Part shown: positions 1 to 64,000 of the stretch, piece after piece
How the letters are laid out: each line of letters starts with the position of its first letter
Position numbering within the stretch: position 1 is the first letter of the stretch
IMG/VR virus record: IMGVR_UViG_3300046167_000884
Coordinates: 1 to 64,000 of that record
From: a virus
Direction: 5' to 3' (one strand)
DNA length: 64,000 bases
The notes under the pieces: model-generated
What the model was told of the DNA's origin: nothing
The model's database searches: none
The model's input: the letters and a program-made list of their open reading frames with translations, nothing else
Made by a program: the position numbers and the translations under genes

Positions 1-1
1 A

Positions 2-316
2 TATGACCACAATTTAGATATTGTAAGCGGGGTATATAGAAAATCGGATGACCTATTTGCATGTTGTAAATTAGACGGAAAAACATTAACAACAGAAGAT
101 AAAATAGTGGAGGGTGTAAGTGAAGTAATGGCTAATGGGTTTGGATTCATGTTAGTTAAAGCAGAAGTATTTGATCGTATAGATAAACCATTTGAATACT
201 TAAGTGAGGACCAATGGGAAGATTTTGGGTTTGCAAATAAAGCAAGACAATTAGGATATAAAGTAAATATAGATTCAAATGTCGTGGTTGGGCACGAAAA
301 AAGTCGTATATTATGA
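2..316 (+). CDS. Glycosyltransferase family 2-like protein, C-terminal part (5' end outside window)
   Basis: Frame is open from base 2 (YDHNLDIVSGVY...). It contains GFGFMLVKAEVF and EDFGFANKARQLGYKVNIDSNVVVGH, which are typical GT-A/GT2 C-terminal motifs. Confidence 0.7.
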   Translation, partial: YDHNLDIVSGVYRKSDDLFACCKLDGKTLTTEDKIVEGVSEVMANGFGFMLVKAEVFDRIDKPFEYLSEDQWEDFGFANKARQLGYKVNIDSNVVVGHEKSRIL

Positions 317-420
317 TTAACATAGGTAAAGAATGGAGATGGATGGATGATGAGTTGTTAGAACAAGGCGTAGATGATTTAATATCAACAGAAAAACCAA
401 GCGGAGCAGTAGAAGATTAA
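313..420 (+). CDS. Small hypothetical protein, 35 aa (MINIGKEWRWMDDELLEQ...)
   Basis: ATGA start/stop overlap with the upstream gene; below the ORF-track cutoff; translated by hand. Confidence 0.5.
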   Translation: MINIGKEWRWMDDELLEQGVDDLISTEKPSGAVED

Positions 421-421
421 T

Positions 422-565
422 ATGAGAAAAAAACGAGCATATTGGGGTTGCGAAATGGAATCACCAATTTATAGACAAGTAGCAGCAGAAATGCAAGCGA
501 AAAGGGAAGGTAAAACAGTAATAAACGAACATAAAACAAAAAGAGGCAAACGAAGCTCTTCATAA
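422..565 (+). CDS. Small basic hypothetical protein, 47 aa (MRKKRAYWGCEMESP...)
   Basis: Starts 1 nt after the previous stop; translated by hand. Confidence 0.5.
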   Translation: MRKKRAYWGCEMESPIYRQVAAEMQAKREGKTVINEHKTKRGKRSSS

Positions 566-602
566 CACACCACAATTAACTCATACGTATATACAAAATA
601 AC

Positions 603-746
603 ATGGCTAGACCATTCATTAAATGTAGTAGATGTGATGAGACGTTCTCAAGTGGATGGGATTATAGATGGCACTTTGACATTCATATGGATGAATGGTG
701 GGAATCAGAAGATAAAATGGAATATATAAAAAAAACAACACAATGA
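603..746 (+). CDS. 47-aa protein with a single classical C2H2 zinc finger
   Basis: MARPFIKCSRCDETFSSGWDYRWHFDIHMDEWW... matches C-x2-C-x3-F-x5-(hydrophobic)-x2-H-x3-H. Confidence 0.65.
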   Translation: MARPFIKCSRCDETFSSGWDYRWHFDIHMDEWWESEDKMEYIKKTTQ

Positions 747-856
747 AGATAGTAATAGCGGCAATAATGTTTTTAGCACTTTGGGGTTGGATAGGTTATG
801 AAATATATAATGCTCCCGAGTTTGATGATAATGAAAATCCAATAGATAAAAAATAA
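743..856 (+). CDS. 37-aa single-pass membrane microprotein
   Basis: MKIVIAAIMFLALWGWIGYEIY...; ATGA overlap upstream and TAATG overlap downstream. Confidence 0.55.
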   Translation: MKIVIAAIMFLALWGWIGYEIYNAPEFDDNENPIDKK

Positions 857-1053
857 TGGCATGCTCAAGACATGACATTGAGGAAGAATATGTGTTTGAG
901 TTTAAAGGTAAACGATATGAATGCATAGGTGAGAATAGAGAATTTGATATTGAACAATTTAGATTTGCCATTGATGATAATCAGTGGACAGCAGTTAAAA
1001 ACCGAATAATAAATCAACTTAAATGGGGTCCAAATATAAGAGAAATCAATTAA
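856..1053 (+). CDS. Hypothetical protein, 65 aa
   Basis: ORF track; translationally coupled to the upstream gene. Confidence 0.6.
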   Translation: MACSRHDIEEEYVFEFKGKRYECIGENREFDIEQFRFAIDDNQWTAVKNRIINQLKWGPNIREIN

Positions 1054-1370
1054 ATCATTGTACGTGGTGTGGCAAGAATACTTGGATGGAGAAAATGCTA
1101 TTACCAGAAACACCCATATTGGAGTTTATGGAGGAGAAAATTGACAAACATGGCAGACAAAGAATATGGGGTGAAGATGGTGATTGGTCAATGGAGGATT
1201 TGGATTCGGATTTTGAAGCCGAGTTATTGGTGTATGATGAGATGTTGAATACGGTTTCAAATAAAGTGGTTTGTATATCATGTTTAAAGCATGATGATGA
1301 CTTATGGGAAAAATATTATAATAATGGTTTTGATGATGATACCGAAATTAGATTTGATGCGGATTTTTAA
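1023..1370 (+). CDS. Hypothetical acidic protein with two CxxC pairs (possible Zn-binding); start uncertain
   Basis: HCTWCGK and VCISCLKH motifs. Confidence 0.55.
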   Translation: MGSKYKRNQLNHCTWCGKNTWMEKMLLPETPILEFMEEKIDKHGRQRIWGEDGDWSMEDLDSDFEAELLVYDEMLNTVSNKVVCISCLKHDDDLWEKYYNNGFDDDTEIRFDADF

Positions 1371-1446
1371 ACGTGGTTGGAGATTATGGGCTAAAGCTTT
1401 AGGCGAGAAACAAGGCAATAGCAGAGAAGGCAGATAAAATAGCGCT

Positions 1447-1692
1447 ATGGAGGACAATAATAATCATTCAGGCGATAATAACGAACATATTAATATCAAT
1501 AAACATAATAATGACATGGCTGAAATAAATAAATACCGACTTAGGTATACTGAATTAATCGATGAGGAAACAGAGCGCGATGGCGAGATGATTATTGAGA
1601 CGAAAAATATTGAATATTCGTTGGAGCGATTGATGACGAGTAAGCATATAATAAAAATGGATACAAAACAATTAAATATAATTAAACAATAA
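1447..1692 (+). CDS. Hypothetical protein, 81 aa
   Basis: ORF track; same strand as its neighbours. Confidence 0.45.
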   Translation: MEDNNNHSGDNNEHININKHNNDMAEINKYRLRYTELIDEETERDGEMIIETKNIEYSLERLMTSKHIIKMDTKQLNIIKQ

Positions 1693-1697
1693 ACAAC

Positions 1698-1856
1698 ATG
1701 AGTAAAAACAGTCACAAAGCATTGTACACACAATTAATGGAGTGGTTACCTACATTAAGTAGTAAACGTAAAAAACCGGTTAAACGAGGTAATACACAAC
1801 CTAGGTTTACCAATTATGACATTAAAATAAAAAACGGACCAAATGCGAGGCGATAA
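1698..1856 (+). CDS. Small basic hypothetical protein, 52 aa (MSKNSHKALYTQLMEWLP...)
   Basis: Hand-translated; A-rich start context. Confidence 0.5.
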   Translation: MSKNSHKALYTQLMEWLPTLSSKRKKPVKRGNTQPRFTNYDIKIKNGPNARR

Positions 1857-1989
1857 TAGACAATTGGGTAAACAAGTAGCGGGATTAGTAGGTGATACTA
1901 TAATGGCTTTGATTGTTGGTATGTTAGGGGTGGTTGCTTTATTTGGTATAGTGAGCTCTATTTGGTATATCATTAATGAATGGTTGTAA
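1843..1989 (+). CDS. 48-aa membrane microprotein
   Basis: MRGDNRQLGKQVAGLVGDTIMALIVGMLGVVALFGIVSSIWYII...; one long hydrophobic segment. Confidence 0.5.
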   Translation: MRGDNRQLGKQVAGLVGDTIMALIVGMLGVVALFGIVSSIWYIINEWL

Positions 1990-2395
1990 CATATGAGATA
2001 ACTACTGATGTAAGAACAACATGAATGTTGTTTTGTTATTAGGTTATGTTGAAAATCATTCAACATATGACTAACCATGTACAAAATGTGGAATACAAAT
2101 ATTATGATATTTAAATGTCCGTATATTTGGTTATAGTGGGTGACAAATGATTGGTGTGTTGTGTGGAATGGAGATGAGGTGGTATTAACCCCTTTCCAGC
2201 GCGCCCCAACCCTCTTCGACCTACCTTAAAGTATATACGTCGAATTGCAGTATCCACAATTGGCACACGTGTAGATCTTTCTTATTCACAATGATCTGGC
2301 ATTAAAAATGGGCATGTGACAAAGCCAAATGTATTTACATATGTTTACGAACAAAATACTGTTCATAAATGTTCACAACGATAATTGCGTTTAAA

Positions 2396-2428
2396 TTTGG
2401 ATACGTGGGATAGGGGTCGTATATTTAC
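2396..2428 (+). promoter_or_regulatory. Early (host sigma-A type) promoter, Bacteroidota-like
   Basis: TTTGGATAC-N12-TCGTATATTTAC, with the same spacing as the copies at 5050, 5473 and 46878. Confidence 0.65.
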
Positions 2429-2445
2429 AGGGTAAAATTAAGGTT

Positions 2446-2598
2446 ATGACACAAGCAACAATGCATTCACATTCAGTATTAGAAGAAATAATATACCAAT
2501 TACAAGATAAAGGCGCCATCGTCGATCCTTGTGTTGTAGATGATCTAATCACGTGTATTAAAACACAATCCCGCGTATTAAAACAAATAAAATATTAA
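2446..2598 (+). CDS. Small hypothetical protein, 50 aa (MTQATMHSHSVLEE...)
   Basis: Directly after the promoter and preceded by AAGGTT-ATG like other early genes. Confidence 0.55.
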   Translation: MTQATMHSHSVLEEIIYQLQDKGAIVDPCVVDDLITCIKTQSRVLKQIKY

Positions 2599-2616
2599 TT
2601 TAAATAAATAAAGGTT

Positions 2617-2794
2617 ATGAACAAGTATAATTAAAGGCAGTGAACCAATTCCCAAGTATGTGTTAACAGTTGATATCAATTGTGGCTATGAAAACATATG
2701 GCGTGGTGATGACATTAGCGAGGGTATACATTACAGAGATATCGCAATTAAACATTGGGGCAAAGACGCAGTAGCATTATTGCCAGCCGAATAA
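2617..2794 (+). CDS. Small hypothetical protein, ~58 aa, one apparent +1 indel near 2628
   Basis: AAAGGTT-ATG start; removing one A gives MNKYIKGSEPIPKYVLTVDINCGYENIW... up to TAA at 2792-2794. Confidence 0.4.
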
Positions 2795-3063
2795 CATTAT
2801 AACAAACATATTATTTACCACCGTGGATATAATTCCCGCGGTGGCACTTCTGTACGTGGTACTTACACCCGTGGGTATACTTACGTACTGCATTGGGCAT
2901 ACCGCCATACCGGCGCATATATATGTACATATCCCCATACGCGTTGGTATCCATATAGCGTGTATACGTGAGGGAAAGGGTGTAGACCAATTTATGAATC
3001 GAACACGATCTTACACCCTCGGGTTGTATATACTTATATAATGTATATGTGGATATAATAAGA

Positions 3064-3092
3064 GCCCCCAAATGGGGGCCCTTTTTCCTTTT
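3064..3092 (+). terminator. Intrinsic terminator-like hairpin
   Basis: GCCCCC-AAAT-GGGGGC stem-loop followed by CCTTTTTCCTTTT, at the convergence of + and - genes. Confidence 0.6.
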
Positions 3093-3173
3093 GACATCAA
3101 AATTTTAAAAATAGTAAAATGGCAACCTTCTTTTTTCAAAACTCTTTTAACATCGAGGAAAATATATACTTAT

Positions 3174-3794
3174 CTACATTATACTCCAACCTCTTTCTTC
3201 TGCTATTTCTATAGGGATATAATGACCAAAACTACATAATATTCGAATTCGATCACCAACTACTTTGGACGATCCATGATAATACAACCCTGCTTGGACC
3301 ATCCAGGGTTCATTTTCATTTATGTCAATTTCCCTACCGTCAATTATTGGATTTCCTCCTGCTTCCGATTGTTGAATTAGGATATTAAATCTACAATGAA
3401 GTTTAGTATCTATAAAATATGGGTTAGTAGTATCAACACGCTTTGTAGGATCAGGCCCATCAGTATTCATATTAGGATCCTTATGTAAGTGAGTAATATG
3501 TCCTTCATGGGATGTAACTATCATAAACCCATAATTATCATCAATAGGAGTATCAGGTGGAAGATCATATAACCCAAGTATCACATCTCTTAAATGGAAA
3601 AAATCTTTAAAAGGGAAATTAGCATCCACTAAATCTTGTGGATATAAATCTATATTAGGCCTTGCATTTACTTTTGATTTCTCATCAGTATGGTAGGGTG
3701 TTTCGGTTGAATATATATTTAAATTATCCCCATATAACAACCAATCTAATATGGGTTGTGTATATTTTTTGTCTATAATAACATTACTTCTCAT
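3174..3794 (-). CDS. 2OG-Fe(II) oxygenase / cupin-fold protein
   Basis: HxD motif (HLHKDP), distal His (YYHGSSKV) and terminal Arg strand (RIRILCSFG). Confidence 0.65.
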   Translation of the reverse strand: MRSNVIIDKKYTQPILDWLLYGDNLNIYSTETPYHTDEKSKVNARPNIDLYPQDLVDANFPFKDFFHLRDVILGLYDLPPDTPIDDNYGFMIVTSHEGHITHLHKDPNMNTDGPDPTKRVDTTNPYFIDTKLHCRFNILIQQSEAGGNPIIDGREIDINENEPWMVQAGLYYHGSSKVVGDRIRILCSFGHYIPIEIAEERGWSIM

Positions 3795-4108
3795 TAATAT
3801 CTACTCAAAAAATTTGGGTCTTGCCCCAAGGTTTTTATATTTGTTTTTACTTGTTGTATTTCATTAAATATCTTTCCAAAGTTCCCATCGTTGGTTTGTC
3901 TTGTCAAACTTGCGTTCTCTAGGTTTTTATAAGCCACAGCGTCTAACTCATTTATTCTCCTATTTATTTCAGACAAACTCTCATATTGATCCTTCTCCAT
4001 ATTCGACTGGATATCTTTAACTAATAATTCCAGACCATCTATTGCATCATCTATATCTGCATTTCTAATAGAGGAGATATTTGATTGTAATTGATGTCGC
4101 GTCAGCAA
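3794..4108 (-). CDS. Hypothetical helical protein, 104 aa
   Basis: ORF track; coupled to the oxygenase gene. Confidence 0.55.
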   Translation of the reverse strand: MLTRHQLQSNISSIRNADIDDAIDGLELLVKDIQSNMEKDQYESLSEINRRINELDAVAYKNLENASLTRQTNDGNFGKIFNEIQQVKTNIKTLGQDPNFLSRY

Positions 4109-4205
4109 TTCCGTATGTGAAGATTTAACCGCACGTAATAAAATAATACCGTATACAACCCCAACAGGTTAATATCCCCGAAATAAAATATATTAATTCC
4201 ATAAT

Positions 4206-4215
4206 TTATAAATAT
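4206..4215 (-). promoter_or_regulatory. ATATTTATAA motif (candidate phage-sigma promoter)
   Basis: Reverse complement of TTATAAATAT; overlaps the thioredoxin stop and lies upstream of the 4108 gene. Confidence 0.35.
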
Positions 4216-4524
4216 TCATTTTTAACTATTTTTTCTATATCAAACCATATTGTTTTGTAATCTATCGTTGCTTTATAATACCCATTCTCAAATAATACTA
4301 TCGTTGGATAGTGTGTTATCGTTTTTGGGTATAATTGTATTGACCTTGGACATACATTTACATCAACATATACCATGGATAATAAATCACTAACATTTTT
4401 TAACTTTGGTTTTATTTGTCTACAAGCACCACACTCCTCTAGATCCATAAATTACTAATAATTTTGGAGCTGTTATAAAATTAGAGAGATTATCCCTTGT
4501 GAGTTCAATAAAACTTCCATTCAT
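4206..4524 (-). CDS. Thioredoxin-like protein (CGAC); one apparent indel near 4441
   Basis: An upstream frame (MNGSFIELTRDNLSNFITAPKLLVIYGS) joins EECGACRQIKP...YPTIVLFENG, giving a complete thioredoxin-like fold with the cis-Pro motif. Confidence 0.7.
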
Positions 4525-4527
4525 GGG

Positions 4528-4560
4528 GGTAATATACGAATACCCATCTAAAGTTCCACG
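4528..4560 (-). promoter_or_regulatory. Early promoter variant driving the inverted island
   Basis: Minus strand reads CGTGGAAC...TTCGTATATTAC with the same 20-nt offset, a few nt before the thioredoxin ATG. Confidence 0.55.
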
Positions 4561-4650
4561 CTATTTTCTAAAAAATATGCAAATATGTTGTATATACGGA
4601 TGTATAGATGTGAGTATGTATAAGAGAAAGAGTCGTTTTTCGCCTTTTAT

Positions 4651-4660
4651 ATATTTATAA
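4651..4660 (+). promoter_or_regulatory. ATATTTATAA motif (candidate late promoter)
   Basis: 12 nt upstream of ATG 4673; recurs before many genes. Confidence 0.55.
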
Positions 4661-4672
4661 TAAAACAAGAAA

Positions 4673-5032
4673 ATGGCATCTTACACAGCAGATCAATTAA
4701 ATGGAGAAGGAACACCTATTGAAGCATTAACTGGAGGGGTTTCTTATGTTTTTTCTATTGGAAACACTACTAGTACGGGTTCTGCGTATTTTACTGTAGA
4801 AACCGTTAAAAATTATAGTGGTTCTTATGCTGGGCAGCCTACGAATGCTTTAGGTTTATATTCTTCATTTTCTGATATTGAACAAAATACTTTGGTTACT
4901 TCTTCTTATATTTCTTCTGTAGTTGTTCTTGAGGGTGGAGGAATCTATCAATTTACACCTGATGCTGATATTGCAGTAAGTTCTTCTTATTTAAGGGCTA
5001 CTGGTGGTATGATTTTAGATATTACTGTTTAA
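4673..5032 (+). CDS. Hypothetical Ser/Thr/Gly-rich beta-type protein, possibly virion-associated
   Basis: ORF track; composition resembles the structural module; preceded by ATATTTATAA. Confidence 0.55.
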   Translation: MASYTADQLNGEGTPIEALTGGVSYVFSIGNTTSTGSAYFTVETVKNYSGSYAGQPTNALGLYSSFSDIEQNTLVTSSYISSVVVLEGGGIYQFTPDADIAVSSSYLRATGGMILDITV

Positions 5033-5049
5033 AAGTAATGCGTGGGAGG

Positions 5050-5082
5050 TTTGGCTACCTGGGATATCATTCGTATATTCAC
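5050..5082 (+). promoter_or_regulatory. Early promoter
   Basis: TTTGGCTAC-N12-TCGTATATTCAC; part of a ~55-bp imperfect direct repeat (5028-5082 vs 5451-5505). Confidence 0.7.
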
Positions 5083-5125
5083 CATGTTGTGATAATGAAG
5101 TTGCAACGCTAATTAAATAAAGGTT

Positions 5126-5455
5126 ATGACAAGTACAGATGTTAAAAATTTCAGAAGTGATTTTCAAAATGCAGTTACAGAATTGCAAAAAAAGTATGGT
5201 GTTAATATTAGCACAGGTACTATCCGTTATTCAGATAGTGAATTAAGATTTAAAGTTACTGCTCGTAAAGGTAAAGTTACCCCTAAATTAACAAAAGAAG
5301 CTTTTCAAGTAGGTGATAAAGTTAAAATTAATCATAAAAGTGCTAAAGGTAAAGAATGGTTAGTAGAAAAAATCATGTCTAAAAACATCAGAGTTTCAGA
5401 AATAGGTGGTATTAGTATGGTTAGAGTTTCACCAAGTTTATTAGAAAAGCTTTAA
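5126..5455 (+). CDS. Hypothetical protein with C-terminal SH3/KOW-like module
   Basis: FQVGDKVKINH...WLVEKIMSKNIRV; AAAGGTT-ATG start. Confidence 0.6.
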   Translation: MTSTDVKNFRSDFQNAVTELQKKYGVNISTGTIRYSDSELRFKVTARKGKVTPKLTKEAFQVGDKVKINHKSAKGKEWLVEKIMSKNIRVSEIGGISMVRVSPSLLEKL

Positions 5456-5472
5456 AAGTAATGCACGGGAAG

Positions 5473-5505
5473 CTTGGCTTCCCAGGCAGCCCTTCGTATA
5501 TTCAC
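5473..5505 (+). promoter_or_regulatory. Early promoter
   Basis: CTTGGCTTC-N12-TCGTATATTCAC. Confidence 0.7.
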
Positions 5506-5555
5506 GTGTTCGAATGTTTCGAGCTATTAAAATTAATTAAATTAAAATAAAAGTT

Positions 5556-6359
5556 ATGTTAGATTACACAAGTTCAAATTTCAAAAGTTTAGAAGAGTTA
5601 AAAGAAATCGCTCCTAGTATTTTTACTACAAAGGGTGCAGAAAGTACTTCAGATAAGTACACACACATTCCTACTGATCGAGTTATTACAGATATGGAGT
5701 TACTAGGTTGGAAAGTTGTTGATGCTAAAGAGGTTAAAGCTCGTGAAAATGTTGGTTTCCAAAAGCATTTAGTTGTATTTAGAAATCCTGATGTTGTTAT
5801 TAATGGTGAAGATGGTGATACTGTTTACCCACAAGTATTACTTACCAATTCTCATGATGGTAAAAATTCATTTACCTTTACTGCAGGTTTATTTAGAATG
5901 ATTTGTGAAAATGGATTAGTTGTTGCTGATACTAAGTTTGAAGATTTTAAAGTTAAACATATGGGTTATGATTTTGAAACACTTCAAGATACAATTAAAG
6001 AGATTATTAGTAATCTTGATTTAACTGTTGAATCAATGAATAAAATGAAAGAAACAGAGCTTAATGAAGAGCAAATGTTCAATTTAGCAAAATCATTCCT
6101 TGATATGAGAGTTGAAGGTACAAATAATACTTACAACAAAGATGCAATTACAGAAGTTTTAGATCCTCAACGTTCAGAAGATATGGGGAATGGATTGTGG
6201 GAAGTGTTTAATCGTGTTCAAGAAAACATTATGGAAGGTAATTTTGAATACCTTACAGTTAAAGGAAAACCACGTCAAGCTCGAATTATTAAAAATTTCA
6301 AGCAAGATCAGGACTTGAATAAGAAAATGTTTAGTAAAGCATTAGAATTTGTAGCATAA
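5556..6359 (+). CDS. DUF932/DUF945-family phage/plasmid protein
   Basis: APSIF...SDKYTHIPT, LLTNSHDGKNSFTFTAGLFRMICENGLV and LWEVFNRVQEN are family-typical segments. Confidence 0.8.
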   Translation: MLDYTSSNFKSLEELKEIAPSIFTTKGAESTSDKYTHIPTDRVITDMELLGWKVVDAKEVKARENVGFQKHLVVFRNPDVVINGEDGDTVYPQVLLTNSHDGKNSFTFTAGLFRMICENGLVVADTKFEDFKVKHMGYDFETLQDTIKEIISNLDLTVESMNKMKETELNEEQMFNLAKSFLDMRVEGTNNTYNKDAITEVLDPQRSEDMGNGLWEVFNRVQENIMEGNFEYLTVKGKPRQARIIKNFKQDQDLNKKMFSKALEFVA

Positions 6360-6994
6360 TGAAAAATTTAGTTTACATAACCTTAATAAGTTTCTTCTGG
6401 GCATGTAGCCCAGAGGAGCTTGTTAATAATTACCCATGTATTGGGGGAGATTGTAATGTTGAGTTTACAATAGATTCATTAGTATCACCCGGGGTCTACC
6501 AAGATATTAATGGTTATTGGCATATTTCACATCAAGGGTTTAACTATTTTACAATTAAAGGTAATATTAGTGAATTACACCCTGATTATATTGTTAATGG
6601 GGTACCTTTAGTTGAAACTGTTTTTGATTCGGATTATTGGGTATGGATTGATGGGATTACGTTTACAGTTCCTTTGTACAGTGTGTTAGGTTATTTCACT
6701 AGTGGTGATTATACAACTCCTATACCAGTTGGTAATTTAACATATACTATTGAAGATATGGCTAATAATTACCCACCATTAAATGTTGTTGGGTATTCAG
6801 TTAACCCCCACCAATGTTTTGATTGCCCTTATTCTGAAACGTTGATTGGTACTTATAGTAAATATAATTATAACCCCCAACAACAAATATTTTTTGATAA
6901 CCAAATGGTAGGAGATACAACTAAAGTATTTATAAAAACTAAGTTTCCTAATGATATAGAAGTAGAAAAAGAATTTAAAATTATATTCGAATGA
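6359..6994 (+). CDS. Predicted lipoprotein
   Basis: MKNLVYITLISFFWA-C signal peptide II, followed by an acidic stretch (SPEE). Confidence 0.6.
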   Translation: MKNLVYITLISFFWACSPEELVNNYPCIGGDCNVEFTIDSLVSPGVYQDINGYWHISHQGFNYFTIKGNISELHPDYIVNGVPLVETVFDSDYWVWIDGITFTVPLYSVLGYFTSGDYTTPIPVGNLTYTIEDMANNYPPLNVVGYSVNPHQCFDCPYSETLIGTYSKYNYNPQQQIFFDNQMVGDTTKVFIKTKFPNDIEVEKEFKIIFE

Positions 6995-7467
6995 GTCTAG
7001 ATAAAATTACAGTTAAAGAAGCTAAACAATTTATCCCATTAAAAGAAAATTATGGGAATACGGATTTAGAACATGCTAGATATTTTACCCTAACACCCAG
7101 CGAAAAAGGGGGTGGATGGGAAAATGTAACGTATTATACCGATAAAAAATATGGGTTATATGCGGATAAGGGTGATGGGGATCAATGGGTATATGTTTTA
7201 TCTAACCCAACCCAACCGGGGTTATTAAAAATAGGTTATACTAAAAAATTACCTGAAGAACGAGCTAAACAAATATCATCAGCAACAGGTGTTGCCCTAC
7301 CCTATAAAGTAGAATGGGCATACCAATGTTTTAATGGTGAAATGGTAGAAAGAGAAGTACACCATAAATTAAAAGCACAACGTGTTAATAGTAGTAAAGA
7401 ATTCTTTCAAATAAGTTTGGAAGAGGCAAAAGAAACAATTAACTTAATAGGAAGTAAATTTAAATAA
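6991..7467 (+). CDS. GIY-YIG family T5orf172/MUG113-like domain protein
   Basis: WVYVLSNP...LLKIGYT...ERAKQI...TGVALPY...EREVH...RVN..KEFF. Confidence 0.85.
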   Translation: MSLDKITVKEAKQFIPLKENYGNTDLEHARYFTLTPSEKGGGWENVTYYTDKKYGLYADKGDGDQWVYVLSNPTQPGLLKIGYTKKLPEERAKQISSATGVALPYKVEWAYQCFNGEMVEREVHHKLKAQRVNSSKEFFQISLEEAKETINLIGSKFK

Positions 7468-7468
7468 A

Positions 7469-7660
7469 ATGGAAAAACAAGAATTAAAAGAACAAAAAGC
7501 GGATTTAATTAATGACTTAATTGCAGTTAGTACAGTAATGGATGAATTATGGTGTTATCACCCTGATAATCCTAAGAAAAAGGATGTAATTACCGAATTT
7601 AATACTTTAAAAAATATTCAAAAAGACATTGAGCAAGAAATCGATGAATTAGGTGCATAG
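7469..7660 (+). CDS. Hypothetical protein, 63 aa
   Basis: ORF track; tight packing. Confidence 0.6.
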   Translation: MEKQELKEQKADLINDLIAVSTVMDELWCYHPDNPKKKDVITEFNTLKNIQKDIEQEIDELGA

Positions 7661-7663
7661 CGT

Positions 7664-7673
7664 ATATTTATAA
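7664..7673 (+). promoter_or_regulatory. ATATTTATAA motif
   Basis: 4 nt upstream of ATG 7678. Confidence 0.4.
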
Positions 7674-7677
7674 TTAG

Positions 7678-8102
7678 ATGATAGATAAAGATAAGATATT
7701 CCAATTATTTGTAGACGGTAAATCAATTACTGATGAGAAAACTAAGGATGAAATAAAGGAATTTATGAATGGTCCTTTTGCTAAAATAGGAATGTTTGTC
7801 AAACTAATCCAGAATCACCATGTTTTCCATCAAAAGCTAGAAAAGTTTCTAAAAAAGAACAACCTAATTATAATGTAGAATCTACAAAAGAAGCATCTGA
7901 ATTTACTGTATATAATAGAGCATGGTTTTATATAAAGGATATTAGTTTGGATGACCATGATGATGTAAATGCTATTATAAATTTTGATAATAAAGTATTC
8001 TATAAAGCATTAGACGGTGCAGTTGCATTTTTTGAACAATATGAAGAATATGAAAAATGCGCGCACCTTCATAAAATAAAAGAGGTAGTTAAAGAAATTT
8101 AA
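7678..8102 (+). CDS. Hypothetical protein with C-terminal UVR-like helix pair (FFEQYEEYEKCAHL); homopolymer indel near 7855
   Basis: Adding one A in the poly-A run continues the frame through ...NVESTKEASEFTVYNRAWFY... to TAA at 8100-8102. Confidence 0.6.
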
Positions 8103-8109
8103 AAAATAA

Positions 8110-8142
8110 TTAGGATAAACAAAAAATCCCTCGTACATTAGT
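8110..8142 (+). promoter_or_regulatory. Early promoter variant
   Basis: TTAGGATAA-N12-TCGTACATT, same offset as the consensus copies. Confidence 0.45.
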
Positions 8143-8237
8143 ATTACAGGTTTTGTAAGAAAAGGGAATAAGAAGGGGTTGGAAATAAAGGTAATAAAAG
8201 GGGTTAAGGGATACCCTGTTAATCAATACAATATATT

Positions 8238-8402
8238 ATGAAAAATAAAGATTATGTAATTCAATTACTAGAAAAATTAGAGGGTAAATTTGCCCAATTA
8301 GATTTTATCACCACCAGACAAGAACCATTAGAAACTTATAGAAAGGTACTTAATGAGGGTAAAGATATTATAGCAGATGTAAAAACAGCAATTGAAAGAT
8401 AA
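8238..8402 (+). CDS. Small hypothetical protein, 54 aa (MKNKDYVIQLLEKLEGKFAQLDF...)
   Basis: Hand-translated; fills the gap before the HD gene. Confidence 0.55.
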   Translation: MKNKDYVIQLLEKLEGKFAQLDFITTRQEPLETYRKVLNEGKDIIADVKTAIER

Positions 8403-8415
8403 ATAAATTAAGGTT

Positions 8416-9186
8416 ATGAAATTATCAGCAGAAAAAATCCAAGCAAACTGGGTAGAATTTAATACCAATATTGAAACATATATTACTGGAGATCGTAAAC
8501 AACGTTTACTTGATTTCTATAAAAAATATGAAGATCGTATTATTCTAATGCCAGCGGCACATAAGAAAGAATACCATTCAGCATTCCCAGGTGGATACGT
8601 AGATCACGTTAATAGAGTAGTAAAAGCAGCTTTATCCATGTCCGCTGTATGGGAAGGATTTGGTTGTGATATGACGACATTTACCCAGGAAGAATTGGTA
8701 TTTTCGGCGATTAATCACGACCTAGGTAAAATGGGATCTGATACTGAGGAAGCATATGTACCTCAGACTGATAATTGGAGACGTGATAAATTAGGTGAAG
8801 ATTATATGTTTAATAAGGCATTACCTTTTGCAGCTGTTCCAGATCGTGGGTTATTTCTACTTCAGCAGCATGATATTAAATATACGTTTAATGAAATGAT
8901 TGCTATCCAGACACATGATGGTTTATATGACTCAGCAAATGAAAAATATTTAAAAGCATTCATGCCCGAACAGAAACCTCGCACATCACTTCCATTCATT
9001 TTACATCAAGCAGACATGATGGCTGCGCGCATAGAATTTGAGATTGAATGGTTACCAAAGTTCTCTAAAAATAGCGTGGATACTCCAAAGAAAAATTATA
9101 CATTAAAGTCCAAGACAACTGCTAAAACCAAAGCACTTAATACTTTATCTAGTCCAGGGTTAAAAAGCATGTTAGATAATTTATGA
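8416..9186 (+). CDS. HD-domain phosphohydrolase
   Basis: YHSAFPGGYVDHVNRV, INHDLGKMG, THDG and LHQADM metal-binding motifs. Confidence 0.85.
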   Translation: MKLSAEKIQANWVEFNTNIETYITGDRKQRLLDFYKKYEDRIILMPAAHKKEYHSAFPGGYVDHVNRVVKAALSMSAVWEGFGCDMTTFTQEELVFSAINHDLGKMGSDTEEAYVPQTDNWRRDKLGEDYMFNKALPFAAVPDRGLFLLQQHDIKYTFNEMIAIQTHDGLYDSANEKYLKAFMPEQKPRTSLPFILHQADMMAARIEFEIEWLPKFSKNSVDTPKKNYTLKSKTTAKTKALNTLSSPGLKSMLDNL

Positions 9187-9458
9187 TATTAGAAATAATA
9201 ATAGGAATTTTAAGTTTATTAGTCGTTATCTTAGGATATACGACTTTTAACCTTTTACGTAAAAATGAAAGGGCAGAGGATATTATATTTCAATATAATG
9301 AATATTTAATAGAATTTAATAAGCAAATTAAGTTTACTAGTGAGCGTCTAAAAAAGATAGATGCTCGAGGTACATTTGAAAGTGATGATGAAGTTGGTTG
9401 GTTTTTCAAACAAATAAAAAATCTACAAGAAGGAATTGAAAAATTCCGAATCAACTAA
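9183..9458 (+). CDS. Small membrane-anchored protein
   Basis: N-terminal hydrophobic helix IIIGILSLLVVILGY followed by a coiled region. Confidence 0.6.
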   Translation: MILEIIIGILSLLVVILGYTTFNLLRKNERAEDIIFQYNEYLIEFNKQIKFTSERLKKIDARGTFESDDEVGWFFKQIKNLQEGIEKFRIN

Positions 9459-9461
9459 CAT

Positions 9462-10167
9462 ATGGTAAGAAAAAGAAGAAAAAAGAGTAAAAATTACTTT
9501 ACTCAAGAGACAGAGGACTATATTGTAAAATATAATAACGAATCCTGATCCCGAAATAAGAAGTAAGATATATGAAACCCATATACACTACCCCTTCTTT
9601 AAACTTACCCAGAATATAATCCATACTTTTAAATTTTACCATACAGAAGTAGAAAACTTAGAGCATCTCCAACACGAGATAATTACTTTTTTATTGTCTA
9701 AAATGCATTTATTTGACCCAACAAGAGGAGCAAAAGCATATTCATATTTTGGTACTATAGTAAAACGTTGGTTAATCCTATATAATACTAAAAATTATAA
9801 AAAGAAAATTAAAAAGGTTGAAGTAGATATTCTAACAGGTGAAAATTCAACCCACACTTACAATATAGGAGATGATAAAGTAAAAAGTGATTTAGACAAA
9901 TATGTTGATTTATTTGTAATTTATACCAGTGAGAATATACTAGAATTATTCCCAAAGAAAAATGATGCCCAAATAGCAGATGCAATTTTAGAATTATTTA
10001 GAAAAAGGGAAACAATTGAAGTATTTAATAAAAAGGCACTTTATATTTACATTAGAGAAATGGTAGATGTAAAAACTCCTAAAATTACCAAAATAGCTGA
10101 TAAACTTCATGAAATATTTAAATCACAGTATATATTTTATTTAGAAAACGGTTACGCTAGATTCTAA
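9462..10167 (+). CDS. Phage RNA polymerase sigma factor (sigma70 region 2 / T4 gp55-like); indel near 9543
   Basis: The joined frame gives MVRKRRKKSKNYFTQETEDYIVKYN...KLTQNIIHTFKF...HLFDPTRGAKAYSYFGTIVKRWL, matching the region-2 FDP.RG..(F/Y)S.Y pattern. Confidence 0.65.
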
Positions 10168-10182
10168 CCCCTTCCTATATCC

Positions 10183-10192
10183 ATATTTATAA
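10183..10192 (+). promoter_or_regulatory. ATATTTATAA motif heading the baseplate operon
   Basis: 12 nt upstream of ATG 10205. Confidence 0.55.
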
Positions 10193-10204
10193 TAAAATAA
10201 CATT

Positions 10205-10561
10205 ATGGGATCATTAGATAATATTGTATTTAAGAAAAAAAAGTTTTCGGATATCCTAAGCGAAATTTACGATAACCAAAAGAAAAAAGAAACCCAAATC
10301 ACTGGTTTAATTTCGGAATTAAAACCATTAATAAATGATATTGGTGATGCTACTTTAATCGTTCCACTTATTAAAGAATATATGGAAATTGGTGTTCGTA
10401 ACGATGAACAATTAATTAAAATGGCTACTATAGTACAGCGTGCGCTTAACAATAGTGGTGGTGAAGAATCAATGGGTATAACGGAAGAAGAAAAACAACA
10501 GTTAATGGAGGAATTAGATAAACTTAATACTAATTTCGAAGAAAAAAAAGATGGCAAATAA
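10205..10561 (+). CDS. Hypothetical helical protein, 118 aa
   Basis: ORF track; first gene of the structural run. Confidence 0.65.
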   Translation: MGSLDNIVFKKKKFSDILSEIYDNQKKKETQITGLISELKPLINDIGDATLIVPLIKEYMEIGVRNDEQLIKMATIVQRALNNSGGEESMGITEEEKQQLMEELDKLNTNFEEKKDGK

Positions 10562-11867
10562 TCTAGGATTTAGTGCGTTAAATAGTAACCTTAATTCTCA
10601 AGACCCAACAAAAGAAATTTTTGACAATTTAAATGTTTTAAATTCTCAATTAATAACTGGTAGGGTTGTAGATATTATATTAAGTAATACACATCCCTTA
10701 TTTTATGACTTTGGGGGTTGGAATGGTTTAGGTACTATATTTTTTGAACCCACAAATAATTTAGATTTACCACCTACCGCTACAAAACCAACGGCTTTAC
10801 CCTTAATACCTTATGCTAAAAATTTACCTATAATAAATGAAATAGTAGTTTTATTAAGTCTTCCCTCTAAGGAAATTAATAGTCTTGCAAATTCACAACA
10901 AACTAATAAATATTATTACATAAATCCTATAAGTATTTGGAATAGCAATCACCATAATGCTTTTCCTAATTTATTACAACCAACAACAGATAATCCTCCT
11001 CAACAAAATTATCAAGAAATAGAAGCAGGTTCACCTAGGGTTACTAAAAATACTAATAATGAAATTAATTTAAATAGTCCTATAATAGGAGGGACTTTTA
11101 AAGAAAAATCTAATATTCATCCTATCATTCCTTTCGCAGGTGATATAATTAATGAAGGAAGATGGGGTAATTCTATTAGATTAGGAAGTACAGTATCAGG
11201 ATCTAATAATACTGAAGATTATCAAAGTACTTGGTCCTTTGTAGGCGATAACGGTGATCCTATTACTATATTAAGAAATGGTCAACCAAAAGAAGCAAGC
11301 AAAACCGGGTATTTACCTATTGTAGAAGATATAAATAAAGATTTATCTTCTATATATATGACTTCTTACCAACAAATTCCTCTAAGAGCAGCAAACGAAA
11401 ATTACTCGTCCCTTTCCCCAGAACCCTTATTACCTAGAGAATATTTTAACCCCCAAGTAATTTTAAATTCTGGGCGTTTAGTATTTAATGCTTCAACTGA
11501 TAGTATAATTGCAAGTGCACAAGATTCTATATCATTATCTTCAAATAAACAAATAGGAATTACCTCTGAAAATGTAAACATAGCAGCAGATAGCATTAAA
11601 ATAGGAGGTCCAACAGCAAATGACCCTGCTTTATTAGGAGGTGCTTTTATTAATCAATTTAAAATTTTAGTTGAACAAATTCAAGTTTTAGCATTTGCAT
11701 GTTCAGGATTAGAAGGATATGATAGTGAATCCACAAACATTGAATCATCAGGTATAGATGCTGCGGGTCAATCATTAGATGAAACTTGTAAAAATATTTT
11801 AGATTTATTACCTAATGATAATAAAATTACCTCACCTTTATTGTCTAATACTATAAGATTAAAATAA
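10551..11867 (+). CDS. Probable baseplate hub/spike (gp5/VgrG-like) protein
   Basis: N-terminal OB-like segment (GRVVDIIL...LPIINEIVVL), GDIINEGRWGNSIRLG, C-terminal beta-repeat-like region; located before gp25/gp6-like genes. Confidence 0.4.
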   Translation: MANNLGFSALNSNLNSQDPTKEIFDNLNVLNSQLITGRVVDIILSNTHPLFYDFGGWNGLGTIFFEPTNNLDLPPTATKPTALPLIPYAKNLPIINEIVVLLSLPSKEINSLANSQQTNKYYYINPISIWNSNHHNAFPNLLQPTTDNPPQQNYQEIEAGSPRVTKNTNNEINLNSPIIGGTFKEKSNIHPIIPFAGDIINEGRWGNSIRLGSTVSGSNNTEDYQSTWSFVGDNGDPITILRNGQPKEASKTGYLPIVEDINKDLSSIYMTSYQQIPLRAANENYSSLSPEPLLPREYFNPQVILNSGRLVFNASTDSIIASAQDSISLSSNKQIGITSENVNIAADSIKIGGPTANDPALLGGAFINQFKILVEQIQVLAFACSGLEGYDSESTNIESSGIDAAGQSLDETCKNILDLLPNDNKITSPLLSNTIRLK

Positions 11868-13363
11868 TGGAAGTATCTGATAAAAATCCGAATAATGTAG
11901 GGGGTGTGGGGTCACAGTCTTTTTTAGCTTCATCTTCATTAATAAAAAATGGGGTTAATGATACTGCTTATATTAATATATTATCTTTAAATGATGGTTC
12001 TCTAAAAACAGAAACTATTGTATTAACAGATGATGCCCCACCTAATAAAATATCTGAAGCAAAATTTAGTGTACCTAATGATCAACTTATAGAAGATGCT
12101 TTAAATCAGTTAATAATAGATTTAAATTTATCTTCTGGGGATCTTACTATTGAAAGTACCCAATACTTTGAAGTACCTAATACTATTAAAAAGGAATTTA
12201 TAATTACTGGTACTGTAATAGATTTTTATAAAAATTTACCATTACCTAATGTTAGTATAATATTACCCTTACCAGGTACTAAATTTACTACTAAAACAAA
12301 TAGTCAAGGAAAATTTAAAATTAAAGCTGTTTATCCGGTTGATAAAAACACAGAAAGAGCAACTTTAAGACCCCCTATTTTAGTAACAGCTAAAGGATAT
12401 ATTCCAAAAAAACTAACCCCTTATGCCTTAGATCAAACAGTTAAATCTGATTTAAGAACTACCCAACTAAAATCTACTCAAGGTTTAACAGCAGAAGCAA
12501 AAGCTGAAATAGGGAGGTTAAAGAAAAAAACAGTTAAATTTATTCAAAGACTAAAACCCAAAAAAGGGGCGTTAAAATTAGTAATTAAAAAGTTTATAAC
12601 ACAATTAAAAGAAAGACTAATTCCTTTTCTTTTAGCTTTATTAGCTCCTTTTTTAATAGGAAAAATTAGTGATATAATAGCAGGGAAAATATCACAAGCA
12701 TCTGCACAAGGTCCCTGTCCTTCTCCTGAAGAAGTAATACGAATAAAAAATAGAAGAAATAAAATTGTAAGGCAATTAAATCAACTATATAAATTAGTAA
12801 ATACTGCTTTAGTAATAGTAGGTATACTAGGAGGTTTAGCTGCAGTTATCAAAATAGCAGCAGGGATAATAAGAGCTATTCCTTTACCAACAGCAGTACC
12901 TCCGGGTGTTGGTTTTCCAACTAGCTTAATTTTAAATTTCCAAAGATTAATTGATAAATTATTAAAAGTTGCCGAAAAAACATTTACTTTATCATTAGGT
13001 ATAAGTTCTGCATTATTAGTATTATCATCTTTATTACTACAGGCTTTAAAATTATTAAAATTATTAGACCAACAGTTATTAAGGTGTAGTGAAAATATTG
13101 AAGATCTTGAAGATTTAGACTTTACAATAGAAGACGATGAAGAAGAAGATACACAAATAAATAACTTAGTAAATGGTTTTACCCTAGCAGTTGTTGTTGA
13201 TAATAAATCTAAAGTAGGTTCATTACAAAGAAGATATGCAACTGCAACAAACCCACAAGGGGTTGTAATTTTAAAAGGAGAACCATCATTTAGTGCAAGT
13301 GAACAAATATTAATTGATGAACTTGCATTTTATATACGATCAAACGATTTAAAAGCTAACTAG
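11867..13363 (+). CDS. Structural-module protein with carboxypeptidase-regulatory-like Ig domain and hydrophobic helices
   Basis: IITGTVIDFYKNLPLPNVSII...TNSQGKFKI; hydrophobic LVIVGILGGLAAVIKIAAGII and LGISSALLVLSSLLL segments. Confidence 0.5.
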   Translation: MEVSDKNPNNVGGVGSQSFLASSSLIKNGVNDTAYINILSLNDGSLKTETIVLTDDAPPNKISEAKFSVPNDQLIEDALNQLIIDLNLSSGDLTIESTQYFEVPNTIKKEFIITGTVIDFYKNLPLPNVSIILPLPGTKFTTKTNSQGKFKIKAVYPVDKNTERATLRPPILVTAKGYIPKKLTPYALDQTVKSDLRTTQLKSTQGLTAEAKAEIGRLKKKTVKFIQRLKPKKGALKLVIKKFITQLKERLIPFLLALLAPFLIGKISDIIAGKISQASAQGPCPSPEEVIRIKNRRNKIVRQLNQLYKLVNTALVIVGILGGLAAVIKIAAGIIRAIPLPTAVPPGVGFPTSLILNFQRLIDKLLKVAEKTFTLSLGISSALLVLSSLLLQALKLLKLLDQQLLRCSENIEDLEDLDFTIEDDEEEDTQINNLVNGFTLAVVVDNKSKVGSLQRRYATATNPQGVVILKGEPSFSASEQILIDELAFYIRSNDLKAN

Positions 13364-13367
13364 TTTA

Positions 13368-13377
13368 ATATTTATAA
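13368..13377 (+). promoter_or_regulatory. ATATTTATAA motif
   Basis: 14 nt upstream of ATG 13392. Confidence 0.55.
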
Positions 13378-13391
13378 TAAATCAATATAAC

Positions 13392-13778
13392 ATGAAATTA
13401 AGTCAACTAAAATCCATTGTAAAAGATGCTGTAAAAGAGGCAATTCAAGAGGAAATGAAAGACATTCTTATGGAAGCTGTACGCTCTCCTAAACAAACTG
13501 TTTATGAAAATAGAATGGGTACTCCTACAACAAATGTAGCATCACCAAACCCAATGAACCCAGTGATGCAATCATCACTTCCAGAAACCGATAAAGCAAC
13601 ATTAAGAGAAAATATGATGAATGTTTTAGATGGTATGAGACCTGGAGCTAATGGTACATTAAGTGCAAATACATCAAATGTGCCTTTACAAGTTACAAGT
13701 ACGGATACAATGAATGGTTCTTTACCTCAAGGAGAAGTAAATATGGATCAAATAATGGGGTTAATGAATAAAAGATAA
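13392..13778 (+). CDS. Hypothetical protein, N-terminal MKLSQLKSIVKDAVKEAIQEE helix
   Basis: ORF track. Confidence 0.65.
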   Translation: MKLSQLKSIVKDAVKEAIQEEMKDILMEAVRSPKQTVYENRMGTPTTNVASPNPMNPVMQSSLPETDKATLRENMMNVLDGMRPGANGTLSANTSNVPLQVTSTDTMNGSLPQGEVNMDQIMGLMNKR

Positions 13779-13782
13779 TTAA

Positions 13783-14190
13783 ATGGCATTTGGAGCAACT
13801 AGAATATTCCCCGATGATTTACGTCCTAGCGTAGCTATTGGATTTAACCTTCCTATGAATGAGGGAGGGGTATTTACTCCTAATTATCAAACTAAACAAG
13901 CAATTAAAAACAATTTAATTAATTATTTTTTAACAAACCCCGGAGAAAGACCAGGAAACCCCGAATTTGGTGCCGGGTTAAGAGCTTATATATTTTCTCA
14001 AATTGATCAACAAGATTTAAGTTTTATACAAGATGATATCCAAACAAAAATATTAACATTCTTTCCGGATGTAATACTCCAGGAAGTAACAGTTTTACCA
14101 ACGGATACATCAAATCAAATAAAAATTAATATAACTTATAGTGTAGCTGATACTGGCATAAGTGATGCACTATCATTAAGCTTTAACTAA
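13783..14190 (+). CDS. Baseplate wedge protein, gp25/GPW family
   Basis: IKNNLINYFLTNPGERPGNPEFGAGLRAYIF is the gp25 signature. Confidence 0.85.
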   Translation: MAFGATRIFPDDLRPSVAIGFNLPMNEGGVFTPNYQTKQAIKNNLINYFLTNPGERPGNPEFGAGLRAYIFSQIDQQDLSFIQDDIQTKILTFFPDVILQEVTVLPTDTSNQIKINITYSVADTGISDALSLSFN

Positions 14191-16085
14191 TGGCCGTAAG
14201 AAGAACAATAAACTATTTAAATAAGGATTTTAGTGATTATAGAGATCAATTAATTAATTTTTCTCAAACTTATTTTCCTAATACTTATACAGATTTTACT
14301 GAAACATCTCCTGGAATGATGTTTATGGAACAAGCAGCGTATGTTGGTGATGTATTATCTTACTATCTAGATAACCAAATCCAAGAAAATTTCTTACAAT
14401 ACGCTAGACAAACTAGTAATTTATATGATTTATCTTATATGTACGGGTATAAACCTAAGGTAACTGGTTTATCTTCTGTAGATTTAGATTTCTATCAATT
14501 AGTACCATCTATCCCTATTACTGTAGGTGCAGATACACAGTATATCCCAGATTATAATTATGCTTTATATATAGGAGCTAATACAACATCTACAACACAA
14601 ACAGGTGTATCTTTCGTTATTGAAGACCCTATAGATTTCACAGTATCTAATTCTTTAGACCCAACAACAGTTACAGTAGCCCAAATTTCAGGAAATGAAC
14701 CTACTTATTATTTACTTAAAAAAACAAGAAAAGCATTATCTGGAACTATTCAAACTACTACATTTGCCTTTACATCACCTGAAGAATTTCCTACTATAGA
14801 AATTAGTGACGATAGCATTGGGGGTATAATTGATTGTTTTGACTCAGAAGGAAACGAGTGGTATGAAGTTGATTATTTAGGTCAAGAATTAGTTTTTGAC
14901 GGTATAAAAAATACTAATGTAAATGATCCTAATAATTACCAAAATAGTGATAACACACCATATTTACTTCAAACAAAACAAGTTCAAAGAAGATTTAATT
15001 CAAGATTTTTAAGTACTAATACTTTGCAACTCCAGTTTGGTTCTGGGAACCCTTTTGATACCGATGAAGAAGTTATACCTAACCCAATGAATGTTGGTTT
15101 AGGGTTACCTTTTGAGAAAAATAAGCTAACAACAGCCTATTCTCCTACTAATTTTATATTTACAAACACTTATGGTATTGCCCCAAGTAATACTACATTA
15201 ACTTTAAGATATTTAAAAGGTGGTGGAGTTAAATCTAATGTTCGTGCAAATACCATAACAACATTAAATACTAATTTAGTTAAATTTTTAAAACAATCCC
15301 TAAATAATACCACAGCCCAATACGTATTTAACTCAGTTCAAGTTAATAACCCAAAAGCAGCTAATGGGGGTAATAATGGAGATTCTGCTGAAGAAATAAG
15401 ACAAAATACTATTTCAAATCTTTCATCCCAATTAAGAAATGTTACAGCTGATGATTATTTAGTAAGAGCATTAAGTATGCCCTCTAAATATGGTATTATA
15501 TCTAAAGCTATAACTCAAAAACCTAAAGCAAATGACCCTAATACTACATTAGATTTATATGTTTTATCTTCTGATTTAAATAATAATTTAACAAATGCAT
15601 CTTCTGCTTTAAAAAGTAATCTTAGAAATTATATAAACCAATATAGAATGATTGGTGATGCTATTAATATAAAAAATGCTTTTGTCATTAATATTGGGGT
15701 TAATTTTGAAATTATTACTTTACCTAATTATAATAATAGTCAAGTTCTAGCTAGATGTACTACTGAATTACAAAAATTTTTTAATATAGACAATTGGCAA
15801 ATTAATCAACCAATAATTTTAAGAGATATTAGTATTTTATTGGACAATATAGCTGGGGTACAAACAGTAAATAATATAAATATTGTTAATAAAGCTGGAA
15901 CAACATCTGGATATTCACAATATGCATATGATGTATCTGGGGCTTTACAGAATGGTACTATTTTTCCTTCAATCGATCCTATGATTTTTGAAGTAAAATA
16001 TCCAACTAATGATATAATAGGTAGGGTAGTTACCTTAGGACAAGGAGGAGGAAGCACAGCAAACGGTGGAGGCAGAAATTATTAA
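14190..16085 (+). CDS. Baseplate wedge subunit, T4 gp6/BplJ-like
   Basis: YLNKDFSDYR..L, ETSPGMMFMEQAAYVGDVLSYYLD, YARQ..NLY..GY, GG...DS.EEIR, RNVTADDY. Confidence 0.85.
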   Translation: MAVRRTINYLNKDFSDYRDQLINFSQTYFPNTYTDFTETSPGMMFMEQAAYVGDVLSYYLDNQIQENFLQYARQTSNLYDLSYMYGYKPKVTGLSSVDLDFYQLVPSIPITVGADTQYIPDYNYALYIGANTTSTTQTGVSFVIEDPIDFTVSNSLDPTTVTVAQISGNEPTYYLLKKTRKALSGTIQTTTFAFTSPEEFPTIEISDDSIGGIIDCFDSEGNEWYEVDYLGQELVFDGIKNTNVNDPNNYQNSDNTPYLLQTKQVQRRFNSRFLSTNTLQLQFGSGNPFDTDEEVIPNPMNVGLGLPFEKNKLTTAYSPTNFIFTNTYGIAPSNTTLTLRYLKGGGVKSNVRANTITTLNTNLVKFLKQSLNNTTAQYVFNSVQVNNPKAANGGNNGDSAEEIRQNTISNLSSQLRNVTADDYLVRALSMPSKYGIISKAITQKPKANDPNTTLDLYVLSSDLNNNLTNASSALKSNLRNYINQYRMIGDAINIKNAFVINIGVNFEIITLPNYNNSQVLARCTTELQKFFNIDNWQINQPIILRDISILLDNIAGVQTVNNINIVNKAGTTSGYSQYAYDVSGALQNGTIFPSIDPMIFEVKYPTNDIIGRVVTLGQGGGSTANGGGRNY

Positions 16086-16096
16086 AAAATAAAAAA

Positions 16097-17248
16097 ATGG
16101 CAGTATATAAACTTTTCCCACTTCAAGATTCAACCCTGTATTCAGGATACCCAGAAATGAATACGGGTATAGATGCAATTTTAGAAATATCTAGTACATA
16201 TCCCTCTACATTTTCTACTCCTATTGTAGCAAGATCTTTAATCCAATTTGATCAATCTCAAATTAATAGTATTATTGATACTTTAAATACTAGTTCTACT
16301 GCAATCTCAGCAAGTTTAAAAACTTTTATAGCAGATGCTAGTGGGGTAGTAATGAAATCAGATATATATGTTTACCCATCTTCGGGATCATGGAATAATG
16401 GTAGTGGAGAATATTTAGATAATCCTTCTACTGTTAATGGAGTTGGTTGGGAATTTAGAGCAAATAGTGGTTCGAATCCCTGGTTATTAGATAGTTTTAC
16501 AGAAAATGTAACCGGATCATATATAGCAGCATCCCCAGGAGGTGGAAATTGGTATACTGCTTCCACAGATACAAATTTAAATTTAGAGTATTCTCAATCC
16601 TTTAACTTAAGAACGACCAAGGATATTAATATGGATGTAACAGATATAGTTAAAACATGGTACTCTAGTTCATATAATATACCTGGTACTTATACTGAAA
16701 TAGAAAATAATGGGTTTATTTTAAAATGGAGTGATGAAGTTGAATTTGATTCTAATTTATCAATCCAACCTAAAATGCAATTTTATTCTGTTGATACAAA
16801 TACTATATATCCTCCCCAATTAGAAATTAAATGGAGAGATTATAAATACGATAAAGGGGGATTATCAACTATTAACACCCCTGATTTATATCTTGCTATA
16901 GATAATAACCAAGGTATATTTTATAGTGAAAGCATCAATCAGTTTAGAATAAATTGTAGACCAGAGTTCCCAACTAGAACTTTTCAAACAGCTTCTATAT
17001 ACACAGATAATTTTGCATTACCCCACTCATCATATTATGCTATAAAAGATTTAGATACAAATGAATTTGTAATTGATTTTGATTCAGAGTTTACTCAAAT
17101 TAGTTGTGATAACATAGGTAGTTACTTTACATTATATATGAATGGTTTAGAACCTGAAAGGTATTATGAAATATTAATCCAAACTACAGTTGATGGTAAT
17201 ACAATAGTAAAGGATGATCAATATTATTTTAAAGTTGTTAATGGATAA
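16097..17248 (+). CDS. Virion structural protein (DNRLRE-like beta domain)
   Basis: FPLQDSTLYSG..NTG.D.ILE...RSLIQFD...ENNGFILK...YPPQLEI; position in the baseplate operon. Confidence 0.5.
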   Translation: MAVYKLFPLQDSTLYSGYPEMNTGIDAILEISSTYPSTFSTPIVARSLIQFDQSQINSIIDTLNTSSTAISASLKTFIADASGVVMKSDIYVYPSSGSWNNGSGEYLDNPSTVNGVGWEFRANSGSNPWLLDSFTENVTGSYIAASPGGGNWYTASTDTNLNLEYSQSFNLRTTKDINMDVTDIVKTWYSSSYNIPGTYTEIENNGFILKWSDEVEFDSNLSIQPKMQFYSVDTNTIYPPQLEIKWRDYKYDKGGLSTINTPDLYLAIDNNQGIFYSESINQFRINCRPEFPTRTFQTASIYTDNFALPHSSYYAIKDLDTNEFVIDFDSEFTQISCDNIGSYFTLYMNGLEPERYYEILIQTTVDGNTIVKDDQYYFKVVNG

Positions 17249-17250
17249 TT

Positions 17251-17715
17251 ATGACTCAAACAAGAAACGTTGATTTAAGAAAAGAGGTTTTTAGTAAACC
17301 TCAATATGAAAAAGTAATTGACACCAGTTTTTCCCAATTAGGGATTACTAGTATTAGTGCTAGTGCTGAAGACCAAATAAGTCTTGAAGAATTCTTTGGA
17401 TATTACAATTCTCTTTTTTATGATATACCACCCACTGGTGAAACTAATTCACATGAATTTTTAGTGAAAAGTAGTGGCGAATATATTAATTTTGACCAAA
17501 TAGCAGAAGAAATCATAGCATTACAACAAGAAATAGCGGGATTAAGAGAAGAATTATTAGCAGAACAAATTAAAGTAATAGAATTAGAATCGGGAATAAC
17601 AGTAAATACGGGGTCATTAAATCTAGGTACAGATACTAGTATTCCAAACTCAGCTGGAGGAAATGCTAATCTATCAACTTCCAATAATAACCCAATAAAT
17701 AATTCATTATATTAG
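17251..17715 (+). CDS. Hypothetical structural-module protein with a coiled-coil segment
   Basis: IAEEIIALQQEIAGLREELLAEQ heptads. Confidence 0.6.
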   Translation: MTQTRNVDLRKEVFSKPQYEKVIDTSFSQLGITSISASAEDQISLEEFFGYYNSLFYDIPPTGETNSHEFLVKSSGEYINFDQIAEEIIALQQEIAGLREELLAEQIKVIELESGITVNTGSLNLGTDTSIPNSAGGNANLSTSNNNPINNSLY

Positions 17716-17717
17716 AA

Positions 17718-20700
17718 ATGGAAGATAAAATAATAATAAACCAAGTAAACCCAGAAACATTTGAGTTTCAAGATTACTCTACATCAGATGAATTATTAAT
17801 TGTTTCTAATGATTTAGATACAGCATTTTCTGGTTCAATAGATTATATTGAAACATATATATATGATGAAGACCAAAATAAAATTTCATTTCAAGTTCCT
17901 TTTACTAATTATTCTATTACTGAAGGGCATGTAGTATTAACCCCTTCTAATGATTTAGAAAGACTGGGATTTGACCAAGGGTCTTATTATATAACTTATA
18001 ACTTTTATAGACCACAATTAGCATCCACTCTTAATACACAATATTACATTAATGAAATCAGCTCAGATAGAACTGAAATTAGATTGGATAGTACTCAAAT
18101 TAATGATGCTTTATTAATTAGTTCTAGTTTAGAATTTATAGAATATAGAGAAACCACAGATTATTTTGTAGATTTTTTACTTAATTTTGGAAATAATCAA
18201 TTAGTTATTGCCAATAATATAGAACTAGATTTAAGTGATGAATTAAATCCTACAATATTAATTAAATTATATGAACCTTTACCTGCAACTTTTGACCTAA
18301 AAAGCCAATGTTCAGTTGTAGAACAAATATCAACCCCACAATCATATAATATAGAATTCCCTCCACTAGAATTTACTCCAGATGATTTTAATTATATATC
18401 GGGTCCAAATTATAGTTTAAATATTAAGGGTCAATCAGGAACTCCTGGAATGGGTTTTTCATATAATACACTAGTAAGTTCAAATATAACATCTTCATTT
18501 AACCAAATAAATAATTTACTTAATCGTAAAGAAATAGATATAAGTGTTAATTATGAAAACTATAGTGATTTTATTTATTTTTCATCTGCTTATACTAGAT
18601 TACAAAATTTTTATTACAAAGTAGGATTAATTCAATCTGCTAGTGCTCAACTAGGACAAATAACTTCATCTACAACTGGATCAATTATTTACAGTTCTAG
18701 TCAAGCAAGTTTAAGTCAAACTATACAAGATACTATACAAAATTTTGATGGTTATGAATATTTTTTATACTATAATAGTGGATCAGAAAATTCATATCCA
18801 AAATCAAATACTGAACCACCATTTATTTTATACCCAACAGGGAGTACAGAAGTATTAACCTGGTTAGGTTCAACAGATACTACAGATCCTTATTATGGAG
18901 GACAAGCTGTAGCTTCTTCAGATTTTGATGAAAATAATCAAAACTCCTTATACTACGCAATACCCGAATATTTAAGAAGTGATACACAAAATGCCAAATA
19001 CGAGTTATTCGTTGATATGGTTGGTCAACATTATGATAATCTATGGATGTATACCAAGAATATTACCACTAAATTTGACGCGGATAACCGTTTAGATTAT
19101 GGTATTTCTAAGGATATGGTTGCGGATGCTGTAAGAGATTTTGGGGTAAAATTATATTCTAATAACTTTAATACCAATGATTTATATACGGCCTTTTTAG
19201 GATTAACCCCTTCAGGTAGTTCATTTCCTTTCCCATACATGACAGGATCAATTGGTAGTGTTGTTAATACACCTTCTGGGTATGAGTATGTAGATTCAAC
19301 AATATCTGCATCAAATGATATAATCCCATTAGACGATGTTAATAAGCGATTATATAAACGTATTTACCATAATATTCCATATTTACTTAAAACTAAAGGT
19401 ACAGTAGCTGGTCTAAGAGCATTAATTACTTCTTATGGAATTCCAGATACCATTTTAAGAATAAACGAATTTGGGGGTAAAGATAGAAACAATTCTCAGG
19501 ATTGGGATTTAAAACAAGACATTTATAATGTAGGATTAAATACAACTAGTTCAGCTTTTACATCTTCATTTGTACTAGATAGTAAATGGGGATGCATCCC
19601 AAAACTCACCTGGATCTATTCAATTTAGGTTTAAAACTAATGGAATCCCATCGGCTTCAAACTCACCAACAACCCAATCAATTTTTGAAACTGACTCAAC
19701 TAGTACAGTTGCTATGGGTATTGAATATAACCAATCTTTATTAACAAAAGGTACATATTCTGGTTCTGTTGAAAGTAAATTTAAAAATTATGGTACATTA
19801 AAATTTTGGCCTAACATTGATACTAACCCAACAAATTACGCTTCTTTATATTTACCCTTTTGGGATGGAGATTGGTGGTCAATTCAAGTAGACAGAAATT
19901 ATAATACTAGTGAATTTACATTAAGAGCTGCTAATAAAATAGGAGAAAATTTAGGTTTTACAGGTAGTGATACTATTAGTGCAGATATCCAACAATGGGA
20001 AAATTCAAGTGAAATATATTGGTTACCACAAAATTATACACAATTTGCTGGAATATATTATTTCCCATTCTCAGGTTCATTCCAAGAAGTAAGATATTAT
20101 ACTGAAGTAATAAGTGAAAGTGTATTTCATGATTACACAATGAATCCATATTCTTTTGAAGGAAATGGAATTAATAGTGCACCAAATCAACTTGCATTTA
20201 GATTGCCTTTAGGAACATTATTAAATACTGGGTCTTATAATGATTCCATTCATCCTAAAATAACTGGTTCTTGGGTTACAACATCCTCATTTAATGGTCA
20301 AAGCACAGCTTCATTTTCATCTACCCCTACATGGTTAAACAATATTGAAGATATACATCTAGACCAGACTCCTTCCGGAATGAGAAATAGGGTAACAGAT
20401 AAAATTCAAACGGAGGCATTAATTCTTCCTGATGGTGACACTTTATCTGGATATAAATCTATACAACAAACTTCATATGTAAGTGAAAGTTTTACCCCTA
20501 ATGTTAATTATTTAGAAGTAGCTTTTTCACCCCAAGATCAAATTAATGATGATATTATTGGTCAAATGGGTTATTTTAATATTGGGGATTATATAGGAGA
20601 CCCAAGACTTATATCTTCATCAGATAAAAGCTACCCAGATTTAGATTTATTAAGAGATGCATATTTTGAAAAATATATAACTAATTATAATGTAACTGAT

Positions 20701-23700
20701 TTTGTTAGGTTAATAAAATTCTTTGATAATTCATTATTTAAAATGATAGAAGATTTTACACCTGCAAGAACAAGTTTATCTTCTGGTGTTGTTATTAAAC
20801 AACATTTATTAGAAAGAAATAGACAAAGACCAGCTCAAGTAACCTCTTCTTTCCATAACTATTCAGGTTCAGTTAAAAACTTACCTAAAAATTATAGTTT
20901 AGGACCAGGAGATTACCCACAATATTCAGATTCGGGGTCTGCTATATATAAGTTTGGTGGGGGTACTGCAGGTTCATTTGAACCCTTTAACAGTTTAAAA
21001 ACTACCGTTTCTGGATCTTTAGGACTAGGAACAGATAATAGATATTTTGTAACACAAAGTTGGGAAGAATCATGGATGACATTTTCAGGTTCAGCTCCCA
21101 TAGATAGATCTGATCAAAGAGAATTCTATAATGGAGAATTTAGTGGCTCAGTTATCCCTGTAGGTCTAAATGACATATGTAGTGCTTACTTTAAACTCAG
21201 TAATATAGAATATAGATATGTACCTGTATTTTTTAGTGGTGATGGTTATAGTAATACTACACCAATTTCTGAACAAGGTTTCTTAAGTCCAACTAACCAA
21301 CCCCCTCCGGGATTTGTTTGGTTTTGGCATAATGGAGAAAGTATACTTTATATAAAAATGTCTTTACTGACACATAATGGTATTAATATTGCGACTTTTA
21401 TCCAAAATGTAGAATGGGTAGTCTTTACATTTAATAGTGCTGTTGATTATCTGGGTAATATATTAGAGGGTATTCAAACCTTTTATTTAGAATCAGTTGG
21501 GATCCAACCTGCCAGTCAAGCTAGTAATCAAGATAGTGTGGGTGCAGCTTTAGGTTATACTATTCCAGAAGAATCTTCAACTGCTATAAGTTCTGATGAT
21601 GGTGCTTTTTATGACTTTAATTTTTCAGCAAGTGGGGACTTTCAATGGTATGCAACTCAAAATGTATCAGCAGATCCATCTCCTTTATTAGATACAGGTA
21701 TATCTGAATCTGTCCCACAAGGATATTTTCCTTTAACTTATCATACTGAATCTTTCTTTAGAGGATGGGCTAGTTCAAACTTTTATACTAATGGTACTTA
21801 TAATTCTTATGAAGGAATATTAAGTGATTTTTTAGATAATTTCAACACAGGCTCACATGAAATAGATAATACAGATTCAACAGTACAATCTGGAATAGAC
21901 CCTGCAAGTAATATTCCATGGTTTATGAATGCCTCAAACCCACAAGGATCTGGAAAAAGTTGGTTACATATACCATCTGAATCTTTCTTAGATTATGGTA
22001 ATATCCCCGATTCATCTGTAGGACCAACATCAACCAATAATTATTTTAATATAGCTTGGACAAGTGCTAGTTCGGAAGAACCACGTGCTGTACAAGGAAC
22101 TAATTATTACTACAATGCCAGTAATAATGCTATTTATATATCTGGTTCTGAGTTTCAAGATGAAATGAAATTTCTAACCCCATTGTATACTAGTAGTTTA
22201 ACATATAAACTTAGTGGGACTAGTCAACTTTATAATAATGCAACTTCATATACACCAATTGGTCAAACTAGTTTAGTTATTCCTATTGACCCTGCAAGAG
22301 GTCAAGAATTATGGGTATATAGAGGAGAATCATCCAATACAAGTGCAGATACAAATGCTTGGAGATATAATAGGTATATTCACAGACCATTTAAAATATA
22401 TTATCTAACAGAAACAGGATCAGGACAGCCGGGTATACCATATGATTTATATGATCCTATGATTAATGATTTTGGTGCTGGTCCTTTAAGTCTTATTCCT
22501 CCACATTATAATAATTCATCACAAGATTTTGCTACCATGTTAGGTACACAAGGTGATTCTCTTATTAACTCTACATACCAAAGAGTATTAAACCCCACAG
22601 CAGCACTCCCATCAGTAAGTGCAGTTTCAGGCAGTTTTCAAGTATATAGTGAAGATAGACAAGTAAGACCTTTTATATTTACAACATATAGACAAATGGC
22701 CCCAACATTCCCAGGATCTTCTCCTGCTAGGGGTTCAGGTTCTGCAGTATCTATTTCACAATCTGATGGTACACCTTTTGCTACATTAAGAATGTATCAA
22801 AATCAAACACCATCTGACCCACCACTTCCTGAAGGAAATGCTTTTAGATTGAGATGTCTTCAACTTTCTGGATGTGTTGCATATTATAAAAATCAATCCA
22901 ACATCCTACAGACTCTAGGTATGAACTATTTTGATCAAATACCTGTATGTGGGAATTCTAATTCAAATACAACTAACCTTTTACTTCCCACATCTGTTGG
23001 TAATATTCAAGTTTCTACAGACCTTCTAGGTTTATCAGATCCGTGTCCTGTATCTATAGGTGGTGGAGGAGGAGGAAGTCCATTGGGTGGGGGACTTTCT
23101 AATATTAACCAATCACCATTTTTCTATAAACTCCCAAGACCCTCAGGAGTGAGTATAGGTAATCAAGCTGGTTTTAATTGGAATATACCTTATGGGGAAA
23201 ATTATAATGGTGAAAATACTTCATCTTTAAGTTTACAAACAGGAACTCAACCTGGAGGAAATGATGAAAATTTTGAAATAGTATTCCCTGCTGGGGGGTA
23301 TATTTTCACTATGAGTGATTTTGACACTTCTACATTTTCTAGTGGTGTAACAGAATTTGGTTTATATACAACTTATGGTGACTATGTTAGTTATGATTTT
23401 GAAAACCAAAATGGGTCAGGAGCTAACCCAGTTACTATAGATTACATAGACAATCAATATGAACAAACTTCAATAGATGTTTATGAATATGCTGTGCAAG
23501 ATGCTGATGGTGATTTTGGTGTATCTTTTAATGGGAATGGTACAAGTAATACAGATGTAAGAAGTTACCAAAATACTACTACCACAAGTAACAGAACCAA
23601 ATACCAAAGAATTAATATAGAGGCTGATGGGGATTATGCTGCTAGAGTTACTAGATCAGTCCCTTCTGGAGGGATAGTTAAAGTGTATCTTGAACCTAAC

Positions 23701-26700
23701 CAATCAACAACGGGTGAAACTCCAAGTATTCAAGCCCAAGAATTAATAGAGGTTCCAACTACTAACCCTATAACTAATTTAGATATTCATGGTTCACTTA
23801 CAAACCTTCAAGAAGGGCAACAATTATTAATAACAGTTGAAAATACTTTAAATATTAGCCTATTCAGCTCTGGACTGAATTATATAAACATCCAAAGTTT
23901 ATATAACAAATCAATTACTAACCCTAATGGGGTAGTCGCCGTTATGGGCTCTCCAGAGGCACAAACTCCATTTAATGATCCGTATGTAGTTACTGGGTCT
24001 ATTTCTAACAGATATCAAAGTGGTGTTGAAGTCCCAGGACAATTTGCAACAAAAGTAGTAGATGCCTACATTTTATACTCTTCATCTTTATCATCAAGTT
24101 TAGATGGGGCGTATGTATTTGATGTTACACCTACTTTTGGTGTATTATCTGTAACAGCTTCCGTAGTTGTTAGTTCATTTACAGATGCAGGTGCTGCTTT
24201 ATATGGTAATGCTATTTATGGAGATGATGAATATGGAGGAGGAGCTTCAGGTGGTGGTACTACTTGGACAACAGCCTCTATAATCTTATATACAGGCTCA
24301 GCTAATAATTTCCCTAATGAGATGCCATCATTAGGTGGAAATATTTTTGCTCAAACTAGTTCATATAGTTTAACCCACCATACAGGTGAGAGAATAACAC
24401 TCCACGCTGAACTTAACCCAGGTGATTTAGCATATAATGCTGTAATGAAAATGGCATTAAGAGTAGGAAGTGGATCAGATGATCCCTCAGTTGTAGAAAA
24501 TGGGTTAGTTGTAACTCAATATAGTATGAGTTTTTCTTCATCCACAGCTGTTGAAGGAGACCCATCTATCCCTACAATATTTTCAGATGATCAAAACTTT
24601 GAAACAGCTTATGATTGTCAACCTTTATTAAATAATTTTAGTAATGGTAGGAAAAATGGTAGATTACAAGATGTAGATTATAATTTTGGTACTGTTATAC
24701 CAACTAATTGGCAACAAATTATTGATTATTCTGCTTCTAGAGCATCAGTACCTGAATCTAATTATACTAAAACCAATATAATCAATGGTAAATATGACGG
24801 TACTAAAATTGCTTCCCAAAAATATAATATATGGAGTCCTGGAGATACCGGGGGTTATGGTAAATTACCTTCAATAGATATTAATAGGGTTAATATCGCT
24901 TATTTTAATAAGGTATATGATCCATATCCTTTATTAAATAATAAAACTATATATAATATTCAATATTTAATTGGTCAAGATGGTATAGCAACCCAACCTA
25001 AATTATCGGATATTACATTATATAATGTCCAAGGAACATTTGAACCTACACCAATATTTAGAGACGGTGGTGTAGTATATGATAATTCCTCAGTAGTTTC
25101 TTTAGTTGGAAATGTCCCAGAATCTTTATTTCCACTCCAAGGAGAAAATGTGTTCGATAAAATTATTTCAAGAGCCAACCCCAATATTATATAGTCAAGT
25201 ATCAGGTATTTTCCCATTAAACAAATATTTAAGAACAGGAGCAGGAACTGAAGGTGACCCATATGTGGGAATACCACAAGGAATTGAATTAATTGGTAAT
25301 GAACCTATTGATCCTGATATTGTCCCAACTTTTAATAATTATACTACTGAAGCTTTTGGGGAGATTGGAAACCTTGCTACTACTAGAAATATTAGTACTG
25401 AAACTTTAACCTTACCCGATGTTGCTATTGAAGTTGATGGAAACCGCAGGACCACAAAATAATATTACCTCCTCAAATGAGTTAAATACAGGAACAGGTC
25501 TTCCAGTTTATGAAACTGATGGTAATGAATCCTGAAGTAGGGTTTCTTACAGTACCAATTACTGATGGGGCTGGACATCTTTTGCTGTTGATAATACAGC
25601 AGGTCTAGGAAATTCTACTTCCCAAGGATATCAAACAGAATGGAGTTTCTTTGTAGATTCTGAACCCACTATTGATAGATTAAGAACTAGAAACTATGAA
25701 GGTGGTTGGAAAGGACATAGCCCTATCGATGACCCTAATGTAGGTTCAGTAAATATACATTTACAAAAGAGAAATTATAATGCTGGTAGCGCTGAAACAG
25801 GTTGGGGGAATGCCCAAATAACAAGTGTTAAGAGCAGAAATAATTGAATTTTTTAATTCTACTAATGCCTCAGGTACTAATAATGTAGTTTTAAATTATA
25901 GTAACATTGGAGGTTCTTATGTATCTGCAAACCAAACCACGGGTCAAGTCCAAGTTAGATTTAACACTGACACTATAAAACAAGCATATTTAAATGCAGG
26001 GTATTCTGGTACCCCACAATTACAAAGACTTAAAATATCTGGTAGATTAAATGGGGCCTTTAAAACAAGGCCAACAGTTTAGACTAAGATATAATGCTAG
26101 TATGATTACAAATACAAATGGTAATGGACCTCGATATTTTCCTCAAACAGCACAACCATCCTTTCTTGGAGGTACTTTTTCATATACTGGGGAAAGTTCA
26201 AATCCTGTAACATCAGCAACCGCTTCATTTTGGGAATTTTCTGGTAGTGGTGCTGGAAAATCTACTAGAGTTTTAGTATGTGTTTCTCCACAATTAAATA
26301 AAGCATATGGAAGAGGATTTGTTCAAAAGGATTTAATATACACATCAAGCTTTAACAAAGATTTTCCTGGTGGTCGTGAACCTTACTACTCAGAATTCCC
26401 ACCTATTCAAAACGCCTGGGAGCTTCAAAAGTATGATGAAATTAGATTTGATAATAATGAAGAGTACACTTACACAATTATTGGTATTACCCCTCCATCT
26501 TTAAATAATGATCCTAATTTAAAGTATGATAGTTTCCCTGCATTAATTATAGAGTTAGCTGGTGACCCTATAGAGTCATTAGAAAATGAAAAAACTAGTA
26601 CAGATGGAGGTAAAGGATTTGGATTAAGTTATGTAACAGGATCAGATACCTCACCAACACCTGGTGGTGTAACCCCAACTTATGTACCAGTAGAGTTTGG

Positions 26701-26914
26701 TGAACAGAAGTTTAGACCTTTAGATAATTTTGTTATACGTAGGTATGTAGAGGACGCAGGGTCAATGATTATAAATCAATCATTCCCTTATAATGCAGTT
26801 CCTGAAAAAGTAAATGCTTCTGGTTTTATGTCACCACCATTTACTACTACATTACTAGAAACAAATCCAGATACATTAATTAAAAACTTAATAGATAACA
26901 AACTAGTTGAATAA
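17718..26914 (+). CDS. Giant (~3,000 aa) baseplate/tail structural protein, split by several apparent indels
   Basis: ORFs 17718-19628, 19714-25194, 25106-25462, 25825-26082 and 26051-26914 join by single-base shifts (for example near 19590 and 25160), with continuous Ser/Gly/Thr-rich composition. Confidence 0.6.
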
Positions 26915-26928
26915 AATAATAGTTTAAT

Positions 26929-26938
26929 ATATTTATAA
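26929..26938 (+). promoter_or_regulatory. ATATTTATAA motif
   Basis: Intergenic, 28 nt upstream of ATG 26967. Confidence 0.5.
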
Positions 26939-26966
26939 CATATAACAACATTTATATAATAACAAA

Positions 26967-27632
26967 ATGGGATATTTAAATAATGCAATAATTACAGTTG
27001 ATGCTATTCTAACCAGAAAGGGTAGAGAAGCATTAGCATCAAATGATGGTTCATTTCAAATCACTCAATTTGCTTTAGCAGATGATGAAATAGATTATAC
27101 TCTTTATAATCCATCCCATCCCTCTGGTTCTGCATATTATGGTGAAGCAATTGTAAATCAACCATTACTAGAAGCTTTTCCTTTGGAAAGCCAAATAATG
27201 AAATATAAACTAGCTACTTTACCTAGAGGTACAGCAAAAATGCCAATTTTAAATCTTGGATATGCTGCTATTACTTTACAACAAGGAGCACAGTTAGCAA
27301 TTACACCACAAACCTTAAATTATTTAGGTAATGATCAAACTTTTGAAACTAGTGGGTATACAGCTACAATCGCTGATGTAAGAACTTTAGCTTCATTTGA
27401 AGGGTTAGGAATTCAATCTGCTGCTACTACAAATGCAAACGCAACAGCAACTCAGACAATTGGAACTAATGTATCATCAACTGTAACCGGAACACAAATA
27501 AATTTAAGAGCAACAACTATTAATACTTTATTTGGAAATCAAAGTACTTTAGTAACAACTTTAACAGTAATAGGTTTAGATAGTGGAGCAAGAATAACAA
27601 TCCCAGTAACCATAACTAAAACCGCAGTATAA
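26967..27632 (+). CDS. Virion structural protein (baseplate/tail-fibre attachment-like)
   Basis: VDAILTRKGREALA...ITQFALADDEIDY resembles the LT..G...LA...IT.FA.GD start of fibre-attachment domains. Confidence 0.5.
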   Translation: MGYLNNAIITVDAILTRKGREALASNDGSFQITQFALADDEIDYTLYNPSHPSGSAYYGEAIVNQPLLEAFPLESQIMKYKLATLPRGTAKMPILNLGYAAITLQQGAQLAITPQTLNYLGNDQTFETSGYTATIADVRTLASFEGLGIQSAATTNANATATQTIGTNVSSTVTGTQINLRATTINTLFGNQSTLVTTLTVIGLDSGARITIPVTITKTAV

Positions 27633-27643
27633 AAAATTAAAAA

Positions 27644-28699
27644 ATGAGCTTTAAAAGACTAGACCCAGAAGATTTTGTAGTAAGTGCTGATTCTGTTTCA
27701 TCTACAGTATGGACAGGTAATGAACCTATTTTAAATACTTTTTTTACATCCTCTAACCAAGAAAATGGTCCATCAGGAAATTATTATTTAGATGTGTACA
27801 ATACAGAATCTAATTTAGCTAATAACCAAATCCAATTTGCTGTTGCTTATGCAGACCAAACAGGTGGGGGTGCTTTATCTTATAATGCTGCTGTAAATAA
27901 TTATTCACCTTCAACTACTATGTATGGTTCTTATAGAACTTTAGTATTAGAAGATGAAAATTCTTCTTTTACATTTGGTAGTGTTACAAGTAGTTATTTT
28001 TATGCTATAAGTGTAGAAAGAGCTCGTTATAAAGAAAGTTTATTTCCTGGTTCTTTAAATTTAAGATTAAGTGGGAGTGGGAATGGTAACTCTAGTCTAG
28101 AACTAACTGATAATTCACAAGATGTTACAATACCACAATATTTTGGTACAATGAGAGCATATCAGGTTATTAGTGGTTCAAATGGTACCGCTTATAATAA
28201 AATTAGTGGTATAAATGGAAATAATACAGGTTTTACTGAAAAAAGTGGTTCATATGGATTATTCCTCCCAGATATTTCAACTGTTTTGTTAAATGGAGAA
28301 GCCTTAGATTTAAATAATGCTCAAGGAATTAATTTAGACGCAGATGGTACTAATAGAACATTAAATTCTGACCAGAACAACCCACAAAAATTATTTTTAT
28401 CTATGTCTGGTAGTGGTGCTTCATCTTTTGGTTTAGCATGTCAAGAAACAATAACATCTGATTATGTATTTGTAAGAGCAAGAAGTTCAGAATTTAATTA
28501 TTCAGAAAACCCTTCATTTATATCTGGTTCAACAGGAGAGGTAGTTTATTCTTATTTTATTAATAATCCTAATGTATTTCCAACTACAGTTGGTTTGTAT
28601 AATGATAGCAATGATTTACTTGCTGTAGCAAAACTATCAAAACCAATTTTAAAAGATTTTACAAAAGAAGCTCTAATAAGAGTTAAACTAGATTTCTAA
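27644..28699 (+). CDS. Structural protein with C-terminal tail-collar/fibre-anchor-like motif
   Basis: TTVGLYNDSNDLLAVAKLSKP C-terminus; paralogous to the next gene. Confidence 0.55.
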   Translation: MSFKRLDPEDFVVSADSVSSTVWTGNEPILNTFFTSSNQENGPSGNYYLDVYNTESNLANNQIQFAVAYADQTGGGALSYNAAVNNYSPSTTMYGSYRTLVLEDENSSFTFGSVTSSYFYAISVERARYKESLFPGSLNLRLSGSGNGNSSLELTDNSQDVTIPQYFGTMRAYQVISGSNGTAYNKISGINGNNTGFTEKSGSYGLFLPDISTVLLNGEALDLNNAQGINLDADGTNRTLNSDQNNPQKLFLSMSGSGASSFGLACQETITSDYVFVRARSSEFNYSENPSFISGSTGEVVYSYFINNPNVFPTTVGLYNDSNDLLAVAKLSKPILKDFTKEALIRVKLDF

Positions 28700-28704
28700 G
28701 ATGA

Positions 28705-29667
28705 ATGGCGGCTTTCAAACAATTCAATTCACAAGATATAATTGTATCGCCATTAGAAGTAAATAAATCATTTACTTTTAAAGGTGATGGCGAGTTATCT
28801 GCCTCTAATGCTGATGTTAATAGATTTTTAGGAAAAAATATTAATTTTACTGCCTCAACTAATTATCAAACAGGATTTAATTCTGGTAGTTTAATTCTAT
28901 CCCAATCTTCAGTATACAATAATATTAAACAATTATATTATTCTAATTATCAAAGCTCTAGTTTTGGTGACCATGCAATAACTGCTAGCACATTTTTAGG
29001 TGCTGATAGGGCTGGCGATGTATTAATAGGCCCTAATGGATCTAACGGTAGATACGTAAATTATTTGCAATCTACATTAACCCAATCACGTTATTTCCCC
29101 ACAAGTTCAGATGAAGAAGTTTTAGTACTTTCTATACCTTCTAAGTTATTTGGAGACTATATTCAACCTAAATCATTTTTATTAAATTTAAATAATGATA
29201 GTAATGGATGGTCTCAAACTTCGGAAATTATAGATGATGGAAATGGAAATCTACTTTCAGCTAGTATAAATGTAGGACAAATATTTTACCCCCATGGTAT
29301 AGCTGTTTTAACACAACAAAGTTGGAATGAAAATGACTTAGAAAATGCATATTCTGGATCCCAAATCACAGCTTCATTTTCAAGTTCTTTTGTTATATAT
29401 GAAACTCAATATAAATGTACGATAGGAGAAAGTGAATTTAATTTTTCTCAAAACCCTAGTATAATATCAAGTAGTATAACAGATAATGTTACAACTTCAA
29501 GTGGCATACTTTATGATTTTGCAACAGGTTCATATTTTAGTCCTTATGTAACAACTGTAGGTATGTATAACGATGATCATGAATTGTTAGCCGTAGGCAA
29601 ATTAGCACAACCTTTACCTACTTCACAAACAACAGATACAACAATTTTAGTAAATATAGATAGATAA
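28705..29667 (+). CDS. Paralog of 27644-28699
   Basis: EFNFSQNPS and TTVGMYNDDHELLAVGKLAQP are shared with the upstream gene. Confidence 0.6.
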   Translation: MAAFKQFNSQDIIVSPLEVNKSFTFKGDGELSASNADVNRFLGKNINFTASTNYQTGFNSGSLILSQSSVYNNIKQLYYSNYQSSSFGDHAITASTFLGADRAGDVLIGPNGSNGRYVNYLQSTLTQSRYFPTSSDEEVLVLSIPSKLFGDYIQPKSFLLNLNNDSNGWSQTSEIIDDGNGNLLSASINVGQIFYPHGIAVLTQQSWNENDLENAYSGSQITASFSSSFVIYETQYKCTIGESEFNFSQNPSIISSSITDNVTTSSGILYDFATGSYFSPYVTTVGMYNDDHELLAVGKLAQPLPTSQTTDTTILVNIDR

Positions 29668-30685
29668 TGGCTTGTACACTTTCAAATAGCGGAATTTCAA
29701 CACTCCAAGTAATAAGAGCTGCACAAGTATCACAATCAATAGATGCTTTTACCAAAGCAGAAGCTTATGATATTACAATATCTGGTTCTTTAACAGTTAC
29801 AGGTAGTTTACTATTCTCTGGTTCTAACAATTTTGACCTACAATTAAAAGGTATTCCAAATTTATCTCAAACCAATGTTTTATCTTATAATAATAATACG
29901 GGAAATGTAGGTTATGTAGCTGCTAGTAGTTTTGTACCTCAACCTTCTGTAAGTCCGTATGAAACTGGTAGTAATTGTGCTATTAAACCTTTAGAAGGTG
30001 GTAATATAGTTGGTAGTACTTTTTGGTCTAATATAGGAGGTGGTCAAAAAAATTGTATTGATTCTACATATAGTGTTATAGGGGGTGGATTTCAGAATTA
30101 TATAACAACCGACTATTCATATATAGGAGGAGGATATTACAATACGGCATCAGGTGGGTGTAGTTTTGTAGGAGGTGGTTTATGTAATAATTCTGATGGA
30201 GAATATTCTATTATAGTAGGAGGAAAATGTAGTATAGCAATTGGTGAAAAGTCATTTATTGGTGGTGGAGGTTGTAATTTAGCAAGTGGTCTACATTCTA
30301 CTATCGCTGGTGGAGTCCTCCAACACAGCATCAGCGGATGATAGTTTTATAGGTGGGGGTAATTGTAATGAGATTATAGATAATTCAAATGATTATTCTA
30401 TGATAATAGGAGGCAATTTTAATAATGTAGCAATTAATGGTAATTATGGTGCAATAGTGGGTGGTTTAGAAAATCAAATCTTGCCATTGTCATTCATTTA
30501 TTATTGGTTCTTGTATAACAAGTTCTGCTCAATGTACTACTCATGTAAATAATTTAAATGTAGGTTGTACAACACAAATGCAATTAAGAAATCCAATTGG
30601 AACAGGTCAGGCAGGAATGTTAACAGCTTGTGACGCTGGAGGTGGAGTAGCTGAGTTATATTTTCATGATGGGGACTTCATATAA
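29667..30685 (+). CDS. Short tail fibre with IGGGxxN beta-repeats; two apparent indels
   Basis: Joined frames 29667-30341, 30286-30552 and a final frame ending at TAA 30683-30685; N-terminal anchor shared with 30740. Confidence 0.55.
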
Positions 30686-30720
30686 AAAAGTTTGTTTAGT
30701 ACCATAAAAGAAAAAAGTTA

Positions 30721-30730
30721 ATATTTATAA
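30721..30730 (+). promoter_or_regulatory. ATATTTATAA motif
   Basis: 9 nt upstream of ATG 30740. Confidence 0.55.
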
Positions 30731-30739
30731 TAAAACCTG

Positions 30740-33700
30740 ATGGCCAATAAGTTAGAAAATATTTTTAATCCAAATGTTGATGAAATCTCACAAGGTTTTA
30801 CAATTAATGCTTGGCATGTTTCTCAATCAGTAGACGCTTTTACAGCTGCAGATGCATATGATATATCAATATCAGGTTCATTTAATAATACGGGTTCAGC
30901 ATCATTTTCGGGAAGTGTATTTACTCCAGATTTACCCGATACTTCAACTGATTTTGAAGTAGTTGTTGTTGATAATACAACAAAAGAAGTAAAGAAAACA
31001 AATTTATTAAATGCGGGTTCATCGGGAACAAGTGGTTCATCTGGTACATCAGGTTCAAGTGGCACAAGCGGTTCATCAGGAACTTCAGGTTCTTCAGGCA
31101 CAAGTGGTTCTTCAGGTATTAGTGGTTCTTCAGGTACTTCAGGTGAAGATGGAGATAAATATGTTACAACCTCAACAACCTGTAAAGATTTAGGAGTAGG
31201 TAATACTTGTATTACTGTAGGGGTAGGATTAGCTTATTCTACTGGTCAAGAAATGATAATGGCCAACAGTACTACAGCTTTTCAAACTGCGTTAGTTGAT
31301 AGTTATGACCCAGTTACAGGGATTTTATGTTATGGTGATATTATAACCCAAGTAGGAACTGGAAACTATTGCAATTGGGAAGTAAATCTTGCTGGAACCG
31401 TAGGAGGTTCATCAGGTACATCAGGCTCTTCAGGCACATCCGGTTTAAACGGTTCAAGTGGAACATCAGGCTCAAGTGGAGCAGATGGATCATCGGGCTC
31501 AAGTGGTTCATCAGGTACATCAGGTTCAAGCGGAACATCAGGTTCTAGTGGTGCCTCAGATAAATATGCTACAACATCAAACGACTTGTTTTACATTAGG
31601 AGGCAGTGGTTGTATATTTGTAGACACAGGTTTAGCGTATACAATTGCACAATCTATTATTATAGCATACGATGCTAATAATCATCAAGAATGTGAAGTA
31701 TTATCGTATGATGATGATACAGGAGAACTATGTTTTGGTTCACCTACTTCTACAACAGGTAGTGGTCAATATTGTAGTTGGAGTGTTAATTTAGATGGTG
31801 CAACAGGTGGAGATGGATCATCAGGTACAAGTGGTACATCAGGTACAAGTGGAACTTCAGGAACATCTGGTTCTTCGGGTACATCAGGTTCATCGGGTTC
31901 ATCCGGTTCTTCAGGAGCTAGTGGTTCATCAGGATCATCAGGTACAAGTGGTACTTCTGGTTCTAGTGGTGAAGATGGATCTTCAGGTTCATCCGGTACA
32001 TCAGGTTCTTCAGGTTCAAGTGGCTCATCAGGTACAAGTGGTTCTGCAGGAACCTCGGGTTCAAGTGGTACAAGTGGTACATCTGGTTCATCAGGTACCG
32101 CCGGTTCATCAGGCACATCAGGTTCTTCAGGAACAAGTGGTACTTCAGGTACTTCTGGATCCTCTGGCAATTCAGGAACTAGTGGTTCTTCAGGAACATC
32201 AGGGACATCAGGTTCAAGTGGTACATCAGGTACATCAGGGACATCAGGTTCAAGTGGTTCAAGTGGTACAAGTGGCTCATCAGGTTCATCAGGTACAAGT
32301 GGCTCATCAGGTACAAGTGGGGAAGGTGGATCCTCAGGCTCAAGTGGAACATCAGGTTCAAGTGGTGAATCTGGTACATCCGGCTCTTCAGGCACATCAG
32401 GTTCCTCAGGAACAAGTGGTACTTCAGGTTCTGCAGGAACCTCGGGTTCAAGTGGTACAAGTGGTACATCTGGCTCATCAGGATCAAGTGGTTCATCAGG
32501 TACTTCTGGTACATCGGGTTCAAGCGGAACTTCGGGTACAAGCGGTACATCAGGTACATCTGGTACTTCAGGTTCAAGTGGTTCATCAGGTACAAGTGGT
32601 CATCAGGTACATCAGGTTCAGGTCTCATCAGGTACATGCAGGTTCTTCAGGAACATCAGGTTCTTCAGGAACATGCTGGAACATCAGGAACTTCAGGTTC
32701 ATCAGGTACAAGTGGTACTTCAGGTTCAGTGGAACTTCTGGTTCATCTGGTTCATCAGGTACTTCAGGTCAGCGGTTCAGCTGGAACTTCAGGTACTTCA
32801 GGAACTCAGGTTCATCGGTACAAGCGGAACTTCAGGTACAGGGTACTTCAGGTACATCAGGTTCATCTGGTACATCAGGTTCTTCAGGTACTTCAGGTAC
32901 AAGTGGTACATCAGGAACATCAGGTTCTTCAGGAACTTCAGGTTCATCAGGTATAGACGGTACTTCAGGTTCGTCAGGCACTTCAGGTTCATCAGGTATT
33001 GATGGTACTTCAGGTTCGTCAGGCACTTCAGGTACAAGCGGTTCATCAGGTACATCAGGAACTTCAGGTTCTTCAGGTACGAGTGGATCTTCAGGAACAT
33101 CAGGTACATCAGGAACGTCTGGAACATCAGGTTCTTCAGGTACTTCAGGTTCATCAGGAACTTCTGGTTCATCAGGAACTAGTGGTTCATCAGGAACATC
33201 AGGTTCATCAGGTACTGCAGGAACTTCAGGAACATCAGGTTCTTCAGGTAACGACGGTACATCAGGAACTTCAGGTTCATCAGGTACAAGCGGTTCAGCG
33301 GGTACATCAGGAACAGATGGTACTTCTGGTATAGACGGTACTTCTGGTTCATCTGGTACTTCTGGTTCATCGGGTACAAGTGGCTCTTCAGGAACTTCTG
33401 GTTCTTCAGGAACTTCAGGAACATCTGGTTCATCAGGAACATCAGGTTCATCTGGTACTTCAGGTTCATCAGGTATTGATGGTACTTCAGGTTCGTCAGG
33501 AACTTCAGGTTCATCAGGTACAAGTGGTTCAGCTGGAACTTCAGGAACTTCAGGTTCATCAGGAACTTCAGGTTCATCAGGTTCTGCTGGTACATCAGGA
33601 ACTTCTGGTTCATCAGGTATTGATGGAACTTCTGGTTCATCTGGTACGAGCGGTTCATCAGGAACTTCAGGTTCTGCTGGTACGTCAGGTACAAGCGGAG

Positions 33701-36700
33701 TTTCAGGAACTTCAGGTTCATCAGGTACATCAGGCTCAGCTGGTACTTCAGGAACATCAGGTTCTTCAGGTACAAGCGGTTCATCAGGTAACGATGGAAC
33801 TTCAGGAACATCAGGTTCAGCTGGTACATCAGGAACATCAGGTTCTTCAGGTACAAGCGGATCTTCAGGAACTTCAGGTTCATCAGGAACATCAGGTTCT
33901 TCAGGTACTGCAGGAACGTCAGGAACTTCAGGTTCATCAGGTACATCAGGATCATCTGGTGTAAGCGGAACTTCAGGTTCATCAGGTACGAGCGGTTCAT
34001 CAGGAACATCAGGTTCATCAGGAACTTCAGGTTCTTCAGGTACTGCAGGAACATCAGGAACATCAGGTTCATCTGGTGTAAGTGGAACTTCAGGTTCTTC
34101 AGGAACTTCAGGTTCAGCTGGAACTTCAGGTTCTTCAGGAACTTCAGGTTCGGCTGGAACATCAGGTTCTTCAGGAACATCAGGTGTAAGTGGAACTTCA
34201 GGTTCTTCAGGAACTTCAGGTTCTTCTGGAACTTCAGGTTCATCAGGTGTAAGCGGAACTTCAGGTTCTGCTGGTACGTCAGGAACAAGCGGTTCATCTG
34301 GAACTTCAGGTTCATCAGGTTTCTCTGGTACTTCAGGTTCATCAGGTGTAAGTGGAACTTCAGGTTCAGCTGGTACATCAGGAACATCAGGTTCATCAGG
34401 TACAAGCGGATCTTCAGGTACTTCAGGTTCTTCTGGTACTTCTGGTTCATCAGGAACTTCTGGAACTTCTGGTTCTTCAGGTACTTCTGGTTCATCAGGA
34501 ACTTCAGGTTCATCAGGTGTAAGTGGAACTTCAGGTTCGGCTGGTACATCAGGAACTTCAGGTTCATCGGGTACAAGCGGTTCTTCAGGTAATGATGGAA
34601 CTTCAGGAACTTCTGGTTCTTCAGGAACTTCAGGTTCTGCTGGTACATCTGGTTCATCAGGTATCATCAGGTACATCAGGTACATCTGGTTCATCAGGAC
34701 AAGTCGGTTCATCAGGTACTTCAGGTTCATCAGGTACGATGGTACATCAGGAACTTCTGGTTCATCTGGTACATCAGGTTCATCAGGTAACGATGGAACA
34801 TCAGGATCATCTGGTTCATCAGGTACTTCAGGTTCATCAGGTACATCAGGTTCTAGTGGTACAAGTGGTACTTCAGGGGAACTCAGGAGACACATATGCC
34901 GATTGTAGTACTCAGGAATCTATCTGGTTACCTCTGGCAATGACGGTAGCTTCACGGAACTTAGCTCATCAGGAACTCAGGTTCTTCAGCGTATACTGCT
35001 GCACACTTCCGGTACATCTGGTATCTTCAGGAATGCCTCAGGTTCTTTCGAGTGTACGAGCGGACTCATCAGTAACTCAGGAACATCAGGTGCAATTCAG
35101 GATTACATCAGGTTCTTCAGGTACTTCAGGTTCTTCAGGTGGTTCGCGGAACTTCGTGGATAAATCTAGCTGGTGCTTCAGGAACATCAGGTTCATCTGG
35201 TACTAGCGGTTCAGCAGGTTCTTCAGGCACAAGTCAGGTTCTTCAGGTACAAGTGGCTCATCAGGTACTTCAGGTTCATCAGGTACTTCAGGTCATCAGG
35301 CTCTTCAGGAACATCAGGTTCAAGCGGTACTTCAGGTACTTCAGGTACATCAGGTACATGCGGTTCATCAGGTTTAGGAACATCAGGTTCTATCGGAACA
35401 TCAGGTTCAGTGGTACATCAGGTACATTCAGGTACAGTGGTTCTTCAGGTACTCAGGAACAAGTGGTTCAAGTGGAACATCAGGTTCATCAGGTACGAGC
35501 GGTTCTTCAGGTACTTCTGGTTCATCTGGTCAAGTGGTTCTTCAGGAACATCGGGTTCATCTGGTACTTCAGGTTCATCAGGTACAAGTGGAACAATGGC
35601 TCATCAGGTACTTCAGGTTCTTCAGGTACTTCAGGTTCATCTGGTTCAAGTGGTACATCTGGTTCATCAGGTACAAGTGGTACATCTGGTTCATCCGGTA
35701 CATCAGGTACATCAGGCTCATCAGGTACAAGCGGTTCTTCAGGCACATCAGGTACAAGCGGTTCTTCAGGTACATCAGGTACTAGTGGTTCAAGTGGAGA
35801 AGATGGATCCTCGGGCTCAAGTGGAACATCAGGTTCAAGTGGTACATCTGGTTCATCAGGTACATCAGGTACATCTGGAACTAGTGGTTCATCTGGTAAT
35901 TCAGGTACAAGCGGTTCTTCAGGGACTAGTGGTTCATCTGGTAATTCTGGAACATCCGGTTCATCAGGTACATCAGGTACATCAGGTTCTTCAGGAACTA
36001 GTGGTTCATCAGGCACATCAGGTTCTTCAGGAACTAGTGGTTCTTCAGGAACAAGTGGTAGTTCAGGTGCATCAGGTCCAATAGGTCCTTACGAATATTA
36101 TGCTCCCGGAGACGAAGATTCGGGTATTCAACCTGTAAGTGGTTCAAATACTGCTGCAGGTTGTTGGTCAACTATTGCTGGTGGTCAAAATAATTATGTT
36201 GGTCTTGGGGGTACATTATATCATTTTATAGGAGGTGGTTTTGATAACCAAACAGGAACTTGTGCTGCTGGTCAAGTAATTGTTGGTGGATATTGTAACT
36301 GTTCACAAGGTGGTACTTCTCCTAATAAAGCTGATTGGAACTTTATAGGAGCTGGTATTGAAAACTGTAATCTTGGAGGTGCAGCTGCTATTGTAGCTGG
36401 TAAAAATAATAAAATTTCAGGAGTAGGAATAGGTGGAACTAATACAGGTGCATCTGGTAGTTTTATTGGAGCTGGTGTTGGAAATGAAATTGAAGCAGGA
36501 TGTTGTAGTTTTATAGGAGCTGGTTCTAATAACTTTATAACAAGTAGTCATACTTCAATTGTAGGTGGTACCCTAAACACAGCTTCAGCAGATTGTAGTT
36601 TCATAGGAGGTGGACATAACAACCTAACAAAAATATGCACCTATTCAGATTAGTATGGTGGATTTATTTCCGAAGGAACAGGTTCATCAATTGTGGGTGG

Positions 36701-38751
36701 TACTTTAAACACTTCCTCCACAGATTATAGCTTTATAGGAGGTGGTAAAAACAATTTTATAAGTGTTTCATCTTGTTATGGTTATTGTCAGGAGGGAGGA
36801 TGCTCTGTTATAGCAGGTGGTCAAAACAATATACTTTCATCATGTCATAGTTTTATAGGAAGTGGGTGTTGTAATTCCATTTCGGACATTTTATGGTCAT
36901 AATTCAATTTTAGGAGGTGGAGGTAATTCTATAAGTGGGGAGTATATTGGACATAGTTCTATATTAGGTGGTTTTAGCAACCTTATTAGAGGATATGGCT
37001 TCATCTACTTCAATTGCAGGTGGTTCCCAAAACACAGGCTCAGGACCACAAAGTTTTATTGGAGCCGGACTTTGTAATTCAATCTCAGGAGGATATGGTA
37101 TTATAGGAGCTGGAAAGTAATAACTCCCTTAGTGGTTATAGACTCAGCTATTGTAGCAGGTTGTAATAACTGTGTTAATGATACTTTTTCGTTTATAGGA
37201 GCTGGTAATTCTAATACTGTTTCAAGTTATTATAGCAATAACATAGTAGGGGGACATCTAAATAAAATAACCGGTTACAATTGTAATGGGTTTATTGGAG
37301 CTGGATGTAAAAACCTAATTGATAGTGTTGATAATTCTTCAATTGTAGGAGGTGTACGTAACACAGCATCAGCAGATTATAGTTTCATAGGAGGTGGTAA
37401 AGAAAACTATATTGTAGGTAGTAACTCTTGCTTTGATGCAATAGTAGGTGGTACTTCTAATAAAATTGCTCATACCATTGGCTAATCCATCTTCTGGTCG
37501 TAGTTTTATAGGTGGTGGATGTTTAAATCAAATCTTATCAAATACATCTCTAGGCTTTATAGGAGGTGGTACATCTAATACTATAAGTTCTGGTTATACA
37601 GGTCTTAGTTTTATTGGGAAGTGGAGATACAAATACAATTTCGGGTGCTTATGCTTCTAGAAATTTTATAGGAACAGGACGCCTTAATGATATTTGTACT
37701 GAGTATGATACAAATATAATATTAAACGGTAAAGAAAACACTATAAGTGGATATTCAGGTTTTAATACAATCGTAAATGGATCAGGATCAGTAATACATG
37801 ATGGAAATTGGAACTTTATAGGAGCAGGGGTATGTAACAGCGCAACACCTGGAGATTATACCCCTGATGATGCTTTTGGTGCAACTATTGTAAATGGGGT
37901 TTGTAATACAGGATCTGGACAATACTCTTTTATAGGAAGTGGAAAACAGAATCATGCTGCTAGTGATTATTCTATAATTGTAGGAGGTATTCTAAATACA
38001 GCTTCTGCAGTATGTAGCTTTATAGGATTATTAGGAGGTGGATGTAATAATAGTATTACCGGGGCCTTAGCGCAACTAAGCACCAGATCCAATGACGTAA
38101 TAGTTGGTGGGTCCAATAATAAAATATGCGGTGCCTGTAATACAAATTCCAATTCAATATTAGGGCGGAACTTTTAATACAATATGTCCTGTTTACTCTT
38201 CAGGAAATACAATCGCTGGCGGATCTTCAAATATTATATCTGGTGGTTTCCGTTCATTCAGTTTTATTGGTAATGGATATCAAAACGTAATTTCAAATGG
38301 TTCTTGTAATGGAATATTAGGAGGTAATAACAATACATTAACTCATTCTTGTTCATTTATAGTAGGTTCTAACTTAACCTCAACAGCTGTTTGTTATACC
38401 TTTATGAACAATGCTTGTGTAGCAGGTACAACTCGTACTACAACATTAGTAGAAACATCAGCTAGAAGATTTAAACAATGTATCTTACCTTTACAGGATC
38501 AAATCGAAAATATTAAAAAACTCGAACCTGTAGAATTCCAATGGAAAAAAGATAAAACAAAAGACATTGGGTTTATAGCCGAAGATGTAAAAGAAATTTA
38601 TCCCGATCTTGTAGCATACGAAGAAGATGGAAAAATAAGTGGTGTACAATACTCAAAATTAACAACAGTTCTTGTAAAAGCTTTACAACAACAACAACAA
38701 CAAATTGAAGAGTTGAAAAAAGAAATATTTATATTAAAACAAAATAAATAA
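30740..38751 (+). CDS. Giant tail fibre: anchor + (SGT/SGS)n Gly-X-Y region + GGxxN beta-helix + peptidase S74 chaperone; many apparent indels
   Basis: Overlapping + strand ORFs carry the same repeat in shifting frames with no credible internal starts. C-terminal TSARRFK...IGFIAEDV...YSKLTTVLVKALQ is the S74 signature. Whether it is one gene cannot be proven from this read-out. Confidence 0.6.
31020..36070 (+). repeat. Degenerate 9-nt tandem repeat (TCAGGTACA/TCAGGTTCA/TCTGGTACT) encoding Ser-Gly-Thr/Ser-Gly-Ser
   Basis: Directly visible; interrupted by two intact globular modules and one garbled one. Confidence 0.95.
38404..38751 (+). other. Intramolecular chaperone (peptidase S74) domain at the fibre C-terminus
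   Basis: S-x-R-x-x-K autocleavage-type motif, GFIAEDV and a terminal coiled coil. Confidence 0.85.
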
Positions 38752-38752
38752 T

Positions 38753-40771
38753 ATGGCATATTTACAATCTACATGCGTTATAGGTACTTTAGCAATTAGT
38801 GCATCTAATTCAAATGCCCTAGGTTCTATCATAATATCAGATACAATGTCCCCAGGTCCTGAATTTGATGGTAATTGTAATTTAATTGCTATAGGTAAAA
38901 ATACCACACTAACAGGATCACTAGGATTAGATGTCAATACTTTAACATTAACCCAAGCAGGGGAAAATTTTAATGCAAGTTATAACTATTATGAAAGGAA
39001 TGAAGGTGGTTGCGCAAAACCTGTTATACTTACAGGAGGTGGTGGAGGTACTGGAGCTGTTATTAAAGGCTTCCCAAGAAGATATACTAACTACTATGCA
39101 GGAGAAGAAGAAGGGTCTATTAATTTAGATGGAATCCAAGTTTCAGACCCAGGTAGTGGATATACATCCACGGTAACAGGCACAGTATGTGATCCTACAA
39201 CAACAAATGAAACTTGTGCTATATTTACTATAGAACCTCTACATAACGAAAATAGTATAAACATTGGCCATAATGCAGGTTGTAGATCCCAAGGTTCAAA
39301 TACTATAAGAATTGGTTCATGTGCAGGTAGAGGAAATCTAAATAATGGTTATTGTATTCATACTAATAGTATAGCTATAGGTTCAAATACTATGCTTTCT
39401 GGGTCATTCATAGATAGTATAGCTATTGGGGAAAATGCATTAAAGGGTAATACTACTTGTACAAATAATTTGAGATGTATAAAAGATAATGTAGTAATAG
39501 GAAAAAATAGCCTTTGTAATTTTAAAACCCAAACTTGTTATAACGCAATAGTTGGTAACTGCAATCTACCTAATGCTTGTTCTAATTATGCTAATACCGT
39601 AATTGGACATTGTAATGGTCTTACTGTTTGCAATGGTGGAACTTATAACATTATAATTGGAAATCGTAATGCTTGTATATCTGGAACAAATAAAAATATA
39701 GGGAGTACAAACACAGCTATTGGATATTTCAATTTTAGATGTTCACTGAACGGAAATTATAATACTGCAATTGGTGCGCTTAATATGTGTGGTGGTATCC
39801 TATCCGGTGCGTATTATAACATAGGGATTGGCTATCAAAATTTAAGATCAATTACCACAGGAGATTATAATGTAGGAATGTCAGCGTATTCCGGCTACAA
39901 CAATACTACAGGAGGGTATAATGTATATATGGGGTACTTTGCTGGTAAAGGTAATTGCACAGGTCAAAGATCTATTTATATAGGATGTGGAGCAGGTTGT
40001 GGTATGAGGAATCAAAATGATTCTATTTTTATAGGTAATAAAGTTGGAGCATATGGTAATAGTGACCAAGGAGGTCATATAGTTATAGGAATTGATGCTT
40101 TAAGAAATATGTGTGCTGGATATTTCAATACAGTCATTGGATATTGTGCATTAAGTGTAGGACAACAAACATCTACTTCTTGTGCTATAAATGGAGGATG
40201 TAATATAGCTATTGGACCATATGCTGGACAATGTATTAAAGGAGCATCTAATAATAACATTTATATAGGACAAAGATCAGGCCCTACTAGTTTTGGGTCT
40301 GAAACCTATAAATTTTATCTTGGGCAAGGCGCTGGTAATCATTTAATGTGTGGTTGTTTAAATTCTAGTGGTAGAACATTATGCGTAAATGGAACTTTAT
40401 CTAAAACAGCAGGATCATTTGCAATATCTCACCCAAATCCAACTAAAACTCAAGCTTGCGAGTTGTGGCATAGTTTCGTGGAATCTCCAACAGCAGGTGA
40501 TAACTTATACAGGTTTGAGGTAGAAGTAGAAAATGGTCAAGCAACTATAGATTTACCTGATTACTATAAACACTTAAATGAAAACGATCAAGTGTGGGTT
40601 AACGCTAAAAACCATTTTGGTAGAGCATATGGTGTAGTAAACCAAGAAAAAACAACCCTAACAGTATTTGCTGATACAGATGGTGAATATAATATTTTAC
40701 TTATAGGTACTAGGAAAGATAAAGATGCAATAAACGCTTGGAAAGGAACAGAACGATTAAAAGAAAGTTAA
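38753..40771 (+). CDS. Cys-rich tail spike/fibre with YadA-head-like NxAIG repeats
   Basis: Repeated N(T/S)(A/V)IG...NTTG.YN motifs; C-terminal GSFAISHP...H.FVESP...IDLPDYY domain. Confidence 0.65.
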   Translation: MAYLQSTCVIGTLAISASNSNALGSIIISDTMSPGPEFDGNCNLIAIGKNTTLTGSLGLDVNTLTLTQAGENFNASYNYYERNEGGCAKPVILTGGGGGTGAVIKGFPRRYTNYYAGEEEGSINLDGIQVSDPGSGYTSTVTGTVCDPTTTNETCAIFTIEPLHNENSINIGHNAGCRSQGSNTIRIGSCAGRGNLNNGYCIHTNSIAIGSNTMLSGSFIDSIAIGENALKGNTTCTNNLRCIKDNVVIGKNSLCNFKTQTCYNAIVGNCNLPNACSNYANTVIGHCNGLTVCNGGTYNIIIGNRNACISGTNKNIGSTNTAIGYFNFRCSLNGNYNTAIGALNMCGGILSGAYYNIGIGYQNLRSITTGDYNVGMSAYSGYNNTTGGYNVYMGYFAGKGNCTGQRSIYIGCGAGCGMRNQNDSIFIGNKVGAYGNSDQGGHIVIGIDALRNMCAGYFNTVIGYCALSVGQQTSTSCAINGGCNIAIGPYAGQCIKGASNNNIYIGQRSGPTSFGSETYKFYLGQGAGNHLMCGCLNSSGRTLCVNGTLSKTAGSFAISHPNPTKTQACELWHSFVESPTAGDNLYRFEVEVENGQATIDLPDYYKHLNENDQVWVNAKNHFGRAYGVVNQEKTTLTVFADTDGEYNILLIGTRKDKDAINAWKGTERLKES

Positions 40772-40775
40772 AATT

Positions 40776-41072
40776 ATGACACAACAAGATATAGAAAATT
40801 CAATTTCATCATCATTTGATAGTTTAGAACTTTGCCAAACTATATTATCTAATTCTATGGAAGATTTAATCTCTGGTAGTTTTAATACTGAACCCTATTT
40901 ATTTCCTATTAGTGATAGTGAAGATAATATACGTTATATATTAAATAAAAATAGAGAAGCTTTAGAATGGATTTTAATAGAAGATTGGTTTAAAATTAAT
41001 GTTAATGAACCCAAAATAACAGAGTATGAAACAACAATATCAGCTTCAAAATCATTTAATTCTATAATATAA
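40776..41072 (+). CDS. Hypothetical protein, 98 aa
   Basis: ORF track. Confidence 0.55.
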   Translation: MTQQDIENSISSSFDSLELCQTILSNSMEDLISGSFNTEPYLFPISDSEDNIRYILNKNREALEWILIEDWFKINVNEPKITEYETTISASKSFNSII

Positions 41073-41077
41073 AAGTT

Positions 41078-41344
41078 ATGCTAACACAAGATCAAAAAGT
41101 AAAAAAACTTGAAATTTTATTAAATTCTTACAACATTCAATCATTAATTTCAAAAACTATAGAGGAAAATATTAAAAGTAATTCCCCTAATTATGGGGAT
41201 AGCCTAAAAGAAATACGTTTTAGTTTAAGAGATTATACTATGGGTTTAAGACAAGGTATTCAAGTTTCCTCTTCATTATTTAGTGATGATGAATTAGATA
41301 ATATCCAAATAGTTCTAACAGGTTCTGCTTTATATGGTTCTTAA
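41078..41344 (+). CDS. Hypothetical protein, 88 aa
   Basis: ORF track. Confidence 0.55.
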   Translation: MLTQDQKVKKLEILLNSYNIQSLISKTIEENIKSNSPNYGDSLKEIRFSLRDYTMGLRQGIQVSSSLFSDDELDNIQIVLTGSALYGS

Positions 41345-42003
41345 AGAAAAAAAAACTTTATTTCTTCTTCCATCAAAAACAGGTTCTACTTCTTTAGTTA
41401 GGATGTTTAAGGACTATGATATTCCTTTTATTTTAACCCCAATTAAAAAACACCCCTTACTTTCGGAATTATTAGAACTTAATAATATCCAAGATTTCTA
41501 TAATTATAAGATTTATCAAATTTGTAGAAATCCTATAGATAGAATGGTTTCATCTTATTATTTTCAACGTCAAATTATAAAAGATAAAGATAAATATAAA
41601 AAGTTTTTTAATTTAGATTTTAATCAGTTTATCGAATTGATAACAGACAATCAACATTATTTACCTAACCATATAAATAGATTTTGTATGAATGTTTTTT
41701 AATGATGTAAATTTTAGCAAAAATAAAGCTCCAACAGCTTATGGAGTAAGATTTTATCTTCCTCAAACAAAATGGAATGATATAGGAGCAAAAGTTAATT
41801 ATTTAAAATTAGAAGATTTAATTAAAGATAGTTCTATAATATCAAAAATTTTAAATGTTAATACTAATTTTATTTTCCCTCATAAAAATAAAACAAAAAA
41901 CAAACCAACTACTTCTTCAATAGATTTATATAATACTAAAAGTTTAAAATTATTAAAAAAAGCTTATCAAGAAGACTTTAAACAACTGCAATATGATATC
42001 TAA
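41334..42003 (+). CDS. Sulfotransferase (Sulfotransfer_2 / carbohydrate ST-like); indel in the poly-T near 41697
   Basis: 5'-PSB motif PSKTGSTSL, 3'-PB motif RNPIDRMVSSY, then PQTKW, KLEDL, HKNKT and YQEDFKQLQY. Confidence 0.75.
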
Positions 42004-42577
42004 ACGTGAATATTACCAAAACCAAAAATCATCCCAACCTTTTGACTTTAAATTTTTAGGCAATTTAGATATAACTTTAATTTTAAAAAATCTAAATACT
42101 TTTACTGAGGAACAATGGAATGAACATACTCATAGAAATGAAGCTTTTAGAGCCCACAACCAAACTAATTCTTTAGAAATATTATGGGATAAAGATAGTT
42201 TAAAAACGGGACTAACAGGGGCTAAAAATAAAATTAATTATAAACAATTAGATTTTGATTATATAAAAAATCTCCTCCAACCCATTTATGATAAACATTA
42301 TGGCCCAGGATATTTTATTCGTGTGTTAATCCCTAGATTAAATCCCGGAAGTTCTATACCTATTCATAGGGATAACGGAAAATCATTAATGGAAGTAAAA
42401 AGAACCCATATACCTTTAATTACAAATGAAAATATATTTTTTAAAGTAGGTGATACTACTAAAAATTTAAAAGCAGGAGAAGTATGGGAAATTAATAATG
42501 GTCGTGAACATGCTGTAAATAATGAAAGTGATGAATATAGAATTCATTTAATAGTTGATTATTTACCAAAAAGTTAA
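41993..42577 (+). CDS. Aspartyl/asparaginyl beta-hydroxylase-like 2OG-Fe(II) oxygenase
   Basis: LNPGSSIPIHRD, RTHIPLITN, GEVWEINN..EHAVNN.SD..RIHLIVD. Confidence 0.85.
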   Translation: MISKREYYQNQKSSQPFDFKFLGNLDITLILKNLNTFTEEQWNEHTHRNEAFRAHNQTNSLEILWDKDSLKTGLTGAKNKINYKQLDFDYIKNLLQPIYDKHYGPGYFIRVLIPRLNPGSSIPIHRDNGKSLMEVKRTHIPLITNENIFFKVGDTTKNLKAGEVWEINNGREHAVNNESDEYRIHLIVDYLPKS

Positions 42578-42578
42578 T

Positions 42579-42588
42579 ATATTTATAA
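42579..42588 (+). promoter_or_regulatory. ATATTTATAA motif
   Basis: 19 nt upstream of ATG 42608. Confidence 0.5.
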
Positions 42589-42607
42589 TAAACAAAAATT
42601 CAATATA

Positions 42608-42916
42608 ATGAATCATACTTGGAAAATTTACGATCTAAAAAGAACTATTGCTGATGGCGTAGTAACTAAAGTAACCTATGCTTGTGAATCCGAGCTATCT
42701 GGATCAAGCACAAGAAAAATTGGAGAACTTACAGTTGAAGGTTCTGTAGATGATGCAGATTTTATTGCATATGAAGATCTTACTCAAGCTGATGTTTTGG
42801 GATGGGTTGATGCTAATGTAGATAAATCTTCAACTGAAACCCAAAATTCAGCCTCTATTGCTGCTGCTATTACAGCTAGAGCAGCTAGAACAGAATCAAA
42901 CGGTACTCCTTGGTAA
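42608..42916 (+). CDS. Small fibre-associated phage protein
   Basis: TWKI..L.R...GVV..V.Y...DFIAYEDLT.ADVLGWV pattern, typical of small proteins next to aquatic-phage fibres. Confidence 0.55.
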   Translation: MNHTWKIYDLKRTIADGVVTKVTYACESELSGSSTRKIGELTVEGSVDDADFIAYEDLTQADVLGWVDANVDKSSTETQNSASIAAAITARAARTESNGTPW

Positions 42917-42957
42917 AATAACTAGGAGTATTTAAATAAGTTACATATATTAATGTT

Positions 42958-43833
42958 ATGAATATAATCTTTCAAATAGACGGAGGTCTAGGAAAATCTA
43001 TCATGGCAACGGCCATGACTAAAGTTTTAAGAAAACGCTATAAAAATGCTCATATTGTAGTTGTTACAGCTTATCCCGATGTATTTTTAAATAATCCCAA
43101 TATAAATGAATGTTTTAGAATTGAACAAATGGGGGGTGCCTATTTAAAATATGCTAAAGATCAAGATTGTAAACTTTTCTTATCTGACCCATATCACCAC
43201 AATTCCTTCCTTACAGAAAAAGAACATTTATTTAGAACATGGTGTAAAATTTATGGTTTAAACTATAATAATGAACAACCAGAACTCTATTTAACCCAAC
43301 CCGAAATAGAATATTTTAAACCCTTTTATCAAGTAGAAAAACCCATTATGGCAATTCAACCTAATGGAGGACCAATAGGTCAAGGTTTTCAATATTCATG
43401 GACACGAGACATACCAGAACCCACAGTTAACGAGATAATTCAACATTATAAGGAAGACTATACCATAGTCCATATTAAAAGAGAAGATCAATATAAATAC
43501 CCAGATACATTACATGCTTTAGATGGGTTTAGAAGTATAGCTATATTATTACAATTATCTTCTAAACGCCTATTAATCGATTCATTCAGCCAACATTTAG
43601 CCGCTGCTATGGGTAAAAAATCTACAGTTTGTTGGGTAACTACAAAACCAAAAATATTCGGTTATAAACTACATGATAATATTTTATCTAACCCATTTAC
43701 AAAAGAACCTCAACTCCAAAATTCTATTTATCAACCTTTTAATTTAGCACAAGATGTTTCTTCTATTCCATATAATGATTTAAGAGAGGTATTTGATGTA
43801 AATAAAATTGTAGAGTCGATAAATAAACAGTAA
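42958..43833 (+). CDS. Glycosyltransferase, GT9 (heptosyltransferase-like, GT-B)
   Basis: GGLGKSIMATAMTKVLRKRYKNAHIVVV and LLIDSFSQHLAAAMGKKSTVCW correspond to the GT9 GD.(I/V)...P and D(S/T)G..HLA.A motifs. Confidence 0.7.
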   Translation: MNIIFQIDGGLGKSIMATAMTKVLRKRYKNAHIVVVTAYPDVFLNNPNINECFRIEQMGGAYLKYAKDQDCKLFLSDPYHHNSFLTEKEHLFRTWCKIYGLNYNNEQPELYLTQPEIEYFKPFYQVEKPIMAIQPNGGPIGQGFQYSWTRDIPEPTVNEIIQHYKEDYTIVHIKREDQYKYPDTLHALDGFRSIAILLQLSSKRLLIDSFSQHLAAAMGKKSTVCWVTTKPKIFGYKLHDNILSNPFTKEPQLQNSIYQPFNLAQDVSSIPYNDLREVFDVNKIVESINKQ

Positions 43834-44648
43834 TGGAAAAAATATTCTTTCAATCATCACTACCTAGAGCAGGTAGTACTTTGCTTCAAAACATATTAGG
43901 ACAAAATCCTGATTTTTATGTTACACCAACTTCTGGTGTGTTAGAACTACTATATTCAGCTCGTCAAAATTATACTTCTGATAATGCTTTTAAAGCACAG
44001 GATCCTGAATTAATGAAAAAAGGATGGCTTAATTTTTGTCGACAAGGTATAGAAGGATTCTTCAATGGTATTACAGACAAGAAATATGTAGTTGATAAAT
44101 CTAGAGGATGGGGTATACATTATAACTTTTTAAATTCATTCCACCCAGATCCAAAGATAGTTTGTATGGTTAGAGATTTAAGATCTATCTATGCTTCTAT
44201 GGAAAAAAACTTTAGAAAAAATCAAGATAAAGATAGTGGTGTAGTCAATTGGGCTGAAATGAAAGGTACTACAACTGCTAAAAGAGTAGACTTATGGGCA
44301 CAATCACCTCCAATAGGTATTGCAGTTGAAAGATTAAAACAAATGATAGATGAGGGTATAGATAAAAATATTTTATTCATCAGATTTGAAGATCTAACCT
44401 TTAATCCTCAAACAGAATTAGATAAAGTATATGATTTTTTTAGTGTAGACAGATACCAACACGATTTCCAAAATGTAGAACAAATAACACAAGAAGATGA
44501 TACAGTTCATGGTATTTTTGGAGACCATACAATACGTAAGGAGGTAAAACCTATACCTGAACAGTATAATGAGTACTTAGGTCAGGAACTATCACAAAAT
44601 ATAGTTAATACTTATCCTTGGTTTTACGAATATTTTCAATATTTATAA
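43833..44648 (+). CDS. Sulfotransferase (Sulfotransfer_3-like)
   Basis: SLPRAGSTLLQNIL, VVDKSRGW, MVRDLRSIYAS and IRFEDLTFNP. Confidence 0.85.
   Translation: MEKIFFQSSLPRAGSTLLQNILGQNPDFYVTPTSGVLELLYSARQNYTSDNAFKAQDPELMKKGWLNFCRQGIEGFFNGITDKKYVVDKSRGWGIHYNFLNSFHPDPKIVCMVRDLRSIYASMEKNFRKNQDKDSGVVNWAEMKGTTTAKRVDLWAQSPPIGIAVERLKQMIDEGIDKNILFIRFEDLTFNPQTELDKVYDFFSVDRYQHDFQNVEQITQEDDTVHGIFGDHTIRKEVKPIPEQYNEYLGQELSQNIVNTYPWFYEYFQYL
44639..44648 (+). promoter_or_regulatory. ATATTTATAA motif overlapping the sulfotransferase stop
   Basis: 19 nt upstream of ATG 44668. Confidence 0.4.
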
Positions 44649-44667
44649 TTAACTTTAAAACACACAT

Positions 44668-45150
44668 ATGAGTTGGACCTATAAAACACATGAAATAGGA
44701 GACATTACTCAATTCCCAGAAAATACATTTGGCTTTGTTTATATGACAACACACAAACCTACGGGTAAGTCATATATTGGGAAAAAAGTACTATTTCATA
44801 ATCAAAAGAAAAAATTAGGTAAAAAAGAACTAGCGGCCATAACAGGAGTTGTTGGTAGACGACCTTCATATAAATTAATAATTAAAGAATCAGATTGGAT
44901 GAACTATTATGGTTCCCAAAAAGATATCAAACAACTATTATTAGAAGGTAAAAAAGATGAATTCGAACGTACCATCTTAAAAATGTGTCCCGATAAAAAA
45001 TCAATGACATATTTTGAAGTTAAATACCAAATGCTTTATCAAGTACTAGAAAAACCAGATGAGTTTTTTAATGACAATATTTTAGGTAAATTTTTTACTA
45101 AAGATTTAAAAGATATTGAATTCGAAGATCTCGTGAAAGAGCGAAAATAG
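44668..45150 (+). CDS. GIY-YIG family nuclease
   Basis: FGFVYMTT...GKSYIGKK...YYGS...ERTIL...YFE. Confidence 0.75.
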   Translation: MSWTYKTHEIGDITQFPENTFGFVYMTTHKPTGKSYIGKKVLFHNQKKKLGKKELAAITGVVGRRPSYKLIIKESDWMNYYGSQKDIKQLLLEGKKDEFERTILKMCPDKKSMTYFEVKYQMLYQVLEKPDEFFNDNILGKFFTKDLKDIEFEDLVKERK

Positions 45151-45168
45151 TTTCATATATTACCATTC

Positions 45169-46098
45169 ATGGTAAATCAGTTATTAGTTACATTAGTAAA
45201 TTCAGTATTGGGTTCGGGCAAAGCCACGGCTCGAAACAATTATGCTTACCACTGTCCTTTCTGTCACCACCATAAACCAAAAATGGAGGTTAATTTAACA
45301 GAAAATCGTGAAGGTAAAAATCCTTGGCATTGTTGGGCTTGTGATGTAAGAGGTACTACTATATATTCTTTATTTAAACAGTTAAAAACAGATGTAAGTA
45401 AATTTACTGAACTTAAATCACTTGTTAAAACATCTAAATCAATTAAAGAGACACAAGTTGTGTCTAGCGTATCGCTTCCAAATGAATATATTAGCCTAAA
45501 TAACGTTGATACTAGCGATATTATGGCTAGACACGCGCTCGCGTACCTAAAAAATAGGCATGTGAGTAAATACGATATTATCAAATATAATATAGGTTAT
45601 TGTAAAGAAGGTTTATATAAAAATATGATTATTATACCAACATATGATGCAGATGGTAGGTTAAATTACTTTACCGCCCGTTCATTTGAAAAAGAACCAT
45701 ATGTTAAATACCGTAACCCCTCAGCATCAAGAGACATAGTACCAAATGAACATTTAATAAATTGGAATGTACCAGTTATTTTATGTGAGGGATTATTTGA
45801 CGCTATGGCTATAAAAAGAAACGCAATTCCCCTATTAGGGAAAAACATACAGAGTAGCTTAATGAAAAAAATAGTTACATCTGTAGTAGATAAAATTTAT
45901 ATTGCATTAGATAGGGATGCAATTAAACAAGCTTTAAAATTCTGCGAGCGATTAATGGCAGAAGGCAAAGAAGTCTATCTTGTAGATTTACAAGATAAGG
46001 ATCCGAGTGAAATGGGTTTCGAAAATTTCACTAAACTTATTCAAAAAACAGTTCCATTAACCTACTATGATTTAATGGAACAAAAACTAGCTTTATGA
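45169..46098 (+). CDS. DNA primase (zinc finger + TOPRIM)
   Basis: CPFC...WHCWAC zinc finger; LCEGLFDA, IYIALDRDA and KDPSEM TOPRIM motifs. Confidence 0.9.
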   Translation: MVNQLLVTLVNSVLGSGKATARNNYAYHCPFCHHHKPKMEVNLTENREGKNPWHCWACDVRGTTIYSLFKQLKTDVSKFTELKSLVKTSKSIKETQVVSSVSLPNEYISLNNVDTSDIMARHALAYLKNRHVSKYDIIKYNIGYCKEGLYKNMIIIPTYDADGRLNYFTARSFEKEPYVKYRNPSASRDIVPNEHLINWNVPVILCEGLFDAMAIKRNAIPLLGKNIQSSLMKKIVTSVVDKIYIALDRDAIKQALKFCERLMAEGKEVYLVDLQDKDPSEMGFENFTKLIQKTVPLTYYDLMEQKLAL

Positions 46099-46874
46099 TC
46101 AAAAAATCATACAAAAGATTATTAGAAATTTCAGATGATTACCAACAAGTTACAATGCCTGATTCAAGATATTATAGACGCAATGGTAAATATTATCCAT
46201 CAGTAACCCATGTTTTGAGTTCCTATCCAAAAGGCAAATACTTCGAAGACTGGCTTAAAAAAGTAGGTTATAGTGCTGAATGGGTTGTCAAGAAAGCAGC
46301 AGAAGAGGGGACACTAGTCCATGAAATGATTGAAGATTGGTTAAATGGTAAAGAAATCAAATTTTTATATGATGATGGAAACCCTAGAATGCCTACTCAT
46401 GTGTGGCAAATGTTCCTTAGATTCGTAGATTTTTGGGAAACTTATAACCCAACATTAATTGAAGCCGAAGTACATTTATTTTCAGATAAAATTGAGGTAG
46501 CAGGTACTTGTGATTTAGTATGTGAAATTGAAATAGATGGAAAAATGGAACGCTGGATTATAGATTTTAAAACATCTAATCATTTACAAACAACTTATGA
46601 TTTACAAAGTGCGGTATATGCTCAATGTTATGAGGAATGTTATGGTAAAAAAATAGACCGTATTGGAGTTTTATGGTTAAAATCTAAATCTAGAGGTGAA
46701 GATAAATCTGGCAAACGTTTAAAAGGTAAAAATTGGGAAGTATACGAATCACCCCGTACTCAGGAAGAAAATATAGAAATATTTACTCATGTTAAAGCAT
46801 TGTTTGATATTGAGAATCCTAAACCAAAACCTTACACTAATACATTCCAAACTACTTCAAAGAGAACCGTGTAA
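46095..46874 (+). CDS. PD-(D/E)XK exonuclease (lambda-exo/Cas4-like fold)
   Basis: YPSVTHVL, GTLVHEMIE, AGTCDL, IIDFKTS and LQSAVYA. Confidence 0.85.
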   Translation: MIKKSYKRLLEISDDYQQVTMPDSRYYRRNGKYYPSVTHVLSSYPKGKYFEDWLKKVGYSAEWVVKKAAEEGTLVHEMIEDWLNGKEIKFLYDDGNPRMPTHVWQMFLRFVDFWETYNPTLIEAEVHLFSDKIEVAGTCDLVCEIEIDGKMERWIIDFKTSNHLQTTYDLQSAVYAQCYEECYGKKIDRIGVLWLKSKSRGEDKSGKRLKGKNWEVYESPRTQEENIEIFTHVKALFDIENPKPKPYTNTFQTTSKRTV

Positions 46875-46877
46875 AAA

Positions 46878-46910
46878 TTTGGCTACCCGGGCTATCCTTC
46901 GTATATTTAC
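46878..46910 (+). promoter_or_regulatory. Early promoter
   Basis: TTTGGCTAC-N12-TCGTATATTTAC. Confidence 0.7.
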
Positions 46911-46952
46911 CCTGTATTGATAATTAAGTCAATGCATTAAATAATTAAGGTT

Positions 46953-47303
46953 ATGTCAAGTATTAAAGAAATTATTGGAAAAGGAGATGTTAAATTTACT
47001 GTAAAAGGAATTACTGAGTACCGAAGAGGTGGTGATGATAATGAGTATGGTGATTTCCCAAAAATATTTAGAATTAATGAAGAGGGTGATGCTATTTTTG
47101 AAGATTCACGTTTATTTAGTAGAGGAATGAATGTTACCAAATTAGGCCCTACTTGTATTACATTGTATGATTACAATATGTTAGGTAAAAAAACAGTAGG
47201 TAAAATTAGTTATAAAGATATTACAATCTTGAACGAGGTTAAAGACATTCCAGGTTTCGAAGGAACATTAGAAGCATTAAACGAACTTACAATTTTAAAA
47301 TAA
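46953..47303 (+). CDS. Hypothetical early protein, 116 aa
   Basis: AAGGTT-ATG start after the promoter. Confidence 0.65.
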   Translation: MSSIKEIIGKGDVKFTVKGITEYRRGGDDNEYGDFPKIFRINEEGDAIFEDSRLFSRGMNVTKLGPTCITLYDYNMLGKKTVGKISYKDITILNEVKDIPGFEGTLEALNELTILK

Positions 47304-47308
47304 GAGTT

Positions 47309-47422
47309 ATGAGCAATTTAGAAAAATTATTATTATTACAAAAAAAGGTATGTGCAATAACAGAACCTGAATTAGCAGAGTATGTGAGTGTGTTAATCAA
47401 AACAGAATATGAATATCAATAA
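47309..47422 (+). CDS. Small hypothetical protein, 37 aa (MSNLEKLLLLQKKVCAITEPE...)
   Basis: AAGAGTT-ATG start; hand-translated. Confidence 0.45.
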   Translation: MSNLEKLLLLQKKVCAITEPELAEYVSVLIKTEYEYQ

Positions 47423-47432
47423 AATAAAGGTT

Positions 47433-47888
47433 ATGAAAAAAATAGTATATTTACACGGCTTAGAAAGTGAAGCAGGAGGTCCAAAAGTATCTTTCCTTGC
47501 TGAAAAAGGTATGGTTTATGCTCCTGCTATGAATTATGAAAGCTTAAACTTACATGAATTTATCCTTACTTTAGGTATGCCCGATTTAATTATTGGATCT
47601 AGTATGGGTGGTTATGTTGCCGATGTTATAGGTTCAAGATTAGGAGTAGATGTTTTATTATTTAATCCTGCTTTACATAACAGATCAATCCCAGTAAATC
47701 ATGAATATTATGGTGAAACTTATAAACGTACAATTGTTTTAGGTACTGAAGATAATGTTATCAATCCTGAAATAACTAAAAATTTATGGTCTGTTCATGG
47801 TAATGTAGCAATACATGATGAGATAGAGGGTATGGGTCATAGAACGCCACTTGATGTTTTTATTAATATGTATAATAAACATGCTTAA
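47433..47888 (+). CDS. Alpha/beta hydrolase, YqiA/UPF0227-like esterase
   Basis: YLHGLES, GSSMGG nucleophile elbow, LFNPAL, GTED and GMGH; start placed at the AAAGGTT-ATG (47433). Confidence 0.8.
   Translation: MKKIVYLHGLESEAGGPKVSFLAEKGMVYAPAMNYESLNLHEFILTLGMPDLIIGSSMGGYVADVIGSRLGVDVLLFNPALHNRSIPVNHEYYGETYKRTIVLGTEDNVINPEITKNLWSVHGNVAIHDEIEGMGHRTPLDVFINMYNKHA
47866..47875 (+). promoter_or_regulatory. ATATGTATAA, one-mismatch variant of the late motif, heading the L-x-E gene block
   Basis: 15 nt upstream of ATG 47891, followed by TAAA as in other copies. Confidence 0.4.
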
Positions 47889-47890
47889 TT

Positions 47891-48436
47891 ATGATTAAAT
47901 TAATAGATCTATTAAATGAGATAGATATCCCTAAGAACAAATGGGTTACTATTCCTGCCTCAGAACTAAAAGACTATAGTGAAGAAATTTATAAGTTAAT
48001 TGATAATGCTTATGCACCAATTGGCGGTCATCCTAACTATAAATCCGCGGGTAATGTATCAGGTAGTGAATCTGATGCAGAATATGAAATAATTGATTTA
48101 GACGATGACCCTGAAATTGATGCAGTATCCGCTTCTAAACTTAAAGCCGCAGGTAAAAAATTTACAGCAACAGGACATGATGGGTCTAAACCAGCTAAAT
48201 CCAGTGTTGTAAATCATAAGGCAAATCAATTAAAATCTGGAGGATATTATGTTGAAGTATCAGGTGTAATAAAAGATATTTTTAAAGCTAAAGGTGTAGA
48301 AGCTATTAACGATGAAGAACTAGTACGTAAAGTACTTAAAGGAAAAGAAATTGAGTGGCTAGGTAATGGCGAATATAAAAGAACAATTGGTGGTAAATTA
48401 TTTACCAAAGCATTAATGGGAAAACCAACAGTATGA
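47891..48436 (+). CDS. Hypothetical protein with MIKLIDLLNE leader
   Basis: ORF track; short amphipathic leader ending in L-x-E. Confidence 0.7.
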   Translation: MIKLIDLLNEIDIPKNKWVTIPASELKDYSEEIYKLIDNAYAPIGGHPNYKSAGNVSGSESDAEYEIIDLDDDPEIDAVSASKLKAAGKKFTATGHDGSKPAKSSVVNHKANQLKSGGYYVEVSGVIKDIFKAKGVEAINDEELVRKVLKGKEIEWLGNGEYKRTIGGKLFTKALMGKPTV

Positions 48437-49230
48437 TAAGTTTAGTACAATTATTAAGAGAAGCACAAGGTAACCCAAAAGCGGTTATCTTAGCAGGAGC
48501 ACCTGGAGCAGGTAAAGGATATATTTTACGTGGTTTAGACTTAGGAGGTCTAAAAACAATGAATGTAGATGATATCTATGTTCCTTTACTAAAAAAAGCT
48601 AACGTTAGTTTAGATTTAAAAAACGCTACACCTGAAGAAAGAAGTGAGCAAGCCAAACAAATGGCCGCAGCTAATAAACAATTTAAAGGTGAATTAGAAC
48701 AAGTAATAGCAGGTAAAGAATCATTTATATTAGATGGTACAGCAGCTTCATTTAAAAAAACAGCAGAATTAAAATCAGAACTAGAAGAAGCAGGATATGA
48801 TACATTTATGCTTTATGTCTATACAGATTTAGAACGTTCGTTAAGTCAAAACCAAGATAGATACGTAAAATCAGGAGGTGAAGATAGAAGTTTAGCACCT
48901 GCAATTGTAATGCGTACTTGGAAAAGTGTAACAGATAATTTACCTAAATATGAAGAATTATTTGGTAATAATTTTGTAGCAGTAGCTAATACATTAGATG
49001 ATAGAATGCAAGATATAGATAAAATTATACAAAAATATCTTAAACCATTTACACCTCAAGGTACTAAACCTAAAACCCCAGCTCAGCAAAAGAAATCTGA
49101 TGAACGAAAGGCTAAGGACAAAGAAGAAATTCAAGCTATGTTAGATGATGATTTTATATATGATGTAATTGAATATACTATGTCTAAGGAAGAGGCACAA
49201 ATGAGATTAAAACAATTCTTATCTAAATGA
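48433..49230 (+). CDS. P-loop kinase (AAA_33/zeta-toxin/PNK-like) with MISLVQLLRE leader
   Basis: AVILAGAPGAGKGY Walker A, NVDD, ILDGT and lid Arg motif. Confidence 0.75.
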   Translation: MISLVQLLREAQGNPKAVILAGAPGAGKGYILRGLDLGGLKTMNVDDIYVPLLKKANVSLDLKNATPEERSEQAKQMAAANKQFKGELEQVIAGKESFILDGTAASFKKTAELKSELEEAGYDTFMLYVYTDLERSLSQNQDRYVKSGGEDRSLAPAIVMRTWKSVTDNLPKYEELFGNNFVAVANTLDDRMQDIDKIIQKYLKPFTPQGTKPKTPAQQKKSDERKAKDKEEIQAMLDDDFIYDVIEYTMSKEEAQMRLKQFLSK

Positions 49231-50909
49231 GTTTAGTAAACGAATTAATTAAAGGGTTATTACCTGAAGAAGAAAAAAAGAAGGTAGTGGCAGTATATGG
49301 TGGTGGTTTTAAACCACCCACATCTGGTCACTTTGAAGTTGTAAAACAAGCACTTAAAGAAAACCCCGAAATAGATGAATTTATTATCTTAATAGGTGGT
49401 AAACCAAGAAATGGTATTACACCTGATGAATCTATTTTAATTTGGGATATCTATAAAACATACTTACCATTTAAAGTTGAAGTAAAATACACATCAGTAC
49501 CTCCTATAAAAGGTATTTATAATTATGCCAAAGAACACCCAGATGAAGAAGTATTATTCATTATAGGTGCTAGAGAAGGTAATGAAGAAGATTTTAAAGA
49601 TATAGCATCTAGAACAACAACATTGGATAAATATCCAAATTTAAATTTACGTACCATTGTAACACAAGGTGGTGTTTCAGGTACAGCTGCTAGAAATGCT
49701 TCTAAAATATCATTAGATAAATTTAAACCCTTTGTTCCATCTGAATTATCAGATGAAGAAATAGAGCAAGTATATAATATAGTAGCAGATAAAATACAAG
49801 AAAATAACCCAGAGGATGGCAAGGCTGCTCCTTATGGTTCCGGATATAAAAAACTAAAAGAAAACGCATCATATTCTCAAAATATAGATGTAATGGAAAA
49901 AATAGCTCAATTAACCAATCATATGATTGATAAGGGTATGAATATTGAACCATTACCTACTATGGAATTTATAGACGGTGATTCAGAAAATGCTAAAGAC
50001 TTTTTTGGTAAAACAGCATATTACGATCCAAACAGAAAACATATAGTATTATACACTGAAGGTAGACACCCTAAAGATATAGTACGTTCGTATGCACATG
50101 AAATGATCCACCATATCCAAAATCTAGAGGGTAGATTAGGTGATATTTCAACTACAAATACACAAGAAGACGATAAACTAAATGATATTGAAGCGGAAGC
50201 TAACCTAAAAGGCACAATGACATTTAGAAATTGGACGGATAGTTTAAATGAAGCAATCGTAGGTGAAAAAATCGAATGTGATAATTGTGGTTGGAGCTGG
50301 AATATAGTAGACGGTGGAGATGATTTATTTATATGTCACAAATGTGGGCACGATAATACACCAATAAATGAAAAGAAAACTAAAGACCCGTTTGGTATAA
50401 ATGCATATGCAATGGAATTAGGAAGGTTACGTGAAGAAGAAACAGAATATAAAATATACTGCGATATGGATGGCGTAATAGCAGATTTTGAACGTGGTTA
50501 TGAAGAATTAACAGGTATAGATTTACAAGGTGAATTTAAACCTGAAGGAAAAGAGTTTTGGGATCCTATCTCTAAAGCAGGAGTTGGATTTTGGGCTGGT
50601 TTAAAATGGATGCCTGATGGGCAACAATTATGGGATTATATTAAACCCCATAAACCAAAATTATTATCTGCACCTTCACGTGAACAAACTTCTAGAATAG
50701 GAAAACACGTTTGGGTTAAACATAAAATACCTGGTACAAAATTAATATTAAGGTATGCTGATAAAAAGAAAGAATTAGCTTCACCAACATCAATATTAAT
50801 AGATGATAGAATGGTAAATATAAAAGACTGGGAATCCGCAGGAGGGATTGGTATATTACATACTAGTGCTGCTAATACTATTAGCCAATTAGAAAAATTA
50901 GGTTTATGA
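49227..50909 (+). CDS. Multidomain protein: HIGH-type nucleotidyltransferase + HExxH zincin-like domain + Zn ribbon + HAD (NT5C-like) nucleotidase
   Basis: GGFKPPTSGH; RSYAHEMIHH; CDNC..CHKC; IYCDMDGVIADF...ILIDDR. Confidence 0.8.
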   Translation: MSLVNELIKGLLPEEEKKKVVAVYGGGFKPPTSGHFEVVKQALKENPEIDEFIILIGGKPRNGITPDESILIWDIYKTYLPFKVEVKYTSVPPIKGIYNYAKEHPDEEVLFIIGAREGNEEDFKDIASRTTTLDKYPNLNLRTIVTQGGVSGTAARNASKISLDKFKPFVPSELSDEEIEQVYNIVADKIQENNPEDGKAAPYGSGYKKLKENASYSQNIDVMEKIAQLTNHMIDKGMNIEPLPTMEFIDGDSENAKDFFGKTAYYDPNRKHIVLYTEGRHPKDIVRSYAHEMIHHIQNLEGRLGDISTTNTQEDDKLNDIEAEANLKGTMTFRNWTDSLNEAIVGEKIECDNCGWSWNIVDGGDDLFICHKCGHDNTPINEKKTKDPFGINAYAMELGRLREEETEYKIYCDMDGVIADFERGYEELTGIDLQGEFKPEGKEFWDPISKAGVGFWAGLKWMPDGQQLWDYIKPHKPKLLSAPSREQTSRIGKHVWVKHKIPGTKLILRYADKKKELASPTSILIDDRMVNIKDWESAGGIGILHTSAANTISQLEKLGL

Positions 50910-51484
50910 AACAAAAAGTAACAGGGTTAAAAAAAGAATTTCAAGAAAAAGATGTTGAACGTTTAAGGAATTTAATAACGGGAAAACATGGTAATAAAAC
51001 ACGTTCGAGTGTTGGTTTTTCTAAAGCTGATGAGTTTTATGCCGAGGGTGATATTTGGGAAGCAGATGGTCGTACTTGGACAATCAAAGAAGGGATTAAA
51101 CAAAACATTACAAAACTAGATAAAGCTAAAAAGGCACACGTTATGCCTTTACTTTGTCCCTGTTGTAAAAAAGTAATGAAAAAGCGCAATGATAAACCTA
51201 CTTATAATTTACATAAAAAATGTTTTGACTGTGTTGCTCTGATGGAACATGAAATCAAAATCTCAGGTAAATGGGAAGAGTATACTCACAATTTACATAA
51301 CCAACAGATTGACCATACTTTAGAAGAATTTAAAGTTTTTGTAAAAGAAAAACTTGAAGAATCAAATGATTCTTTTGTATCTGAAGATGGAGATGTTGAA
51401 AAATGGGTTGGTAAACTGGATAAAGAAAAAGTAGATGAATATATGAATTCTGTAATAAAATATGCTAGGGCACTTAAAAAGTAG
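50906..51484 (+). CDS. Hypothetical protein with a Cys cluster (CPCC...HKKCFDC)
   Basis: ORF track; motif visible. Confidence 0.65.
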   Translation: MKQKVTGLKKEFQEKDVERLRNLITGKHGNKTRSSVGFSKADEFYAEGDIWEADGRTWTIKEGIKQNITKLDKAKKAHVMPLLCPCCKKVMKKRNDKPTYNLHKKCFDCVALMEHEIKISGKWEEYTHNLHNQQIDHTLEEFKVFVKEKLEESNDSFVSEDGDVEKWVGKLDKEKVDEYMNSVIKYARALKK

Positions 51485-51490
51485 TTTTGC

Positions 51491-51500
51491 ATATTTATAA
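51491..51500 (+). promoter_or_regulatory. ATATTTATAA motif
   Basis: 14 nt upstream of ATG 51515. Confidence 0.55.
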
Positions 51501-51514
51501 TAAAATACCTAACC

Positions 51515-52615
51515 ATGAAAGATAATTTTGACCTTTATTCTTGGAATAAAAATCGTTATTTAGAAAAAGAACATAAATCTAAGGATACTAAAGAAAAAGA
51601 TTTTGATTTACGTGAATGGAATAAGAAAAGATATTTAGGTGAACTAGATATTAATACTGCAGGAGGTGAAACTAATGTAGATAATATAGATGTAACCCAT
51701 GGTGGAGATGATCCTAAAATTGGTGCAGAATTAGAATCAGATGCCAATGTAGTAGGAGAAAATAAAGATTATTTAGAAAGCCTTGCCTTAAACCTCACAC
51801 AAGCACACCCAGATTTAGAATTTGAAGTTAGTAACTTTGATGATGTAAGAGTTTATGGTTCTCAAAGTGATTTAATGAAGTTTGGAAATAAAATGCATGG
51901 TAAAAAATTTGGAGAATATGAAGTATTTCATGTAGAAGATGATGATAGAGGAGAAATTGTTCGAATAGTTAAATCAGATAGCATTTTAAGAAATTTTGAA
52001 AATTTAAATGAAGCAAGTTATATGTACAAAGGATATAAAGATAAACACTTTGATATTTGCCCAGGAGCTGAAGCATTAAGAGATAGATTATTAGCTGGTG
52101 AATTTAAAGATAATAATTGGGCTACAGGAACTAATTTTGAAAAAGAAGTAGGTGAATGGCTTTACCAACATGACGTAATATTTGGTATTGAAAAAAATAT
52201 TATAAAAGATAAAGAAGGTGATGAAAATGATATAGCTAAAGCTAAAGAAGCTGAAGGTAGAGTTGTTAACTTATCTCGTGATTTAGGTATTCCGGCTTCT
52301 GAAATAAATGCTTATCTTCCTGCTCATATTAAAACCATTAAAGATATGGTTGAGTATAGTTCATTAACTGAAAGCATTAAAGAAACACTTCGTTTTATTA
52401 AAGAACACAATCCAGATTTTACTAACGAAGAAATTAAATCTGAATTAAAAGAACTTAAAGAATTAGGCAAGCAATTAAACGAAAAACTTTGTAAAAAAGG
52501 CGAAGCATATCGTAAACGTAGAATGGCTGCAGGTGAAAAATCATCAGCTTATTTATCTGGTCGTGCTGTTAAAGTATGTAAAGGTCAAATGAGTGGTAAA
52601 AAAAAGAAAAAATAA
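51515..52615 (+). CDS. Modular protein with a doubled leader (DNFDLYSWNKNRYLE / DFDLREWNKKRYLGE) and basic C-terminal module
   Basis: ORF track; internal LNE/LTE junctions. Confidence 0.7.
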   Translation: MKDNFDLYSWNKNRYLEKEHKSKDTKEKDFDLREWNKKRYLGELDINTAGGETNVDNIDVTHGGDDPKIGAELESDANVVGENKDYLESLALNLTQAHPDLEFEVSNFDDVRVYGSQSDLMKFGNKMHGKKFGEYEVFHVEDDDRGEIVRIVKSDSILRNFENLNEASYMYKGYKDKHFDICPGAEALRDRLLAGEFKDNNWATGTNFEKEVGEWLYQHDVIFGIEKNIIKDKEGDENDIAKAKEAEGRVVNLSRDLGIPASEINAYLPAHIKTIKDMVEYSSLTESIKETLRFIKEHNPDFTNEEIKSELKELKELGKQLNEKLCKKGEAYRKRRMAAGEKSSAYLSGRAVKVCKGQMSGKKKKK

Positions 52616-53310
52616 TGGGTACATTTGATTTAAAAAAATATATTTCTGATAATCCTTTGCTAAAGGAAGAAATTTTAACTGAAGTAAGTGATGCTGATAT
52701 TGTTAAAGCTTTAGCTAAAGTAGTAGACATGGAACCTAAAGATGTTGTAGCTAAAATAAAGGCAGATAAAGAGGAAGTAAATGAAATAGCAATTACAACC
52801 GCTATCACTATTGCAGGTCTTCTTCCAGCGGTTATGGAATTAGTAGGTGGTGCTTTTAATAAAGCTAAAAATTCTTTTAAATTAAATGATAAAGAAAAAA
52901 CAGAATATTTAGCATTACAACAATTCTACAAGGAAGCAAAAGATAAAGATGAAAAGAAAAGACTTAAAAAAGAAATGGAACCCTATGAATCTAAAATAGG
53001 AAACTGGTTTAAAGATGCAGGGCATTCTTTACACAAAGCTTATACTTGGCCTATTAGAAAAATGTTAAACTTGGCTGGAACCTTTTCTTCTAAAGATTCT
53101 CCTTTAAAGGATAAAGAAAAAGTAGAAAAAATAGCTAATGTTATTTATGCTACGGCAATGATAGGGATAGCAGGGTATGGAGTTGCTTCTCACCTAGGAC
53201 ATTTAAAAGGCGTATCAGATGTAGCTATTACTATTGCAGATTCTATTAAAGGAGGTAAAAGTATAAAAGATGCTGCCTTAGGTGGTTTAGAATTACTTGG
53301 TTTATTATAA
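52615..53310 (+). CDS. Leader-bearing protein (MGTFDLKKYISDNPLLKEE) with hydrophobic helices
   Basis: IAITTAITIAGLLPAVMELVGG and VIYATAMIGIAGYGVA segments. Confidence 0.7.
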   Translation: MGTFDLKKYISDNPLLKEEILTEVSDADIVKALAKVVDMEPKDVVAKIKADKEEVNEIAITTAITIAGLLPAVMELVGGAFNKAKNSFKLNDKEKTEYLALQQFYKEAKDKDEKKRLKKEMEPYESKIGNWFKDAGHSLHKAYTWPIRKMLNLAGTFSSKDSPLKDKEKVEKIANVIYATAMIGIAGYGVASHLGHLKGVSDVAITIADSIKGGKSIKDAALGGLELLGLL

Positions 53311-53585
53311 TGACACAAGACAAACTAACAGAAAGAATACAAGAATCACTACGTGATTGGTTTAAAAAAGAAGATTGGGTTAGAATCAATACTTCAGGTA
53401 ATATTTCTGGTAAATGTGGCACAATGAAAAAAGGTAAAGCTACAACAAGATGCTTGCCTAGAAAGAAAGCACAATCACTTACTAAAGCAGAGCGTAAAGC
53501 AACTGTAGCCAAAAAAGTACGTGGTAGTAAAAAGGGTAAACAGTTTGTGAAAAACACAGACAAAGCTGAATTTAAAAAGAAATAA
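53310..53585 (+). CDS. Small basic protein (IQESLRDWFKKEDWV...CLPRKKA)
   Basis: ORF track; Lys-rich. Confidence 0.65.
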   Translation: MTQDKLTERIQESLRDWFKKEDWVRINTSGNISGKCGTMKKGKATTRCLPRKKAQSLTKAERKATVAKKVRGSKKGKQFVKNTDKAEFKKK

Positions 53586-54344
53586 ATGAGATTATTATAT
53601 CTATTATTTATACTACTTTTCACAAGTTGTGGAGTTGGATTTCAATACACAACACTAAATCATGCTGGTCACATTGACGGCATTTATTCATCTAATGATT
53701 ATAAAATAGATACATTAAATGAATTTCAGGTAAGAAATAAACTAAGAACAGATTTTAATTTTAGATACGATATTGCACAATATGCTTTATCCCAACCAGC
53801 TTCATTTGATTGGAATAATAGGTTACTAGGTAACAGATATAATTGGAATAGACCTTACTGGGGCTATAGTTACTATTGGAATAGAACTCAAATGTGGAAT
53901 GATTGGGCTTGGGGATACCCTTATTCGAATTGGGGATATAATAACTGGCATAGTTGGAATAGGCCTTATTGGGGTTGGAATAATTCTTGGTGGAATAATT
54001 GGGGTTGGAGACAACAAATGAATGATTATGCTTGGATATATAGGAATAGGTCTAATACTGTTCGTATAAATGGTTATAGAACTTTTAATAGAACATCTAC
54101 TCGTACTGTTGTAAATAACACAAATAGAAGAACAACCCCTTCAGTTAATGTTAATAATAACAATAGAACTATTAAAGTAAACAAACCAAGGGTTAATTAT
54201 AACTCTAAACCAAGAATTAATACACCTAGAGTAAGAGTTAATACTCCTCCTAGGCAACCTTCAACAATAAGAACAACTCCACGTATTTCTACTCGATCTA
54301 CTAACAATACTACTGTAAGAAGCAATTCTAGGAGAAAAAACTAA
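53586..54344 (+). CDS. Lipoprotein with W/N/Y/G-rich low-complexity core and R/T/N/P-rich tail
   Basis: MRLLYLLFILLFTS-C lipobox; composition directly visible. Confidence 0.7.
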   Translation: MRLLYLLFILLFTSCGVGFQYTTLNHAGHIDGIYSSNDYKIDTLNEFQVRNKLRTDFNFRYDIAQYALSQPASFDWNNRLLGNRYNWNRPYWGYSYYWNRTQMWNDWAWGYPYSNWGYNNWHSWNRPYWGWNNSWWNNWGWRQQMNDYAWIYRNRSNTVRINGYRTFNRTSTRTVVNNTNRRTTPSVNVNNNNRTIKVNKPRVNYNSKPRINTPRVRVNTPPRQPSTIRTTPRISTRSTNNTTVRSNSRRKN

Positions 54345-54353
54345 TATTTATAA
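54344..54353 (+). promoter_or_regulatory. ATATTTATAA motif
   Basis: 16 nt upstream of ATG 54370. Confidence 0.55.
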
Positions 54354-54369
54354 ATAAAAATATACACTA

Positions 54370-55308
54370 ATGGACAACTTTAATTATCAAGCTTATATCA
54401 AAAGTGGTAGAATCCACGGAGAAAAAGCGATTTTAACCGAATCAGAACAAGTTTCTGAAAAAAAATACAAGCAAGGATATGACGATAGAGAAGATGAATC
54501 TCTAGGCGATCGTACTGGTGCTGAAAAAGGCAAGAAACAATCTATGAAAGACCGTAGAGATGATTCTTATGGAAAATTTGGCAAACGTGATGCTGAAAAA
54601 AAGGGCAAAAATAAAGTCAACAAAGAAAGCCTATCAGAAACTATTGCTGAAGCTAAAGCTAAAATTGACGAGGGTTCTTACCCATTTGATCAATGCTTGG
54701 CTGATAATGAAGGTAAATATGGTAAAAAAGGTGCTGCCAAAGTATGTGGTGCTATTAAAGCCCAATACGGTGAAGGTCAAGTAAATGAAATGGATGAAGT
54801 TTCATGGAATGATAAAAACAACCCAACCAGAAGTGATTCAGTAGGCGAAAGAGATCCTAAAAAAGTAGGCCAATCTACAGCAGCATACTCAGTAAATGAA
54901 GACGCTCGTACTGATGCTGAACAAGAAGGATATAAAGATGGATTTGAAGATGCTAAAGATGATATTGAAGGAGTATTAAAGAAAATGAAAGTATCTGAAC
55001 TTAAAGATAAAATTAAAACTGAAATTGTAAGTGCACTATCAGAAGCTGAAGAAGAAGTAGACGTTGATGTAGATGTTGAAGACGAAGTTGAAGTAGAAGC
55101 AGGTGCTGATGATATTGAAATCGAAAGACCAGGAGTTAAAACAACAGTAGATGTTGGACTATCTCCAGAAGAGGAAATTGTTCAAGATTCTTTAAAAGCT
55201 GCAATGGATGCTGCAGAAGCTTTAGGTAGTCAAAAATTAGCAGATCAAATTGGTAATACAATTACTTTCTTTACAAGACAATTTGTAGTAGGTGATAATA
55301 CTGATTAA
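54370..55308 (+). CDS. Highly charged modular protein with MDNFNYQAYIKSGRIHGE leader (possible prohead core/internal protein)
   Basis: Leader variant; LTE/LSE/VNE junctions; acidic DVDVDVEDEVEVE tract. Confidence 0.65.
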   Translation: MDNFNYQAYIKSGRIHGEKAILTESEQVSEKKYKQGYDDREDESLGDRTGAEKGKKQSMKDRRDDSYGKFGKRDAEKKGKNKVNKESLSETIAEAKAKIDEGSYPFDQCLADNEGKYGKKGAAKVCGAIKAQYGEGQVNEMDEVSWNDKNNPTRSDSVGERDPKKVGQSTAAYSVNEDARTDAEQEGYKDGFEDAKDDIEGVLKKMKVSELKDKIKTEIVSALSEAEEEVDVDVDVEDEVEVEAGADDIEIERPGVKTTVDVGLSPEEEIVQDSLKAAMDAAEALGSQKLADQIGNTITFFTRQFVVGDNTD

Positions 55309-55311
55309 TAC

Positions 55312-57942
55312 ATGCTTAACGAACGTAAACTTACGGAAAGAGAACTAGATAAACGTGCTGAAGCAATTCAGGGTTTGTTGTCCAATAAACGTACGCTAGT
55401 TAAAAAGTACGGTAAGGATGCGGAAAAAGTTATGTATGGTATTGCAACAAAACAAGCTAAATCAAAAGTAGAAGGCATGAATAAAGATAAAATTAAAGAA
55501 TTAATCCAAACAGTATTGCAAAAAGAAGAAAATGATAACATTGATGTTGCCTTTTCTGGTGTAGCTGATTATGGTGAAGAAGATAAAGCATTAGGTCGAG
55601 AAGATGAACTTGAAATGAAAGGTTTAGAAGAAGGTCATGGTTTAGATCAAGGTGATTTAGATACTCTAGAATCACTTAGAAATCAAATAGAACAAGGAAT
55701 ATTAGATAAAAAAAATCGAATCAAATTCGTTAAAGTTCTTGATTTTTTAATTAAATCAAACATATTACAAGATAAAACAAAAGATTTATCTATTAAAGAA
55801 GGGAATTTCAATGCTGGCTTTGACCAATTTGTAGCTATTATAGATAATAGAGCAAAACAATCCAATAGATCACCTAAAGAAGAAGCAGAAGACTTAATTG
55901 ACGATCTTAGATTACATTATGGTATAGATGCATTTTATGAGTCTTTAAACGAAGCTCTCAACCCAGAAGTATCCCAAGCAGTAAATCGTTTTATTAAAGC
56001 AATGGCTAAACGATATAGCTACAGCGAACAAGATGCTGTATTTGCTATTATGGCTGCTTTAAAACAAAGAAAATTTGATGGTTTAAATGAAGATCTAGAT
56101 GTAGGACATCAAGACAACGAACCTCACATGCTTAAAAAAGAATTAGCTAGAGCAGGTCAAATGATACAAATGCTTTATAGAGCAGTAGATAATTACGATG
56201 GTCAGGGTGAAGTAGATTTTCCACAATGGTGGCAAGCCAAAATTATCAAAGCAAACTCTATGTTAGATAGTGCTTTTGATTATTTGGATGGTGAAGAAAT
56301 GGTAGCTAAAATAGATGCTATGATTGATGGAGCAGATAAAGTTGAAGTAGATATTGATGTAGTTAATGAAGATGAAGTACAAAAAAGACTTGATGCCGAA
56401 AAAGCAATTAAATCAACACTTAAAGATGAAGGTGGAGCTGCTGGTTTAGAACCATTAGCAAAAGCTGTAAAAAAATTAGGTATTAGTAAAGATGAACTAC
56501 TTAAAATGATTAAAAAAGTAGTTGGTGTTGCTAAACATAAACATGGAGATTATATTTCAACCCCAATAAATGAAATTGACTACGATGAAGCTTTAACCTT
56601 AAGGGGTATGTTAGCTGATTTAAAGAAAGAAAGAGAGCAATTATTTAGAGACATGGAGCAAGAAGCTGAACCAGAAGGTGGGCCAATTGCTGATAGATAC
56701 GGTGATGAATTAAATAAAATTGAAGACCGTATGTACCAAATTGCTAAACAACTTCGTGATTATGATATGAACGAAGGAGTAAATGAAATAGGTATGTTTC
56801 ATGACCCTCGAATGTCAAGTGGAAACTTTGATCATTTAACTCCTGATCCAAAAGAAGACCAATTAAAAACCGCTTACGCTGCTTTAGAAAAAGCAGAAAA
56901 AGACGGTGATATTAGAAAACAAGAATTAGCTTTAGCTGCTATTGATCTTATCAATGGTAATATTAACGAAGAATCATCAGATGTATTCTTAGATGACATT
57001 GCACAAATGATGTTTAGTATGGATTATGATCAATTATCCCCACTAGAACAAGAAACGGTTAGAGATGAGGCAGAAAGACAAGATCCAGGAGATATGTCTC
57101 ACCAATTTCAATATTATGATGATGAAGATGAATCACTAAACGAAGCAATGGATGGTGGTCAATTATTTGACTACTTTAAGTCTAAAGGATACGATATAAC
57201 AGAACGTAGACCAGATGGATATCCACCTAAAGAAGGAGTAGAAGGATACCAAGTAAATAGAGGTAGAGGTAGATACCCTCAATCAGTAATATTTCAGTAT
57301 AATAAAGATACTGACGAATTTACCATCAGTAGGATGAGTGGTTATAGAATCGATGAAAAAGATGCTATAAAAGCTGGGATGAGAGAAGCAGGCCGTTCAG
57401 GAGCAGCTGGTATGGATTCTTACATGACAGATGGAAATTACACACCAGTAGATATTTCAGCCGAAGGTTTAAAAGATATAGTTGACCACGTAATGACTGG
57501 TTTAGATAGAGAAAGTAAAGCACAATCAGATTTTTATCGTGCTAGAGGGCGTACATCAGGTACTATAGATGAAAAAATAGCTACTGCAGTTAGAGAAAAA
57601 TTAACTAAATCATCATCAGTAGAAGACCATGTTGAAGATTTTAAAGATTCAGATGCACCTCAATTTAAAGGTAAATCATTAGAAAAAATTAAACAAATGG
57701 CTTTAGCATCATTTTTACAAAAACAAGGTAAGAAAAAAGTATCTGAAGTTAAAGATAGTAGAAAGAAAAAAGAATTCAAAGTAGGTGATAAAGTAACATA
57801 CTTAGGACACCCAGGTGAAATTACTAAAGTTAATAAAGAAATGACTGGTGTTATTACCTATAATGTATCATATGATAAAGGTAATGGTAAAACAAAAGCA
57901 TCAAACATCTATAATAAAGGTGGTGAAATAAAAACTGTATAA
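55312..57942 (+). CDS. 876-aa acidic modular polyprotein-like protein
   Basis: Short unrelated segments separated by LNE/INE/VNE/MNE. Confidence 0.7.
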   Translation: MLNERKLTERELDKRAEAIQGLLSNKRTLVKKYGKDAEKVMYGIATKQAKSKVEGMNKDKIKELIQTVLQKEENDNIDVAFSGVADYGEEDKALGREDELEMKGLEEGHGLDQGDLDTLESLRNQIEQGILDKKNRIKFVKVLDFLIKSNILQDKTKDLSIKEGNFNAGFDQFVAIIDNRAKQSNRSPKEEAEDLIDDLRLHYGIDAFYESLNEALNPEVSQAVNRFIKAMAKRYSYSEQDAVFAIMAALKQRKFDGLNEDLDVGHQDNEPHMLKKELARAGQMIQMLYRAVDNYDGQGEVDFPQWWQAKIIKANSMLDSAFDYLDGEEMVAKIDAMIDGADKVEVDIDVVNEDEVQKRLDAEKAIKSTLKDEGGAAGLEPLAKAVKKLGISKDELLKMIKKVVGVAKHKHGDYISTPINEIDYDEALTLRGMLADLKKEREQLFRDMEQEAEPEGGPIADRYGDELNKIEDRMYQIAKQLRDYDMNEGVNEIGMFHDPRMSSGNFDHLTPDPKEDQLKTAYAALEKAEKDGDIRKQELALAAIDLINGNINEESSDVFLDDIAQMMFSMDYDQLSPLEQETVRDEAERQDPGDMSHQFQYYDDEDESLNEAMDGGQLFDYFKSKGYDITERRPDGYPPKEGVEGYQVNRGRGRYPQSVIFQYNKDTDEFTISRMSGYRIDEKDAIKAGMREAGRSGAAGMDSYMTDGNYTPVDISAEGLKDIVDHVMTGLDRESKAQSDFYRARGRTSGTIDEKIATAVREKLTKSSSVEDHVEDFKDSDAPQFKGKSLEKIKQMALASFLQKQGKKKVSEVKDSRKKKEFKVGDKVTYLGHPGEITKVNKEMTGVITYNVSYDKGNGKTKASNIYNKGGEIKTV

Positions 57943-57944
57943 TA

Positions 57945-58415
57945 ATGACTAAAGCAGAATTAAGACAAAAAATTAAGACATTAGCAGTTACTGTTATGGC
58001 TGAAAAAGCTAAAACTGATGATGCTGCCTTAGCTTATGATGAATTAGTTAAATTTCCAGCTTTAAAAGATATTATAGTGGATCTATTAACTGATCAATTT
58101 GATTCATTTTTAGAATCAGTAGATTGGGTAGCTCCACGTCCTACAACTTTTCGTATAAATTTGTTGAATGGTGAAAATTTCTTACTTATGTTTACGGACA
58201 GAAGTTGGATAGGACAAGTACAAGGAAAAAAATATTATTTACTAAATCTCGATGAGGAAGAAAGATGTGCTCTAGCGATTAACAGACTTCTAAGAGTAGG
58301 ACCCGCTAGTGGTGCTGAAATGGAGGGAGAAGCAAGTGAAACTGATACAACAACAGACACAGCTGATACCGAAGTTGAAGATGAAGTAGATGTTGATGTA
58401 GACGTAGAAGCATAA
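57945..58415 (+). CDS. Hypothetical protein with acidic C-terminal tail
   Basis: ...VEDEVDVDVDVEA terminus. Confidence 0.7.
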   Translation: MTKAELRQKIKTLAVTVMAEKAKTDDAALAYDELVKFPALKDIIVDLLTDQFDSFLESVDWVAPRPTTFRINLLNGENFLLMFTDRSWIGQVQGKKYYLLNLDEEERCALAINRLLRVGPASGAEMEGEASETDTTTDTADTEVEDEVDVDVDVEA

Positions 58416-58424
58416 AATAAAATA

Positions 58425-59735
58425 ATGAGTATATTCGATAAATTTTTTACAAAATTCGCTTACAAATTCGACAAAGGATATCCTGACATGAATAATGATC
58501 AGGATGTTTTGTTGTTGGAGTCACTTATTAGTGAAGTATTAGGTGAAAGATATAGTTTAGAAGAAGCTAATATGGTTGGATCCGCTACAAATTATCCTTC
58601 TGTTACTGGGACTTGGGAAAAATATATTGAAAACCCACTATCTAAACATGAAGACGGAAAAACAACTTATACTGCAATAAAAACATCTCCAGTATGGATT
58701 AAAACTCCATCAAATAATATTGAAAAAACAGATGTAATAGTAAATGTAAATGATACGTTTACTATTAGTTCTAGGTCTACTGATGATTTAATAAAAAAAG
58801 GAAGTTCTTATTATGCTCCTATTAATTATAAAGGAAAGGAATACTATTTCCCCTTTAATGCTATACTAAAACCTACAGGCAAAAATGTCCAAAAATTTGA
58901 ACCTAATTTAGATTCTAAAAATGACCCATCAGTTTATCATGCCTTCACCCCAGGCCATCCACAAGAAGCAAATATTGCAATGTTATTTATTGAAAAAACA
59001 TCTCCTGATTGGGAATTTGAATATAAAGGAAAATCATTAAAAGTAATATATTTAGGTGATCCTAATGTTAAAAGTACTGGTTATCCTAAAAATGATTTAC
59101 AAATTAATACTGAACCTGCCCCTGAAGGTTTAGATTCTTCAATGAGGATTAGTTTAAAAGCAGATAATGCTACTTACGTAGAGAATTGGATGACTTCTAC
59201 TAGAGCAGAACAGATATTAGGTGATACCAAAGTAAAAGAAATTGTTTTAGGAGCATATAATGCTTTATTAAAATCAACACCACCTAGATCTGGTAAAGGT
59301 TTATTTAAAGGAACCCTTAAATCATATCAAATTTGTATGTTTATTAAAGACAAACAACCACCGTATGGATCAGAAGCACCTTCAATACTATCAGAACCCC
59401 TATCTAAAGATGAGGCATATGAAGCTTATACAGGGGATAAAAAGTTTGGGGATACTGATGGGTCAGCTAATTATTTTTATAAAGGAGGAAAACCAAAAAC
59501 AACAACAGAATTTCTGGGAGATTTAAAACCATTCAAAGATAATATGGATAATTTATCAGATTTATGGGTTTCTTTAAGGGGATCTAATGAATCAGGTAAA
59601 GGAAGAAGTAGAGTATTTTATTGGGAAGGAAAAGATGATGATCCAAATGGAAAATGGATTATAAATCCATTATGGGCAGAAATAGCTGGGATAACCAAAT
59701 CAGAAGATAAAGAAGGTAATATAAAATATAGTTAA
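58425..59735 (+). CDS. Leader-bearing protein with a possible PD-(D/E)XK restriction-endonuclease-like domain
   Basis: Leader ending in LLLE...SLEE; QEANIA...PKNDLQI...RISLKAD fits E...D...(x)SLK catalytic spacing. Confidence 0.45.
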   Translation: MSIFDKFFTKFAYKFDKGYPDMNNDQDVLLLESLISEVLGERYSLEEANMVGSATNYPSVTGTWEKYIENPLSKHEDGKTTYTAIKTSPVWIKTPSNNIEKTDVIVNVNDTFTISSRSTDDLIKKGSSYYAPINYKGKEYYFPFNAILKPTGKNVQKFEPNLDSKNDPSVYHAFTPGHPQEANIAMLFIEKTSPDWEFEYKGKSLKVIYLGDPNVKSTGYPKNDLQINTEPAPEGLDSSMRISLKADNATYVENWMTSTRAEQILGDTKVKEIVLGAYNALLKSTPPRSGKGLFKGTLKSYQICMFIKDKQPPYGSEAPSILSEPLSKDEAYEAYTGDKKFGDTDGSANYFYKGGKPKTTTEFLGDLKPFKDNMDNLSDLWVSLRGSNESGKGRSRVFYWEGKDDDPNGKWIINPLWAEIAGITKSEDKEGNIKYS

Positions 59736-59744
59736 TATTTATAA
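59735..59744 (+). promoter_or_regulatory. ATATTTATAA motif
   Basis: 9 nt upstream of ATG 59754. Confidence 0.55.
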
Positions 59745-59753
59745 TAAAACAAT

Positions 59754-60938
59754 ATGTGTAACTGCGGATGTAATACTTGCGAAACTAAAACAAAAGGACC
59801 TTTACTTACTGAAAGTAAAGTTAAATCTTTATTATCCGAAGGTCTACAATATCACATAGATAAAAAAATACCATTATTTGAAACAGTATATCGTATTGGT
59901 TCAGATAAACATCTAGCCTTAATTAAAGAAGCTAGAAAAATGTATTCACGTAACATAATTGATTTATGTGAAGATGATGAAGCACTAATTAAAACACATT
60001 TAGGTGAATTTGCTTTATATGAAGGTGAATCTGTACCATTAGATTTACCTATGTTAAATGAATCAGATTCTAACTATCCAGATTTTGATTTAAATAAAAA
60101 CATAAGATACAAAGATACATCTATTTCAAGCGGAATGTGGAGATATACAGGTCAAGAACAAGGTGGAAAAGGCGTTTATAGAAATTTAAATAATGATCAA
60201 ATATTAGCTTTTGATAGAAGTGATTTTGATATATTTAAAAACAATCTTGGTAGTCATTTTGATATTTCAGAATCATTAAATGAATTTTCATTACCTAAAT
60301 TTGATGTAGTAAAACCTATTATTGATAAATTTTTAGGTGGGATAGAAAAAGCTGGTAAAAAACTATTACAAATAGTTAAACGAGAAGGTAAACAGACTTT
60401 AGTATTAATTAAAGAAATAGCCGAATACGTAGTAAGTGGAGAAAAACCAACATCATCTGAACAGAAAAAAATTACAGAACAATTAAAGGATTTAGGTTTT
60501 TTAGCTTTTTTAGGAATAGCAGGTAATATTCCTTTTTCATTATTTTCTATAATTTATTTTATAATAGATGAATCAGGCATAGCTAAAGAATTTTTAAAAT
60601 TAAATGAGTCATTAAATGAAGATGAACAATTAGACGAAAAGAAAAAGGCTAAGAAAAAAGAAAAAAAAGACCCACCATTAAATAAACCAAAACGTGGTGG
60701 TTCTAAAGCATATTATGTTTATGTACGTGATCCTAAAACTAAAAAAATTAAAAAAGTATCATTTGGATCCGGTGGTTTAAGAGCTAAAATTAAAAACAAA
60801 GAAGCTCGTACTGCATTTGCCGCTAGACATAATTGTAAAAATAAAAAAGATAGAACTAAAGCAGGATATTGGTCATGTAATTTACCAAGATACGCTCCAG
60901 CATTAGGATTAGGTGCTAAAATGAATACTTTTTGGTAG
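59754..60938 (+). CDS. Modular protein: CNCGCNTC N-terminus, LNE-bounded inserts, basic C-terminal domain (AARHNC...AGYWSC)
   Basis: ORF track; motifs visible. Confidence 0.7.
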   Translation: MCNCGCNTCETKTKGPLLTESKVKSLLSEGLQYHIDKKIPLFETVYRIGSDKHLALIKEARKMYSRNIIDLCEDDEALIKTHLGEFALYEGESVPLDLPMLNESDSNYPDFDLNKNIRYKDTSISSGMWRYTGQEQGGKGVYRNLNNDQILAFDRSDFDIFKNNLGSHFDISESLNEFSLPKFDVVKPIIDKFLGGIEKAGKKLLQIVKREGKQTLVLIKEIAEYVVSGEKPTSSEQKKITEQLKDLGFLAFLGIAGNIPFSLFSIIYFIIDESGIAKEFLKLNESLNEDEQLDEKKKAKKKEKKDPPLNKPKRGGSKAYYVYVRDPKTKKIKKVSFGSGGLRAKIKNKEARTAFAARHNCKNKKDRTKAGYWSCNLPRYAPALGLGAKMNTFW

Positions 60939-60939
60939 T

Positions 60940-61212
60940 ATGAAAATAGATATATTTAATGAAATACACTGGTTAAATTTTAGGAAATTACCTGAAATTC
61001 AACCTTTATCATTAAATGAACAAGTAAAAAAATACAACCTTTACATAAATGAACTTACGTATGAACGTAATGTATATTTACATTGGTTAGAGGGACATAA
61101 AAAAGGTCCTAAAAGAACAACTCTTCAAGAAACAGGTTTTTTATTGCAAGAGGATTTATTTGATTTAGAACAAGAAAACGGAAGTAAAATTTTAATAACA
61201 GGATATGCCTAA
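60940..61212 (+). CDS. Hypothetical protein ending in the FLLQED...EQENGSKI motif
   Basis: ORF track. Confidence 0.55.
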   Translation: MKIDIFNEIHWLNFRKLPEIQPLSLNEQVKKYNLYINELTYERNVYLHWLEGHKKGPKRTTLQETGFLLQEDLFDLEQENGSKILITGYA

Positions 61213-61720
61213 TTTACCTATTTCAGGATTACCAGCTTCATCTACATTACAAGGAGATGAATTATTTGCCGATGTACAAGGTGGTGTAACTAAATATACT
61301 ACTTTAGATGATGTAACAAGCTATGTAAGTGGCTCAATTGAAGTCTATAATCAAACTAACCCTAATAACTCATATATAGTTCCCGTAACTTTAACAGTTG
61401 AAAAAGGAGATACAATTAATTTATCAGATACTGTATATCAAAATGCTTCTATGATTGAATTATCATGGAGTGGAGAGACTAACCCAGATGTAACTCTAAA
61501 TCTTCCAGATGCAACAAATGCTAATAATACTTATAGAACAATAAGATTTATTTCTGATTCAACCTTTATCAATTCTAGTCATCATGTTGATTTAACTCCA
61601 ACAGGAGGTCAAACATTAGATGGAAGTACAAACCCTTATGTAATAAATAAAGCATATGAAGGTATTATGGTATGGTCAGATGGAGCAGAATGGTTTATAA
61701 TACAGAAAAAAGCTGGATAA
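61205..61720 (+). CDS. Probable virion decoration/fibre-like protein
   Basis: MPNLPISGLPASSTL...D start and C-terminal beta-rich ...LDG...WSDGAEWFII, resembling fibre/decoration domains. Confidence 0.5.
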   Translation: MPNLPISGLPASSTLQGDELFADVQGGVTKYTTLDDVTSYVSGSIEVYNQTNPNNSYIVPVTLTVEKGDTINLSDTVYQNASMIELSWSGETNPDVTLNLPDATNANNTYRTIRFISDSTFINSSHHVDLTPTGGQTLDGSTNPYVINKAYEGIMVWSDGAEWFIIQKKAG

Positions 61721-61968
61721 TGAACCCATACAAAAATAAAGGTAACATAAGAACGTTTTCGAAAGATGTAAATAAACTAGAACTAGTTTGGCATCAAGAC
61801 GCTGAAGATAGAGATATCGAAGTATTAGAAGGCAAAGGATGGGAATTACAAATGGATAATGAATTACCCTTTGAATTAGTAAAGGGAGATCGTATATTTA
61901 TAACAGAAGGTAGAATACACCGAATATTAAAAGGCATAACAGATTTAAAAATAAAAATAAATGGATAA
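61720..61968 (+). CDS. Small cupin-like protein
   Basis: Start at the TAATG overlap (MNPYKNKG...); WHQDAEDR...GDRIFITEGRIHRILKG. Confidence 0.65.
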   Translation: MNPYKNKGNIRTFSKDVNKLELVWHQDAEDRDIEVLEGKGWELQMDNELPFELVKGDRIFITEGRIHRILKGITDLKIKING

Positions 61969-62254
61969 CTTTAATTTAAGAAAATATTTAGCTGAAGGAA
62001 AATTACATGAAGAACAAGTAATGGGATATGCTGTACTTATAAATGGTAAATTCTATAATAATAAAGTATACAAATCAGAATCAGTAGCTAATGGACAGTT
62101 AACTACATTACTAGGTGATGTAAAAAGTGAATTAGGTCTTGAAGGTGGAAGAAAAGATCAATATTATTTTGGTACTAAAAAAGGAGATAAAGATTTAGAA
62201 CAACGTTTAAAAGATTTAGAACAAGCTAAAGTAGTAGCTGTAACCTATAAATAA
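61961..62254 (+). CDS. Leader-array gene 1 (MDNFNLRKYLAEGKLHEE + unique body)
   Basis: Shared 18-aa leader. Confidence 0.8.
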   Translation: MDNFNLRKYLAEGKLHEEQVMGYAVLINGKFYNNKVYKSESVANGQLTTLLGDVKSELGLEGGRKDQYYFGTKKGDKDLEQRLKDLEQAKVVAVTYK

Positions 62255-62260
62255 AAATAA

Positions 62261-62902
62261 ATGGATAACTTCGATTTAAAAAAATATTTAGCTGAAGGTC
62301 GCTTATTTAAAGAAGAAATAGACTACCCATCTATTAAAGATGAAATGAAAAAAATATATGATATAGATGTAGATCTAGATACCATTAAAGATTTTGTTAC
62401 ATCATATAATGATAGTGAGGGTATGGATGTATTTGATACAACGGAACGAGAAGATTTTTATTTATATTTAAAAGATTTAGCTGAAGGCCTCTTATTTGAA
62501 GAAGAACAATGGTTTGATCCCTCTAGCCCTTCACACGGTAAAGGATATAAAGTATTAGGCGATAAACCACAAGAAGGTGCTTTTTATGTAAGTGGATATG
62601 ATTTTGATAATGATAAAAGCTTTGAATATTATGTACTTGATCCTAATTATAATAAATACCTTACTGCTACCCAAGAATTATTAGGTCTTGCTGATGAACA
62701 GGGACACGAGTATGAAAGTATAGAACAGTATTATGATACAGTTAAAGCTTTTCAAAATGATTTAAGATCTTATGCTAAAGGAGGTAAGTTCGAAGGTGAT
62801 GAGGTACCTAATTGGCTTATGCAAGATCTTGCTATGAGTTTTGGAACTGATTATGACCAATTTTATAGTGATGATGAAGACGAAGACGAAGACGATTATT
62901 AA
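62261..62902 (+). CDS. Leader-array gene 2 (MDNFDLKKYLAEGRLFKEE), with a second internal leader copy
   Basis: Internal LYLKDLAEGLLFEEE at 62462-62506. Confidence 0.8.
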   Translation: MDNFDLKKYLAEGRLFKEEIDYPSIKDEMKKIYDIDVDLDTIKDFVTSYNDSEGMDVFDTTEREDFYLYLKDLAEGLLFEEEQWFDPSSPSHGKGYKVLGDKPQEGAFYVSGYDFDNDKSFEYYVLDPNYNKYLTATQELLGLADEQGHEYESIEQYYDTVKAFQNDLRSYAKGGKFEGDEVPNWLMQDLAMSFGTDYDQFYSDDEDEDEDDY

Positions 62903-62920
62903 AAATAAAATTAAAATAAA

Positions 62921-63472
62921 ATGGATAATTTCGATTTAAAAAAATATTTAGCTGAAGGAAGACTATTTGAAGAAGATTTTAAAAATCCAATTCTAGATAA
63001 ATATTTAGAACTAAAAAAATCAGTAGATAACAATACAGCTTTTGAGTATGAACTATCAGATTTTATTAATGGTTTAGATAATACTGAACGTGAGGGATTA
63101 GAAAGCGATTTAGGATTAGAAAGAGATGAGTTATATGAAGGTCGCTTATTAAAAGAAGAGATAATGGTTGACACCACTATTATGTTTGGTGGTAATGACT
63201 ATATTAAAGATGTACTTACATCACCTGATGATTTTGGCTTTGATGAAGAAGATGCTGAATGGATTAAAAGTAATATTTTAACTGCTCCTAAAATGGTATC
63301 TATTGAAGATTACATGGCTTTAGAGGATAAGTGGGTAGAACAAGCAGATTTAGATGTTGGAACAGGAGCAGATCGTGAGTCTGTTCTAGATGCTATTGAT
63401 GTTCATATTAAACAAGGATTAATAACTCCTGAAGAAGGAGAAGAAGCTAAAAAAATAGCACTAAAATTTTAA
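62921..63472 (+). CDS. Leader-array gene 3 (MDNFDLKKYLAEGRLFEE), with an internal half-leader
   Basis: Internal LYEGRLLKEE at 63131-63160. Confidence 0.8.
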   Translation: MDNFDLKKYLAEGRLFEEDFKNPILDKYLELKKSVDNNTAFEYELSDFINGLDNTEREGLESDLGLERDELYEGRLLKEEIMVDTTIMFGGNDYIKDVLTSPDDFGFDEEDAEWIKSNILTAPKMVSIEDYMALEDKWVEQADLDVGTGADRESVLDAIDVHIKQGLITPEEGEEAKKIALKF

Positions 63473-63477
63473 AATAA

Positions 63478-63789
63478 ATGGATAACTTTGATCTAAAAAA
63501 ATATTTAGCTGAAGGTAAATTATATGAACAAAAATCTCCTAAATTTAAAATAGGTGATTTTGTTCAACCTAAAAGCCGAGATAAATATGTAGGCCAAATT
63601 GAAGATGTTTATATTAATAAACCTGAAAATTTAGAAATAAAAGATGGTGAATATGTTTATTCAGTTGATAAATTAAATCACAGAGGAAAAGATGCAATGT
63701 CATTTGATTTTAAAGAATCAGATTTAGAATCAATATCTGACCCAACTGAATATATAAAAAGTTTAACACCATATAAAAGAAGAAACTAA
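63478..63789 (+). CDS. Leader-array gene 4 (MDNFDLKKYLAEGKLYEQ + SH3/KOW-like body)
   Basis: PKFKIGDFVQPK...GQIEDV...YVYSV...FKESDLE. Confidence 0.8.
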   Translation: MDNFDLKKYLAEGKLYEQKSPKFKIGDFVQPKSRDKYVGQIEDVYINKPENLEIKDGEYVYSVDKLNHRGKDAMSFDFKESDLESISDPTEYIKSLTPYKRRN

Positions 63790-63790
63790 A

Positions 63791-64000
63791 ATGGATAATT
63801 TCGATTTAAAAAAATATTTAGCGGAAGGCCGCTTATTAAAAGAAGAATTAACTTTTTCTTTTGACGAATATAGCTATGAAATTGATGATGATGCCTATCA
63901 AGCAGAAGTAGAGGCAGGTATTAAAACTCAATTACCAAACATCTCAGATAAAGTTTTACAAGCAATCATAGATAGTTCTGTAGAATACTATTATGATCAA
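63791..64000 (+). CDS. Leader-array gene 5 (MDNFDLKKYLAEGRLLKEE...), truncated by the window end
   Basis: Hand-translated; open to base 64000. Confidence 0.8.
   Translation, partial: MDNFDLKKYLAEGRLLKEELTFSFDEYSYEIDDDAYQAEVEAGIKTQLPNISDKVLQAIIDSSVEYYYDQ

Follow-up and report, generated by a model that had tools for sequence, protein, structure and literature searches.

Leader-tagged and multi-module proteins of a probable capsid-cargo locus in a T4-like Flavobacteriia phage

In a 64,000-nucleotide window (the whole stretch of viral DNA that was analysed) we found a locus, extending from 47.9 kb to about 65 kb and further to 68 kb past the window end, that probably encodes capsid cargo of a T4-like phage of marine Flavobacteriia, i.e., proteins directed by short leaders and cut by the prohead protease. 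The three-residue motif [LIVM]NE exceeds its expected frequency in this locus; its sites are conserved among relatives, mostly fall into linkers and mark joints where whole modules are exchanged. The phage carries a prohead protease gene, a late promoter motif is common to the block and the head genes, and one block protein is a paralogue of a head scaffold. From these observations we infer packaging, cleavage, the protease that cuts and delivery into the host. Since the joints carry the motif of the phage's own head protease, leader-tagged and multi-module proteins alike are probably loaded into the capsid and then cut there. At the sequence level, everything foreseen in the original prediction was found: the enrichment, the placement of motifs in linkers and at boundaries, the T4-type Peptidase_S77 gene and the joint-based exchange of modules.

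Enrichment of the [LIVM]NE Motif

The multi-module and site-bearing proteins, together with one module gene, are as follows (a slash marks a predicted cut; immuto is Flavobacterium phage immuto, strain LMO8, a cultured relative).

46953..47303 (+), 116-aa protein in which [LI]NE occurs three times (3 vs 0.13 expected), directly upstream of the block as first delimited
49227..50909 (+), 560-aa multi-module protein with the leader MSLVNE/LIKGLLPE/
51515..52615 (+), 366-aa protein preceded by a late promoter; two degenerate FDL..Y..E leader copies, LNE166 and LNE323
54370..55308 (+), 312-aa protein that has an MDNF-type leader and follows a late promoter at 54344
55312..57942 (+), multi-module protein of 876 aa; leader MLNE/ and [LIVM]NE at 214, 260, 353, 421, 488, 492, 553 and 611
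57945..58415 (+), 156-aa module, a free gene here and a C-terminal fusion to the 841-aa orthologue in immuto
59754..60938 (+), 394-aa protein preceded by a late promoter; site-dense N-terminal block (seven [LI]xE in 90 aa)
60940..61212 (+), 90-aa protein with LNE27 and INE38

The genes from 46953 to 61212 contain 28 [LIVM]NE sites in 4,848 aa (5.8 per 1000), compared to 37 sites in 31,171 aa outside them (1.2 per 1000). Pooled per-protein shuffles gave an expectation of 4.6 for the block (z = 10.9), so the excess over composition anticipated for this region was confirmed; the rest of the genome was not enriched (32 vs 25.3 expected). Besides the gene at 46953, the strongest single genes in per-gene shuffles were 55312 (9 vs 0.77) and 59754 (4 LNE vs 0.37); the latter also has 17 [LI]xE vs 5.0 expected. 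Control motifs in the block, both those altered at P1 or reversed ([LIVM]ND, NK, NQ, NN and EN[LIVM]) and those altered upstream ([FYW]NE, [AGST]NE, [DEKRQ]NE and [LIVM]xNE), all stayed at the background level.

Across 77 related loci the same gene families were enriched, while terminase and portal were not. For example, we observed 29 sites vs 5.5 expected in homologues of 51515 and 11 vs 1.1 in homologues of 60940.

The original prediction had [LIVM]-x-E as the general punctuation of these proteins. In this phage's block the excess is specific to sites with Asn at P2; [LIVM]xE with non-Asn P2 showed none (83 vs 85 expected). In this phage's head-core proteins, it was the non-Asn-P2 form of [LIVM]xE that was enriched (77 vs 45.7 expected), with no enrichment of LNE (4 vs 2.7). 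The two substrate sets therefore look different, and this counts against capsid loading and cutting of the block proteins. Homologues of the head-core gene 72354 in relatives were LNE-enriched (28 vs 6.5 expected).

Conservation of Sites and Exchange of Modules

The families of the 876, 560 and 394 aa proteins each have thousands of metagenomic homologues. In all three, P1 is almost always Glu, P3 alternates among L, I, V and M, P2 is variable, and the conserved blocks have edges exactly at sites. Relatives add or drop whole modules at the joints, and new inserts carry their own motif.

In the 876-aa family (120 homologues) this pattern holds at sites 4, 260, 421, 488 and 611, and alignment occupancy jumps at the same five. 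Still, three of the roughly seven boundaries between conserved and variable segments (near 163, 341 and 811) could not be linked with a conserved site, which counts against the capsid-cargo interpretation. The cleavage-type motif is likewise conserved at five joints of the 560-aa family (E192, E212, E342, E382 and E403), where the Glu residues are invariant or almost so (alignment A2). For the 394-aa family (120 homologues), block edges match LNE103 and LNE177; these sites bound a variable module that follows the N-terminal block, and beyond it lie a hydrophobic segment, clustered sites at residues 273-295 and a C-terminal domain that is basic, the C-terminus being covered by PHROG 7595.

Of 18 non-redundant insertions in relatives of the 560-aa protein, 12 had [LIVM]xE at each of their two junctions, and those in the 876-aa family had the motif at both junctions in 16 of 50, compared to a random rate of about 0.15-0.17 per junction. 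The proposal that new modules are recruited by flanking them with the motif agrees with these counts and with modules that occur both fused and free, such as the 57945 module and the NT5C module of the 560-aa protein, which in immuto is a separate gene with its own leader. Similarly, the block after E611 of the 876-aa protein (block D) forms the start of separate genes in 12 related loci, behind three distinct leaders, and LNE always immediately precedes its first conserved residue.

In the AlphaFold model of the 876-aa protein, six of the nine sites are within segments of pLDDT<50, a seventh is two residues beyond such a segment, and the other two are in loops. The motifs of this protein are thus mostly in linkers, as had been proposed. 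The model of the 560-aa protein (mean pLDDT 46.5), made from a shallow alignment, was too poor to be used for linker placement.

The modules of the 560-aa protein comprise an HxGH-type nucleotidyltransferase-like module, a metallopeptidase-like module with an HExxH motif, a zinc ribbon of the CxxC type and the deoxyribonucleotidase NT5C. The last (residues 405-559) matched PHROG NT5C with E = 3.9e-23; the N-terminus had a weak CTP_transf_like match, and the remaining modules were also weak in Pfam. When the 876-aa model was searched with Foldseek, no PDB entry matched at E <= 0.001 and the local matches were limited to small winged-helix-like ones; Pfam scans of individual modules gave sub-threshold matches only.

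N-Terminal Leaders

A leader was defined as [LIVM]xE ending within the first 13 residues. Three features are leader-tagged single genes or arrays.

47891..48436 (+), orphan protein of 181 aa; 10-residue leader MIKLIDLLNE (Leu8, Glu10)
48433..49230 (+), Zeta-toxin-like P-loop NTPase whose leader MISLVQLLRE (10 residues) stands immediately before the P-loop
61961..64000 (+), tandem gene array with the leader MDNFDLKKYLAE/G.L..E/ ahead of unrelated bodies, continuing past the window to about 64979

It had been claimed that nearly every gene here starts with an L-x-E leader. This was an overstatement, as 11 of the 22 genes between 47891 and 64979 have one, but the signal itself is significant compared to the other genes (17 of 111, 15%; Fisher p = 8e-4). 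Six of these 11 genes belong to a single paralogous array. Among head-module genes, six of seven have a leader (Fisher p = 2e-4 against the same 111).

With about 8 of the 22 block genes enriched for the motif, the block is heterogeneous, and only about half of the genes bear either signature. The motif excess is absent from the genes 48433 (leader aside), 50906, 57945, 58425, 61205 and 61672; homologues of 57945 are even depleted of [LIVM]NE (1 vs 9.0 expected).

Leaders in relatives are conserved through changes that preserve the motif. All 10 homologues of the 181-aa protein from related loci retain MIKL.D..[NK]E, and 93% of 44 homologues of the NTPase have an [LI]xE leader with K, R, T or N at P2. 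The Zeta_toxin match of the NTPase in Pfam (E = 1.2e-16) starts at residue 11. The members of the array are similar to each other mostly within their first 19-38 residues, and in two related loci (L057 and L058) the array leader is linked via GRLLNE/ to block D. Leaders of immuto are of the MENFDLKKFLVE type. As to the amphipathic helices suggested for the leaders, residues 2-11 of the 560-aa protein are helical in its AlphaFold model of low mean pLDDT, and residues 1-7 of the 876-aa protein are unstructured in its own.

Prohead Protease, Head Module and Late Promoter

The T4-type prohead protease that was expected in the genome is present just outside the window: a gp21-type gene matched Pfam PF03420 (Peptidase_S77) with E = 4.5e-29 and PHROG 207 with E = 1.3e-57. 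In the alignment to T4 gp21 (PDB 5JBL), it retains His and Ser at positions that are Ala in the crystallised chain; judging by the numbering offset, these are presumably the catalytic positions. The head module also includes a gp20-type portal and a Gp23 capsid protein.

T4 gp21 cleaves after L/I-X-E, and T4 internal proteins have targeting propeptides of 10-19 residues (PMC9026906). The propeptide of the capsid protein served as a positive control: among 62 distinct relatives LLE8, LLE34, ILE49 and V-x-E58 were invariant, with P2 of the last one variable. E58 is five residues beyond the position aligned with the first residue of mature T4 gp23*. The leader MIKLIDLLNE equals the T4 capsid-targeting sequence (CTS) MKTYQEFIAE in length and register.

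The 312-aa protein 54370 is a paralogue of the head scaffold 76125 (BLASTP E = 4e-21) and of the head-module protein 74080 (E = 6.5e-14). The block and the head module also share a motif upstream of genes.

51491..51500 (+), late-promoter-like motif ATATTTATAA; further copies at 54344-54353, 59735-59744 and 61894-61903

Genome-wide, ATATTTATAA occurs 25 times on the + strand and once on the - strand, and 23 of the 25 copies are <=45 nt upstream of a start codon, a zone that makes up 6% of the sequence. The motif precedes portal, head-core, tail and baseplate genes as well as the sub-operons of the block. Late-type motifs were said to head these sub-operons, and we found exact copies at 51491, 54344 and 59735 and a one-mismatch variant at 47866.

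Proposed Mechanism and Alternatives

The products of the block would be made late, alongside the head proteins. A leader of 4 to about 18 residues, ending in [LI]-x-E and resembling the T4 CTS, may steer single proteins or whole chains into the prohead core, where the gp21-type serine protease would cleave after the Glu of every [LIVM]-x-E joint, with Asn favoured at P2. The leader would then be gone and the modules freed, retained in the head and carried into the host along with the DNA. Since only a short joint is needed, modules could be added, removed, fused or split at joints with processing intact.

A broader version, in which marine Flavobacteriia T4-like phages load capsids in a plug-and-play fashion, with interchangeable leaders, a three-residue joint, modules freed by the head protease and delivery with the DNA, is possible, although we would not yet bet on it. 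The nucleotidyltransferase-like, deoxyribonucleotidase, zeta-like NTPase and metallopeptidase-like cargo would then act in the host ahead of phage gene expression, and proteins that need to remain intact would avoid the motif. The nucleotidyltransferase-like module and the deoxyribonucleotidase do not belong to enzymes known to be packaged, which counts against the cargo interpretation.

It is unlikely that the motif stays uncleaved, whether it serves as a conserved linker, caps domains or arose through module shuffling at recombination junctions, in proteins that work intact, packaged or not. Such a role or origin would fit the frequency of Asn and Glu in linkers and the position of the motif at points of insertion and deletion, as expected of a recombination junction. 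However, Glu is specifically needed at P1 (versions with Asp, Lys or Gln stay at background), a fixed P1 with an interchanging P3 is the pattern of a protease site, and short N-terminal leaders end in the same pattern with no domain joint there. The ends of a single insert often differ (LNE/LKE, LNE/IFE, ITE/LNE). The codons follow ordinary usage as well: Asn is AAC at 10 of the 28 sites, Leu is given by four different codons, and TTA-AAT-GAA occurs at 8 of 28. This synonymous variation argues for selection at the peptide level. Given ordinary codon usage and differing insert ends, we rejected a DNA-level cause, namely TAAATG within TTA-AAT-GAA as a stop/start relic or recombination word.

We regard it as improbable that the joints are true processing sites of another protease, acting in the cytoplasm, within the head or following ejection. 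The leading candidate would be the zincin-like HExxH module of the 560-aa protein, whose H291-E292-x-x-H295 is invariant (A2). All its Pfam metallopeptidase matches, such as DUF6782 (E = 0.009) and Peptidase_M91 (E = 0.03), are below cut-offs, and its AlphaFold model is poor. A second HExxH module is present in immuto gp088 and some relatives, yet no such module occurs in the leader-tagged single genes or in the families of the 876 and 394 aa proteins. Processing of packaged phage proteins with several domains has been predicted for zincin metallopeptidases (Iyer et al. 2017, PMC5512222), and the Asn P2 preference of the block, unlike this phage's head-core proteins, would suit a separate enzyme; on the other hand, aliphatic P3, any P2 and Glu at P1 is the published gp21 rule, the capsid propeptide bears the same pattern, and the 10-residue leaders match the T4 CTS.

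Composition or chance in Asn/Glu-rich, AT-rich coding has a negligible likelihood: G+C is about 30% and TTA, AAT and GAA are the genome's commonest Leu, Asn and Glu codons, but the shuffles, the control motifs, the unenriched rest of the genome and the recurrence in 77 other loci refute it.

Comparison with Known Systems

The proposed loading into the capsid and cutting by the head protease is best compared with T4 IPI, IPII, IPIII and Alt. In both systems a gp21-family protease accompanies short N-terminal propeptides ending in aliphatic-x-Glu, one leader is placed on unrelated, fast-changing bodies, and expression goes with the head genes; two leaders here have exactly 10 residues with Leu8 and Glu10, as in MKTYQEFIAE. 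No homology to T4 internal proteins or Alt came up when all 20 proteins were scanned against Pfam and PHROG. Unlike in T4, the motif here also links several modules per chain, there are multiple leader families and a preference for Asn at P2, and the predicted cargo includes metabolic-type enzymes.

Polyvalent proteins of phages and conjugative elements (Iyer, Burroughs, Anand, de Souza and Aravind 2017; PMC5512222) are likewise long chains of unrelated enzymatic domains in portal/terminase phages, predicted to be packaged and delivered with DNA; here, the 560-aa protein combines unrelated domains and the genome has terminase and portal. The HExxH module, a candidate metallopeptidase, would add to the likeness, as would the Pol-beta-type NTase-like N-terminus in immuto. 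In that work processing by an embedded zincin was predicted and a conserved joint motif was not described, whereas here the joints obey the rule of the prohead protease, and a peptidase module is absent from two of the three families.

In phiKZ, 201phi2-1 and SPN3US (PMC10052503, PMC9026906), a diverged gp21 homologue cleaves many head proteins, among them inner-body and ejection proteins, behind the Glu of a short motif, and their propeptides may be cut at multiple sites. The motif differs, however (A-X-E in SPN3US), the proteins are unrelated, and the cuts mostly trim N-terminal propeptides rather than separate tandem modules, with no module exchange at joints. The T4 core proteins gp22, gp67 and gp68, site-dense and cut to many fragments, are resembled by 72354, 76125, 54370 and the N-terminal block of 59754; those of T4 are disposable assembly proteins, whereas the long proteins here have folded enzyme-like modules between joints.

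If the joints are cut in the prohead, the capsid targeting of T4 is extended from single small proteins to exchangeable multi-module chains, and abundant marine phages would be seen to bring diverse enzymes along with their DNA. The rule of a leader plus aliphatic-x-Glu joints would predict virion cargo and mature protein ends by sequence only, and nature may here offer a blueprint for packing several proteins into phage capsids. In the literature we found no virion proteome for immuto or other relatives; as a cultured phage, immuto makes packaging directly testable.

We also considered whether a stretch of 47% G+C was bacterial chromosome with an rRNA operon. This was rejected, with no Rfam or tRNA matches; the stretch codes for repetitive fibre-like proteins.

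Genome Context and Head Module

The phage contig is 120,008 bp long, has about 30% G+C and carries nearly all of its genes on the + strand; the window covers its first 64 kb. The Rfam and tRNA scans of the sequence gave no matches. The only cultured relatives were the Flavobacterium phages vB_FspM_immuto (immuto below; grown on Flavobacterium sp. LMO8), with genomes of roughly 160 kb. The region 29667-40771 had about 47% G+C and contained many overlapping ORFs on both strands; it codes for the fibre-like proteins 30740, 31795 (1037 aa) and 35358 (genes are named by start coordinate), which are highly repetitive and similar to each other. A T4-type head module was located just past the window end.

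Head module genes beyond the window
68799: large terminase
70398: gp20-type portal
75338-75946: Peptidase_S77 (gp21-type) protease
76125: acidic scaffold-like protein
77318: Gp23-type capsid protein

The Peptidase_S77 protease aligned to T4 gp21 (PDB 5JBL) with E = 1.3e-15. At two positions the alanines of the crystallised 5JBL chain correspond to His and Ser in the phage protease, which we take to be the catalytic residues mutated in the T4 chain. The cutting rule of T4 gp21 is L/I-X-E, with cleavage after Glu, and the targeting propeptides of T4 internal proteins have 10-19 residues (PMC9026906; PMC3012670). The original prediction presupposed a T4-type protease cutting after (I/L)-x-E; since a gp21-type protease is encoded in the genome, this premise applies.

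Enrichment of the Motif

In genes 46953-61212, the tripeptide [LIVM]NE (P3, P2 and P1 = Glu) had a density of 5.8 per 1000 residues; elsewhere the density was 1.2 per 1000. Pooled per-protein shuffles gave 4.6 expected sites versus the 28 observed (z = 10.9), while all eight control motifs (P1 changed to Asp, Lys, Gln or Asn; reversed; P3 aromatic, small or charged; shifted spacing) stayed at background, as expected if the predicted enrichment goes beyond composition. The excess was confined to genes 46953, 49227, 51515, 54370, 55312, 59754 and 60940. Asn was the only P2 residue in excess in the block (genes from ~47.9 kb onward), whereas the head-core proteins of the same phage were enriched for other P2 residues; this difference pulls against a simple capsid-cargo picture. 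Directly upstream of the block, 47409-47888 codes for a 159-aa alpha/beta-hydrolase-like protein with neither a leader nor a motif excess.

The same gene families were enriched for the motif in 77 related IMG/VR loci. Families with no enrichment there (observed vs expected) were the terminase (0 vs 11.9), the portal (4 vs 10.2), 57945 (1 vs 9.0) and 65270 (3 vs 13.3). The seeming avoidance of [LIVM]NE in homologues of 68799, 70398, 57945 and 65270 (loci L005-L081) could reflect selection that keeps the motif out of proteins which need to stay intact, with counts that are non-independent because the sequences are related.

Conservation and Structure of the Joints

Metagenomic families of the three long proteins had >1,400 matches for the 876-aa protein (55312) and >5,000 each for the 560-aa (49227) and 394-aa (59754) proteins. 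In the 876-aa family, Glu at P1 was nearly invariant at sites 4, 260, 421, 488 and 611, while P3 interchanged among L, I, V and M and P2 varied (N, then K, S, D, E). Jumps in alignment occupancy fell exactly at 260, 421, 488 and 611, so conserved blocks start or end there. The joint glutamates E192, E212, E342, E382 and E403 of the 560-aa family were invariant or nearly so. In the 394-aa family, LNE103 closes the N-terminal block and the following block opens after LNE177. The N-terminus of this protein (59754-59790) is the Cys-rich MCNCGCNTCE, which relatives share; in the next 90 residues, [LI]xE occurs at seven invariant sites. The block edges in all three families agree with the claim that unrelated segments are joined at the motifs; the 876-aa boundaries near 163, 341 and 811 are left unexplained by the sites.

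For the 876-aa protein, AlphaFold gave a model with a mean pLDDT of 65; the 560-aa model was too poor for use. Six of the nine [LIVM]NE sites of the 876-aa protein were inside segments with pLDDT<50 (27% of the chain; binomial p ~0.016), two were in inter-helix loops, and the remaining one followed a low-pLDDT segment by two residues; in this protein, most of the motifs fall in predicted linkers. A Foldseek search with the whole model gave no confident match. The module between VNE353 and INE421 (residues 354-421; 56371-56574) was predicted as three helices and a beta hairpin, and the sole high-probability local matches were small winged-helix DNA-binding domains; this assignment is tentative, as the aligned range of the matches is not given.

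Links to the head were observed as well. Protein 54370 has paralogues in the head module, namely the scaffold and 74080. In 62 distinct relatives, LLE8, LLE34 and ILE49 of the capsid propeptide were invariant and V56-x-E58 had a variable P2; E58 is five residues past the position aligned to residue 1 of mature T4 gp23*. Accepted substrates therefore share the conservation pattern of the cargo joints. The capsid protein (L001:13318-14949) and a 211-aa head-module protein (L001:9201-9836 = genome 73201-73836) share a Gly-rich segment, EEMSTTGGGAG.., preceded in both by aliphatic-x-Glu and placed directly after the predicted maturation site of the capsid protein.

Leaders and Exchange of Modules

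Leaders in the block were of the MIKLIDLLNE, MLNE and MDNFDLKKYLAE types. An [LIVM]xE within 13 residues of the N-terminus was present in 11 of 22 block genes and 6 of 7 head-module genes, compared to 15% of the others. The N-terminal signal is real, but the statement that leaders occur in nearly every gene was too strong. Relatives keep the leaders, with changes that preserve the motif, and genes without a leader remain without one. A predicted lipoprotein in mid-block (53586-54344), with a signal peptide ending in the lipobox ...FTSCG and a low-complexity body very rich in Asn, Trp and Arg, is outside the cargo pattern.

Longer relatives of the 560-aa protein kept its backbone but had entire modules inserted at these joints, each with its own terminal motif (e.g., ...LNE|[151 aa]...LKE|AIVGEK). 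Counted non-redundantly, 12 of 18 insertions in the 560-aa family and 16 of 50 in the 876-aa family had [LIVM]xE at both junctions, against a random per-junction rate of 0.15-0.17. Gene 57945, free in this phage, is the C-terminus of the 841-aa orthologue of the 876-aa protein in immuto; NT5C, fused here after LRE403, is in immuto a free gene with a leader ending in LLLE. In 12 related loci, block D, which follows LNE611 of the 876-aa protein, opens genes of its own. Three different leaders stand ahead of it there, including the MDNF..KYLAE of the window's tandem leader array; in every case LNE was immediately ahead of the module's first conserved residue.

Interpretation

Judging from the sequences, we consider it fairly probable that this is a capsid-cargo locus, with products predicted to be packaged and cleaved by the gp21-type protease. 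The leaders would direct single proteins or multi-module chains into the prohead core, where the protease would take off the leaders and split the modules apart.

That the joints are uncleaved linkers or recombination junctions appears unlikely: Asn was coded by AAC at 10 of 28 sites, Leu by four codons, and TTA-AAT-GAA was no more frequent than expected from codon usage; this variation points to selection that acts on the peptide rather than on a word in the DNA. A second observation that pulls against a simple capsid-cargo picture is the invariant HExxH module of the 560-aa family. It fits the 'polyvalent protein' model, where processing falls to zincin peptidases embedded in the proteins (PMC5512222). 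We hold cutting by another protease quite improbable. Chance can be dismissed given the shuffles and the control motifs.

Targeting sequences of T4, the specificity of gp21, processing at several sites in giant phages (PMC10052503) and polyvalent proteins are already known; the literature that was searched gave no account of exchangeable modules joined by the prohead-protease motif.

Late Promoter Motif

The motif ATATTTATAA had 25 copies on the + strand versus 1 on the - strand, and 23 of the 25 had a start codon no more than 45 nt away. Copies were found upstream of the portal, head-core, tail and baseplate genes as well as 51515, 54370, 59754 and 67439, in agreement with the original observation that late-type motifs head the sub-operons; by its placement, the motif behaves as a promoter. 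Downstream of the copy at genome 91444 (L002), a simple ORF caller missed an ATG near 91479, and a structural gene probably starts there (91444-91500).

What the first reader, a model, noticed from the sequence alone, without database searches (positions are those of the whole stretch)
61961..64000. Tandem gene array sharing one N-terminal leader (MDNFDLKKYLAEG-[RK]-L-x-[EK]-E) on unrelated bodies: candidate capsid-targeting cargo cassette array
Seen: at least 5 consecutive genes begin with a near-identical 18-aa peptide, conserved at DNA level over ~38-55 nt, then diverge completely. The array runs off the window. Degenerate versions start genes at 51515, 52615 and 54370. Established: T4 internal proteins IPII/IPIII carry a 10-aa capsid-targeting sequence (MKTYQEFIAE) removed by prohead protease gp21 after Glu in an (I/L)-x-E context, and IPI* is injected to block GmrSD restriction. 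Inference: YLAE parallels FIAE, so this looks like an expanded addressing tag that loads a variable library of small effectors into the head for injection.
Basis: partly seen in the sequence, partly recalled or inferred. Interest (0 to 1): 0.9.

Follow-up and report, generated by a model that had tools for sequence, protein, structure and literature searches.

The report
Capsid-targeting-like leader on phage gene array
Six neighbouring genes of a T4-like phage of aquatic Bacteroidota begin with the same 18-residue peptide, which most likely acts as an address-and-cut tag that loads many unrelated small proteins into the virus head, and the same tag marks more than a thousand different protein families in environmental phages.

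Summary
Six consecutive + strand genes (61961 to genome 64979; five start inside the window) begin with one 18-residue leader and then diverge completely. Two upstream genes (52615, 54370) carry diverged copies.

The window is the first 64 kb of a 120-kb 'Far-T4' phage. This phage encodes a T4 gp20-type portal, a gp21-type Peptidase_S77 prohead protease and a gp23-type capsid protein.

The leader is constrained as a peptide, not as DNA. It occurs in at least 118 IMG/VR contigs of the same lineage and in 1373 protein clusters (50% identity).

It is bipartite. The N-terminal half occurs once per protein. The C-terminal half (L-A-E-G-[KR]-L-x-[EK]-E) also recurs as the in-frame linker between shuffled modules, and it holds two T4-type L-x-E cleavage motifs.

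In related phages, leader genes lie between the protease and scaffold genes. In some orthologues the leader replaces a T4-like 10-residue propeptide.

Best reading (about 0.6): a capsid-targeting and processing tag analogous to the T4 CTS, with a far larger and mostly acidic cargo repertoire. Packaging, cleavage and injection are all untested.

It is a new variant of a known kind. Other first-stage notes of this scan flagged the same stretch in overlapping windows.

The parts
61961..62254 (+). Array gene 1 (97 aa). Leader = first 18 codons, 61961-62014; single basic body (pI 8.7).
   Evidence: (HMM E 1.9e-13)
62261..62902 (+). Array gene 2 (213 aa): leader plus module A, half-leader linker, then module B.
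   Evidence: module A and module B occur separately behind their own leaders in other contigs (for example L031, L111).
62477..62506 (+). Internal half-leader linker (aa 73-82) joining the two modules of gene 2.
62921..63472 (+). Array gene 3 (183 aa): leader plus module C, half-leader linker, then module D.
   Evidence: AlphaFold2 gives pLDDT below 50 for residues 1-20 and 69-80 and about 70 for the two modules.
63131..63160 (+). Internal half-leader linker (aa 71-80) of gene 3.
63478..63789 (+). Array gene 4 (103 aa). The same body is the second module of fused proteins P0027 and L008.
63791..64000 (+). Array gene 5 (193 aa; ends at genome 64372). Its body is the second module of P0092. Gene 6 lies at genome 64458-64979, followed by a terminator hairpin at 65060-65083.
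61894..61903 (+). Copy of the late-type promoter-like motif, 67 nt before gene 1. It lies inside the 3' end of ORF 61672-61968, where it also encodes I-F-I, so its function is uncertain.
59735..59749 (+). Intergenic late-type promoter-like motif heading the unit 59754 ... array ... terminator.
52615..53310 (+). Gene with a diverged leader (231 aa, with hydrophobic segments).
   Evidence: E 2.3e-7
54370..55308 (+). Conserved core gene of the lineage with a diverged leader (312 aa). It has its own late-type motif at 54344.
   Evidence: (E 5.5e-7)
47891..49230 (+). Two genes (47891-48436; 48433-49230, a Zeta-toxin-type P-loop kinase) that start with a T4-like 10-residue N-peptide ending L-L-x-E. 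Their orthologues in other contigs carry the long leader instead.

Best explanation
The 18-residue leader is a bipartite prohead address-and-processing tag, the functional counterpart of the T4 capsid targeting sequence (CTS).

Proposed mechanism:
- The N-terminal half (M-D-N-F-D-L-[KR]-K-Y) docks the protein to the scaffolding core while the prohead assembles.
- The C-terminal half (L-A-E-G-[KR]-L-x-[EK]-E) offers one or two L-x-E sites to the phage's gp21-type (Peptidase_S77) prohead protease.
- The protease removes the tag and also separates modules joined by the same half-leader in fused proteins.
- The freed, mostly acidic, small proteins stay in the head and may enter the host with the DNA.
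- The conserved leader DNA doubles as the junction at which cassettes are exchanged between co-infecting relatives.

Shown here: the anatomy of the leader and linker, peptide-level selection, the protease gene, the gene positions, the modular exchange and the size of the cargo set.

Inferred: late expression, docking, cleavage, retention and injection.
For: 1. T4-type head machinery in the same contig: portal PF07230 (5.7e-67), Peptidase_S77 PF03420 (4.5e-29) and Gp23 PF07068 (1e-75). S77 was found in 22 of 37 leader-bearing contigs of 30 kb or more. All of these but one are 20-85% fragments, and the single complete 166-kb genome has it.
2. T4 gp21 cuts after Glu in L/I-X-E. T4 propeptides of 10-19 residues target internal proteins to the core, with targeting in the N-part and processing in the C-part (PMC9026906). 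The leader has the same logic and ends in L-A-E and L-x-E. Conservation collapses exactly after Glu17/18.
3. Presumptive protease substrates of this lineage keep T4-like sites: the protease N-end L-L-I-E|T is identical to T4 gp21; the scaffold has L-L-K-E|A; the capsid protein has Q-L-V-[VT]-E at the position aligned to the T4 gp23 cut.
4. Peptide-level selection: residue 14 (K/R) uses six codons and Leu15 uses TTA/CTA/CTT/TTG/CTC. These positions were not constrained by my search pattern.
5. The half-leader recurs in frame inside proteins: 132 sites observed against 5.4 expected (24-fold). Module homology starts exactly after its last Glu, whether a module is free-standing or fused.
6. In L040, L058/L080, L072, L047 and L018/L071, and in phage immuto (gp069), leader genes sit between the protease and scaffold genes. 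In L063 a full leader lies inside the conserved core protein next to the protease.
7. Orthologues 53-79% identical carry either the leader or a T4 gp24/Alt-like 10-residue N-peptide, and both end L-L-x-E at the same junction.
8. A motif found 18-29 nt before the portal, tail-tube and adaptor genes, and absent from the replication module, heads the unit that contains the array. It also directly precedes some leader genes inserted elsewhere, for example L031 between the PolA and SSB genes. A terminator closes the array.
9. AlphaFold2 models the leader and linker as low-confidence flexible segments between folded modules.
Against: - No direct evidence exists: no virion proteome or N-terminal data for any phage carrying the leader.
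- Co-occurrence with S77 is confounded by lineage: 110 of 118 loci are relatives of this phage.
- L-x-E is a short motif and easy to find by chance.
- The cargo is mostly acidic (median pI 4.3; 87% below 5.5), unlike the T4 internal proteins IPI-III, which I recall as basic.
- Some leader-tagged bodies look like cytoplasmic enzymes (a P-loop kinase).
- Some leader genes lie in replication modules (immuto gp003).
- The motif copy 67 nt before the array lies in coding sequence and may be conserved for the protein it encodes.
- The leader shows no sequence homology to the T4 CTS beyond an aromatic-[LI]-A-E ending.
- The AlphaFold2 model is weak (mean pLDDT 62).
Confidence: 0.6

Rival explanations
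1. The leader and linker are protease sites of a polyprotein-like expression system, but they do not target anything to the capsid. The modules are released in the cytoplasm, or the tagged proteins are auxiliary core or scaffold components that are degraded and expelled before DNA packaging. Nothing is delivered to the next host.
For: Half-leaders sit at module junctions. The bodies are acidic like scaffold proteins: the scaffold has pI 4.2 and the bodies a median of 4.3. Some leader genes lie between the protease and scaffold genes.
Against: T4-family S77 proteases act inside proheads (PMC9026906). Hypervariability and cassette exchange between near-identical genomes are not expected of structural filler. 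The N-terminal half of the leader is conserved as strongly as the cleavable half, which implies a function beyond cleavage.
Confidence: 0.15
2. The leader is a docking peptide for a common partner other than the prohead core, such as a host or phage hub protein, chaperone or clamp. It brings many different proteins to one place without cleavage. The residues N-x-x-L-x-x-Y-L loosely resemble a PIP/clamp-binding box.
For: Strong peptide-level conservation on unrelated bodies. Some leader genes lie in replication modules.
Against: This does not explain why only the C-terminal half recurs as an inter-module linker. It does not explain the swap with T4-like propeptides that end L-L-x-E, or the position between the protease and scaffold genes. 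The PIP resemblance is from memory and imperfect, and no T4-type clamp gene was looked for.
Confidence: 0.15
3. The conserved stretch is mainly a DNA- or RNA-level device: a recombination site for cassette shuffling or an optimal translation-start region for a Bacteroidota host. The peptide is a passenger.
For: Conservation starts about 10 nt before the ATG in an A-rich stretch. Homology breakpoints between contigs are enriched five-fold at the leader edges: 12.5% against 2.4%.
Against: Synonymous codon diversity is combined with conserved residues. Internal copies without a start codon keep the peptide. The diverged immuto version keeps the residue pattern but not the DNA. The recombination role is compatible with the main explanation and is included in it.
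Confidence: 0.05

Closest known systems
T4 capsid targeting sequence (CTS) on internal proteins IPI, IPII, IPIII and Alt, removed by prohead protease gp21 (Mullaney and Black 1996, as reviewed in PMC9026906 and PMC3012670)
   Same: A short N-terminal peptide shared by otherwise unrelated proteins. It ends in aromatic-[LI]-A-E (T4 IPII/IPIII; the leader). A gp21-family protease and a gp22-like scaffold are encoded in the same genome. The cargo set is variable between relatives. The tag is split into a targeting part and a processing part.
   Different: No sequence homology. The leader is 18 residues against 10 in T4 and has a second L-x-E site. Tandem arrays reach six genes. The half-leader is reused as a linker in multi-module proteins. 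The cargo is mostly acidic. There are at least 1373 cargo clusters. The hosts are aquatic Bacteroidota. Nothing is experimentally shown.
Polymorphic internal-protein loci of T-even phages (Repoila et al. 1994, cited in PMC3012670; the paper itself is not held)
   Same: A hyperplastic locus where different relatives carry different genes that share only the targeting leader. It is interpreted as an arms race with host restriction.
   Different: The locus here is a syntenic hot spot upstream of the terminase gene, with further sites between the protease and scaffold genes. The scale and the modular fusion are far larger. I could not read the original paper to compare details.
Propeptide-bearing inner-body and ejection proteins of phiKZ, 201phi2-1 and SPN3US, cut by gp21-like proteases after Glu (PMC9026906, PMC5694885)
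   Same: Many head-internal proteins processed after Glu by a diverged gp21 homologue, with redundant cleavage sites in the propeptides.
   Different: As far as I recall, those propeptides are not one near-identical shared leader, and the genes are paralogue families rather than exchangeable cassettes.
Encapsulin cargo-loading peptides, and the P1 Dar system for head packaging of anti-restriction proteins
   Same: A short tag or adaptor directs diverse cargo into an HK97-fold shell. P1 delivers its cargo with the DNA.
   Different: As I recall, encapsulin tags are usually C-terminal and are not cleaved, and P1 uses adaptor proteins rather than a common leader. The resemblance is one of principle only.

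Membership tests
T4-type CTS / internal-protein system | One short N-terminal peptide shared by otherwise unrelated proteins | tested here: met
T4-type CTS / internal-protein system | The peptide ends at a gp21-type cleavage motif (L/I-X-E) | tested here: met
   L-A-E at residues 10-12 and L-x-E ending at 17 or 18. Conservation and module homology stop there. The motif definition is from PMC9026906.
T4-type CTS / internal-protein system | A gp21-family prohead protease and a scaffolding core are encoded by the same phage | tested here: met
   PF03420 4.5e-29 at genome 75338-75946, with a scaffold-like gene at 76125-77282
T4-type CTS / internal-protein system | Sequence homology of the tag to the T4 CTS | tested here: not met
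   Only the last four residues are alike. The lengths differ.
T4-type CTS / internal-protein system | Tagged proteins are incorporated into proheads and the tag is removed | not testable with these tools
   No proteome of any leader-bearing phage was found.
T4-type CTS / internal-protein system | Mature proteins are ejected into the host with the DNA | not testable with these tools
   none
T4-type CTS / internal-protein system | Expression together with head genes | tested here: inconclusive
   The promoter-like motif is shared with the portal, tail-tube and adaptor genes. Its 'late' assignment is inferred, and the copy nearest the array is inside a coding region.
Viral polyprotein with protease-site linkers | A conserved junction motif between independently occurring modules | tested here: met
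   132 internal sites against 5.4 expected. The same modules occur both free and fused.
Viral polyprotein with protease-site linkers | Demonstrated cleavage at the junctions | not testable with these tools
   none

The most novel reading that the evidence does not exclude
A widespread lineage of aquatic Bacteroidota T4-like phages uses one universal, bipartite leader as a plug-and-play loading and processing platform. Any module placed behind the leader or half-leader is packed into the head, cut free by the prohead protease and delivered with the DNA. This would create an exchangeable arsenal of more than a thousand mostly acidic proteins, possibly DNA-mimic or other anti-defence factors, that act before any phage gene is transcribed.
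Probability: 0.3. Interest if true: 0.85.

Novelty: new variant of a known kind. Interest (0 to 1): 0.72.

Why it matters
If the leader is a capsid-loading tag, it defines by sequence alone a very large catalogue of proteins that phages carry into cells: 1373 clusters at 50% identity. Pre-made, co-injected proteins are prime candidates for first-minute counter-defence, and very few are known outside T4, P1 and the phiKZ-like phages.

The leader would extend the CTS principle from T-even coliphages to uncultured marine and freshwater phages of Bacteroidota. It would show the tag reused as a polyprotein linker. It would also give a simple handle for packaging foreign proteins into such phages.

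The hypothesis can be tested directly with one cultured phage, for example the Flavobacterium phage immuto, which carries a diverged version of the leader.

Tried and rejected
- Megablast and tblastn of the array against 50,697 phage records found nothing. Only the bare leader peptide found the immuto phages, at E of about 2.
- Rfam and tRNA scans of the window were empty.
- Pfam and PHROG scans of the six bodies and of ten representative bodies from other contigs gave almost nothing: DUF5872, a Zeta_toxin-type kinase and phrog_7595.
- The ESM Atlas gave only unnamed clusters below 0.9.
- The AlphaFold2 model of gene 3 is weak (pLDDT 62), and Foldseek against the PDB gave no match at E of 0.001 or better. 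The folds of the cargo therefore remain unknown.
- I considered that the leader derives from the capsid protein's N-terminal K-W...L-L-E-G segment, which is shared with T4 gp23. The leader HMM does not score that segment, so I dropped the idea.
- A clamp-binding (PIP-like) reading was considered and ranked low.
- The count of short N-terminal hydrophobic-hydrophobic-x-E peptides is only weakly enriched in the 47-79 kb block: 5 of 39 genes against 2 of 98, p = 0.02. I give it little weight.
- Repoila et al. 1994 could not be read.
- No paper contains the leader sequence.
Full report
**What is there**

The window is the first 64 kb of a single 120,008-bp contig. It has 31.8% G+C, and about 137 of 146 long ORFs lie on the + strand. 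There are no tRNA or Rfam hits in the window.

Six consecutive + strand genes start with the same peptide: 61961, 62261, 62921, 63478, 63791 and 64458. The fifth gene runs over the window edge and the sixth lies just beyond it. The gaps between the first five genes are 1-18 nt. An 85-nt gap precedes the sixth gene. A 10-bp-stem terminator hairpin follows it at 65060-65083, and no + strand terminator-like site was found between genome 60001 and that hairpin.

DNA similarity begins about 10 nt before the ATG, in an A-rich stretch. It lasts 39-55 nt and then vanishes.

**What kind of genome**

The downstream genes include:
- a large terminase;
- a T4 gp20-type portal (PF07230, 5.7e-67);
- a Peptidase_S77 prohead protease, the T4 gp21 family (PF03420, 4.5e-29);
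- a gp23-type major capsid protein (PF07068, 1e-75);
- tail sheath, tail tube and baseplate genes.

The closest cultured relatives by capsid protein are Flavobacterium phage vB_FspM_immuto (55.8% identity), Microcystis phage Mel-JY01 and Rhodothermus phage RM378. This is therefore a 'Far-T4' myovirus, most likely of a Bacteroidota host. The host assignment is an inference.

**The leader is widespread and constrained as a peptide**

These hold 209 leader ORFs, 1-6 per locus, in tandem runs of up to four.

From 193 unique sequences the consensus is M-D-N-F-D-L-[KR]-K-Y-L-A-E-G-[KR]-L-[LFY]-[EK]-E. Information content collapses at residues 19-20.

Residues 14 and 15 were not part of my search pattern, yet they are still 93-96% conserved. 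They use six codons for K/R and five for Leu. Selection therefore acts on the peptide.

A 30-column leader profile searched against 1.84 billion cluster representatives (50% identity) found 1373 proteins at E of 0.001 or better and 82 at 1e-10 or better. By a loose pattern for the first six or so residues, 147 of the best 150 begin with the leader-like start. Because the representatives are clustered at 50% identity, this number is roughly the number of different bodies. No paper in the library contains the sequence.

**Lineage and position**

110 of the 118 loci share other genes with this contig.

Most leader genes lie at one syntenic hot spot. It sits between homologues of 61672 (a small cupin-like protein) and 65270 (a dehydrogenase-like protein), just upstream of terminase, portal, core proteins, protease, scaffold and capsid. 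This is exactly the position seen in the window.

Secondary sites are:
- next to 47409/47891;
- between the PolA and SSB genes;
- between the protease and the scaffold genes, the most telling site. It is seen in L040, L058/L080, L072, L047 and L018/L071.

Phage immuto shows the same pattern. Two genes directly upstream of its terminase, one small gene between its protease and scaffold genes, and two more genes start with a diverged, longer version. That version still ends in L-x-E.

In L063 a complete leader lies in frame inside the conserved core protein that precedes the protease. In L018 a leader-like segment lies near that protein's C-end.

Peptidase_S77 was found in 22 of 37 leader-bearing contigs of 30 kb or more. 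All but one of these contigs are 20-85% fragments, and the single complete 166-kb genome has it. This co-occurrence is confounded by common descent and carries little independent weight.

**The leader has two halves**

Many hits contain two to four leader matches. Inspection shows chains of modules joined by L-[AS]-E-G-[KR]-L-x-[KE]-[EN], which is the second half of the leader. The first half is present only at the N-terminus.

Internal E-G-[KR]-[LI] sites number 132, against 5.4 in composition-matched shuffles (maximum 12).

The window's own genes 2 and 3 are such two-module proteins, with linkers at 62477-62506 and 63131-63160.

The same modules occur free-standing behind a full leader in some phages and as second modules behind a half-leader in others. 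The bodies of genes 4, 5 and 6 are examples: they recur in P0027, P0092 and P0073. In every case the homology starts right after the last Glu of the tag.

AlphaFold2 on gene 3 (weak model, mean pLDDT 62) gives pLDDT below 50 for residues 1-20 and 69-80, and about 70 for the two helical modules between them.

**Link to T4 processing**

According to the review PMC9026906:
- gp21 cuts after Glu in L/I-X-E;
- internal proteins carry 10-19-residue propeptides (CTS) that bind the core;
- residues 4 and 7 of the IPIII CTS serve targeting, and residues 8 and 10 serve processing;

PMC3012670 describes T-even internal proteins as a highly diverse set of defence proteins that share only the CTS.

T4's own N-termini, read from the record, end F-I-A-E (IPII, IPIII), L-L-R-E (gp24), L-F-D-E (Alt), L-L-I-E (gp21) and L-I-A-E (gp22).

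In this lineage:
- the protease starts with the same L-L-I-E|T;
- the scaffold has L-L-K-E|A;
- two small core proteins start with 8-residue peptides ending L-K-E;
- the capsid protein has Q-L-V-[VT]-E at the position aligned with the T4 gp23 cut.

The leader ends Y-L-A-E and then L-x-E. It therefore fits the inferred specificity twice.

**Interchange with short propeptides**

Own genes 47891 and 48433 (the latter a Zeta-toxin-type P-loop kinase) begin with a 10-residue peptide of the T4 gp24/Alt type. Their orthologues in L025, L028 and L053, and in L098, are 53-79% identical but carry the long leader instead. In both forms the homologous body starts after L-L-x-E.

Some homologues of 59754 likewise gain a 10-residue peptide ending L-I-K-E. 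This is the best computational hint that the leader and a T4-like propeptide do the same job.

**Expression**

The motif ATATTTATAA-[TC]-AAAA lies 18-29 nt before the portal, head-tail adaptor, tail tube and tail-spike-like genes. It also precedes 51515, 54370, 59754 and 67439. None lies upstream of a gene in the replication block at 100-113 kb. I read it as a late-type promoter, which is an inference.

One copy heads the unit that runs from 59754 through the array to the terminator. Another lies 67 nt before gene 1. That second copy sits in coding sequence, where it spells I-F-I in a conserved protein segment, so its conservation in 35 relatives may have nothing to do with transcription.

Sixteen leader-like ORFs at other sites have the motif 20-29 nt upstream. 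Several of these belong to the diverged 54370 family. Canonical examples include two genes inserted between PolA and SSB in L031.

**Cassette exchange**

L062 and L074 are 99.3% identical up to the end of one leader. L062 then has about 177 nt where L074 has 6, and identity resumes at 91%.

Across all loci, the ends of long high-identity matches fall within -15 to +75 nt of a leader start 12.5% of the time, against 2.4% for random positions (maximum 3.5% in 200 trials). There are peaks at both edges of the leader. The leader is therefore also the seam at which cargo genes are swapped.

**Weighing**

The capsid-tag reading explains all of the following:
- the two-part anatomy;
- the linkers;
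- the position next to the protease and scaffold genes;
- the swap with T4-like propeptides;
- the shared promoter-like motif;
- the hypervariability.

Against it:
- there is no direct evidence;
- L-x-E is short;
- the cargo is strongly acidic (median pI 4.3), unlike the basic T4 IPs (from memory), although acidic internal peptides are known in T4 heads (also from memory);
- some tagged proteins look like ordinary enzymes.

I put the tag-and-cut mechanism at about 0.6. The further step, delivery into the host as effectors, I put at about 0.3. The rivals are a cytoplasmic polyprotein or expendable core filler, another docking partner, and a purely nucleic-acid device. They are listed separately with their tests.

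**Novelty**

The principle, a CTS plus a polymorphic internal-protein repertoire, is established for T-even phages. New here are:
- a non-homologous, longer, bipartite tag;
- its reuse as a polyprotein linker;
- tandem arrays at syntenic hot spots;
- a cargo universe of over a thousand clusters;
- its occurrence in uncultured phages of aquatic Bacteroidota.

I class it as a new variant of a known kind. Other first-stage notes of this scan flagged the same stretch in overlapping windows.

Noticed in passing
window 47891-49230: Two genes, one a Zeta-toxin-type P-loop kinase, start with a 10-residue N-peptide like those of T4 gp24 and Alt, ending L-L-x-E. They may be head-targeted enzymes.
   Followed up: partly
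window 49227-50909 and genome 66882-67412: A 560-aa fusion has an NMNAT-like nucleotidyltransferase N-domain and an NT5C-like C-end. A NadR-like AAA_28 kinase lies further on. Together they may form a phage NAD salvage or reconstitution set. Immuto gp088 is annotated as NadR/NMNAT.
   Followed up: no
genome 64379-64444 (379 nt beyond the window end): A 21-codon ORF with nine Cys lies between array genes 5 and 6. The 59754 protein also begins with a C-x-C-x-C-x-x-C N-end that is conserved in more than 15 related contigs.
   Followed up: partly
genome 65060-65083: A strong intrinsic-terminator-like hairpin (10-bp stem, 6 G-C pairs) lies directly after the sixth array gene.
   Followed up: partly
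window 4651, 7664, 10183, 13368, 26929, 30721, 38725, 42579, 44639, 51491, 54344, 59735 and downstream: A recurrent motif, ATATTTATAA-[TC]-AAAA, lies 18-29 nt before structural genes and never upstream of a gene in the replication block. It is a candidate late promoter of this phage lineage.
   Followed up: partly
window 53586-54344: A protein with a lipoprotein-type signal peptide and Trp/Asn/Arg-rich repeats, followed by a basic Arg/Thr/Asn-rich tail.
   Followed up: no
window 31795-36653: A G+C-rich island (47% against 31%) encodes long ORFs that look like collagen-type Gly-x-y repeats, probably fibre proteins.
   Followed up: no
genome 74080-75333 and homologues (L112, L082, L040): The conserved core protein upstream of the protease has an internal F-x-x-F-L-A-E segment with the same spacing as the T4 CTS ending. 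In L063 it holds a full leader.
   Followed up: partly
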